Of a DNA stretch of 64,000 nt, positions 1 to 64,000 are shown piece after piece (within the stretch, counting starts at the first letter, position 1; the number at the start of each line of letters is the position of its first letter). Position numbers and translations under genes: made by a program. The notes beneath the pieces were generated by a model that saw only the letters and a list, made by a program, of their open reading frames with translations, was not told the DNA's origin and did no database searches. This DNA comes from Mytilus edulis (Eukaryota): the NCBI RefSeq assembly GCF_963676685.1, contig NC_092348.1, positions 65,596,001 to 65,660,000 of the forward strand, in the 5' to 3' direction.

Positions 1-1907
1 CGGATATAGATACATGATATGTCCGGGTAACTCCTCATGCAGTTATTGAGTTATAACTTTAATTTTGTAAGATGGTTTCTTCACATAGTAGAAGTATGTA
101 TTATATATCAACAAGATTTTTTTTCAAATATTCTCAAATTGCCAGGTATTTTGGACTTAGTCTTGTGTGGAACTATACTCATGCATATGATAACACAGCG
201 AGGGGGGGGGGGGGGGGTCGCATCGTCCATATCTAGTCTCAACTATAATATTTGTAAAGTAAACCCCTTTAGACGCTTTGGTAAATATGCATATCTGTCA
301 CCGTCTATAGAAAAAGGGGTACTCTGAATGATCTTTTACAGTTACACTTACATTCACCGAAATACAAATGACATACGCTTGACCAGAATAATTGTTTTCA
401 TATTTTAATTTAGGTGTTCCATATATTGAACTTATGATCAGTTGCTAACTTTTACTATTTATTTAATTGTTAACAGATTTTCTAAATTAGAACTAGTGGG
501 CGTTTTTTATTTACACGAGTGAAAATTCATTTTATGGACAATCATATATGGGCTTTAGTATTTTGACCAACTTAGTAATATACAAAGTGTATATCAATAT
601 TTTGAAATTTTAAATCATTAAATAGCGTTAATATATGAAGGGTATATCATAACTTTTATTTCTAGTTTTCAATGACAAATCAATGACACACATATAAAAT
701 TAGCTGTTTACATGGTGTCGGATAAGAAGCGGGGAGAGTACTCCACAAACATATTAAAAACTACTAGACTATTCTAAGTATAGAATGACATCTTAGCAAA
801 CCTTTTCTCGTATGATAATTTAAAAGATTCAGCTGTATATCAACTTATTAAAAATATAAAACTAAATAAAATTATCTTGAAAATAAAATAAAAAAGCTAC
901 ATTTTCTTTGATTTTTCAAAAGCTTCTTCATAAAGAATAAAGGGAAAAGTTGTATCGTTTCCTAGTTATTTATATAAAAAAAGAAGACACAATCACTTGT
1001 TCTCTGTGTATTTTATTTCTTTCGTATAAAAATGATAACGGCGAAACACTTAGACAATTTTCTGATGATACATCGATGGATTTTCCATCTCCCGCATTGT
1101 ATATTTAGAATTAAAAATTAATTACAATTAAACCAGACAGAGGCTCATTTCCTATAACTCCAATAAAACGAAAACAATAATTTAATCAAACACCGATCAT
1201 ATATAACTATCTTGTTTTCCTTTTGATAGAAGATCAATTATATCTAACACATCAAGTAAAGTCATCAACACTTAAAATTTACATGTAGGTAATATTTACA
1301 ATAACCTTTTTCAGGATGTGAAGTTGAACGAACACAGAGAAAAAAATGCTAAAAGTATTATTTCCAAACATTTATATTTTGTTTTCAGGAAATGATAGTT
1401 TAAGATGAACAGATAGAATACAGAAAAATTAAACTGCAAAAGAGAGGCGAAAAATACCAGCGGGAAATCCAAACTCATAAGTCGAAAATAAACTGACAAC
1501 GCCATGGCTAAAACAAGAAAAAGACCAACTGACAGGTAATCATACACAAACACACAAAGAACTCTAAAGACTAAACAACACGAACCCCACCAAATCTCAG
1601 GTGCTCCGGAAGGGTTGTAGATCCTGCAAATAGTATATATTTGATCTATCTTCGAGTTATATTCGAGATGTTTGCTCTTCTATTCAAACAAATTGAATAA
1701 CAAATTGAATAACTTCAACTCGAAATAAGCTGTTTATCTTTTTCGTTATTTAGCAACCGACTGGAAACCTTTACATAGTATAGAAGATGCCAAAGAAAAC
1801 ATAAAATTAATGTTTTTTTTAGAGAAACAATGGTCTTGCACAACATTTTTATACTATCTTGGATGATGGCACAGATTACCAATATATATACACACTATAT
1901 ATACATT

Positions 1908-2389
1908 TATGTTGTGTACAAGATGTAATGTTGTACAAATTATAATTTGTACAGATTTTTTGTACATGTTATCAATGTTTTATGAACCGCTCAACACAAA
2001 TGGATAATACAAGCACACAGTCTTTTGTTTTGTATATTTCTGTGATATTTCCACAATAACACTATACAGTCTTATACTGAGCATTGTTACAAAAACATTA
2101 TAAGAACACAAAAAGACTTTTTATGGAAATGATTTTGGTAAAGCGAGAAGAATAAAGTTAAAATTTAAACCATTCAGGTATCCTCATTTCAAGTTTTAAG
2201 ACAATGATAATAGCATTAAATGTTAAGTTGAAGAATATAAGTTTGAATTAAAGACATTAAACTGATACATTTTAAAAGATAAACTTGTATTACTTGTCGC
2301 AAGAAGGTAGGTGTAAAAATACTTATAACTTGTACAAAAACCCTGTACAAATTATAATTTGTACCAACTTACATCTTGTACACAACATA
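1908..2389. mobile_element. MITE related to the 24.6-kb element (TATGTTGTGTACAAG TIRs)
   Basis: Imperfect TIRs of about 65 bp with TGTACA subrepeats. Confidence 0.8.
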
Positions 2390-3949
2390 TATAATATATG
2401 ATTCTAATAGTATTTTAAGCTAAACTGAATAGTCGTATTTAATCGTAACAAATATTTACCGGAATCAACAGCTGTAGAGCTTTTACTAATATTTATGGTG
2501 TAAATCATTTCAATTCTATGTTATCTCTATAGTTTGACGTATTTTAGATTTAAACTATTAAAATGATACATGCAAGAAGGTTTTAACAAAGATGCAATAG
2601 TACTCAAATGCTTGGCAATAAACACGTCATTTTTTTCACAATGTTTTGAGTGGGGGGAGTCTGTAGCTATGGATACGATCTGTCTTTCCACCGTTTCATT
2701 GAGGTTCTTTCAACAAGATGGAAAATATCTATTTAAACGATCTTTGGTATCGCGCTAACATCATATGTATTCTTTAAACCTATTTCATAAGCTAGGTGCG
2801 ATTATCTATATTTCGTAAATTAAATACTCGTTTCTTAAGAAACCTGTTTCATGAGACAACTATTCACCTGAGTTCATTAGTTCATATTTTAATGCCATGC
2901 AGAGACAAGAGTAATGACCCCCTAAACAAAAGCAAAAACAGAGAGAAAATGGGTATTGTTATAAGTATGCTGTCATCTTCCTAGACACAATGCCATAAAC
3001 TTATAACATTCATGCACATTTATCGTGAAATGCTACACACTGGAACATACGAATGTTATTAAGAACGTATGTACATGTAGTAGTTTATGCATGGTAAGAA
3101 TGATACTAGTTTAATATGATATGATGGTTGTGATTGTTATAATACGATCGACATTGTTTCGTTTATCTTTATGCTAAAATATTTAATTTATGATAAGAAA
3201 CTAATTTGCTGTGTCTATACATGACAAATATATAACCTTCAGAATCAATACATGATGGTAAAAACTGGTAGCGATTTCGAAAAGTCTGCAATATGGCTAA
3301 CAACGACCTAGAATTTACAATCACAATATAGATCGAAGAATAATGTATAAAGTGTATGCTTTTTGCATTGCTAGTAGATAGGTATAAGAAGATGTGGTTT
3401 GAGTGCCAATGAGACAACTCTCTATCCAAGTCACAATCTGTAGAAAAATTTATTTAAACATCCAAAAACCATAATATTGAATTAACAATTCAGAATGCTA
3501 AACAAATACCTAAATACCGAATTTATTGACATCAACCGCAATGTCGGGCCTCATTGAAAAAAAAAATGTATAGCGTTACATGTAACTTGTGTTATCTTTT
3601 TACTTGTATCAAGTCTGAGACGGACAGATTCTTATGACACAAGTCTCTTGTTAAATATTTAAGACCGGTATGCAATATACTATTTTTTTAATCTACAGGA
3701 AGGAAAAAAATAAATTTCTGCACACCTAATCATCGTTAGACAGTTACAATTTACCAGTTCATGAGAAAATCAAGATCCTCCTGAATGATTAAAAAATATG
3801 ATTTATTTTTGTTACTTTTATCGTCAATTTTCAAATGATGATAGTTTTCTAAAAGAAACCCGTCATCTCCCAATTTAACGGATTGCTACTCAGAACAACA
3901 GAAGGACCAAACTTTAACTGAATTGAGTTCTGATAAGCTTTCATATTAG

Positions 3950-4085
3950 CCACCGCATACGTGGTCTCGTGTTAAAAGAAGGTGTTCGCTTCAGGTGTGG
4001 GAAACCGTGGGTTAAAATCCCGGTCGTCATAAATTTTTGAATATAATGCTGCGTCTCCGCTAGCCACGCAGCATTTAAGGGTAAA
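3950..4085 (+). mobile_element. Degenerate tRNA-derived SINE (bivalve Meta/MESC-type core)
   Basis: Decayed A/B boxes followed by TGCTGCGTCTCCGCTAGCCACGCAGCATTTAAGG. Confidence 0.55.
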
Positions 4086-4193
4086 TCCTTAATATGCATT
4101 TAATTTGCCACTGGACTATAAATGGGGTGGCATGGACATCTTGATCACCATGTTTTTCGACAAACATAGAAAAAGGACAGGGGTACCCTAAAC

Positions 4194-4909
4194 GGGAGAG
4201 ATCCGTTTGCGCCAAAAATGCGTCCTTTTGCGCCACCACTTTTTTTTCTCAAATGCTACGTTTGCGCCACATGTTTTAAAATTAGATGGTTTCATTTGCG
4301 CAAAAAATTAAACATACGATTGCGCCAGTTAAAAGAAAATTACTTCCTTACTCCTTTATTCGGACTTGGAACCGGCAGTGTAACACGGCACATGTTTCCT
4401 TTTCTGAAACATATGTTTTTATTACTGCCAATTTAATGTATTAAGTAGCTTTTAACTTTTTTTTATTGTCCAAAAACACAAACATTGAAGGATGAAATCC
4501 ATAAAATAGTTAATAATAGTTCATAATAATAATAAAGCCCATACGCATGGTGGGACAAAGCTCTGTGTCATCAACATTTGTGGATAAAACATAAAGAGCA
4601 AAAACTTCTATTTTCTATATTGGCATATCTTTGTTGAGCAAAGCAATTAGTTTTATTCTCTCTCTGTACATTGACTGTCTAGTGCTGCTTAAGTCATTTA
4701 TGGTGAAATATCTCCTAACATGTGATACCTTTTGGGGCAAAAATAAGAATATATATATGGTAATCATTAATATTTATGATAGATATATGTACAGGTAAAT
4801 TGGCGCAAATGAGTTCTGAATATTGGCGCAATTGATACATTTTGAAAATAAAATTTGGCGCAAATGATACCCCTGAAAAACAGTAATTGGCGCAAAAGGA
4901 CTGCTGCCC
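4194..4909. mobile_element. Non-autonomous DNA transposon with inverted arrays of TTTGCGCCA
   Basis: About five (T)TTGCGCCA motifs at the left end and four TGGCGCAA at the right end; GGG..CCC termini; no clear TSD. Confidence 0.7.
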
Positions 4910-6255
4910 ACAAAAAATATTTTAAATATCGTTAATAAATAAATAAAATGATTAGCGAGAAAAATACCAACTTGTATGCGTAAAAATAGTTAAACTTTCA
5001 TGATTAATTAGCTCGTAGGAGTTTCATTTCTTTATAACTGACAGAAGAATATTTATAAAGTTTTTAATTTATCATCTCATAAATTGTACTTATGATTCAT
5101 GTGTTTTTAGAAGTAAACACCAAATAATTTGAGGATCCCCGTTTCATATATAATTATAAGTTGTATACCGCGTAGATGTCAGAAACCATGACCTTAAATG
5201 ATATAGGGGCTGTTTTCATCGACCTCCCTAATTACTTAAGCTAAGCGCCAACGAACTTAAGATTTATACAACTCATCATTAGTCTAATTCTATTTATCAA
5301 CCTGTCTTTACTTTTTTTATAAGAAAAACGACCATTCAGGAAGTGTTTTTTTTTTTTATTTTGACGTCCGTCAATACGTTATATTGGCAAGGATAACACC
5401 GAAAGAATATTGTCGTAAATGTTATAATTTGCATATCATTGTCCATAAATTAACGTTCACAAAAAAAATATATTATTTTCTTGTGAGTGCAAAAAAGTCG
5501 ATTTATCAGTTAAAAAAAACCCACATTTGTTACTCAATGAATCAAATTTTGTTTTATTTTCATGTAACGTATTTCATTTGAATGTCGATTTGTGCTAAAT
5601 ATTGAATTTCACTCAGTGTACATTGGTGCGATTATGAATTATTCAGATCTTTTTACCGTCTGAAAAATGATGATCTGCACAAGGGCTAAAATAACACCAG
5701 CCTGAATTGTCTCCCTTTGTCTCCCAATCAGCTGCAACGTTCAACTATCAACAACATATGAATTTTCGTGTGCTCCGGTAATGTAAATAGTTTCATTTTA
5801 ACTCATGACCCTTCATTGTAGCTGCGCTCGGCTTTGACATTAAAATGCATTTTTAGCAGTCATTTAAAAAAGGGCGATACTAGAGGAACATTCACTCATT
5901 AATCGAAAACGAACTGACAACGACATGACTTAAAAAGAAAAAAAACCAGATAAACAGACAAACAATAATATGTACAAAAAAATAACATGGAAAAATATGA
6001 CTAAGCAACAATAACCCCACAAAAACCAGGGGATAATCTTGGGTGCCCATGAAGTCACGTTAAGCAGAACCTGGCAAACATGTGGCACCCGCCGTGTTGC
6101 TCATGTTAATATAAACCTGGTAGTAAGACTTATTCGGTAGGCCACATTCGTGAAAAGGGAACGGAATTGTATAGTTGCGACGCAAGGAACATATCCGCTA
6201 TCATCTGTGAAATATCGTCGTACTCATTAATTTTCAACATTTATATAAAATATCA

Positions 6256-6261
6256 TTTATT
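6256..6261 (-). terminator. Candidate polyadenylation signal of the carbonic anhydrase
   Basis: AATAAA on the minus strand about 150 nt after the stop codon. The motif is common in AT-rich DNA. Confidence 0.35.
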
Positions 6262-6412
6262 GCTAAAATTTGAGACAATCACATTTGTCCAATAAAACAA
6301 TTAAAAATAATGAACAACCATTCAGAAAAATATATAAACCTATATAGGGGGTACATAATATATGTAGATATGAAACATTAAACGTTATGATGTAGTTGTA
6401 AATAGCACTTCT

Positions 6413-9400
6413 TTATAAATATGTAGACAACATTCTGAATGATGACCTTAGCTTCCTCTCCCCAAGAGGAGTTGGGCAGCGATAATTGTCTATGATATAT
6501 CTCCCATCACATGAGCAACTTCTCATACATCGAAGCTGATTTAACTACAAAGAAAAAAAACTATTAGCAATTTTCAGTCATATCACAAGTTGCATATATG
6601 TGTGATGGTTACGACGGGTGCCACATGTGGAGCAGGATCTGCTTACCCTTCCGGAGCATCTGAGATCATCCCTAGTTTTTGATGGGGTTCGTGTTGTTCA
6701 TTCTTTAGTTTTCTATGTTGTGTTATATATACTATTGTGTGTCTGTTTGTACTTTTCATTTTTAGTTTATTGTCGATTTATGAGAATGACTGTCCCTCTG
6801 GCATCTTTCGGTCCCTCTTTTATGAGAATCTGAAATCATTTTTATAAACCAGCGACTGTCTTTGATCTTCTTTTATCCCACGCGTGAAAAAAAAACCAAT
6901 TGTTCTTTTTAATTAGCAAATGTTGTTTTGAGATTTTGCAATTTTGCAAGCAGTTCAGCTTGGTATTTTCGTTTGTTGTGCTAATCAATTTTCAAATACA
7001 AATGCTCTATAATAAATATCAATGTCCTTGCAATTAAATGTTATGAAATAATTACTATTTGAATTGATTTTTCACAATGTGTATTTTTTTGTTTGGTGAA
7101 GATTATACATAAACAGTTTCAAACTCTTACGTAATAAAAAATTAAATTCAGATTTCAGCTCGTTTTAGAGATTGTTATAGCCATACAAGTCAGACACTGA
7201 CGTCTTGCGTGATGCTTCCGATGGTTACCGAGGAAATCCGAAGTTGTCGGAGTCGTTTACAGAGATTGATCACGTGGTCAGATATGATTGTTAACAAGTT
7301 ACCTGTTCGGCAGACATTTCTATCATGTCGGCAAACACAATCCACTGTACACTTTCATAGAATGGAGGTGTTGTCAGCGACCCATCATATGTCCAGTAAT
7401 TACTCAAATCAGCTAGAAGAAAATAATTGCATTAACATTAGGAATAAAAAAGAAAATGGCGCATGATTGTCAGACAACTCTCCATAAGAGACAAAATGGC
7501 ACTGATATCAACAACTATACATGTAGGTCACATACGGCAAAGTCAGCAATAAAAGGCATGACAAATGTAAAACAATTTAAACAAGAAAACTAACGACTTA
7601 ATGCATGTACCAAATTATTAACAAATAAAAACAAACATATATCACAGCAACAATGTACTTGGAACTTATCTCTTCTTTTAAAAAAACAAGCTGTTTACAA
7701 ATTAAATCATCAAATCAAAGTTCTTCTACAAAATACCAACTTAAGAGAGAAAACGGAATGTCCAGGAACAATCGCACGACAAAAACAACCAGAGAGACAA
7801 AAAATGCGTAAGGGTTCCACAGAACTCAGTGTCTCGCCTACTTTTGCTGTTAATCGCAGACTTGACAAAATTGGGGAAAAAATCAATAAAAAGATTCCTC
7901 TCGGTACTATCTTTTGATTGTAAAAAGCTTCTGTCCAAGTTTGGTACAAATTCAGGATAGTTTAAAAAAGTTATAAATTTTAAAAACTTTAACCACATCT
8001 AAGTGAATGTAATATTTCTTGGCAGAAAAATTAAGTCCATTTATAAGTAAAATACGTAAAAAAACAGAATTTTTATTTTACAAAAATTTACTTCTGGATA
8101 GTGATTATACTATCTTATGATCATAAACGAGCTTCTGTCCAAGTTTGGTAAAAATCCAGGATAGTTTAAGAAAGTTATTAAAATTTTAAAAACTTTAACC
8201 ACAGAGTGAATATTTGTGGACGACGCCGACGGAATGTAGGATCGCTATGTCTCGCTTTTTCGACTAAAGTCGAAGGCTCGACAATAAAAAACTTAAGATG
8301 ACGATAACGAACAAAATCGAAATCTGGTGATATTCATCAAAACATTACGAAAATATACGCCGGTCAACTCGCAGTGTCAGCATTTTTTTTTACTTCTACC
8401 AAACAAATCTGAAGAATACGAAAACATATCCCTAGCGAAATACGACACAGACATATAGTATAAATCATAGCTGTAACCATTCAAATGAAGTCTGTATATA
8501 GCGTAAATTGTAAAGTTTGCCATAATTATTAATCAAGGGAGATTGGTTATGTGGTCTCCTATGATCATAGTCAAAATCCATACCACTTGTTAAGCTCAAA
8601 ATTATAAATTGAGTTTTGACATGTTTTGGTTATATATTTGAAAAATAAAATAAAACATACAGTGGCTTGCTCAACTTCAAGCTCCAACATTTGATTCCGA
8701 TTTAAAAACGTTGCCATATTAGCTTGTGGTGCTAATGAGCTTCTTTGGGAGCAATGAACAAAAACAGGAACATTTTAATATTATTCTTACATTATGAAAA
8801 TTTTATTTTAGAAGGGAGATAAGTCAAATAATTTTATTTTATAATAGGACGAACTGTGAACATTTTTATTGAGTGGATGTCGTTTGTTTATGTGTTACAT
8901 ATTTGTTTTTTGTTCATTTTTTTTTATATAAATAAGGCCGTTAGTTTTTTTGTGTGAAATGTTAAACATTGTCATTTCGGGGCCTTTTATAGCTGACTAT
9001 GCGGTATGGGCTTTGCTCATTGTTGAAAGCCGTACGGTGACCTATAGTTGTTAATTTCTGTTTCATTTTGGTCTTGTGGACAGTTGTCTCATTGGCAATC
9101 ATACCACATCTTCTTTTTTTTTATATTTACGTAACAGAGACATAATTGTATTTATTAAATAAACATTTGGTCGTAGTGGGCTGCTTGCTGTGATCCCAAT
9201 TTAATTTTTTTTTAAATATAACAAGTAAAAATTCATTTAGCGGATTTTTTTTTCAAATTGCATTATACATAATATTTATTTCAAGTTTTCCCTGTACAAA
9301 TCATATTACGTGTGAATTGTGTATATATGCAGCCTTCCATATGCACACTTTAAAAGCCTTCCATTGCAAATATTGCTGACCTTCTGGTTATATTGTAGTA

Positions 9401-12400
9401 TCTTAGAAACAGACGGACTTTTCACGGAAACATAACCTCAATCGATCTGTGTATAATAGCTTGCAAAGAGCCAAAATACCAAATGTTGTTATCCTATTAC
9501 TCAAAAGAAGTCATAATATCATGTGCCAAATACACTATACAGTTATTCAAGCAGTCGCATAACCATTAAATTGAGGTAAAACATGGTAACATACGTTAGC
9601 TGCAAAGACGGTGTGAATCATTGCTCACAAATATAGGCTTAATACAAATAGTTATGCCATCCCGTTGCACCCGATTCGGAATGAGTTTGCCTATCATATT
9701 CTTAGATTTTCGTTGCAGGCGAGATACATTGGGTAAAACCACTTCAATATGACATGATACAACCATTGACCATGTTTTTGATATAGAAGATGTTGCGGGA
9801 TTAAAGTAGCTTCTCAGATCGCAAACCTTATCTTAAGAACAACCGACAAAACACTTCTACGTGTGTATACATTTATACCTATAGTTTATATAGACTTTGG
9901 TAATAAAAAAAGAAGATACATTTTCGGATAAACTAAACAAAAAAGAGATCTAAAAGTAGAAAATATAATTACATGGTAGTATGTGCTTCGGGTCAAACTT
10001 ATCCGGGATTTTTGTAAGTGCATCCTTATCAAAGATCCGTTGAATTCCATCTGTCAGTTTTCTTAATTCTTTGTGTTCTTGTCCTTCCTAGGAAATTAAA
10101 AACAAATCTTGATAAGGAGCAGTGAAAATGAAGCAAGCATATGTATTTTTAAAAGATAAAAGATATATTCATCAAATCGCACATGGTCTTGATGACATCC
10201 TCTCTTAACAAAATAATTCCATTTGATATTTATAAATAGAGCAATTATTACCTGTGTAAGGGGAATACTTACTTCTTGTCCAAATTGAAATATGATTGAC
10301 AGAGATGTAGGTGTACGTCAATGAAACATCAACTCATAAAGACAATGTGAAATAAATTCTGTCAGAAAGACATGTATGTAATATATTAGAATCAATCTAT
10401 ACATCTGATATATTTTACCAATTATATAACGTATCTGAGAGACAGATCAAATTATATAATGACATAACATTGACAAATGAATCAGGAAAAAGAGGCCAAG
10501 GTCAGATGTTCATGCTTGTACACCTCAAAGTCGTGCAAGACAAGTTATGTAACAGTTTATTTATTACTTATAGTATAAGACAAATAGTTCCTTATTATAA
10601 CGAACCGAATACGGCCATTCGATAGCAAACATCCAAACCCATCATGAAGATAGACGCATGCTTGGCTCTTAGTATGTATTGATACACGGCCACGTTCGGT
10701 AGCATTGGATAGATTTAATTCAACTTCTTGTGAGGGGAGAAAGTCATATTTTCTGTAGCTTGAATGGACTTTGTAACAGCTTATTGCAGGGTCCGTATAT
10801 GACCAGTTGTCGTAAAAAAGTTTGCAACATAACGATAGTTACAATGGAAGAGCGTTCGTCAAGATGATCACATTTGTTCAAATGTTGTACGTGTACCATA
10901 ACACCCAAAAACAGGGCCACTGAATACCAAATAATTGCATTATCGATTTAAAAGTTACCAGGATAAAGCCGATGAAGGAGAAGACAATAAGTTAAGACAA
11001 TCGTAGTTTTACCGATGTTGAAATTTAATAAATCTATTAAGAAAACAAAATCAAGGTAGCAAACACTAACTGTGGGAAAGACACGAACTCCTAAAGGAGT
11101 AAGACCGGGTGCTTGCTATTTAACACACACACCAATACATTCGAGCGTCACTTGAAGGTCTTTTGTAGACGAAGCGCGCGTCTGGCGTACAACTTTTCAT
11201 TCTTGTATCTATGATGAGTTTAGTTATACACATAAAATGCTCATGCAAAAAGAACTATGCATACCTTAATGAAGAATCCCAATACCGCCAAACCATCTGA
11301 CTTGTCTGCTGCTTCACCAAAGCTATTATATCTACTTTTATTCCAATGCACTAGATGAAGCTTAAATAAAAAAGTAAAGCTTTTCTAATTTGACAAAGAT
11401 TCTCGATTGGTCTTCTGAATTACCACAACAAAATATTGATTTAAATAAGACACTTGATGAGGATAATACTTCATTATTATTTCGTTAAAAGTTTCACTCG
11501 AAAGTGTGTTATATAGTACCTGATTGATAGTTGTCGTCTCATTGGCAAATGTACCACATCTTCTTGTTTCTATACGAGAAGTGTCTTATACAATAAAAAT
11601 ATAGTTTCATAAACTTAATGTTTGTCTTATGCATTTCACTATTTTATTTCATTACAAACGCTCAGCCAAAGGTCAAAAGCAGAGATATACATATAAATAC
11701 ACACATGTGTACATGTAGTCTAAAGATATCTAAAAAGAATTACCTAAAAGGGTAAATTTTATGTGTTATTTTCTATTGCACATTTGTATTATACCTCAGA
11801 AGCATATGTGTAACCGTTGAGTGTGTGTTCTGAACCTTTATTACTATTTGATCCCCAGTGGAAATGGAATTGTTCGAGTCGATACTTTCCATCGAGTGGT
11901 CCGCCGCTGATCTCTGTAAAAAGAAAAAAAAGGTAAGTACATGTTTTTCTCGAAAGAAAAAAAATTATGTTTCTCTATTAATGACTAATTGTAACTCCTC
12001 ACTGATGCAGTTTTGGTAAATGAACAATAAAGTTACTAAGAAAATTTAAGATAAGGGAGAAGCACGTCTAATTGTACACGGAATGTGTCAAGATAAGGCG
12101 ACAATCCGGACAAAAAACAGAACAGTCAAATGCCACCCATACGTCTTCAAAGCAACACAAAATTTCGGAACCCAGAGACAGGATTCAGCTAGCATTCAAA
12201 CAATAGTGATTACTAGTTTAGTGAAACTGACGCCACACTACCTGAACTCTAAAACATAAATGGACCAACGTTTTATATAAAAAAAAACACACAAGACTAA
12301 CAAAGGCTAGATGTTCCAGACTTGGTTAATGCGCAAAAAATGCGGCGGGGTATAACATCTTTTTATCTCTTACCTGAAGTTTCTTTGATGTCTGCCCTGA

Positions 12401-15400
12401 CAGATAAACCTGTATTTACTATATGTAAATGCTTTTCTGGTTTGTAATTGATCTTGATTGGTGACAATGAAGAATCGTATTCAACATATTCTGTTCCTAT
12501 ATCTATAGGTGATTGTCTCTTTCCGCTCGAGAATATAGGGTAGTTGTTAAACCATGTATCAGGACCTGAAATAATAATAATAAACTTTTTTTTATAAGTT
12601 TCGTCAAAATAGAAAGTCACAGAAATAAATGAAACTGTAAGTAGAAGAAATTTTGGAGACACCGTGGTTAAAGGAGGATAAAAAGGCAGCTATATAAAAT
12701 ACCACTAACGCTACAAAACTATACTGCTGATTTTATAGAGCCGCAACTCTTCTGAAAGTCGTTTATTTGGGATATCACGCATATTTGGTTGATTTTTCAT
12801 ATTTAAGCTTGAATCGGAACGTTTTTAATGACTTAATTAATTAAAATCTTTCACATAAATTAATTGAATCAAATGAAATAGACACTTAAGTGTTTATAAA
12901 GTGGTCAAATTCTTTCGTCAGATGAATCTGAAATTTGAGGCCAAAATCGGTCCTTACCGGACCTACTCCTTTAGTGCTGTGATTCAAAGAATAATGTTTG
13001 CGCCTAAATAATTGTAATTTCTTGCGAATAACATTATGCCAATGAATTCATTTTGTTTTGTTAATATTATTTACACAATATGTGCTATGAAACTATTAAA
13101 TAAAATATTGTAATATAAACTATTCTTTTTCTTCATCTTTCACAAGATTTACCTGGATTTACCTTGATTCATTAGTCTGGTGTTGTTACAACATTTTCCT
13201 ACATAATCCCATTGTTTTAATAAAAATTCTGGCTATTCCTGCATAAAATTTTACTATTTTACCTATAAAATTCATAATGTAGGAATAGCCAGAATGAACC
13301 GCATAATATATGTAGTGTTTTGTGTTCTCTTTGAAACAATCTTTTTTTCACAGAAAACGCAAATTTTAGCATAATATCAAAATTCGGAGACCGTTATCGA
13401 TACGTGTCTGAAACTCTTTCGTGCATGCCCGCGAAATTTGAAAACTCTTTGTTTCAACACTTGTCGAATTGTACCTTGATTTCGCGGGCACCTTCTAGTA
13501 ATATCAACAATTGAGCAGCATGAATGAATTCTGGTCCTCCGGGAGTCCAGTTGTCGCCTTTCCATAGAGACAACTGTCGTGCGGCTCACATAAATGTAAT
13601 ATCAGGTGTTCATAAATGTAATATCAGGTGTTCAGTCATGGTTGGGTTAAATGTCACAAACGAGGAAGAGTGGATTGTGGGTACGACGGAAGAACATATC
13701 CGTTACTCGATAGGGAACTCAAAGATGCATATAGGAAGCAGAAATGTACCTTCTCTTCACATTAGATACATGTACATTGTACTAACATGTATAGCTGTCT
13801 TTCTGTCGTTCGGTTTACATACGTTTTAAAATATTTTTGTTTTGTCTTTAGACACCTGGACAAGTGATCATGAGCTGTATTATATTGCTTGTCTGCCCTG
13901 TCAGACGTATATGATCTTATGTGCTTCGTTTTTTGTAATGCTTTCTATATTTTAACATAATTATATAAAAAAAGAAATATGATATATTCATCCATGACAC
14001 AAAATCAGAAAATGCATATACAAAAAGCAAAGACACAGTGATTTAATGCTGTTCTTCGTCTGATAATGCGTCTTTTTTTTTGGAAGCGGAACATCAGGAT
14101 TATAAATAAAAACAAAATTCGTAAGGATTCCGTGGAACTTAGTGTCTCGCCTACTTTTTCTGTTGGTCGCAGATTCAAATAATGTGAACAAATTAATAGA
14201 AATGTTCCTCTAGATACTATCTTTTGATTTTAAGAAGCTTCTATCAAAGTTGGTAAAAATACAGGATGGTTTATGAATATAATAAATGTTTTAAAAACTT
14301 TAACTGCAGACTGTATGTAATGTTAACTGGAAATGAAATAAGTCCATTTAAGTTTGTACATGTACTGAAAAACAGGAAATAATTGGTTTCAAAACTTCTA
14401 GATTCTCGCTTTTGATCCTAAACAAGCTTCTATTCAAGTTTGGTACTAGGGTGAAATTTAAACAAAAAGAGGTATGGACAAGAGTATTGAGTATAAAAAA
14501 GGGCAGGATAAGCAACAATGCTACCAAAAAAGACAGGATGACAGTTTGTTAAAAAAGTCAGGATAAATAACACAAGTCTTAGAAATTACTACACGTCTAT
14601 CACTCTTGGAATTAAGGTTCCGGTGACGCAAATGTTAAATTCTATTTAATAGGACTATTGTTATAAAGTAATTATGTTCGTTTAAAACTAGATTTTAAGG
14701 ATTTGAATTTCTTTCAAAGCTTTTTAAAATACTTTCACAGTTAGATAAAAATAAATGCATAACCCTAATATAATCGCGAAATCTCATAAAAACGTGGAAT
14801 TATACAACCAAGCGGACATTTCTATGAAACCAAAACCGCATATCATTGTTGTCAACTTTGACACTGGGAATTTAATATTAACTTATAAAACAATCTGTTT
14901 AGGTATATGTCTTAGAATTATTAATTAAAACAACATGTTATAACTGCTTGTAAGTCCTAATTGTGTGATTATATTAAAACATTTGAGTGATTATGACATA
15001 TAATTCAATATAAATTGATTGATAATTGTGGTTTAGTTTTAAGAAAATTGTATTCTTTAAATTTAATATGCACTTCAGCACGTTTAAAATGACAGATGCA
15101 CCAAATAACCTCACGCATGTGTCAAGAAATTTGTGTCTCCAAAATGAAATCTTTATATCAAAATGTTTGCAAAGCTAAAACGGAATCAAACGATAATATC
15201 TCAATTTTCTGATCGCAGACCCATGGAAGCATTACACTGACCTTAATTCCACTTCCATGACATACATTTTGGGGTATGAAAAATTTCCCTTTAACAGTTT
15301 TAAATCCATAGTTAAATGAGAACTTAAAGACAATAGCCTACTTTCAAGTATATTAAATTCTATAAGCAGTAAATCAGTAAAAAACGTTGATGACGTCACG

Positions 15401-16402
15401 ATCACACGACAACATTATGTTTATGAGCTGATAGACACAAAAAACTTTCAGCCAATCAGAAGACAAATTACATCCAACATTAAATTATAAACTCTTTATA
15501 TTTCTCATGTTATTTGGGGTAAAATGGTGTCATTTATCACAATGTTTGCAACATGAAAGCAAATGTCGTAAAAAAGTTATATTATATCACTGAAAACTCT
15601 TCCCGTTTTGGGGTATAAAACAAACCCGCCCAAAATATCAAATAAAGCAGATTTTTGGGTTTTCTTAAAAAATGTGAAATATTGTAAGAAGGAAAATACC
15701 AAACATACCGAACACAAAGGAAAATTAAAAAAGCTCAACGAAAAATAACTGTCATGATTATTCACGACTTGGTTCAGGCATTTTCTTTTATAGAAAATGA
15801 AGATTTTTCAAACGCATATTCTACACACAGTTTACAAATAGTATGTAGTATCAGTATTAGAAAGACTTTTACGGGTCAGAATAACCATACATTGATGGAT
15901 TACACCCCGATTCACGTATAATCTACCGTTTGACATATACAGAGATATGCCAATTGATGTATAATGGCATTTTCGTCACTTTTAAATCTTTAAATGAAAT
16001 TCGTCCTTGTTATTGTATTTAGTGTAAATATGTTTAAAATTTTATTTTTCCGTAACAAATGGCTTCTTGATATCTTCAAAATAATGAAGTCTAGAAGTAT
16101 TATGCAGAAAACAATAGAAACAATAGATATAACAGACTAACAGTTACACCACACCACATCTTTTAGTACAATAACGTTAACAACTGCAAATGGTCTAAGA
16201 CCCATTACATATGATAAGTAAGAAGTCAGTCATTCAATAATGGTGCTCATTACAAACATATTAACATGTACAGTTAAAACTATTAGAATTAGAAAGTTCA
16301 GAAATTTAGAAAAAATATTTTAAGTATGATACAAATTCATCTAATATTGATAAAATACTAAGTTTTCTTGCCTGTATTTTCATGGCACACTGCAAACTCC
16401 AT
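6413..16402 (-). CDS. Cytosolic alpha-carbonic anhydrase (CA1/2/7-like), 7 coding exons, about 264 aa
   Basis: Minus-strand exons with consistent phases: 16402-16372 ([10 protein letters not shown], candidate first exon, GC donor); 12565-12374 ([19 protein letters not shown]); 11913-11795 ([30 protein letters not shown]); 11360-11265 ([16 protein letters not shown]); 10087-9973 ([14 protein letters not shown]); 7412-7303 ([22 protein letters not shown]); 6544-6413 (..[18 protein letters not shown]..stop). All alpha-CA signature motifs are present and there is no signal peptide. Exons 2-7 are secure; exon 1 is less certain. Confidence 0.95.
6612..6822 (+). repeat. High-copy interspersed repeat, possibly Penelope-derived (opposite-strand copies at about 1435-1625 and 5870-6210)
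   Basis: GGAGCAGGATCTGCTTACCCTTCCGGAGCA..GGGGTTCGTGTT is shared among copies. Confidence 0.65.
7800..8284 (-). mobile_element. HINE/pearl-like element in a carbonic anhydrase intron (truncated relative at about 14115-14446)
   Basis: Repeated TGTCTCGC subterminal motif, internal AAGCTTCTGTCCAAGTTTGGTA repeats, a short (GAC)n run and a terminal hairpin TTCGACTAAAGTCGAA. Confidence 0.65.
8870..9125 (-). repeat. High-copy interspersed repeat (also about 7450-7650, 29960-30145, 32700-32910 and fragments)
   Basis: AAGAAGATGTGGTATGATTGCCAATGAGACAAC..TATAGGTCACCGTACGGC..ACTAACGGCC recurs through the window. Confidence 0.8.
16372..16402 (-). CDS. Candidate first coding exon of the carbonic anhydrase ([11 protein letters not shown])
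   Basis: AAAATGG start context and a phase-1 CAG|GCAAGA donor matching the phase of exon 2. Gives the usual length of about 260 aa. TATATAA and TCAGTT motifs lie just upstream on the minus strand. Confidence 0.6.
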
Positions 16403-16677
16403 TTTGTAACTGACCGATAGTATTGACTTTGTGAAGGTGAGTTGTTATATACTGATATCTAATATACTCGTGAGATGGACTCACTGTATTATATTTGGGG
16501 TAGATAAGAGAAGACAACTCGGTCCCGATCATTTATTCCTTAAATTGTAAAATAAAATACTAAAATATAGTACAAACCTTTATAAAGTGATAATGACGGA
16601 ATTTACTTTTAATGTCCAGTTAAAAATATTACAAACATATCAGGGCGAGAAGACATTAAACTTGATATAATAGAGTG

Positions 16678-16863
16678 TGTAACCTTAGAGCATGAATTTC
16701 GTTACAAAATTGCTTGTCTCCACCGGGACTCAAACCCGGGACCTCTGTGTTACAAGGCAACGCTTTAAACGACTAAGCTAAAGAAATACTAACTCCCTAG
16801 GCTCAATCGCTTACTGTTGAAGAAGTATCTACCACATTTACTCAGGGACGTAATCCCATCACA
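16678..16863 (-). mobile_element. 186-bp solo LTR containing a tRNA-like sequence (Helenus-type TRIM-like)
   Basis: TGT..ACA termini with a perfect 4-bp TSD AGTG (16674-16677, 16864-16867). Internal tRNA-like segment 16716-16787 on the minus strand has an A box (TAGCTTAGTCG), a CTTGTAA loop and a B-box-like GGTTTGAGTCC. Confidence 0.7.
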
Positions 16864-17994
16864 AGTGACTTGATTTGTAACAAGCTGCATGGCTCAAAGT
16901 ATTGCACATTTGAAAGACGATTTAATATACCAGACTCATTATTCTAAATAGATCTGAGCCGAACCACTTTTGCTCTTACTCCTAATTTCCACACTTTTAG
17001 TAGAGAAGCAACACATACCTATTTTCAAGTCTGTTAGTGTTGACTGGCAGTAACATTAGATTGGAAAACTTCAACAAAGCAAACAAACTCTGGATGAACC
17101 CTTCTCTGTCTATTTTTCTGTCATTTGTGTAACTGTATTTTCTAGAATTAAAGGCCCACGTACAATATAATGCAAACTGAAGTCCTGACTTTACGAAAGA
17201 TACGCCTACCAATAAATGTTTTATTTTAAACAACATTTTAAGTATCTAATCATATAAGCTAAACCGTTGAAGAGCTATATGACAAAAATACATAAAACTG
17301 ATAGCCAAATTCATCTGAAGTCAACTTTGCCTGAGGGAGTTGAAACCTTATTTTCTTAATCATTTCAAAATTTGTAAACGGATAATTTTAGAAAAAAATG
17401 TTAAATCTACTGAGGTGATGATACCCTCGGGGACTGATAGTCCACCAGCATATAAGTTGGTTCAACAGTATTCACTGAAACTTCTTTTCTAATTCTACAC
17501 CCCCTCGAATGATGAAATTGATTTCCGATCAGTACCATCATATTAAAAAAAAACCTTGGTGAATACCATACTAGCACATTTTCGATAATATTCAGTCATT
17601 TTACAATCTACCTTATAAACTTCAACTGGTTTCAATTAGTTCAGAAATTCTTAAATGAAGCTCTTTAACATTTCAGACTATCAGTAAAGCATACATTTTG
17701 ACGTTCGTGGCTGCCATATCTGTTTTCCAATTAGAGTTAAGACTAAGATTAAAATGTTTCGTAATGGTATTACAATCTCATATTGTAAATAAACCGAATT
17801 CGAACCCATTTGTGGTTCGAGTAAAGTTTTGTTTTATTGATTGATGCTAAGCCAAGGAGAAGGGCAATATATTACTTAAGGGATGTATTTGAACAAAAGA
17901 GATTTACAATATACACCAATAAGACATCAACCAAACCACACAAATTAATCAAAGCCATCTAGAGATAACATAACTATATTGTTTCCAACAATAG

Positions 17995-18712
17995 ACAAGG
18001 GTTTATAGATTAAATGTGTCAAGTTTTAAGTCGTCCATGTTGAGGTTTATAAAAATTAATTGAATGTGTCCAGTTCCAAGTCGTCCATGGTTGAAGGTAA
18101 ATAGATTAAATGTGTCAAGTTTCAAGTCGTCCATGTTGAGGTTTATTTATTGAATGTGTCCAGTTCCAAGTCGTCCATGGTTGAAGGTAAACAGATTGAA
18201 TGTGTCAAGTTCTAAGTCGTCCATGGTTGAGGATTAACAGATTGAATGTGTCAAGTTCTAAGTCGCCCATGGTTGGGGATTAACAGATTGAATGTGTCAA
18301 GTTCTAAGTCGCCCATGGTTGTGGATTAATAGATTGAATGTGTCAAGTTCCAAGTCGTCCATAGTTGAAGCTAACTAGCCTCGATATGTCAAGTTCTTAG
18401 TCGTCCATGGTTGGGGATTAATAGATTGAATGTGTCAAGTTCTGAGTTAGTGGCGGATCCAGGGGGGGGGGGAGGGGGGAGGGGGTTGGAACCCCCCCCT
18501 TTTTTTGGCCGATCAATGCATTTGAATGGGAGCATATAGTTGGAACCCCCCTTTACTCTGGGTTGGGACCCCCCCTTTTTAAAATGGCTGGATCCGCCAC
18601 TGTGATTCCGCCATGTTTGAGGGTTAATAAATTGGATTTTTCAAGTTCCAAGTCGTCCATGATTGTGGATAACTATATTGAATGTGTCAATTTCTAAGTC
18701 GCCCATGGTTAA
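17995..18712. repeat. 46-bp minisatellite, about 12 diverged copies, interrupted by a MITE
   Basis: Unit GATTGAATGTGTCAAGTTCTAAGTCGTCCATGGTTGAGGATTAACA (e.g. 18194, 18240, 18286). Confidence 0.95.
18448..18602. mobile_element. 155-bp MITE of the same CAGTGGCGGATCC group, inserted in the minisatellite
   Basis: TIRs TAGTGGCGGATCCAG / CTGGATCCGCCACTG; flanks TGAGT/TGATT (5-bp TSD with one mismatch). Confidence 0.85.
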
Positions 18713-21700
18713 GAAAAAATAAATTGAAAAATCATAGACCTGCCATCAACACCTTGTTCCTTAATTGATACAAACATACATTTTGAGATTCAGACAAAAA
18801 CTACTGGCGAGCTTCTCGACTTGGTACAAGCACATGGACTAGGGGAGGGGATAAACATATTATATCAAACTTCCTTCTTTAAATCTTAATCAAAGAAGTA
18901 CAAAAAAAGACAAAAGAATGTAAATAAAAATCTGTACAGAAAAGTACTTAACACAATTATACGGCTATAGAAGATAACAATCAATTAAAAGTGCTTGCAA
19001 GGACTGAAATGGTGGCCAGACTGTGTAGAATTAATTACTTTAAAAAAAAAATAGCATATTAAAGTTTAAATGGATTTTAAGTAACAGTAAAAGTGACGGT
19101 TTTATTAATTGTTGTACATATTTAGTGAAGACATTTATAATATTATTAACAGAGTGAAATCTAAATACCAATGAAAAATTATTTTCAAAATAAAAAAAAA
19201 ATAATCTTTTAAAAAAGTACTTATTTTATAACGGGTCAGAGCTATTTAAATTTTAATCATAATCTTTTAATAATTTTAGTACGGTCAATCTAGTAAAATC
19301 GGACAATAAACCGTTTCAAAATTGAATATGATACAAATGTATATAAGAACCTGCGTTATTAAAATTGGAAATGTATAATTTAAACTACGCGTTAGTAGTG
19401 TCAAGTCAGGCATAATGTTATTTAATAATATTTAGATTCAACAGTTATGAAATTGTAATTTTGTTTTACTTTTTTTGAATTTAGTTTTAATTAATAAGTT
19501 TTATGATAATCAAAAGGCGAAATTGATTTTGAAAGAATGAAGAGAATGAATTAGTATAAACGAATTAATACAATGTCAAGACAAGGTTATAAGACTTGTG
19601 GTTCTACGTAATTCTATTACGAGAAAAGTATCAAGTAAACAAAACATAAAAAAAGTTATATGATCAACATAAGTTTGTTTTGTAAATGAATTTTTTAATA
19701 AAACAAAAGTAAAACCTTTTGTGTCACCTTTTTTTCTCGACCCCATTCCCCCTATCTTTTTTCTGGCTCAAATATTCACTCTAAAATATTCAAACAAGTT
19801 TGTCACTGGACGTTTAGCAAATACAAATTAATCAATTAAAAAAAAGATAGTTCATGTAATACATTTCAAAATTGAGGTGGGGTTGAGGTAGGAGGCTTCC
19901 AAGTTAAATAGCAGCGAAACATAATGCTGATCAGATGCCATTGCCTTTTTTTTTAAATAATGGTTTATCACAGACTCCAGTATCATACTTATTCCGAAGT
20001 TAACTCTATCAATTATCGATAGGTAAAACCCCTTTTCATGTACCCTGTTTTACTGTTTTTCCTCCCTTTACAGCAACACACATAAATTAAGCTACATACC
20101 AGTCTCTTCTATACATGCTGTACCACAACTCATTTTATTTATATATCCAATGTAATTATAATCAAACCATGAAAGTAAACTAACAGAACACAAATTATAC
20201 AAAAATATAAAACACGTCACTATTAAATTGATAATTCATTAATTCATTAAATGTGTGCATAATTTAAACTATAAAAGGCGGAGCAACGTGACTTCAATTT
20301 TAATATTGTCCTATATATGTAAAATATATTAACATGTGTTTTGTACATTTGTTAAACTTCGATAAGAGTTGTACATTTAAACTTCGATAAGAGATCAACG
20401 TGTGCTCCGAGTAAAGGAGGGATTTTCATATGTACATACAGTGGCGGATATATATGTATATTTCTCTGAAAACTTTTTAAATTTAAAAAAGATAGTCGTT
20501 TTATTTTTTTTTAATGTCATATCAATATCTTAAATAATAGTACACAATATAATCAACCATTCGTGAAAAGTGTTGATCTTGTCTCACCTAGAAAAATGCA
20601 TATTCGGGACGAGAACATGCATATGACATGTAATGTGATATGTTTTTTCGGTCCTTTACTATTGTGCTCAATTGGCATTTCATTTCGTATATGAATCTTA
20701 GACCGACACTCTGAGCTGGAGTAATGTGTTTGTTCAAAAGGTAACCATTAACGGGTACACATACATGTATTTCATTCTGAAGACATTTTATAATTCCGGT
20801 CCGATCACTCTTTGCCTCTTCTCTTAATTGCACTAGAAGCAGCAAATACGGAAAGGAGACATGGTATCAACTTCTACATTTGTACGAGATGGACCAAAAG
20901 AAATACAAGCATATAAGCAAATACGAGTCACAACACGATCTTCAACATAAACAAAACTAATACCGTATACAAAAAAAAACCATGGGGTATTGTAAGCTTT
21001 AAAAGAATAAAATAGACAAAACAAATCAAAGGAATCAACTAACTAACTGGCATGCTTTAATCACATAATTAGAATGTTTTGGCGTTTTGTGGCGGATTCT
21101 AAAATCATATTTACAATGTATCAACCTGGCTTCAATTTGCCAAAAAAAAAGGTTTGAAGTTCTCTAACAATAAACCGAGAAAAAAATACGATATATAAAT
21201 TAAAAAAAAAACACAAAAAACATACGTCGAAGATAAACAGATGTCTAAAAAAGTTACGTGGGACCGAAGAAAAGATCTCAAAATACTACACCGAAAATCA
21301 AAGTCAAGAAGCATGACCATTAGAATAGCACTGAAATCAGGTGCTCCGGAAAGTATCCAGGCGACAGATCGTATTGATAACATTCAGAGGCAAATCATAT
21401 TAGGAGAAACGACGACGGGATTGTGGTTTCTCCAAAACAATATTTTGAAGTAAGAAGCATTGTATATTGTGTCATCTATATAAAAATATACTTGGTTGAG
21501 TGAGAACCAAACTCATATTTCCAAGACATCATCTTAACTTATAAAACTCCGACATTTAAAAATTTTATGAGCCTCGTATGGGGTGTCAATCATCAAGGAT
21601 CTTTAACATCAAGTATAAAAAATAATGACCTTCCAGTACAAATTTGATCTTGTCTTACGACGAAGGACAATTTAAATATTAATCTTGTACATGTAACTCA

Positions 21701-22525
21701 GGTCATTTCTATTTCTAGTGCTTCTCTTAATTTTTGATGTTGGTTTTCATTTTGTGGTTCCTGTGATATTTCCTATGGTTTATCAAACTTAATAAACATT
21801 GTATTTGTCTAAAAACATATTTATTATTTATAAACCATATCTTTTGATATGTTGTGATTTTCAATCAAACCCGAACAAGAATGTATTACAATTTATTAGT
21901 ATTGCCTATACACTAGTAACATGTATTTGTTTCTTTGAATATTATTTTATACTTTTATCGGAATACAATATCTTGCAATAAGCAATGCAATTGACTGACA
22001 AGTTGACAGTTATTTTACAGTAACTGTTATACATTTGTAATAATTAGCGATACTAAAATCAGACATTTACTATTAAGGTGTTTCCCCTTTTACATTAAAA
22101 TTGTATTACGTTTAAATTTCATTCAACTAATAAATTCTGATCGTTATATCATTTGCATTTTTTTAAAAGAAAATACTCAATAGTATTACAGGAATATATT
22201 CTATTGAACCCATATGGTATCTATCGATTCTTAGCTCAATGTCTAGTAGTCCAATTAGGAAAGGAAGGGTAACATGGGTAGTTTAACTACCGTATCATTA
22301 CCAAGTCAACACTGATGTTGTAAGTTCAAATCCCAAACGCGCTAGATTTTCTTGACTCGTATCATTATTTACTAGGATTATCAGTTTTCTGACCAGAGTT
22401 CAGTGGTTTGATCTCTCGGGGAATAGGAAAAGCAAATCGTCATAAAAGGCGTTTACAAAAATGTAACACCAAATCAAATCAAACAAAGACAACAGTAGAA
22501 AACCGCTGTTTGAAATTTATTTATA

Positions 22526-22621
22526 GGTTAGACAATACTTGGTCATGTTTTATGAAGATTTAAGCTCAAGGCGAAGCCGAGGGCTAAAATCTTCAGAAAC
22601 ATGACCAAGTATTGTCTGACC
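22526..22621. repeat. Near-perfect 96-bp palindrome centred on GGCGAAGCC
   Basis: GGTTAGACAATACTTGGTCATGTTT..GGCGAAGCC..AAACATGACCAAGTATTGTCTGACC. Confidence 0.9.
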
Positions 22622-22709
22622 AATTTAGAACATATTCACACTTTTGAGTGACCTTACAAAATTATCCTTTCCCATTGTAATATTCAAACCTAAATAAGAG
22701 TTCACTTTT

Positions 22710-23390
22710 TATAATTGTAATTGTAATTGTAATGAGTTTATTGCAAATCAACATATAATATACTGCTATAGCATCAACAACATATACAACATAGTAAGCG
22801 ACATAATATAAATGAAAACAGAAATCAAAATAATAACAAAAGAAAAAACAACATATTAAACAAATAGCACCATATATAGTTTTCTTTATCAGTTGTGACC
22901 GTAGTTTCCAGCTTTTATTTAACAAACAACAAAGTTTTAATACCAAAGTTCTTGGACATGTATGAATGCGTGATAAACATTTTGCCACAATAGGCCAGGA
23001 ACAATAATATTTAGGCAAAAATCTTAAACGCAAATGTCTATAGGCTGGACAAATCATTACAAAATGATATTCATTTTCAATAGCTTTCATGTTGCAACAT
23101 TGACATAGTCTTTCATTACAAGGCACATTGTTATATCTACCAATTTCAATGTTTAAGTGAACCACATCTAAGTTGTGTTAAGAGTCGAACATTAACATCA
23201 AGAAGTAAATATTTTTCCAAACAAAAGTCAATTTTAAACATTTTCAAAATATCTAATTTTTCACAATCCAACATACTAGATAATCATGTGTCATAAAAAA
23301 TTATATCTCGGTGTTTAAAACTATCAGATTTTTTTTATAAAAATTTCTAAATCAACTTGGATTATCTCGCTTGGAAATGTCCAATATTCT
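22710..23390 (-). mobile_element. 5'-truncated CR1/L2-type LINE 3' end
   Basis: The ORF remnant HLNIEIGRY..ERLCQCC..IENEYHF..CPAY..LR is the C-terminal zinc finger of LINE ORF2. It is followed by AATAAA and an (ATTACA)n tail. Confidence 0.88.
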
Positions 23391-24564
23391 TGAACATGTG
23401 AGAAAAACACAATCCGGGTTACAAACTTAAACCGAGGAAAACACATCAAATATAATAGGAGAACCACGTCACAACAGAAAAAAAAACCCACTTAAATGTA
23501 ACACACACAGAAACGAACAATAATATAACAAAGACAATCAAAGTTTGACCTATAACGATATCACTTTCAAATTCGCCAACCCCCTTTTTTGCATATGTAT
23601 TAAAATATCAGGCATATCATTAAAAAGTGTTTGTGACAAACTGAAAAAATACCAGACAAACTCATTTACGTAATAAGACATTTAATAATATGTATAATAT
23701 AATACAGTATATGCTTAAGAACAAAGTTAAAACATTTAACCGGCCAGCTCATGATAATAACACGATAGTTAAGATGTTAAAAAATAACGATCCAACTTGC
23801 AACATTGTTTTTCATTTAAAATAAAAATAAAAATAAAAATCATCATAGGATTAAGAATAAGAATAAGAAAAAAGTGGTATAATTGCCGATGAGACAACTA
23901 TCTACCACTAAAGATCAAAGAACGATAATGGAAACAGCTAGCTTTAAGGTATTCAACAAGGAGCAACACCTATACCGCATATAAAAAGGCCCAGACATGA
24001 CTGAATGTGAAACAAGTAAAAGAAATTCTGCAATTAACAGAAAATTTAAGTGTAGCAATCTAAAACTTACGCCATATGCATTCATTGATGATCGAAATAA
24101 CTATGTTAATGCCTAGTCGGAGATTAGATAGCTAAGAATATTGTTTGGTGGGAAAAGTCTAACGAAAGTAACAATAAATCCCAAATGGCAACACTGTGTT
24201 GTAGTTCTGTTTTATTTCTATTGTCGAACTACAAATGAAATAACTATCTAACTCCTTCTCGAGATATTAATTTCATATTTGTAAAAAAAATGGCATCCAA
24301 TTGACCATTTAACGATCTTTTTTCTTTCGTTCTAAAACTGCACGAAGTTGTCAAACAATTCTAAAAAAATATGAGAATAGATAGTTAACACTTATATTAT
24401 AGAAAAAAAAATATATTCAAATTTTAATTTGTATATTGACCTGAATTAGGATTAACTGTTTTGATTTTCTAACTTCATCAAAAAGAGACTCCATCAGAGA
24501 CCAATGGACAAGAAAACATATATAGATATCACCAATTAACAATATATTGTATGGTTACAATGTA

Positions 24565-25893
24565 TATGTCGTGTACAAGTTGCGATTTTGTACAGGTTAT
24601 AACATGTACAAAAATATTGTACATGTTATAACTTGTATAATGCAAAAATACAAGTTATAACATGTTCAAAAGTACCTCATACATGTTATAACCTGTACAA
24701 AATATTGCTTAAAAATGGTTTTAACTTGTACAAAATCGAAAAATAAGGATATTTTTCAATTATCGCAACAGATGATATTGACCTCGATATCATTTTCATA
24801 ACTTTTGTATTATTCCTTCATGTTAGTGTGTTTTATCCTTTTTTGATACAGTTAATGTCGTCCAGGGATCGGTATTACGAATCATTCCTAAGACCTGTCA
24901 TACGATATATCTTAGGACATGTCTTATGAATCTCTTATGACTATGGATAGACATATCTTTATTTGATGAATTATAATTGTGAGTATCCACTTTGAAGGCA
25001 ATAGTAAAATACTTTCTAGTTGACACTAAATGACATAAGAGGATAGCCAGGATAGATGTGTCTACAAATAAAATTGGGAATTGAAATGGGGTATGTGTCT
25101 AAAAGACAACAACCCGCCCATGGAGCAGACAGCATCCAAAGGCCACAAATACATGCTTTCAAAGTAGAGGATATATATTTAAAATATCAAAAGGACATTC
25201 GCCTCATGCAATGATCTTATAGTTTATAAACAAAAATTGAGTTATAAATTTACATAAGTCATGCTGAAGGCCAAAAATGTTGAAGAGTAGATCCAAAGAT
25301 ATTGATAATGAAGCGTGGTCCAATGAAACTATTTCAGCTCGCTCTTGCCTTTACAGAGTAAGCATATAAGACATTGTTTTAGTCTTTGCATGCTATAAAA
25401 ACGAGAGGGAGGAGTATTTCCCAAAATTGTTAGGAATCGTTCTTAAATTTTTTGGAAGAATTTAGGTACTAGTATCTAATGTAATTAATTGTCACTGAGG
25501 AATGCAAGCTTTTAGTAAATGGTTTCACACTTATTTAAACCATGATGGACTGCATAAAACATACAATTACATGAAAACACATTTTGCCAACATAAGTCAT
25601 GAAACACATATTTCTGAAACTTTGTGATCATTGTCCTCTACAGAAAAAGACACGTTCTGGCCCATTTATTGTTGTTCTTTATGCATTGGTGAATTTAAAT
25701 GTATATTTCACTTCATTAAGATTTATTTTAAATTTTGTACAAGTTAAGACCATTTTTAAGCAATATTTTGTACAGGTTATAACATGTATGAGGTACTTTT
25801 GTACATGTTATAACTTGTATTTTAGCATTATACAAGTTATAACATGTACAATATGTTATAACCTGTACAAAATCGCAACTTGTACACGACATA
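24565..25893. mobile_element. Non-autonomous DNA transposon with about 170-bp TIRs (TATGTCGTGTACAAG..), TA flanks
   Basis: 24565-24736 is the reverse complement of about 25732-25893. The arms are built from TGTACA/GTTATAAC palindromic subrepeats. Confidence 0.88.
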
Positions 25894-26099
25894 TATATTA
25901 TGATTATATAACTAATATACAATTGCCTTTTGACAAACATAAGACTATAAAGATTCTACGATAAAATACCAGGCAACAGACGAAAACCCAGATCACGAAG
26001 CAATAGTATACGTTATTATAATTACAAAGTTGTTGTTCAATATGTAAAAAAAAATACAAAGTGGTTTCATGGAATTCAATGAAAAAAGATAAATTTTCA

Positions 26100-26246
26100 T
26101 TTCATTTAAAATGTCAAAATATATTGTTACGCTATCGTATTTCCTCTACACGCTATTTCCAAATTAAAAACAAAGATCCATTCATGATATAAGATATAAA
26201 GAAGATACTGCATTAAATGACAGAAGAATTCTTTGAAGTCATAGAG
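26100..26246 (+). promoter_or_regulatory. Core promoter (TATAAA 26195-26200) and short non-coding exon 1 of copy A
   Basis: Block conserved in all three paralogues. TATAAAG lies about 50 nt before an AG|GTA donor (26247), and the intron ends 1 nt before the ATG. Confidence 0.65.
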
Positions 26247-26346
26247 GTAAACATTAATATGTTCTTATGTTATTTGTTCATAGTGTTGTTATTTTGATTT
26301 GTTATATTTTGAACTATTATATGATTACTTGTACTCCATTTTCAGA

Positions 26347-28914
26347 ATGTCACCATTCAGCTTTGCCACCGTCATCGTTGCCTTTGTAGTCAGTTCTTAT
26401 GGACACGATTGTACAAAATACAGCCTGACACCATCAGACCAGTCTCTTATTGACATGATGAAGCATTACTTGCATACCTCACGAAAAGCGGAGTGTCCTG
26501 TAACACCTTCACAACTAAGTAAGTCTTTCAGCATTTAATTTGCCTTTGTGATTGTTCAATTTGATGCATCAGTAGTTAACTAAATAAATGTTTAAATCTG
26601 GTAAATTTGTTTCAAAAAGATACAAATCAAAATAACAAACAAACAAAGAGTCACAAAAATACCGAACTCAAATCCAAATTCTAAATCGATCAGTCCAAAC
26701 AAATTGACAAAATACATACCAGAGGAACAGATCGCAAAAACAATATATTATTAAATATTCTTTCTGATGACACTGCTGTGTACATGTGTGATTATAGTGA
26801 TTATATGATGAATTCTGCTTTCTTTAAATTTCTAGAAATATTTATTGGAAACACTTTTTAGCTATGAAAATTAGTATTTAAGTGATCATATCCACACTAA
26901 AAGGTTCTTTACAAATGGTGTTTGAATTAAATCATAATTCGCCGTTTCAGAATCTAATGCATTCTGGGTAATATTTCAAAAAGTACACCAAAACGTCGTG
27001 ATTGGTTAAAAAGGTCCAAAAACAATTGAAATTCAACCAATGACGTAACTTTATTTTCATTTTAGTACGAACAATGAGTTTATCTATAGTCCTTTAGATT
27101 CTGAAACGACCATTGTAAAAGATAGCCAAAGACACCAAAAGTTATGTTATGGATACGGACTAATCTTTTCCTGGAATTCATCTTCATTACGGTTTTTACT
27201 GTAAATTTACTATTTGCTGTGTCTATTTAAGATATTGGTGTGACTTATGTCAGATGGGGAAAGAAAACTTGTCCAAAAAATTCGGAAATTGTGTATACAG
27301 GAATGGTTTTTCACTATCTTCATTTGAACTAAATCAGAAAATGGTAAGTTCCTATAGATGGATGAGAGCGCCAAACATAAAAAGGCACTTTTACTTGCTA
27401 ACAATTTTTTTTTATAAATATGTTATGAATATATAATGCCATATGCACATTTAATATTTGTTAAATTTGTTAAAAATCATTGTTATGTTGTATCTTATTT
27501 TGTTGCATTTGAACTAAATCAGAAAATGGTAAGTTCCTATAGATGGATGAGAGCGCCAAACATAAAAAGACACTTTCACTTGCTAACTATTTTTTTTTAT
27601 AAATATGTTATGAATATATAACGCCATATGTACATTTAATATTTGTTAAATATCATTGTTATGTTGTATCTTATTTTGTTGCATTGAAAATTACAACAAA
27701 TGTCATAAACATAAATAATCTTTTTATCCTAGAATAGGCCTGGGGTTAAAGTCATAAAACTTTGCTCAGTCCTAGGAGCACAAAAATCGAGCTCGAAACA
27801 TGAAATTAAGCATTTTGATTGGTTGATTTTGGAGTATGAGTACAAAAAACTAACTCGAAAGTTTATGACTTCAAGGCCAGGTACTCGTTGAAAATAGTAT
27901 TTTTTTGTAGATTCAAAGGAAATTGAGGATATGACATTACTAGGGTCATGATAAGGTTGAAGTTATCGTAACGGATGCTTAAACATAACACGTTTGCTAA
28001 TGCTTGAGTAAAAATCTACAACATATATTCAAAGACGAACTTGCTGTCTCAACCACTGGTAATTTAATTCCTAAAATTAGTTTGTGATATCTTTTTCATC
28101 GTTGCATACAAATAAATAATATGAATAATAACGTTTTTATTAAGATAATTACCCTTAAAATTATTCAGGCCAGGCTGGTGGTAACTTTTACACTAACAAA
28201 GGAGGAGGTTCAAACTACCTCTGTTTACCGAGTGATCCTGAAAATGGTAAAGCATACTCCTATGGTAATGATGGATTATATGGTGCCGAGTATGAGATAC
28301 ATGCCGACACTAAACCATCAGGTTTACCTGCTAGTTTGGCCGAAAAAGAGGTCCCGTGTGCTGTATGCAGGCGGAATGGAAGAGTTTCTGTTTTAATGAT
28401 ACCAGGTAATTTCATTTTAGATATTTGCTTGTACTGTTATGTGAAAAGTTTAATAAATATGCTTTAAAATAGTTGGTCTAATATAAACCTACATTGTCAC
28501 ATCATATTGTTGATTGTAAGGTTTAATATGAAATAATCTTAAATCCAACTGCTTTAAATTATGCTTTATTCTTTATTATTGCAATCATTATTTCAAAGTA
28601 TAAAGTATAAATTAAATATGTTCTAATATAGAAATTGCATATTTTAAATCTATTTTTTTTAAATTTCTAATTTAGGAAGGAAGTCCTGTTACAAAGGATG
28701 GCAATCCGAGTACAGTGGTTTTTTGATGAGTGAACACAAAACTCACAACAATAAAGACTTTATCTGTATGGACGGAGACGCAAAACCACTAGACAATCGA
28801 GCATCCAGTGAAAATGGTGCTTTGGTTTATCCCATCAGAGCGAAATGTGGTAGTCTGAGATGTCCCCCATACAAAGATGATACTGAAGTGCTTTGTACCG
28901 TTTGTACAAAATAA
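26347..28914 (+). CDS. Secreted short-chain collagen C4 (NC1-like) domain protein lacking a collagen region, copy A, about 238 aa; exon 3 donor non-canonical
   Basis: Exons: 26347-26518 (signal peptide MSPFSFATVIVAFVVSSYG + HDC..ECP); 27232-27300 (YVRWGKKTCP..VYT); 28169-28405 (GQAGG..GGGSNYLCLP..YGAEYE..VPCAVC..VLMIP); 28676-28914 (SCYKGWQSEYSGFLMSE..FICMD..NGALVY..CGSLRCPPY..CTVCTK). All introns are phase 1. The donor at 27301 reads GA where copy B has GT. Confidence 0.85.
27322..27685. repeat. Tandem duplication of about 186 bp in the intron after exon 3 of copy A
   Basis: TTTGAACTAAATCAGAAAATGGTAAGTTCC.. at about 27323 and 27508. Confidence 0.9.
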
Positions 28915-29469
28915 AAATAAAATATAACGTTCAATATTTTTTTAACTTATTTCCTATGTAAAAGTTTATTTTACAGGGTAGTATACTGTACCTCAATTTA
29001 AAGTCAAACGTGAATAACTGGTTTCTTTATCATATGATATAAGTTTGTGTATGCTGGTTTGTTGATATTGAGGATAACAGGGTGTGCTGTTATTCTAGGT
29101 TTTTATGAGAGACAGGTTATAAATCAAGTTGTTTATTATTGTTTAGATTTTTCACTTGGGTTAGTTATGATGTAAAAATCTAGCGCCATTTTACAATAAT
29201 AGATTCAATATCTAATGTTTGTTATGTTTTAAGGGGTATCTGGGGTGATCGATTGGTCTTAAAAGTTTAATCACAAAAATACTGAACTCCGAGGAAAACT
29301 CAAAAAGGACAGACCCTAATCAAATGGCAAAATCAAAAGCATAAATAAAAAAAAACATCAATCGAATGGACAACAACTGTCATATTCCTGACTTGGTACA
29401 GGCATTTTCTTAAGTCGAAAATGGTGGATTGAACCTGGTGTTATAGCAATAAACCCAATGATACTTCAG

Positions 29470-29670
29470 TATCACTAGCCTTTCAACACTGAGGATGTAA
29501 GTTAAAATCCGGGAAATGTCAGATATGTTCAAATTTAATCTTTGTAAACTAGTATTGTCAGTTTTCTTATTGAGAATTGGTGGTTTTCTCCGGGCACTCC
29601 AGCTTCCTCCGCCAATAAAACTCAATGCCACCCACGACGAAATACAATAGTGCTAAAAATAGAGGTAAAT
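29470..29670 (+). mobile_element. Degenerate tRNA-derived SINE with a V-type core (relatives at about 22270-22420 and 53055-53310)
   Basis: GGTTTTCTCCGGGCACTCCAGCTTCCTCC core after a B-box-like segment. Confidence 0.55.
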
Positions 29671-31024
29671 ATCTATCAATTTACCAATCGCTATGTTTTA
29701 CGTTGTCTCTTCATCAGAATTCTTACTAATGACTTCAGCATGAAAATGAAACTTTACATATTATGTGAGTCCGAAGCACTTACGGGATTTACTTTCATTA
29801 GGAACACTCAAACGCAGGCTTTTGAAAGTGAAGAATCGGTCAGAAAAGGAATAGCCTAATTCAAAATTAGCAAGAAAGAGTTAAATTTCTGTATCTATAA
29901 ATTGAGAATTGAAGACGAAAAAACATGTTATAACATATAAAAACATGTTTCATTTTTTAAAATAAATAAGGCCGTTAGTTTTCTAGTTTAAATTGTTTTA
30001 CATTGTCATTTCGAGATATGTGGTATGGTCTTTGCTCATTGTTGAAGGCCGTACGGTGACCTATAGTTGTTAATTTCTGTGTCATTATGGACTCTTGTGT
30101 AGAGTTGTCTCATTGGCAATCATACCACATCTTCTTTTTTATATAAATCCTGTCAGTACTGAAGAACATACTACTGAGCTGATGGGTTATTAATTAAGGA
30201 ACTTGCATTCAACCAGACGTGGTATCGACCAAACACTAGTAATTGATGAACAAGATCACAATTGTTATATCTTAACGGGAAACAAATAAATGGTGTTCTG
30301 CTTTGTTTGCAATCTTCCTAGAAAATCTAGAAGTTATCATGATTCCCTTTTAAAATAGCACACGATAAGCACTCTGTCGTCCTTTGTCATTAAGTCCAAG
30401 TGTTCGAAACAACGGGTTTGATAACTAAAAGTATCTCTTGCTTGATATCAATAAAATAATTTACTTTAAAATAAAACCCCAGAAAAAACAAGACTATTGC
30501 CATTCAGGGCCATAGGTCAAGGTTTTTTGAAATATTTTGATTCGACAAACTGTTTCCTGATGGAAACTTGAATTTTCCCTTAATTGATTGGATTGGATAA
30601 TAACGGCGGAATATACAGGACGTGAAAGGAATCCTATTGATTTTGAAAGTCAAGAGGTCAAAGTTTAAGGTCCTTGTTACGTAATATAAAAATAATTGAA
30701 ATACCAACCGGGGAAAGAAAGAAGCATATTGGTTATGGGATCAACAAATGCAAAGGGTCAGGGTCACTGTAGCTTGAAATAAAACAAAAGTTGATTTTGG
30801 TGCTGTATCAAACTATTAGTTGTATCAATATATATAATCATTATGATGAAAAAAAGCAACAATAGTACACGGTCCCTTAAAGCATATACATGTATTTGAA
30901 ACCTTGAAATACAATTGTTTCACTGAATTTAAACCATTGCGGTGCCTATTCATTAACTGTAGATTTTTTTTTAGAATCAACGCTCCCTAATTAGTTATCA
31001 AAGGTACCAAGTTTATATTTTAGT

Positions 31025-31068
31025 ACGCCAGACGCGCATTTCGTCTCCACAAGACTCATCAATGACGC
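31025..31068 (-). ncRNA. Degenerate hammerhead ribozyme copy
   Basis: GCGTCA-TTGATGA-GTCTTGTGGAGAC-GAAA-TGCGCG-TC-TGGCGT; carries a C3U change in the core. Confidence 0.6.
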
Positions 31069-32104
31069 TCAGATCTGAAAATTTATAAAACCTAAATCCG
31101 TCTCTGAAATGGGCTCACCAGATTATATTCTATATTATACTATCGTTTCCTATGTGTACCTAATTAAGTTTGAATTGACTAATTTACTGATTTCTGTTCA
31201 CTAATGGAATTATTTTTAAAATTTACCTTCAATTTTTAAAATTCTGTATTCCTTCACTGGGTATCCAACCCGTCTATGAATTATATTACGTGTTACTGAC
31301 ATCAACATATCGACGAAACCTCTGGGCTACCAATTGGTTACAATTTAAATGTCTATTTCACATATATAAATTAGGGATGTAAAACTCGGTGAAGATTTAT
31401 TAATCAAGTATTCCACCTCGTATAACCCCGATACAAATGATTCGAGTCGAGCATCCCGTGAACAACTGAGGTTAAACAGAATAACAATTACACTTTTAAG
31501 CTAAGTCCTTTAATATTTCTCATGATATTTTGGGTCAGTATATTCTATGATATGTCACTTATATCGTATTTTTTTTATATAGTTTTCTAAAGACCAAAAT
31601 TAACAAAACGCACGACCTTGGCAATAGTAAAACTTTGTTTTCTATTTTTAATCGTTATAAATTCTAAGTTTCACGTACCTTTTATTGTTGCACACATACA
31701 TTTTGAAAATCGCATCGTTTAAAGTAAATAAAACACTTAAAGTTCTAGATATTTATGCTGTATAGAAAACAAAAAGTGCATCTGTTTATGATACCAGACT
31801 TGACATACTCGCCAGATTCATTTATTGATTGATTGTTTTTGCTACACGTCCAGTGGCATATATTTCATGCATGTGTAGGACGAGAACAAATTTGAAAGTG
31901 AAATAACAAAACACCACAAACTCCAACAAGAAAAAATCAAACCTAAAAGTTCCTTATCAAACGGCAAAATAAAATCTCAAACACAATAAACATGCCAAAC
32001 GAATATTAAACAAATGTCAATTTACTGACGTGATACAATAATTTCCTTCTGGAGAATATGGTTGATTTAACCTTAGTCGATAGATAACTTAACTTTTCAC
32101 TTTA

Positions 32105-33503
32105 AGTCCCAGTCCCACAAGACCACGATTGCACCACGCTCACCACGATCTGAAATAAATGAAAATGTAAATTTGAGTTGCTTTCACGATGCTACTACGT
32201 CCTCATTACGCTTCTACAACGATCCCGCTACGATTATACCACGTTCTCACCGCGCTTATACTACGACCTCACCACGCTTATCAAGATCTTTCTACGCTCA
32301 TCACGTTCTCACTACGACCGTACCACGAGTTATCCGATTGCAACACGATCTTACAACGCTTCTTCTGCGATTATAGCACGTTCTTACCACGATTATACCG
32401 CGATCTTACTACGCTCTCAGCAATAACGTCAACATCGTGTTCCATATGAATACAGTTCCATTCCTTCTATTTCTGATTAATACGTAGATTTCTCGAAAAC
32501 AATAGTCATGCCACTAAAATCTACTAGAACACGTGGGCGTAGGAGTTGATGTAGAGGCAGAGGGAGCTCTGATAATATCAAATCTTGATCAAGCAGAGAT
32601 GTCGGACCGACCAATCCGACCTAAATTAAAACCTATTGCTGGTCCATAAAGCTGAAATTTTTGTGAACGATAGCAGAGATGACACAGATGTGTCAATAGA
32701 TATAGGAAGATGTGGTATGAGTGCCAATTAGACAAATCTCCATCGCCAAGTAACTATTTTTAAAAGTAAACCATTATAGGGCAAGGAACGGCCTTCAACA
32801 CGGAGCCTTGGCTCACACCGAACAGCAAGCTATAAAGGGTCTGCAAAATTACTAGTGTAAAACCATTCAAACGGGAAAAACCAACGGTCTAATCTATATG
32901 AAAACGAGAAGCATGGTTGAGTCGTAAGAGAAAATGAACAAGAAGTCCAAATTACATACAGACAAACAAAACCTTGAGAGATTTAATATATTTAATGTGA
33001 AAATGACAATGAGAATGATGATCGTAGTATGAACGAAGTCAGGTCGTAAGAAGAGCGTAATGAGGACGACAAGGGCGTGCTAGAATCATACTATGGTCGT
33101 GAATAGCGTGGTATAGTCGTAGTGGAAGCGTAGTTGGGTCGCAGTGTGAACGCAATGGTCGTAGTGAGGTCGTAATAACGTCGCAATGGGATCGTAGCGC
33201 AGTTTCTCCGAATAAAATCACGCTTTCGTTACGCTCTCGCTACGATGGTACAGCGGCCTTGGCGATCTTACTACGATCTTAGTGCGCTCTCACTACGCTT
33301 CTTCTACGACCTGAGTTCGCCATGACTGCACCACAATTGTTTTGAACATGTTCAAAGTTAGCCACGCTCATCATGATCTTGTAGAATGATCACCACGACC
33401 GTGATACGACCTTACTGCGATCTACAAGATCGTACTACGATCATCAAAATTTGCATTTTTTTCACAGATCGTAGTGCGATCGTGGCCTAGTGGGACTGCG
33501 GTA
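32105..33503. mobile_element. Non-autonomous PIF/Harbinger-like element with many CTACGA/CCACGA subterminal motifs
   Basis: Imperfect TIRs (..CAGTCCCAC.AG.CCACGAT.GCAC.ACG) with TTA/TAA flanks. Absent from the paralogous site at about 54010. Carries another repeat at about 32700-32910. The superfamily call is inferred from the termini. Confidence 0.7.
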
Positions 33504-33563
33504 TAAACAGACAAATAAAATTCCAATTTAGTGACAACAATGTTAGTTTAGAATGATGACCAT

Positions 33564-34303
33564 ACCAATACTAATGCATATCAACACAAATAAATGCAGA
33601 CCAATACTAATGCATATCATCACAAATAAATGCAGATCAATACTAATGCATATCATCACAAATAAATGCAGATCAATACTAATGCATATCATCACAAATA
33701 AATGTAGATCAATACTAATGCATATCATCACAAATAAATGCAGACCAATAATAATGCATATCATCACATATAAATGCAGATCAATACTAATGCATATCAT
33801 CACAAATAAATGCAGATCAATACTAATGCATATCATCACAAATAAATGCAGATCAATGATAATGCATATCATCACAAATAAATGCAGATCAATACTAATG
33901 CATATCATCACATATAAATGCAGATCAATACTAATGCATATCATCACATATAAATGCAGACCAATACTAATGCATATCATCACATATAAATGCAGATCAA
34001 TACTAATGCATATCATCACAAATAAATGCAGATCAATACTAATGCATATCATCACAAATAAATGCAGACCAATACTAATGCATATCATCACAAATAAATG
34101 CAGATCAATACTAATGCATATCATCACATATAAATGCAGATCAATACTAATGCATATCATCACAAATAAATGCAGATCAATACTAATGCATATCATCACA
34201 AATAAATGCAGACCAATACTAATGCATATCATCACAAATAAATGCAGACCAATACTAATGCATATCATCACAAATAGATGCAGACCAATACTAATGCATA
34301 TCA
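33564..34303. repeat. 36-bp minisatellite, about 20.5 copies
   Basis: Unit CAATACTAATGCATATCATCACAAATAAATGCAGAT with few variants. It explains the 253- and 306-aa ORFs. Confidence 0.98.
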
Positions 34304-35329
34304 AAACAAGTACAAACTATTGTGCTGGTAATAGCCCCAGGGTGATAAACCTCCACCAACAATGGCATCGTCCAAGTGATGGAACATATACTCATTATAA
34401 ATACCAGACTTTACACATTGCACGTCAGACGAGCGTTTCGTCTACAAAAGACTTACCAGTGACGTTCGAATAAAAAACGTTTGAGTAAGTCGCATTCAGA
34501 GCACATAATTCTAAAAAGGTTTTGCCAAATACAGATAATTTCTACGGTAGAAAATCCTATTAAAGAACTAGCATTTCGAAAAAAATGTTTTTGTAAATTA
34601 GAATAATGACTATATTAATGGTCAATTATGTCAACACAGAAATGCTGGTTTCTTGGGGTGGTGAAATTTGAGTCCAAGGAATGTAAAGAAAGCGAATAAG
34701 TATTGCAAAATTTTCATTCATTCACAAACAGTCAGATGATTATTCTTACAAATTAAGATGTTGTTACTTGTTCTAGTGGATTAAAATAATCTATATAGCG
34801 TCATAAACGTCATTGCTGTAGCATACATTATTCATTATCAAATTAACCAAATTATCCCTTCCGTGATTTTTTCAGAAAATAATCGATGATTTTATTTTTA
34901 AAAGTAACACAATTTAACACAACATTTATTAGGATTTCATAAGCCCTCCAATCTAGACAAATATCTTATACTATAAATCAAACTTTCGCCTTAAATGAAG
35001 TATACGCCCTTTATATTTCATTATAATTTCTGATATGGCATTTGGGAGTAATGGAGCTTGTGAAAAAAAAGCGACAGGAGTACCATGCCCTCATGCCGCT
35101 GCCACAGCTCTTTATCACCAACATGCGTTATACGTTTATATGATCTAATTGAAAATAACTAGACGCTTTAATAGGAAATCCTTGGAAATATATCAATTTT
35201 AAGGGACATTTTAAACTAGAAAAACTAAGGATTTTCTTATCCCTGGCATAGATTACCTTAACCGTATTTGGCACAACGTTTTGGAATTTTGGATATAACT
35301 ATTAAAGGCTTGTTTGCAAGATATTAGCT

Positions 35330-35540
35330 TCAATAGTTAACAAAAGTACCAGGATTATAATTTAGTACGCCAGACGCGCGTTTCGTCTACATAAGACTCA
35401 TCAGTGAAGCTCATATCAAAATATTTATAAAGCCAAACAATTACAAAGTTGGAGAGCACTGAAGATCCAAAATTCCAAAACGTTGTGCCAAACACGGCTA
35501 AGGTAATCTATGCCTGGTATAAGAAAATCCTTAGTTTTTC
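35330..35540 (-). mobile_element. Hammerhead-bearing interspersed repeat (retrozyme-like), continued at 39327-39370 after the Academ-like insertion
   Basis: Same family as fragments at about 11140-11230, 17250-17450, 30990-31080, 34310-34665, 48360-48570, 54105-54450 and 61540-61750. Confidence 0.75.
35367..35410 (-). ncRNA. Type I hammerhead ribozyme motif in a retrozyme/Penelope-type repeat
   Basis: Minus strand reads GCTTCA-CTGATGA-GTCT(TATGT)AGAC-GAAA-C(GCGC)G-TC/TGGCGT. The core is complete, with stem II, a short palindromic stem III and a GUC cleavage site; stem I has one mismatch. Confidence 0.85.
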
Positions 35541-38500
35541 TAGTCCGGCGGCTACAAGCATATTACAGACGAATTGTTCACATCCTGCTACAAGCATGAA
35601 ATTTGGCATTCCTGAATTATTGCTCTTTTATTTCAGAAAGGGAGGCATTTGAAAAAAATTACTCACTTCCGGTAAAATCCAAAATAACTTAAATCAGCCC
35701 AATGTCAAAGGCTAGTTTTTGAAAATGTGTTATTATCATGCTTCTATCATAATATTTGGTACAAATCTTTGTTATGTACTACTTTTGAATATATTATATA
35801 GATTAGGAGTCTTCAAAAACCCTACTTCCGGTAAAATCTAACATTGTACTAAAATAAGCTTATTTTTAGGGAGGTTAATTAAAATGTGTTTAGACGTATT
35901 GCTACTATCATTACATTGTGCAGGAACCTTTCGTTGGTGCTTCTAATGGATACAATGTAAAATAAATATGTCTTAAAAACCCCTACTGCCGGTAATATCC
36001 AAAATTGCGGACATAGAAATATCAATTTATTATTTAGATATTCAACTTTTTTTCAAAATGTAAAAACAATGTGTTTTTTTTTTGTGCTGGTCATTAAACT
36101 TTTGGCTTTAAGTTATCCTCAAAACCCCTAATTCTATTCTGTTGTAAATGTTTAAATACAAAGTTGACACTTCCGGTAAAAAATATGGCGTAAATTTCAA
36201 AGATGAGTCATCGATCCATTTCTTCGATGTAGAATTTTGTATAGATTGATTAAAACAAAATAAAATCAGTATAATACTAAAACAATTTTAAAAGTACTAC
36301 TATTTGGCCAAAATTACATGTTTATTCAAAGTCACCACAACATGCACATAAAGCAGTGCACTGGAAACCCAATTTTCCACATTAACAACGACCGCGACAT
36401 CCTTTCTTACATACACAATGTACAAGCTTCTGTTGAGAAAATAACCTCAATTAGCCTTCCCTTTTTTGCAAATAGTTATTTTCTTGCTTCGTTAACCATG
36501 TTAGCCACATCTGATAAGTTTGTGCGATCTTACAGTAAAACCCCGGTGTTTAGGTTGATCAAACATCATTCTTTATGTTAAAGTCACATCTTCAAATGCA
36601 ATCAATGTCTCCCACGCAGTCTTTTTTTCTTTTCAAGGAAAGAGAGAACCGTATCACTACCGGTAAAGGCATTGATCACAATTAGTGTGCGAAACAGTAA
36701 TGACAGCATCATCAGTAACGACTGTTCGAATCATGACTCGTTTAAGTTCGTGATTCACTTCATCTGACACATGCACCATGATTCTAGTGTCAGCCTCTTA
36801 ATGTGAACATAGTGCTAAACTTAAAATACATCACGTGGTGGATAACACTGAACATCTTGAGCATTTGTTTCTACAACTACCATACTCATCAAAGATTTCA
36901 TCCTCTCGGGTTACAGTTTCAAGGTATTTTATTAAGGTAAGGACATACTACCCAATTAGCATACTCGTTAGACCACAAATACATCTTTATTCACAATCGG
37001 AGAGCTGATTTTCCACATTTACAAAGATTGGTTTTGTTTCTTACATCCATAATGTACAAACTCCTGATAAGATGAAGAGGCCTCACTAAGAGTTGTCCAA
37101 AAGGTTTCATTGATCATAGTTTTTCCTTCGCCATTTATAAGCGTCTGGACTAGTTAGCATAGGAACCAATTCCAAGCTTGTTACTCATTCGTACCCGCTA
37201 TGGTATATTGCACTCTTTACATGCTGAAAAAGACTAGACCGAGTCGTGGGAATAGTCTCAATAAGTCTTTCCTCTTTCAAAAACGCTGTTTTCTTGCTTT
37301 GTACTCATTCTAAATGCTTAAGTCACATCTTCAAACGCCATCCATGTCACCAACGCAACTCCTTTTGTAGCAAAAGTGTAATCTCTCAAAGCCTAGTGCA
37401 TTTGAAAGGTCATGTATAGATATATATCTAAGGTTTTTCCCACTTCCAAATGCAAACCAAAGTTCGTCTCCCCCTAGGTTACAGAATAGCGAAACAGCAA
37501 TGACATCAGTATCGACTGTTCGAGTCATGACTCAGTTAAGTCTGTGTTTCACTGCACCAGACACATTCATCTTGATTCAAGTGTAAGTCTCTTCATGTAA
37601 ACATGGTGCTAAACTTGAAACATCATCAAGTGGTGGATAGCACTGAACATCCTGCGCATTTGTTGCTACAACTACCTTTTCCTCGACATTTTATTGAACA
37701 AGCTGCTGTGAATGAAACTATAAAGTTCTTTTTTATTGTCGTCATCTCTCAAAAAAACTTTGCCTATTTTAAGGAATTTGTTTTGACCCTGGATTCGTCT
37801 GTGTATTCCCTTTCCCCAAAATGTAGCTCTTGCTTTTTGTAGCAGCCTTCAAACTACCAGTATTGTCTGTGTACGCATCCGAGACTACATCCACTATTGT
37901 TATAGTTTCAAGGTGTGTCCTAACGAGTATGCTGATTGGGTATTATGTCGTTACCTTAATAAAATACCTTGAAACTGTAACCCGAGAGGATGAAATCTTT
38001 GATGAGTATATCTATTTGTAGGGGTAGACGAAATGTTGATTGTGTTTGGGAGGGCAAAAATCTTTGAATTAATATCTATCGATGATCTTTCAAATGCAAT
38101 AGGCAATGAGTGATCACACATACGTATTGTGATCCATGCCTTTACCGGTTGTGATACAGTTCTCTTTTTGCTTGAAAAGAAAAAAGACTGCTTGTGACAC
38201 ATTGATGGTATTTGAAGATGTGACTTTAACATAAAGAAGGATGATAATCAACCTAAATCACCGGGGTTTTACTGTAAGATCGCACATAGTTAACAGATTG
38301 GGTTAAGATGGTTAACGAAGTAAGAAAACAACTATTTGCGCAAAAAGGAAGGTTAATTGAGGCTATTCCCTCAACTTGGTCTAGTCTTTTCCAGCATGTA
38401 AAACGTGCAATATACTAAGGCAGGTGCCTAGGAGTACGAACTTGGAATTGGTTCTTATGCTACCCAGTCCAGGCGCTAATGGATGTCGAAGGGACAAAGA

Positions 38501-39323
38501 GGATCTCTTTTTAAAAACTCTTTCCGATGCCTCATCATTTAGTCAGAAGCTTGTACATGTGGATGTAAGAAAGGATGATGCGATCGTTGTTAATGTGGAT
38601 TTCCCGTAGACTGCCTAATGTACATGAGGTGGTGATCGTGAAAAAAACATGAAGTTTTGGCCGAATAGTAGTTTTAAAAATGTTTTAGTACTTTAGTGAT
38701 TTTATTTTGTTTTCATCGATCTATTCAAAACTCTACATCAAAAATTTAATGACCAGCACAAAAAACAACATTTTCTTTACATTTGAAAAAAAGTTGAATA
38801 TATAAATAAGAAATAGATACTTCTATGTCCGACGTTTTGGATATTACCGGAAGTAAGGGTTTCAAAGAAAGATGTCTTATACATTGTATCCATGAGAAGC
38901 ATCAAAGAAAAGTTCCTGCACAATGTAATGATAGTAGCAATACGCATTTCAAACATATTTCAATTACCCTCCCTAAAAAAAATAAACTAATTTTAGTACA
39001 ATGTTCGCCATATTAGATTTTACCGGAAGTAGGGTTTTTTAAAAAGACATCTAACCTATATTATATATTCAAAAGTAGTGACAAAACAAAGGTTTGTACC
39101 AAATGTTATGATAGTATCATGATTATAACACCTTTTCAAATACTAGCCTACGATATTGGGCTGATTTAAGTATGAAGTCCACCCTTTTGGATTTTACCGG
39201 AAGTGCGACATTTTTTCAAATGCCTCCCTATCTGAAATAATAGAGTAATAGTTAAGGAAGGTCTATGCCAAATTTCATGCTTGTTGCAGGATATGCACAG
39301 TTTTTCACAAAGCCGCTGTACTA
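35541..39323. mobile_element. Degenerate Academ-like DNA transposon with about 1.4-kb inverted arms
   Basis: TAGT..ACTA termini and a 3-bp TSD TTC (35538-35540 and 39324-39326). Arms 35541-~36975 and ~37915-39323 are reverse complements. Disrupted XPG-like motifs (H*EADTR, RTVDTDV..LWFAFGSGKNLRYISIH, IHAFTGCDTV at 38132) and a Cys-rich tail (CGCKKG*CDRC*C, about 38555), as in Academ proteins. Confidence 0.85.
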
Positions 39324-42188
39324 TTCGAAAAATTCGAAGTTTTGTAAATAGGAAATTTATAACAATGATTGTGATGTCTCATATTTTCAACCACTGCGGA
39401 ATATGTATTAATACGCAGCCACGAGTATTATGAATTGTAAATAAAGACAACAGTAGTATACCGCTGTTCAAAATTCATAAATCGATAGAGGAAAAACAAA
39501 TCGCTTACGTAAGAATTTCTTATTTGCATACCCAATCCCCACTATCCCCTTTGCATATGCATCCATATATCAGGGATAAGTGAAGAATCAGTTTTACGTT
39601 TTTATGAGACTAAACAATATCTGTATTGGAAAATAGTTGTCGCATTTTGAAATAAACAGTTGAGCTGTATCATGATAACAGCGAACGATCAGAAATAACG
39701 GTCTAACATGCCCTAAAAAACGCATTGTTTTTCATTTAAGTGCAAATAATAATTATCAGGGGTTTAAATGTTGATACAAAAAAACAAATAGAAAGGTGTG
39801 TGTTTGTCAATTCTAATATGACGTTCTTATTAAACTTTGGATACAAAGCCATGTTACAATTCCAATAAATCATGGGCTTCACGTGATTGACATCACAATT
39901 AAAATTTCAACGTCAGATGAATTTTGAAATACGTCGGAGATCAAAATGGACATTTTGTTGGTGTTCATCGATTAAATAAAAACATAAAAGTAAGTTTAAA
40001 TGTGGTTAGTTTTTTTTCGATTTTCTATACCTTTTTTGGTTCTTAATAATGCAACAGTAGTATACCGCTGTTCGAACTTCATAAATCGATTGAGAAAAAA
40101 AAAACAAATCCAGGTTACAAACTAAAACTGAGGGAAACACATCAAGTATAAGGGGAGGACTACGACACAACAGAAACAGAACATTAAAATGTAACACACA
40201 GAAACGAACTATTACATGTATACAAAAATGACCAAAATCAAGATGGCGGCATTTCGAGCGTTAAATATAGGTCCGTTTCAAAGTACAAAAGTTCAAAATA
40301 TTCCTATTAGAAACGAAATAATTCTATTATGACATGCTCTATGCTCATTTTAACATGGTTAAGTATTATATTTGTTAACATTTAATACCTCGCTTATGCT
40401 CGGTAACAATATATTGACAAATATAACGCCTACACAAGTTAAAATTAGCATAGAGCATGGCATGAACGAATTATTTCTTAATGAGATAACTATCAAACAT
40501 CAGAAAGGACGAGAATATAAGCGGATACAGGACACTATACGCCATTCAATAAGGAACAACACCTGTTCCATATTTTAAAGGCCCCGACAGCACAGAATGT
40601 GATACAAGTCAAAAGACTCTGCAATTAACAGATAATTAAAGTAAGAATTTACGACATATGCATGCATTGGTGGTCGAAATAGTTTTTTCTTATGTCTGGT
40701 TAGTGAGTTGATAGAGAACTTAATGATGCCTTTGTTAGGACAAACCATTGAGGTCAACAATATATATGGTCATAGAATCTAGGTTGTAGTTCTCGTCCTT
40801 ACATAAAATTGCGATATAATGTCGGACTACAAGTGAAATAACTGTCTGACTACCTCTTGAGATATACAATATCATATTGATGAAAATCTGCATCCATTTG
40901 AGTATCTAATGAACGTTTTTCTTTTGTTCTAAAACCCCATGAAGTTGTCAAACAATCCTCAAAAATAAGGAAAATGAATATGTAAAACGTAATAGATCAA
41001 AATAAATATTTAACATCTATTTTTTTTTAATTAAGGAGGTAGAGCGGGTTGTAAAATTCAGAATAACAGCTTTAATTTGCCAATTTACTACAATGAGGAG
41101 TTATGGTATGAAAAGCAAAGAGACGACTATTAATTAGAGACCAAACAACAGGGAAGTATATAAGTTACCGTACAGGCCTCACCAATGACCAATATATTGT
41201 ATAATTACAATGTATATGTTCCGGACCATAGTAGTATTTGGATCATATGCGTATAGCCATGAGCATATGCGTATACACACTGTATACTCATATGATCTGG
41301 ATATTTAATACGATAAGCGTTTATCAGTTACCTTTACAATTAATTGCACCCTTCAATATGTCATAAAATTAAGAAGTTTGAAAAGTGAAATCTGAATAAT
41401 CAATTAAAAAAAAATGATTATCATTGTTACATGATTAATAGAATAAATAAAATATTTTATTAAGGGGTAAAAATTATAATAAATGATTGATGTTTCCTCA
41501 CAAAACACAATATATCGACATCGCCTATAACTTAAAAAATATCTAAATGAACCGTCTAACAAGAAATCAACTGTTATCTTTCATAAGCAGTTATGTCATT
41601 GAACTCTATTTTTATTGCTTTTTTTGTGTTTCAATTATTTTCATGTAATTTTTAGTTCAATGAAATAAATATATTATGCTACTTTTGTAATTATACAAGT
41701 ATACAGTTACAGTAGTTTAAATGTGCTGCCCCTATTCTTTTCTTGAAAATAATTTGTAAAAATAAAAACTTGAACATATTTGTAAAGTGTAAACAATTGA
41801 AAATTAAAAAGAAATAAAATAAAAACTAATCTTAACTCAAATAAAACCCCACACACACCAAACGACAGGATGAATTTGCCGAAAGCGTAAAGAAGCTTCA
41901 AATTGACTATAGCTAAAGAAAGGCATCAGTTATACTTAGATTCAGACAATAGATCAAATATATAGGGATTTATATAAAAACAAAAGTAAAATCACAAAAA
42001 TATCGAACTCCGTTGAAAATTCGAACGAAAAGTCCGTAATCAAATGGCAAAATCAAAACCTCAAACACATTAATGGGCAACAACTGTCATATTCCTGACT
42101 TGGCACAGACTTGTCTCGTGTAGAAAAAAATAGAATAAGCCGTGTTCCTATGAAGAAGTTAGAAAAATATCAATATGTTCTAAATATG

Positions 42189-43440
42189 CTTTATACAAAA
42201 CAAAACATAGAATATATATTTATTAAGATATAATAAACTAAGATACATACTACATGATATACATACAATAAAATAAAACATCAATTGGCGTTTAGCCGTC
42301 TCGGTTGCTGTCACAGTGATTGATTAATTCCCAAGCTTGAGAATCATATCAATCAGAAGATCTGAGTTCATGCTTGAACTTATGAATAACGATAGGACAC
42401 TAACTTTAAGTTCATGCTTGAACTTACGGCTGGACCTGTTCTTGTTAATGACTACAAGCCTGTAGATAAAAAAAAACGTCAGTGATAGAAGTCCATGCAT
42501 TGACTGACGTCAGGACTGACTTAGAACAGGGATCTGTTGTAAGTTAGTGTCCGGAAACTTCTAGCATATGTCTGGTCTATTTAAAATTTAACCAAATTAC
42601 TGCTTGAAGTCCCATTAAATGTGACAAGCAACTTATACAACAATAACTCTGCATCAAATTTGGGGAAATTGAGTTAATAATTACGAAAATATGCTGACCT
42701 TAAAGAAATTATATACCGAGACAGCAATTTAATAGTACATTATAAATTTCTAAATATAATGAAACAATGGTGGTGGTGGGGAAGATGGTGGTTAGTCTAT
42801 ATAGAATCGACCACACTACTCCATTGCAAATTAATAATGGCATAGGTAACATGCTATATGACTTCACTCTTCATGCATGAGGCACCATAAGGTGCATGTG
42901 AAAAATAGTTTTGTGTGTATAAAACCAATTTATTTAGGTGAACCTATATAAATAACCCTTTATACAAAGCAAAACATAGAATATATATTTATTAAGATAT
43001 AATAAACTAAGATACATACTACATGATATACATACAATAAAATAAACATCATTTGGCGTTTAGCCGTCTCGGTTGCTGTCACAGTGATTGATTAATTCCC
43101 AAGCTTGAGAATTATATCAATCTGAAGATCTGAGTTCATGCTTGAACTTCTGAATAACGATAGGACACTAACTTTAAGTTCATGCTTGAACTTACTGCTG
43201 GACCTGTTCTTGTTTATGACTACAAGCATGTAGATAGAAAAACGTCAGTGATAGAAGTCCATGCATGGACTGACGTCAGGACTGACTTAAAACAGGGATC
43301 TGTTGTTAGTTAGTGTCTGGTCTATTTTAAATTTAACCAAATTACTGCTATAAGTCCCATTAACTGTGACAAGCAACTTAACAATAACTCTGCATCAAAT
43401 TTGGGGAAAATGAGTTAATAATAACGAAAATATGCCAAAT
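42189..43440. repeat. Local direct duplication of about 500 bp (42189-42695 and 42958-43436)
   Basis: Two near-identical blocks separated by about 260 bp of unique sequence. Single copy in the paralogue at about 57527-58015. Confidence 0.9.
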
Positions 43441-43974
43441 ACAGTTGATGACTGGTATTTAAAGGAGACAACTGAACCCAAAATGAAGTTGGTTACTGTA
43501 AATTCAAAATCTACTGAGTGCGTATGGCAATGATAAATTTCGCATTTAATAAATGATACTATATCTTTCTACAGATTTTCTGAAATAGCAATGATAAATG
43601 CACGCATCAATTGCTGAATTTACAGTATCTTTTGAACAAATATTTGTAACTATATTAATATATCTCAATATGTGAATTGATATACAAATGTACTTTATAT
43701 CAGATGCGAATAGATAAATAGCAATTAAAACGTCCATTACTAATCGTGTATCAGTATGTAACTCCGACGTGCTGGAAAACATTGTAAAATTTTAGTGATG
43801 AGCGCAAGTGTTCTGATTAACTAGCAGGCATTCCCAACTACAAGAATGTGAAGATGCTGTGATAAAATGAAAAGTTCACAAAGCAAAAACATTCACTACA
43901 ATACTGTTGTTTAAAATCTAAATAATAATAAACGATGGTTTCTGTAAATGCCAATAAAAATAATAAGATTTAAT

Positions 43975-44120
43975 TTCATTTAAAATGTCAAAATATAGTG
44001 TTAGGCTATGGAATGTATTCGACACGCTATTTCAAAATTAAAAATATTGATCAATCCATGATATAAAATATAAAGAAGATACTGCATAAACGCTAACACA
44101 AATTCCTTGAAGTCAGTAAG
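43975..44120 (+). promoter_or_regulatory. Core promoter (TATAAA 44069-44074) and non-coding exon 1 of copy B
   Basis: Paralogous to 26100-26246; donor AAG|GTAAAA at 44121. Confidence 0.65.
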
Positions 44121-44221
44121 GTAAAAAGTAAAATGTTTTTATGTTCTTTTGTGCATAGTCATGTTATTTTGATCTGTTATATTTTGAACTATTATATGAT
44201 TACTTGTACTCTATTTTCAGA

Positions 44222-46893
44222 ATGTCCACATACAGCTTTGCCACCGTTATTGTTGTCTTGGTAGTCAGTACTTATGGACATGATTGCACAAAATACAGCC
44301 TGACGCCATCAGACCAGTCTCTTATTGATATGATGAAGCATTACTTGCATACATCACGGAAGGCGGACTGTCCAGTAACACATACACAACAAGGTAAGTC
44401 TTTGTAGTCTGTGTTTACGGACATGATTGTACAAAATACAGCCTTACACCATCAGACCAGTCTATTATTGATATGATGAAGCATTACTTGCATACATCAC
44501 GGAAGGCGGACTGTCCTGTAACACCTTCAAAACAGGGTAAGTCTTTGTAGTCAGTACTTATGGCCATAATTGTACAAAATACAGCCTTACACCATCAGAC
44601 CAGTCTATTATTGATATGATGAAGCATTACTTGCATACATCACGGAAGGCGGACTGTCCTGTAACACCTTCAAAACAGGGCAAGTCTTTGTAGTCAGTAC
44701 TTATGGCCATAATTGTACAAAATACAGCCTTACACTATCAGACCAGTCTATTATTGATATAATGAAGCATTACTTGCATACATCACGGAAGGCGGACTGT
44801 CCTGTAACACCTTCAAAACAGGGTAAGTCTTTGTAGTCAGTACTTATGGCCATAATTGTACAAAATACAGCCTTACACCATCAGACCAGTCTATTATTGA
44901 TATGATGAAGCATTACTTGCATACATCACGGAAGGCGAACTGTCCTGTAACACCTTCAAAACAGGGTAAGTCTTTGTAGTCAGTACTTATGGCCATAATT
45001 GTACAAAATACAGCCTTACACCATCAGACCAGTCTATTATTGATATGATGAAGCATTACTTGCATACATCACGGAAGGCGGACTGTCCTGTAACACCTTC
45101 ACAACAAGGTAAGAAAAAAAAGTAGAAAAATATACAAATCAAGGTAACAAGAAAAAAAATCGAACTCGGAGTCCAATCAAAATCAAATTACGGAACGATT
45201 GAAAAACAACTGCTATATCGAATAAACAGAGATTCAGAGATAAATGATGTGTCGACAAGATAAGACTTTCCTGTTATGCATGTATCACCCACAGTACAAA
45301 TTCATACTCAGTCAAACTCTCATCATTAGAAATTTAAAAGAGACACAACTGATAAAGTTACAGATCAGACGAATAGATCGCAGAAAAATAAAATATTCTT
45401 TCTAATCAAACTATTGGGTGTGATTATATAAATTAGTTTGCTTTTGTTGAATTTATATATAAATGTTTAAAGAAAAGAAACTTGTAATTTATTTATGAAA
45501 ATGAGTATTCAAGTGATTATATCCTCACCAAAATGTTTTTACCAATTGAACTTGCATTAAATCATAAATATAAACGGGTGCCAAAGGCAAAAACGTTAAA
45601 GGACCAAGCTTCTCCAGTAATTCATATTCAATACAGTTTCGTACTGTAAGTAAATGTTTTGCTTTGTATATTTGAGATATTGGTGTGACATATGTCAGAT
45701 GGGGAAAGAAAACTTGTCCTGAAAATTCGGAAATTGTGTATACAGGTATGTTGTTTTCATTATTATCATCATTTACGTAAATCAGAGAATTACTACACAT
45801 TGAATGAAGCGCTAGACTGTAAAGGACAGTTTTTCTTGCTTACTACAGTTTTCTTTTCTTTTCTTTTCATAAACATATAGTTCTGTACTTTTGAAGTAAT
45901 TTTTTTACCAGTAATGTACACTCATATATATTTTAGGTATATTAAAAGAGAAGTTTTTAAAAAGAACAAGAATAGCTAATGCTTGTGAAACAATCTGAAA
46001 CACAGTTTTAAAGTCGAACTTAAAATACTCTACTTCTTGCATGTTAATAAATTAAACAATTTAAACACTGGTTTGTGATATCTTTGTCATTGTAACGTAC
46101 AGACAAGTAATTTGAATAATGAAATTTGATATTTTAAATAAGATAATCATCTTAAACTTCTTCAGGGCAGGCTGGAGGTAACTATTATAAGAACAAAGGG
46201 GGTGGTTCCAACTATCTCTGTTTACCCAGAGATCCTGAAAATGGAAAAGCATACTCCTATGGAAATAATGTACTATATGGTGCCGAGTATGAGATACATT
46301 CAAGGTCGTCTAAACCATCCGGTTTGTCTGCCAGTTTGGGCGAAAAAGAGGTTCCATGTGCAGTATGCAGGAGGAATGGGAAAGTTTCTGTTTTAATGAT
46401 ACCAGGTAGTTTCATTATTAATATTTGTTTACACCATTATTTGGAAAAGAATAATAAATATTTTATAAAATAATGGGTACATTATTTAGTTACATTGTCA
46501 CATAATATTGTTGATTATAAGGTTCAACATGAAATAATCTTGAATGCTACGGCTTAACATAATGTTCTGTATAATCACAATCATTATTTCCAATTATAAA
46601 GTAATAACTCGTTTTAATATAGAAACTGCATATTTTTACATTTGTTTTATTTAGGAAAAAAGTCCTGTTACAAAGGATGGCAATCCGAGTACAATGGCTT
46701 CTTGATGAGTGAAAATATAGGACATAACATTAAAGAATATATCTGTATGGACGGAGAGGCGGAACCATTGGACAATCGATCCTCCAACGAGGATGGTGCT
46801 TTGTTTTATCCTGTCAGAGCAAAATGTGGAAGTCTGAGATGTCCCCCATACAAAGATAATACTGAAGTGCATTGTACAGTTTGTACAAAATAA
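44222..46893 (+). CDS. Secreted short-chain collagen C4 (NC1-like) domain protein, copy B, about 239 aa, intact
   Basis: Exons 44222-44393, 45677-45745, 46166-46405 and 46655-46893, with GT-AG phase-1 introns and an open frame throughout. Same motifs as copy A. Confidence 0.9.
44261..45113 (+). repeat. Six tandem 143-bp copies of the 3' part of the first coding exon plus splice donor of copy B
   Basis: Units start at 44261, 44404, 44547, 44690, 44833 and 44976. Each encodes (V)STYGH[DN]CTKYSLTPSDQS..KADCPVTPSKQ or a close variant and ends in G|GTAAG (one unit G|GCAAG). Confidence 0.97.
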
Positions 46894-48783
46894 AATATAT
46901 AACGTTCTTGTTTTTTCACTTAATTAATATCTAAGAGTTTTTGACAAATAGTATTCAACAAGAGTATTGGACAAATAGTATTCAACAGTCCTTGACATGT
47001 AAAATAAAAAACAAGTTTCTTTATCATATGATATAATTTTGAGCTGTCCAGTTTCTTTATATTGAGGATAACAAGTTATGATTCTTCTTTTTATGCGAGT
47101 AGCTCGGCCAGCCATTTCAAGTTGTTCTTGTTATTGACCTTGTGTATGTAGTGAAGTAAAAAATTACTGTTCTCATTTTAAAATAATGGATTCAATATTA
47201 CATATTCGTTATGCCTTCCGTTATCTATTTATTAGAACTCATACTAATGACGTAATAATGAATATTACACTTTATACATTCCATGTTCCCAAACCGCGGA
47301 ACTGATTCGCTCAAACCCTAGCAGCTTTCATTTGAAAGCCAGGAATAGATGAATATGTCGAAACTTTATGAGCTATACGACCAAAAGTTATATAAAAAAT
47401 TGTAAAATTCGGCTATGGTCAACAATACCTGCGGGAGTTGTAAATATCTTTATTCAAGGTAGAATTTAGCAAAAACATGTTATAATTCCTTTCTGTACCA
47501 ACGTTAACGCACTGAATACTGAGCTTATTAAACTATTATAGCTGATCGAGGATTTACATTCAAACAGTAGAGTTATCTACCAAGTAATACAACTTAATCA
47601 CAATCTTTATATCTGAACCGTGAATAAATAGATGGTTTTCTTCTTTGTTTACAATCTCTATAGAAATTTAGAGGTGATTACGTCTCCTAAAATCTTTCAG
47701 TACCTTATTATAATCGATTTGTCTTCCTTTGTCACTTTCGTTAAAGTGTCCGAAACAAAAGGTATTCCTTACTCGATTCAAATGTGAGTTATACAAATCG
47801 GAGATTTAGGAGGGAAAACGCCTATTGCTTCTTGAATTAATAGGTCAAGGTTATTATAAAAAATAAAATTGTGTTTAGTAAAACTCTGAATGGTTTCTTG
47901 AGTTAAATCGATATGAAACTAATATATATGGAAGATATAGGAAGTGAAAAGAAGTCTACTGGTTTCGTTTGGTGTATTGTCAAAAGTTGAGGTCACTATC
48001 ACTTAATATAGAAAATTGGAAAAACTTTGTAAGGATGGTCATTTGATCTTTTCTTGCATTATCAGAATACTCTAACACAAACGGAAGCTGAAGCCTAATG
48101 ATTTTGTAATCAACATATGTCAAAGGTCAAGGTCAATTTTTCTAAAATTAAGAGGTCAATTTCTGGATGGTATCAAAATATGAATTATACAGATGAAAAA
48201 TAAGCAATAGTAGCACACGTTTATTTGAAATGTACTTCTATTTTGAAACTTTGAAATAAAAATGTTTCTCATTGAATTCGCAGTTTGTGGAGCAAGTCTT
48301 TTTTGCAGCGACAGAATTTTACTTTGTTGTCATATGTTTTTATAAATTCATTACGAAAAACAGACTTATATTTGTGCACGCCAGACTCACGCTACATAAA
48401 CATATACAAAAGACTTATTTTTGACGCTCGAATTAAAAAGGTTTAAAAGGCAAAAAATGTTTGACGTTGACGAGCATTGTGGACTCTATTTTCCAAAAGG
48501 TTTTTCCATACATAGCTCATGTTATTTATCCCTAAAATAGAAAATCCTTGGTATTTCGACAAATTCAAAGAAAGCTTACTAGACTAAAATAATAATTTTA
48601 CTAGATTGAAACAGTCTCATTCAGGCAAATGACTTCACTATTCTCGATAAAAAAAAATTGAAGAGTTTTGGAGAAAAAAAGACAAAAATGACCATTCGAA
48701 ATAGACATGGCGATGTAGCGCGATTAAGCTTAAAATGTATTACAATTTTGTTTGTACACTACAAATCCTATAAACAGTACCGA

Positions 48784-48836
48784 TTTTACTGCGCCATAGA
48801 TACATTTCGACCATTAATGTCTCTTCAGTGATTCTC
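48784..48836 (-). ncRNA. Degenerate hammerhead motif of a second family (duplicated at about 61970-62020)
   Basis: CA-CTGAAGA-GAC(ATTAATG)GTC-GAAA on the minus strand. Stem III and the cleavage region are decayed. Confidence 0.45.
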
Positions 48837-49894
48837 GAAGTCAAAACATTTGAAAATCTGAATCTAAATACAAACATTGAATAGCCGATCTACCAAAATG
48901 GTCTAAAGGAGTACGGGCTATAATGACATAAAATGGCTCTAGATTTACAAAATCATAAAAATTCAAAAAGAGCTAATTTTTCTCAAAAAAATATTAGAAT
49001 ATGAGACAATGATTATAACTAAATGTTTTTATCTATAAAAAAAAAAGTGTTATGACGTCACAATGGTAGATGCAAAAGAAGTCATAATCAGAAATATAAG
49101 CAAAAATATAGAATTTGGAAAGGTTATGCTACATTTTGACCACCGCACCATCCTTGCACCAATTAGAAATTTTAAGATAAAAAAATGTTTTGGGTGCAAG
49201 GTTGAAGCGAAAGTTTATTTTAAATTTTTCAGTGTCAGGGAAGCAATAAAAAGCTGAAATTTGCCGTCAACATTAGACGTATTCCTTTGGCAAAGTTTAA
49301 TTTATACGTTCTTATGATTCCAGATCCATGTATTTAGTTTTGATATTATATTTGTTATTCTCGTGGGACTTTGTCTGCTGCTTGGTCCGTTTCTGTGTGT
49401 GTTACATTGTAGTGTTGTTTCGTTGTTCTCTTATATTTAATGCGTTTCCCTAAGTTTTAGTTTGTTACTCCGATTTTGTTTTTTGTCCATGGATTTATGA
49501 GTTTGAACAGCGGTATACTACTGTTGCCTTTATTTATGCTTATACGAATTTTACCTTTTTGCCTATGAATCAGTAACATGAATTTCTTATTTTATTTTTG
49601 TAAGCATACCTAGTTTTACTTTAAAAAAAAACCAACCGAAAGCAATGAACTACATATTGTCAGGGAGTAAACAAAAACTTTGAGGATCATTTTCATTTAA
49701 TATGAAATTTTAATAGACATGCAAAATATCAAGTTCTGTACATTCTAATATTTCTGCTAATTTCAATTCAAAAATCTTGTGTTTGAATGAGGCAATCTTC
49801 TGGTATAAGAGTCGGTTCCATGATTTGTGTAAGAAAAAAAGAGGGGGATGGAAGTAATTCCAGAAAACAAAGTATACCGAATTTAAGAGATTCA

Positions 49895-51450
49895 TTTTTA
49901 GCTCACCTTTCCAAAAGGAAATGTGAGCTTTTGCCATCACTTGGCGTCCGTCGTCGTCCGTCCGTCGTCGTCGTCCGTCCGTCGTCGTCGTCCGTCCGTC
50001 GTAAACTATTTCAAAGATCTTCTCCTCTAAAACTACTAAACCAATTCAAACCAAACTTCATCTGATTGATTCCTAGGGTATCTAGAATAAAGTTTGTGTT
50101 TTAATTTCCATTTCATCAAAACACATGGCCGCCATGGCTAAAAATAGAACATAGGGGTAAAATAAAGTTTTTAGCTTATAACTCAAAAACCAAAGCATTT
50201 AGAGCAATCTGACACGAGGTAAAATTGTTTATCAGGTCAAGATCTATCTGCCCTGAAATTTTCAGAAGAATCGGACAACCCGTTGTAAGGTTGCTGCCCC
50301 AGAATTGGTAATTTTAAGGAAATTTTGCTGTTTTTGGTTATTATCATGAATATTATTATAGATAGAGGTAAACTGTAAACAGCAAAAATGTTCAGCAAAG
50401 TAAGATTTACAAATAAGTCAACATGATCGAAATCGTCAGTTGATCCCTTTAGGAGTTATGGACCTTTATAGTTATTTTTTAACCATTTTCCGTAAATCTT
50501 AGTTATCTGTTACAAAAATCTTCTCCTCTGAAACTACTTGGCCAAATTGAACCAAACTTGGCAACAATCATCATTGGGGTAACTATTTTAAAATTGTGTC
50601 CGGTGACCCGGCCAACCAACCAAGATGGCCACCATGGCTAAAAATAGAACATAGGGGTAAAATCATTTTTTGGCTTATAACTCAAAAACCAAAGCATTTA
50701 GTGCAAATCTGACATGAGGTTAAATAGTTTATCAGGTCAAGATCTATCTGCCCTGAACTTTTCAGATGAATCAGACAACCGATTGTTAGGTTGCTGCCTC
50801 TGAATTGGTTATTTTAAGAAAATTTTGCTGTTTTTGGTTATTATCATGAATATTATTATAGATAGAGATAAACTGTAAACAGCAAAAATGTTCAGCAAAG
50901 TAAGATTTACAAATAAGTCAACATAATCGAAATGGTCAGTTGACCCCTTTAGGAGTTATGGCCCTTTATAGTCAATTTTTAACCATTTTCCGTTAATCTT
51001 AGTTATCTTTTACAAAAATCTTCTCCTCTGAAACTACTTGGCCAAATTTAACCAAACATGGCCAAAATCATTATTAGGGTATTTAGTTTGAAAATTGTGT
51101 CTGTTGACCCGGCTAACCAACAAAGATGGCCGCCATGGCTAAAAATAGAACATAGGGGTAAAACGCAGTTTTTAGCTTATAACTCAAAAACCAAAGCATT
51201 TAGAGCAAATCTGAAATGGGGTAATGCTTGGGGTATACAATGTTTTTTTTTATACTTTCATCATAAATTATATTATGAACACGAGACAAACGAGACATTT
51301 CAGTGTGTCCACTCTTGTTTTTGCTTTTGAAGAAGATATGACAGAATCGAAGAACCATTTATATCAATTGAAAACCCAAAATAATCATTGATGGAAGATT
51401 TAAGCAAGAAATTTAATGTGAGCGATTCAGGCTCTTGAGAGCCTCTTGTT
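49895..51450 (+). mobile_element. Non-autonomous Helentron-type element (HINE) with internal repeats of about 500 bp
   Basis: TTTTTAGCTCACC..GTGAGC inverted end, a (GTC/GTCC)n microsatellite, about 2.3 internal repeats (50134, 50634, 51135), and a terminal GAGCG..AGGCTCTTGAGAGCCT hairpin followed by CTTGTT. Confidence 0.85.
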
Positions 51451-51506
51451 CTTAAATGTACATGATTTGTGAAAAACATGAGATATATTTTGAAATGATA
51501 CCACCC

Positions 51507-52280
51507 ATTTTAGCTCATTAGGCCCAAAAGGCCAAGTGAGCTTTTCTCATCACTTGGCGTCCTTCCTCGTCCGTTGTCCGTCGTCTGTTGTCCGTCCTCC
51601 GGTAACTTTTACAAAAATCTTCTCCTCTGAAACTACTTGGCCAAATTTAACCAAACTTGGTTGCAGTCATCACTAAGGTGTCTTGTTAAAATATGTGTCC
51701 GATGGCCCCGCCTGCCAACCAAGATGGCCGACATGTCAAAAAAATAAAAATAGGGGTAAAATGTAGTTTTTGGCTGATATCTCTGAAACCAAATTCTTAA
51801 GAGAAAATCCGAAAGGATTAAAAATGTTCATTACGTTAAGATCTATCAGCTCTAAAATTTTCAGATGAATCAGACAACCCGTTGTTGGGTTGCTGCCCCT
51901 TAATTGGTAATTTTAAGAACATTTTGCAATTTTCGGTTATTATCTTGAATATTATTATATAGAGATAAACTGTAAACAGCAATAATGTCCAGCAAAGTTA
52001 GATCTACATGACCAAAATTGTCAGTTGACCCCTTAAAGAATTATTGCCCTTTATAGTAAATTTTAAAAATCAAATTACAAAAATGTTTATTGTTGAAATT
52101 GATGGGCCAAGTTATTTTAGATAGAGATAAATGTAAGCAGAAAGAATGTTCAGTAAAGTTAGATTTACACAAACTCATCACCATCACTAAAACACAATAT
52201 TGTCATGAATTCATGTGTGGCCTTTGTTTATTATGCACATAGACCAAGTGGGCGACACATGTGCTTTAGAGCCTCTAGTT
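51507..52280 (+). mobile_element. Second HINE of a related subfamily
   Basis: Same architecture with one internal repeat; ends GAGCCTCTAGTT. Confidence 0.8.
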
Positions 52281-52680
52281 TCGAATTTGATATGTCTTTT
52301 TGGTAATAGGCATGAGAACAAGTTTCATTACAATTGGTTGTGACAAAGGAAAGTAACAGAACGGTGTTTTATTTTAACTTGTAAAGGAACATTACTCCAG
52401 AACAGTGAAAGTATAACCACCCGAGTTCTGCCTTGATCTGTGTTTGGTTGTTAAAAGGGTTGATGAATGTGTTTTAATTTTAAAATATTACATAGGGGCA
52501 AAGTAAAGTTAGAGAACGGAAACCAATTTCGGAAACTAAGAATGTACATGGGTAAACCGTAATGACCAAAGTTTTTTTTTCACACAAATTCATATTTGTT
52601 TCCATTCACGTTCAAATTCTTTCAAGTTCCAACCAAACAAAATTGCACGCTGGGTCTGTTCCAAAGGATTTTTGTTCTAG

Positions 52681-52748
52681 TCTATCCATTAAAAGGTCGA
52701 CTATCCATATATATATATATATGGATAGTCGACCTTCCCATGGATAGA
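52681..52748. repeat. Palindrome centred on (TA)n
   Basis: AAGGTCGACTATCCA(TA)nTGGATAGTCGACCTT with an outer TCTATCCAT/ATGGATAGA pair. Confidence 0.9.
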
Positions 52749-55700
52749 AACAAGTGTCTGTAGTCTGTTAGCGTCCTACATATGTTTGTTAGTGTAACCT
52801 TTTAAAAGGTTTTGTTTTGAATAAATCTTGAATCATGTATTAGTAAGTGTTTATTCCTAAAAAATAAAGATAAGTGTTTTTATTTAAAAAAAAAATAAAG
52901 TGACATTTTAAAAATGTAAACACATTTTGTTTTTTGAACTATTTTTACATAGTGCATAATGAATACTGTCGTGATGAAATTTCAGAGATATCTATGTATA
53001 TGTTTTGGATATATGATAATATATTAATCATTCATTTTACAACCAATTTTGGGGGGAACCGCGTTGACCGAGTGGTCTAAGTAGAAACTACAATGTAGTG
53101 TACCATTAGCCTGTTAACACTGGGGTTGTGAGTTCAAATCTTGCACATAGCAGGTATGCGCGGCTCAAATATCAATTGATAGGATTGATCGTTTTACTTT
53201 CGAAAATCGTTGGTTCTCTTTGGCTTCGACTGCTAATAAAACTTGACGTCATACAATTTGCACAATATGGTTGAAGGTGGTGTTAAACATCAATCAATAA
53301 ATCAATTAATCATGCATTTTAATTATTCAAATATTATTCTCAATCAATATTTTTTTTCAAGAAAATAAAAGAAGTCATTGCATACTTGTTTCGATTTTCA
53401 CTAAGTTTAATGTACTAAACTAAGTTTTGATTACAACTCCTTTAAAAAATATTTCAAATCCCTTATATGTACTATAACTTGACCGCAGAATAAAACACTG
53501 AAATCAAACTGCCAATTTGAAGAGCAAAAATCAAAACTGAAAATTTCCGCTTAAATCAATAAATTGCAAAAGACCACCTGCGGACCCTTCAGCATCGGAT
53601 TTAACTTCCTTATTTTTATTCGTCATGGTTGAGAACTAAATATATTCCAGACAGCCAAGCGGACTCCTGACTTTAGCGAGGGTTTTGATGCCTGTGAAAA
53701 GATGACAAAGTTAATAATATGTCTATTCCTAAGTCACAGTAAAAGGAAAGTACACCAGACACACTTTTTGTTTACAAAAGTAATGTTTTCTTTGGGTAGA
53801 CAATCCTTTGCACACCAAATTATTCAAAGTTTGGTCATTTCGAAAGAGAAATAAAAAAAACATCCAAAACAAATTCAGATATGACAGTCCCTTATCAAAT
53901 GGCAAATCAAAAACCTCATCACAAACGGCAAACGAAAGAAAAACATCTATAATTTTCCGGCTACATACATTTCCTTATGTAGAATATGATGGAGTAAATC
54001 TTGATTCATATGTTAATTTTTCACATCAATTTCAATTTTACTGACATCAATATTAATTTAGAATGATGGCCATACCAATAATAATTCATATCAACAGAAA
54101 TGCAGACTACTGGTCTGGTAATAACCCCAGGGTGATAAACCTCCACCAACAATGGCATCGTCCAATAGGTTGTACACTCATTCATAATAAATACCAGACT
54201 TTAAACGTTGCACGTCAGCCAAGCGTTCCGTCTTCAAAAGACTAACCAGTGACGTTCGAAAAAAAAACCCGTTTGTCACATTGAGAGAAGAGAATTCCAA
54301 AAAGTTTTGCCTAATACAGATAAGGTTACCTTTTTTTTTTTTTTTAGAAAACTCTATTAAAGTATTTCTAAGAATTAGTTTTTTGCAAACAATGCTTGTG
54401 ACTATATTTATCATTATTCATGTCAAAACAAATGCTGGTTTCTGGGTTATTACCTTATCTGTTATATAGAAGGGTACCTCAGTGATAGATTACTTTTAAA
54501 AAAGTAGAATTATTTGTTCTCCTGATGATTTTTCTTAACATTATAAATGGATCTTTAAATCTTACTGTCTGTTGTCTGGTGTTAATTGTAAACTTTAAAA
54601 ATTAAGTTTAGAGACAGAAGATAGGCAATACGATATGTAATATTTTGCACACATTGTTTAACAACATCTTTTTATTTAATTGAAGAAACACATTGAATGA
54701 AAATTCTATAAATAGTGCACATTTAAGTTCAAAGAATAATAAGAAAGTGAAAAAGTATTTCAATACTATCCTTCAATTTTTTTCATTCAGAACCAGTCAG
54801 AAGATTATTCTTGCAAATTAAGATGTTGTTAATTGTTCAAGTTGATTAAAATAATATATATAGCGTCATACACGTCATTGTTGTTGCATACATTATTCAA
54901 AGAATAGACGAGGTCTTGGTAAAAAATATGTTTAATACAAAAAGAAAAAAAAAAAAAACTAAATGAGCTTGACTTTGTAGGGCTGTAAGCGTAAACCCTA
55001 TGATTATTCAATTTTGAAACTACGAACTTAAGTAAGGTAAAAGTTAAATCCAAATAACACTGAACTCTGAGGCTACTTTAAAACGGAAAGTCCCCAACCT
55101 AAATGGCAAAATTGTAAATGCATCAAAAACTAGTTTGAAGCAATGTGATTATTTGATCAAATTAACCAAATAAACTCATCATAGATATTATCCCTTATAT
55201 GAAGTTTTTAGAAAATAATCTATGAATCGATTTTGGATATATGTTTCCTGATTATTTTTTTTAAAGTAACTCAATCACAACATTTTTGTGGATTTCAAAA
55301 GCCTCCAAGCTAGATAAATAACTTATACTGTAGATCAAACTTTCGCCTTAAATGACATGACAGCACTTCGTTATTCCCTTTAGACTGCATTATAATTTCT
55401 GATATGTCATTGCGAAATTATAGAACTGTATTCTATAAATTAAAAAAACCATAAGGCGTACCAATGCGTTTATGGCGCTGCCGCAGCTCTTTATTATTAA
55501 CAAGTGTTGTACTTTTACAGGATCCCATGAAAAATAGATAGACACGCTTTGATATGCCATCCTTAGAAAATTAAGTTTATAAACATTTAAAAGGCTTGTT
55601 TTTAGCTAAACAAAACATATGTATCTCATATTTTAAACCACACAGCGGAACAGGCAGGCATGACTATTATTAAATGGTAATATGCACGTAAGAATTTCTA

Positions 55701-56934
55701 ATCCACATACCCAATCCCAACCTTCTTTTCCCGTTTGCGTATGCATCAATATATCAGGGATAAGTGAAGAATCACTTTTACGTTTTTATGAGACAAAATG
55801 TTATCTCTATTTGAAAATACTTTTTAAAATTAACAGATCAGGATAGTCACCCGATGTTCAAAAATAACGGCATTGTTGTTCATGTAAGTTCAAATAATAA
55901 TTATCAGGGGTTTAAATGTTGAAAGAAAATGAAGATAACAATTGTGTGATTTCCAATGAGACAAATATCCACCATAAGAAAGGACGAGAATATAAGCAGA
56001 TGTAGGGCACGATACGATATTCAACAAAGGGCAACATCTAAGCTGCATATAAAGGGCCTGGAATATGATACAAGCCAGAAGACACTGCAATTTACCGATA
56101 ATTGAAGTAAAAATTTACACCATATGCATGCATAGATGGTCGAAACAGTTTGTCTGGTCAGAGCAGTGATAGATAATTAAAAGACCAATGAGACCAATAA
56201 TATATGGTAATAGAAGACTGGGTTGTAGTTCAAGTCCATATATAAAAATGGCTCGTTTTGTCGGACTACAAAGGAAATAACTCTCTGACACCGTCTCGAT
56301 ATAATCAATCTCATATTTGTGAAAACCTGTATTAATTTGAGTATATAACGAATGTTTTTCTTTTGATTTAAAACTCCATGAAGTTGCCAAACTATCTATG
56401 TAATAGATAAGAGTATATTTTTAATATTTATTTTAATTTTTAAATTGAACTGGATTTAAGGAGGTAGAGCGGATTGTTGAATTCAGAGGAACTGTTTTAA
56501 TTTGCCAATTTTTACAATGAGGAGTTGTTGTATGATAATCAACGAGACGACTATCAATCAGAGACCAAACAACAGGGAAGCATATAAGTTACCGTACATG
56601 CCTCACCAATTACCAATACATTGTATAATTACAATGTATATGTTTCGGACCATAGGAGTATTTGGATCATATGAGTATGGTCATGACCATATGGGTATAC
56701 ACACTGTATATTCATAGGATCTGGGTATTTAATAATTTGATATCAGTTACCTTTACAATTGATTGCACTCTTCAATGTGTCATAAATTAATAAGTTTGAA
56801 AAGTGAAATCTGAATAATCAATTAAAAAAAAACGATTATCATTGTTACATGATTTATAGAATAAATCAAATATTTTATTAAGGTGTAAACATTATAATAA
56901 ATGATTGATGTTTCCTCACAAAACACAATATATC

Positions 56935-57094
56935 CATAGGCGGATCCAGGGGGCCCTGGGGGCCCGCCCCCCCCCCCCCTTTCGTGGGAAAAATTTGGTT
57001 GATTATATAGGGAATCATTGAAGCATGACTGTAGCGGGCCCCCCTTAGGTTAGTCAGCGGGCCCCCCTTAGGAAAAGTTCTGGATCCGCCACTG
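56935..57094. mobile_element. 160-bp MITE with a 5-bp TSD (hAT5-like)
   Basis: TIRs CATAGGCGGATCCAG / CTGGATCCGCCACTG and TSD ATATC. The empty site is visible in the paralogue at about 41512. Confidence 0.9.
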
Positions 57095-58561
57095 ATATCG
57101 ACACCGCCTATAACTCAAAAAAATATCTAAATGAACCGTCTAACAAGAAATCAACTGTTACTAATCTTAACTCAAATAAAACCCCACATACACCAAACGA
57201 CAGGATGAATTTGTCGACAGCGTAAAGTAGCTTCAAATTGACTATAGCTAAAGAAAGGCATCAGTTATACTTAAATTCAGACAATAGATCAAATATATAG
57301 GGATTTATATAAAAAAAAAGTAAAATCACAAAACATCGAACTTCGTTGAAAATTTCAACGGAAAGTCCGTAATCAAATGGCAAAATCAACAAACCTTCAA
57401 CACATTAATGGGCAACAGCTGTCATATTCCTGACTTGGCACAGGCATTGTCTCGTGTAGAAAAAAATATAATAAGCCGTTTTCCTTAGAAGAAGTTAGAA
57501 AAATATCAATATGTTCTAAATACTGCTTTATAAAAAAAAACCCATAGAATATATATTTATTAAGATATAATAAACTAAGATACATACCACATGATATACA
57601 TACAATACAATAAACATCATTTGGCGTTTAGCAGTCTCGGTTGCTGTCACAGTGATTGATTAATTCCCAAGCTTGAGAATCATAGCAATCAGAAGATCTG
57701 AGTTTATGCTTGAACTTCTGAATAACGATAAGGCACTAACTTTAAGTTCATGCTTGAACTTACTGCTGGACCTATTCTTGTTTATGACTACAAGCATGTA
57801 GATCAAAAACGTCAGTGATAGAAGTCCATGCACTGACGTCAGGACTGACTTAGAAACTTCTAGCATGTGTCTGGTCTATTTAAAATTTAAAATTTAACCA
57901 AATTACTGCTATAAGTCCCATTAACTATGACATTAACTATGACAAGCAACTTATACATCAATAACTCTGCATCAAATTTGGGGAAATTGAGTAAATAATA
58001 ACGAAAATATGCCAAATACAGTTGATGACCGGTATTAAAAGGAGACAACTGAACCCCAAATGAAGATGTTTACTGTAAATTCAAAATCTACTGAGTGCGT
58101 ATGGCAATGATAAATTTCGCATTTAATAGATGATACTATATCTTTCTACAGATTTTCTGAAATCGCAATGATATATGCACGCATCAAATTCTGAATTTAC
58201 AGTATATTTTGAACAAAGATTTGTAACATTATTAATATATCTCAATATGTAAATTGATATACAAATGAACTTTATATCAGATGCGAATAGATAAATAGCA
58301 ATTAAAACGTCAATTACTTATCGTTTATCAGTATGTAATTCCGGCGTGCTGGAAAACACTGTAAAATTTTAGTGATAAGCACAATTGTTCTGATTAACTA
58401 GCAGGCATTGCCAAGTACAATAATATGAAGATGCTACGATAAAATGAAAAAAATACAGTTCCCAAAGCAAAAACATTCACTACAATACTGTTGTTTAATA
58501 TCTAAAAAATTGATAATAAACGATGGTTTCTTTAAATGCCATTAAAAATAATAAGATTTAA

Positions 58562-58708
58562 TTTCATTTAAAATGTCAAAATATATTGTTAGGCTATCGA
58601 ATGTATTCGACACGCTATTACAAAATTAAAAATATTGATCAATCCATGATATAAAATATAAAGAAGATACTGCATAAACGCTAAGACGAATTCCTAGAAG
58701 TCTGTAAG
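58562..58708 (+). promoter_or_regulatory. Core promoter (TATAAA 58657-58662) and non-coding exon 1 of pseudogene copy C
   Basis: Paralogous to the A and B promoters; donor AAG|GTACAC at 58709. Confidence 0.55.
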
Positions 58709-58810
58709 GTACACAATTAATTTGCTTTTATGTTCTTTTGTTCAAATTGTTGTTATATTGATTTGTTATATTTTATTCTATTGTATGAATACTACTACTC
58801 TATTTTCAGA

Positions 58811-60059
58811 ATGTTTCCATTCAGCTGTGCCATTGTTGCCTTGGTAGCCACTACATAGGGACATGATTGTACAAAATACAGCCTGACACCATCAGACCAG
58901 TCTATTATTGATATGATGAAGCATTATTTGCATACTTCACGGAAAGCAGATTGTCCTGTAACAACTTCACATCAGGGTAAGAAAAAAGTAGAAAAATATA
59001 CAAATCAAGGTAACCAAAAAAAAAAAAAAAAAAAAAAATGGAACTCGGAGTCCAATCAAACTCAAATTACGGAACGATTGAAAAACAACTGCTATATCGA
59101 ATAAACAGAGATTCAGAGATAAATGATGTGTCGACAAGATAAGACTTTTCCGTTATGCATGTATCACCCACAGTACAAATTCATACTCAGTCAAACTCTC
59201 ATCATTAGAAAAGAGACACAACTGATAAAGTTACAGATCAGACGAATAGATCGCAGAAAAATAAAATATTCTTTCTAATCAAACTACTGGGTGTGATTAT
59301 ATAAATAAGTTTGCTTTTGTTGAATTTTTATAAATGTTTAAAGAAAAGAAACTTGGAAATTATTTAGGAAAATGAGTATTCAGGTGATTATATCCTCACC
59401 AAAATGTTCTTTACCAATTGAACTTGTATTAAATCATAAATATAAACTGGAGCCAGAGGCAAAACGTTAAAAGTAATGGATTAGATAAGATGGACTAAGC
59501 TTCTCTAGTTATTCATATTCAATACGCAGTATGCAGGAGGAATGGGAAAGTTTCTGTGTTAATGATACCAGGTAGTTTCATTATTAATATTTGTTTACAC
59601 CATTAGTTAGAAAAGAATAATAAATATGTTATAAAATAGTTGGTACATTAATATCCTATATCGTCACATAATATTGTTAATTATAAGGTTCAACATAAAT
59701 GATCTTGAATGGTACGGCTTAACATAATGTTCTGTATAATCAAAATCATTATTTCCAATTATAAAGTAATAACTCGTTTTAATATAGAAACTGCATATTT
59801 TTACATTTTTTTATTTAGGAAAAAAGTCCTGTTACAAAGGATGGCAATTCGAGTACAATGGCTTCTTGATGAGTGAACATATATAGGACATAACATTAAA
59901 GAATATATATGTATGGACGGAGAGGCGGAACCATTGGACAATCGGTCTTCGAACGAAGAAGGTGCTTTGTTTTATCCTGTCAGAGCGAAATGTGGTAGTC
60001 TGAGATGTCCTCCATACAAAGATAACACTGAAGTGCTTTGTACAGTTTGTACAAAATAA
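58811..60059 (+). pseudogene. Pseudogene copy C of the secreted C4-like domain protein
   Basis: TAG at 58856-58858 in the signal peptide. The junction at about 59525 lacks 725 bp relative to copy B (45635-46359: all of exon 3 and most of exon 4). A 2-nt insertion near 59880 frameshifts the last exon. Confidence 0.92.
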
Positions 60060-63000
60060 AATATATAACGTTCTTGTTTTTTCACTCAATTAATATCTAA
60101 GAGTTTTTGACAAATAGTATTCAACAAGAGTATTGGACAAATAGTATTCAACAGTCCTTGACATGTAAAATAAAAAACAAGTTTCTTTATCATATGATAT
60201 AATTTTGAGCTGTCCAGTTTCTTTATATTGAGGATAACAAGTTATGATTCTTCTTTTTATGCGAGTAGCTCGGCCAGCCATTTCAAGTTGTTCTTGTTAT
60301 TGACCTTGTGTATGTAGTGAAGTAAAAAATTACTGTTCCCATTTTAAAATAATGGATTCAATATTACATATTCGTTATGCCTTCCGTTTTCTATTTGTTA
60401 GAATTCATACTAATGACGTAATAATGAATATTACACTTTGTACATTCCATGTTCCCAAACCGCGTAACTGATTCGCTTAAACCCTAGCATCTGTCATTTG
60501 AAAGCCAGGAACGTATAAATATGTCGAAACTTTATGAGCTGTACGACCAAAAGTTATATAAAAAATTGTAAAATTCGGCTTTGGTCAACAATACCTGAGG
60601 GAGTTGTAAATATCTTTATTCAAGGTAGAATTTAGCAAGAACATGTTATAATTCCTGTCTGTACCAACGTTAACGCATTGAGTACTGAGCTTATTAAACT
60701 ATGGTAGCTGATCGAGGATTTACATTCAAACAGTAGAGTTATCTACCAAGTAATACAACTTAATCACAATCTTTATATCTGAACCGTGAACAAATAGATG
60801 GTTTTCTTCTTTGTTTACAATCTCTATAGAAATTTAGAGGTGATTACGTCTCCTAAAACCATTCAGTACCTTATTATAATCGATTTGTCTTCCTTTGTCA
60901 CTTTCGTCAAAGTGTCAGAAACAAAAGGTTTTGATAACTTGAGTATTCCTTACTCGATTCAAATGTGAGTTATACAAATCGGAGATTTAGGAGGGAAAAC
61001 GCCTATTGCTTCTTGAATTAATAGGTCAAGGTTATTATAAAAAATAAAATTGTGTTTAGTAAAATTCTGTATGGTTTCTTGAGTTAAATCGATATGAAAC
61101 TAATATATATGGAAGATATAGGAAGTGAAAAGAAGTCTACTGGTTTCGTTTGGTGTATTGTCAAAAGTTGAGGTCACTATCACTTAATATAGAAAATTGG
61201 AAAAACTTTGTTAGGATCGTCATTTGATTTTTTCTTGCATTATCAGAATACTCTAACACAAACGGAAGCTGAACCCTAATGATTTTGTAATCAACATATG
61301 TCAACGGTCAAGGTCAATTTTTCTAAAATTAAGAGGTCAATTTCTGGATGGTATCAAAATATGAATTATACAGATGAAAAATAAGCAATAGTAGCACACG
61401 TTTATTTGAAATGTACTTCTATTTTGAAACTTTGAAATAAAAATGTTTCTCATTGAATTCGCAGTTTGTGGAGCAAGTCTTTTTTGCAGCGACAGAATTT
61501 TACTTTGTTGTCATATGTTTTTATAAATTCATTACGAAAAACAGACTTATATTTGTGCACGCCAGACTCACGCTACATAAACGTATACAAAAGACTTATT
61601 TTTGACGCTCGAATTAAAAAGGTTTAAAAGGCAAACAATGTTTGACGTTGACGAGCATTGTGGACTATATTTTCCAAAAGGTTTTTCCATACATAGCTCA
61701 TGTTATTTATCCCTAAAATAGAAAATCCTTGGTATTTCGACGAATTCAAAGAAAATAGACTACTAGACTAAACTAATAATTTTACTAGATTGAAACAGTC
61801 TCATTCAGGCAAATGACTTCACTACTCTCGATAAAAAAAAATTGAAGAGTTTTGGAGAAAAAAAGACAAAAATCACCATTCGAAATAGACATGGCGATGT
61901 AGCGCGATTAAGCTTAAAATGTATTACAATTTTGTTTGTACACTACAAATCCTATAAACAGTACCGATTTTACTGCGCCATAGATACATTTCGACCATTA
62001 ATGTCTCTTCAGTGATTCTCGAAGTCAAAACATTTGAAAATCTGAATCTAAATACAAACATTGAATAGCCGATCTACCAAAATGGTCTAAAGGAGTACGG
62101 GCTATAATGACATAAAATGGCTCTAGATTTACAAAATCATAAAAATTCAAAAAGAGCTAATTTTTCTCAAAAAAATATTAGAATATGAGACAATGATTAA
62201 AACTAAATGTTTTTATCTATCAAAAAAAAGTGTTATGACGTCACAATGCTAGGTGCAAAAGAAGTCATAATCAGAAATATAAGCAAAAATATAGAATTTG
62301 GAAAGGTTATGCTACATTTTGACCACCGCACCATCCTTGCACCAATTAGAAATTTTCAGATAAAAAATGTTTTGGGTGCAAGGTTGAAGCGAAAGTTTAT
62401 TTTAAATTTTTCAGTGTCAGGGAAGCAATAAAAAGCTGAAATTTGCCGTAAAAATTAGACGTATTCCTTTGGCAAAGTTTATACGTTCTTATGATTCCAG
62501 TTCCATGTATTTAGTTTTGATGTTATATTTGTTATTCTCGTGGAATTTTGTCTGTTGCTTGGTCCGTTTCTGTGTGTGTTACATTGTAGTGTTGTTTCGT
62601 TGTTCTCTTATATTTAATGCGTTTCCCTCAGTTTTAGTTTGTTACCCCGATTTTGTTTTTTGTCCATGGATTTATGAGTTTGAACAGCGGTATACTACTG
62701 TTGCCTTTATTTATGCTTATACGAATTTTACCTTTTTGCTTATGAATCAGTAACATGAATTTCTTATTCTATTTTTGTAAGCATACCTAGTTTTACTTTA
62801 AAAAAAAACCGAAAGCAATGAACTACATATTGTCAGGGAGTAAACGAAAACTTTGAGGATCATTTTCATTTAATATGAAATTTTAATAGACATGCAAAAT
62901 ATCAAGTTCTGTACATTCTAATATTTCTGCTAATTTCAATTCAAAAATCTTGTGTTTGAATGAGGCAATCTTCTGATATAAGAGTAGGTTCCATGATTTG

Positions 63001-63066
63001 TGTAAGAAAAAAAGAGGGGAATGGAAGTAATTCCAGAAAACAAAGTATACCGAATTTAAGAGATTC

Positions 63067-64000
63067 ATTTTTAGCTCACCTTTCGAAAAGGAAATGTGAG
63101 CTTTTGCCATCACTTGGCATCCGTCGTCGTCCGTCCGTCGTCGTCGTCCGTCCGTCGTCGTCGTCCGTCCGTCGTAAACTATTTCAAAGATCTTCTCCTC
63201 TGAAACCACTGAACCAATTCAAACCAAACTTCATCTGATTGATTCCTAGGGTATCTAGAATAAAGTTTGTGTTTTAATTTCCATTTCATCAAAAAACATG
63301 GCCGCCATGGCTAAAAATAGAACATAGGGGTAAAATGCAGTTTTTAGCTTATAACTCAAAAACCAAAGCATTTAGAGCAAATCTTACACGGGTAAAATTG
63401 TTTATCAGGTCAAGATCTATCTGCCCTGAAATTTTCAGATGAATCGGACAACCCGTTGTTAGGTTGCTGCCCCAGAATTGGTAATTTTAAGGAAATTTTG
63501 CTGTTTTTGGTTATTATCATGAATATTATTATAGATAGAGGTAAACTGTAAACAGCAAAAATGTTCAACAAAGTAAGATTTACAAATAAGTCAACATGAC
63601 CGAAATGGTCAGTTGACCCCTTTAGGAGTTATGGACCTTTATAGTTAATTTTTAACCATTTTCCGTAAATCTTAGTTATCTTTTACAAAAAATTTCTCCT
63701 TTGAAACTACTTGGCCAAATTGAACCAAACTTGGCAACAATCATCATTGGGGTAACTAGTTTAAAAATTGTGTCCGGTGATCCGGCCAACCAACCAAGAT
63801 GGCCACCATGGCTAAACATAGAACATAGGGGTAAAATCAGTTTTTGGCTTATAACTCAAAAACCAAAGCATTTAGAGCAAATCTGACCGAGGTTAAATAG
63901 TTTATCAGGTCAATTTCTATTTGCCCTGAAATTTTCAGATGAATCAGACAACCGATTGTTAGGTTGCTGCCTCTGAATTGGTTATTTTACGAAAATTTTG
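63067..64000 (+). mobile_element. HINE, segmental-duplicate counterpart of 49895-51450 (runs off the window)
   Basis: Same insertion site and near-identical sequence. Confidence 0.85.

What the first reader, a model, noticed from the sequence alone, without database searches (positions are those of the whole stretch)
26347..60059. Birth-and-death cluster of secreted, collagen-free C4/NC1-like proteins with an unrecognised N-terminal module
Seen: three tandem paralogues in three states (odd splice site, intact, dead). Established: the YVRWG..C/GGGSNYLCLP/VPCAVC/CGSLxCPPY domain is the C-terminal domain of sponge short-chain collagen C4-like proteins. Here no Gly-X-Y region exists; it is replaced by a module of about 38 aa, C-x27-C (HDCTKYSL..MMKHYLH..CP), that I do not recognise. 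A/B differences cluster in loops (FYTN/YYKN, HADTK/HSRSSK, EHKTHNNKDF/ENIGHNIKEY). Inference: a fast-evolving recognition (immune or lectin-like) or matrix (shell, byssus) family in which a helical disulfide module substitutes for collagen as the oligomeriser.
Basis: partly seen in the sequence, partly recalled or inferred. Interest (0 to 1): 0.7.

Follow-up and report, generated by a model that had tools for sequence, protein, structure and literature searches.

The report
Mussel collagen-free NC1 trimer gene cluster
Three neighbouring mussel genes (one readable, one likely broken, one dead) from a large gene family encode predicted secreted proteins with a collagen-IV-like head and, instead of collagen, a short and unusually constant predicted helix that likely helps bundle three chains; the family is known by name, but this helix and the proteins' job are not described in the papers searched.

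Summary
Confirmed: three tandem paralogues (A, B, C) of a Mytilus 'short-chain collagen C4-like' family. They belong to a 9-gene cluster; the head exon has 150+ matches genome-wide. The head folds like collagen IV NC1 (Foldseek E 2e-6) and is predicted to trimerise (0.93 vs control 0.02). Losing collagen is ordinary here: only 22 of 96 single-domain relatives have Gly-X-Y. The 38-residue module matches no family; all 74 species-named carriers are Mytilus. It is a short helix that joins the trimer interface and is the most constrained part (dN/dS 0.02-0.06). It is not a fixed disulfide loop: first Cys 48/48, second 36/48. The named loops are variable (dN/dS about 0.5), but site tests find no positive selection. 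A has a GA donor and is probably a null allele; C is dead. The extra copies could splice in frame, but they drift almost neutrally, so they are probably intronic relics. Function untested; a surface-binding role, probably at the gill, is slightly favoured over matrix. The scan noted this family earlier in another cluster of this genome. Moderate-low interest.

The parts
26347..26518 (+). Gene A coding exon (exon 2): signal peptide (residues 1-19, by inspection) plus N-terminal module HDC...CP
27232..27300 (+). Gene A exon 3 (start of NC1 head, GVTYVRWG); followed by a non-canonical GA donor at 27301-27302
   Evidence: the public model of this gene starts only in exon 4 (P0058)
28169..28405 (+). 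Gene A exon 4 (GGGSNYLCLP ... VPCAVC)
28676..28914 (+). Gene A exon 5 (CGSLRCPPY ... CTK stop)
44040..44120 (+). Gene B non-coding exon 1 (5' end approximate); its splice to exon 2 is seen in a contig
   Evidence: joint 44118-44219 GT..AG in X1; homologous exon before all 9 cluster genes
44222..44393 (+). Gene B exon 2: signal peptide plus module, first copy; donor AG|GTAAGT at 44394
44394..45108 (+). Five extra 143-bp copies of the module exon. Each is a 14-nt GT..AG (one GC..AG) spacer plus a 129-nt phase 1-1 unit; likely non-coding relics inside intron 2
   Evidence: similar arrays in paralogues G (8 copies) and F (2 copies) outside the window
45677..45745 (+). Gene B exon 3
   Evidence: spliced contig X3 record 8 with 0 differences
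46166..46405 (+). Gene B exon 4
46655..46893 (+). Gene B exon 5
58811..58976 (+). Gene C exon 2 (pseudogene): TAG at codon 16 in the signal peptide; module still open
59518..59573 (+). Gene C: deletion junction (exon 3 and most of exon 4 lost) and remnant of exon 4
59820..60059 (+). Gene C exon 5 with a frameshift near 59883

Best explanation
These are three copies in a tandem cluster of a mussel gene family whose proteins have a signal-peptide-like start, a short near-invariant predicted helix and a head predicted to fold like collagen IV NC1; they are predicted to form three-chain units that likely act as multivalent surface-binding proteins, probably on the gill. Shown: exon structure, copy number, damage to A and C, spliced transcripts of the family, strong constraint on the helix, relaxed constraint on three head loops. 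Predicted: NC1-like fold; homotrimer held mostly by head-to-head contacts, with the helix (L34, I35, M38, L42) as a short three-helix stalk in the place taken by collagen or a long coiled coil in other members. Inferred: the invariant first cysteine (C22) links chains or trimers, as in collectins and ficolins (recalled analogy); the variable loops tune what the trimer binds; unequal crossover makes and breaks the genes, swaps their halves and produced the exon-2 arrays through a short microhomology between the signal-peptide codons and the start of intron 2. A is likely a null allele, B likely makes a normal protein from the first donor, C is dead.
For: Labels 'short-chain collagen C4-like' on 75-91% identical Mytilus proteins. 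Model of P0005 (91% identical to B): pLDDT 88; top Foldseek hits all collagen IV NC1, E 2.4e-6, probability 1.0; VIA-align Z 7.2, rmsd 4.0, 147 aligned. Trimer score 0.93, best of 3 controls 0.02; runs agree in at least 90% of contacts, partner pLDDT at least 85; the mark was reached by 21 of 30 solved pairs and 0 of 23 single chains in a microbial calibration, 7 of 16 in animals. Helix dN/dS 0.06 in 15 genes and 0.017 in the six C5 genes; head strands 0.13; named loops 0.47-0.65. First Cys 48 of 48. Spliced joints e1-e2, e2-e3, e3-e4 and e4-e5 in contigs of X1, and e2-e3, e3-e4, e4-e5 in X3. B and G share exons 2-3 at 94-97% but exons 4-5 at 79-85%, a mosaic. A transcript named Short-chain collagen C4 is among the top 25 gill-specific transcripts of M. 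galloprovincialis (1,235-fold), beside C1qDC, apextrin-like and fibrinogen-related transcripts (PMC4581086 tables). 150 scored matches of the head exon on many chromosomes.
Against: No binding or tissue data for these genes; the gill transcript is named only by family and may be another subfamily. No significant positive selection: M1a vs M2a LRT 0; M8a vs M8 p=0.52 (6 genes) and 0.15 (15 genes). Loops at the predicted interface are no more variable than free loops (0.235 vs 0.264). The trimer pass may come from memory of solved collagen IV NC1 trimers; three copies was my choice and other numbers were not tried. Fold scores are moderate (TM about 0.38, Z 7.2, under the tool's caution line of 8). 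The public model of B uses the last array donor and lacks the signal peptide (P0269), so B may not be intact in practice. Papers on relatives mostly treat them as matrix or shell proteins (PMC12040131, PMC6626399 passages).
Confidence: 0.5

Rival explanations
1. Structural matrix protein: the trimers are minor building blocks or adaptors of gill, cuticle or adhesive matrix, assembling head-to-head like collagen IV NC1; copy number serves dosage, and loop variation is drift or chain selection.
For: Fold is that of the collagen IV assembly domain. No positive selection. Several variable loops lie in the chain-chain interface. Relatives are up in the anemone adhesive disc (PMC6626399 passages), called shell-related in oyster (PMC12040131 passages) and mostly neuroglandular in Nematostella (PMC12549020 passage).
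Against: No triple helix to build a network. Rapid gain and loss (4 of 9 damaged) and 150+ head matches are less usual for structural genes (general knowledge).
Confidence: 0.33
2. The exon-2 arrays of B and G are working cassette exons that add extra stalk modules by alternative splicing (adjacent copies exclude each other because only 14 nt separate them).
For: Each copy is 129 nt, phase 1-1, open in frame, with an AG before and GT (once GC) after. Arrays occur in three paralogues, and B and G units intermix in a tree, so the array predates their split.
Against: Codons private to the extra copies are 5 synonymous to 16 non-synonymous (ratio 0.77) against 21.5 to 10.5 (0.12) in six first exons, Fisher p=0.002 on crude, non-independent counts; counting all codons gives 14 to 20 (0.34, p=0.03). 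Changes include the invariant C22 to S and a frameshift in G copy 5. No copy-to-copy joint in 2 of 2 runs that gave reads. None of the 40 proteins shows tandem modules behind one signal peptide.
Confidence: 0.08
3. Gene A is functional through true GA-AG splicing of intron 3.
For: The rest of A is open, with all 10 head cysteines; the 'A' at 27302 was not contradicted by DNA contigs.
Against: All other modelled paralogues have GT (14 of 14). The public model of this gene omits exons 2-3 (P0058). An automated model from another M. edulis assembly joins the orthologous exons (P0001, 95% identical over 163 aa), which suggests a normal donor there; its DNA was not seen. No e3-e4 joint among the 15 joints shown for A; 10 more were not shown.
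Confidence: 0.12

Closest known systems
Spongin short-chain collagen (SSCC)-related proteins; database label 'short-chain collagen C4-like'
   Same: Same head domain: labels on close relatives, collagen IV NC1-like fold, ten head cysteines and no HSQ motif, which fits the 7+3 cysteines and missing HSQ described in PMC5395295 (passages).
   Different: No collagenous segment. The stalk is a 38-residue module with a short helix, found among named records only in Mytilus. Many other members also lack collagen and carry longer coiled coils, so the architecture class is common; this stalk is not.
Collagen IV NC1 domain (PDB 1m3d, 1li1)
   Same: Best structural match; predicted trimer through the heads.
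   Different: 13-19% identity, about 180 vs 225 residues, no HSQ, no triple helix; hexamer formation not tested.
Bivalve stalk-plus-head secreted families (C1qDC, fibrinogen-related, collectin-like)
   Same: Signal peptide, N-terminal cysteine, helical stalk, globular trimeric head, tandem expansion with pseudogenes (recalled analogy; co-listed in gill in PMC4581086 tables).
   Different: Different head fold; ligand unknown; no positive selection detected here.
ApeC-containing proteins (Pfam PF16977)
   Same: Secreted, cysteine-rich, gill-expressed invertebrate proteins; a weak Atlas feature score of 0.77, a lead only.
   Different: No Pfam hit for P0005 at E<=10, ten not eight cysteines, no DxED motif in 15 of 15 genes (features from PMC9585378 passages).

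Membership tests
Spongin short-chain collagen (strict sense) | C-terminal NC1 domain homologous to collagen IV NC1 | tested here: met
   Foldseek E 2.4e-6, probability 1.0; VIA-align Z 7.2, rmsd 4.0, 147 aligned; model of the 91% identical P0005
Spongin short-chain collagen (strict sense) | Short Gly-X-Y collagenous domain before NC1 | tested here: not met
   Longest Gly-X-Y run 2-3 triplets in 15 of 15 genes
Spongin short-chain collagen (strict sense) | HSQ motif absent from NC1 | tested here: met
   Absent in 15 of 15; feature from PMC5395295
Spongin short-chain collagen (strict sense) | Seven cysteines shared with collagen IV plus three spongin-specific ones | tested here: inconclusive
   Count of ten met in 15 of 15, all invariant or nearly so in 124 relatives; positions were not aligned to a named sponge sequence
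SSCC-NC1 domain family (broad; 'short-chain collagen C4-like') | Significant sequence match of the head to labelled members and to collagen-bearing members | tested here: met
   Labelled members at E<1e-100; collagen-bearing P0121 (PF01391) at E 3e-42; 3764 representatives at E<=0.001
Collagen IV | Long interrupted triple helix and HSQ-bearing NC1 | tested here: not met
ApeC-containing proteins | Pfam ApeC match, eight cysteines, DxED motifs | tested here: not met
Pattern-recognition lectin (functional class) | Binds microbial or glycan ligands | not testable with these tools
   needs binding assays
Pattern-recognition lectin (functional class) | Diversifying selection on binding loops | tested here: inconclusive
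   Loops raised (dN/dS 0.47-0.65) but below 1; site tests not significant with 6 and 15 genes; low power and mosaic genes

The most novel reading that the evidence does not exclude
Mussels have turned the collagen IV NC1 fold into a combinatorial recognition system: about 30 paralogues share one near-invariant helical stalk, conserved even on its outward face (D36, H40, H43, R46). Any paralogue could then co-assemble with any other into mixed trimers whose variable clefts lie between chains, while the stalk surface docks a common partner or a metal bridge. This would be a recognition family not built on C1q, fibrinogen or C-type lectin heads.
Probability: 0.15. Interest if true: 0.7.

Novelty: new variant of a known kind. 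Interest (0 to 1): 0.35.

Why it matters
The head domain is very widespread in invertebrates (3764 clusters at 50% identity), yet it has no Pfam model, no solved close structure and, in the papers searched, no tested function. These small secreted 238-residue proteins are about the simplest version, so they are a practical way to ask what the domain does without collagen. The Mytilus stalk is a clean, strongly conserved motif worth a family model. The cluster also shows how such genes turn over: splice-site loss, deletions, half-gene swaps and exon arrays that mislead annotation. Without a function this remains a modest finding.

Tried and rejected
Module as a remnant of the longer stalk of the sister clade: profile-profile score 11.2, inside the range of 100 column shuffles (mean 9.4, maximum 15.6); not shown. 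Module searches: Pfam, 1 chance-level hit among 14 members; PDB sequences, best E 1.3; Atlas, no usable hit; Foldseek on a model of the module alone, no match at E<=10. A lone helix gives these searches little power. Module profile against the non-Mytilus relatives fetched: best domain E 1.1. PDB sequence search with the whole protein or a 124-sequence profile: nothing under E 0.47. ApeC lead from the Atlas rejected (see membership). Positive selection not found. Sequencing runs: no listed holder is on record as RNA; raw-read runs X21 and X24 laid 0 reads on gene B, so they are no test. Whether the GA donor or the arrays vary between animals could not be read from contigs; X15 may be the source sample and is not independent. 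Of 20 C7 stretches fetched, 9 gave a full reading frame; the other 11 were dropped because my stretch or parser missed an exon or boundary, and they are not counted as dead. Literature: 8 searches found no description of this stalk or a functional test of the family. The defining paper (PMID 16945979) is not held and is cited second-hand; it may already list collagen-free members. No supplements were read; expression tables there could bear on tissue and challenge response.
Full report
SETTING. The window is G000:C5:65596001-65660000 in a 1.37-Gb genome. Named Mytilus edulis proteins recorded on a contig of the same length are 100% identical to my models of the neighbouring genes H and I and to residues 81-238 of gene A, so this is a blue mussel.

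OBSERVATION. Each gene has a non-coding exon 1, exon 2 (signal peptide plus module) and exons 3-5 (head), with phase-1 introns. A gives 238 aa only through a GA donor at 27301; read-through meets a stop 10 codons on. B gives 239 aa. C has a stop in the signal peptide, a deletion of about 720 bp and a frameshift. B and C are 96% identical over 4.5 kb on the 3' side but about 88% on the 5' side.

THE CLUSTER AND FAMILY. In 264 kb read around the window there are nine genes, A to I, over about 180 kb, plus an exon-5 relic. D has lost the 5' half of exon 2 and has a damaged exon 5; E has an exon-2 frameshift and no exon 5 was found; F, G, H and I are open. So 4 of 9 are damaged. The head exon has 150 scored matches of 214 candidates on many chromosomes. 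The module exon has 45 matches: 23 on C5 (nine genes with their arrays), 21 on C7 (17 at E<0.001) and one chance-level row, so about 30 loci. B and G share exons 2-3 at 94-97% but exons 4-5 at only 79-85%, a half-gene swap. An earlier unchecked note (e1-9508916) reports similar stalk/head mismatches in another cluster of this genome; it prompted the per-exon comparison, and I did not check its own cluster.

THE HEAD. Close relatives carry the label 'short-chain collagen C4-like'. There is no Pfam or PDB sequence match. An AlphaFold model of P0005 (91% identical to B; pLDDT 88) matches collagen IV NC1 first in both fold searches (E 2.4e-6, TM about 0.38; Z 7.2, rmsd 4.0, 147 aligned). All 15 modelled genes have ten head cysteines and no HSQ, as described for spongin NC1 (PMC5395295, passages). 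The domain has 3764 representatives at E<=0.001. From the best 150 I took the 98 newly listed proteins of at most 480 aa; 96 could be anchored. Of these 22 have Gly-X-Y runs, 35 a coiled-coil-like stalk by a crude heptad score, and 39 short or other N-termini, some of them fragments. Collagen-free members are therefore common.

THE MODULE. It matches no family or fold. A 14-sequence profile found 109 proteins among 1188 candidates: 74 carry a species name, all Mytilus; 35 are unnamed environmental records (the search is word-limited). It is one helix, residues 29-48. In 53 distinct cores, positions not fixed by my search pattern are almost constant: Q32 52, D36 52, H40 47, Y41 51, H43 48, T44 51, R46 51 of 53. 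With I35, M38 and L42 as core (contacts), D36, H40 and H43 would face outward (inference), so the surface is conserved too. The first cysteine is present in 48 of 48 full-length proteins, the second in 36 (the set was picked by a helix pattern that does not require either Cys). An obligatory C22-C50 loop is thus unlikely, and an inter-chain role for C22 is inferred. Homology to the longer stalk of the sister clade was not shown.

ASSEMBLY. Three copies of mature P0005 scored 0.93 against a best control of 0.02; runs agreed in at least 90% of contacts and partner pLDDT was at least 85. The mark was reached by 21 of 30 solved pairs and 0 of 23 single chains in a microbial, two-copy calibration, and by 7 of 16 in animals; the pass may come from memory of collagen IV trimers. 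Most contacts are head-to-head; the stalk adds residues 34, 35, 38 and 42. The module therefore looks like a short stalk beside a self-trimerising head, not the sole oligomeriser.

SELECTION. My own codon models on 6 C5 genes and on 15 genes (9 from C7, of 20 stretches fetched) gave dN/dS 0.25 and 0.20. M1a vs M2a LRT was 0 in both; M8a vs M8 p=0.52 and 0.15. The loops are really variable but not shown to be positively selected. Interface loops are no more variable than free ones (0.235 vs 0.264).

THE EXON ARRAY. B's exon 2 is followed by five 143-bp copies; G has eight copies in all, F two. The junction fuses the start of intron 2 to a look-alike stretch of the signal-peptide codons, which points to microhomology-driven duplication (inference). 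Each unit could splice as an in-frame 43-residue cassette, but private changes run 5 synonymous to 16 non-synonymous (first exons 21.5 to 10.5; p=0.002; all codons 14 to 20, p=0.03), including C22S and a frameshift. No copy-to-copy joint was seen in X1 or X3. If a later donor is used, read-through stops four residues after copy 1. The public model of B uses the last donor and loses the signal peptide (P0269); that of G takes its exon-2 end from dead gene C, 100 kb away (P0043). Both may be mapping artefacts among alleles.

EXPRESSION AND FUNCTION. Spliced contigs of the family occur in X1 and X3; one matches B's exons 3-4 with no differences but has a different exon-2 end. Tissue is not given. 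A transcript with the family name is gill-specific in M. galloprovincialis (PMC4581086, table passages); which subfamily is unknown. Other papers place relatives in adhesive or shell contexts (PMC6626399, PMC12040131, passages) or neuroglandular cells (PMC12549020, passage). PMC5867623, PMC9585378, PMC13093298, PMC6824150 and bioRxiv 2021.10.08.463732 were seen as passages only; PMID 16945979 was not held. Analogies to collectins, ficolins and C1qDC are recalled. I put surface binding at about 0.5 and matrix at about 0.33.

VERDICT. This is a new variant of a known kind: a Mytilus-type, strongly conserved helical stalk on the widespread spongin NC1 head, in a turnover-prone cluster. It is not a collagen. 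Interest 0.35.

Noticed in passing
window 7383-12689, - strand: Exons of an alpha carbonic anhydrase gene (Pfam PF00194, E 3e-11; further motifs at 11866, 11294 and 7383), the neighbour upstream of the cluster.
   Followed up: partly
window 33566-34303: 36-bp tandem repeat, 20.5 copies, 96% alike, open on both strands (308 and 257 aa); its Pfam hits look like repeat artefacts.
   Followed up: partly
window 35572-39302: Nested inverted duplications, arms 75-95% complementary; probably decayed mobile elements.
   Followed up: no
window 27321-27685: 185-bp tandem duplication just after gene A's GA donor, holding two GTAAGT sites that lie beyond an in-frame stop.
   Followed up: partly
G000:C5:65654811 and 65755557 (genes C and G): Public model P0043 joins the exon-2 end of dead gene C to exons 3-5 of gene G, 100 kb away; M. 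galloprovincialis 'isoforms' P0282 and P0283 likewise put different front exons on one head. Mapping artefact or cross-gene splicing.
   Followed up: partly
G000:C5:65753747-65754925 (L040) and 65739966-65740280: Eight-copy exon-2 array in gene G with a two-to-three-unit higher-order pattern, and a two-copy array in gene F.
   Followed up: yes
C7 loci L009-L012, L026, L028; proteins P0070-P0095: A sister clade of 280-290 aa with a different, longer helical stalk (C-x5-C ... MPL ... LKADLD) on the same head; the assignment of these loci to that clade was not checked.
   Followed up: partly
window 49710-52067 and 62883-64000: Repeated element with a CGT/CCGT microsatellite, duplicated together with genes B and C.
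   Followed up: no
window 17998-18728: 46-bp tandem repeat, about 10 plus 2 copies.
   Followed up: no
P0001: An automated model from another M. edulis assembly fuses two cluster genes to carboxylesterase domains, which suggests esterase genes near the cluster in that haplotype.
   Followed up: no
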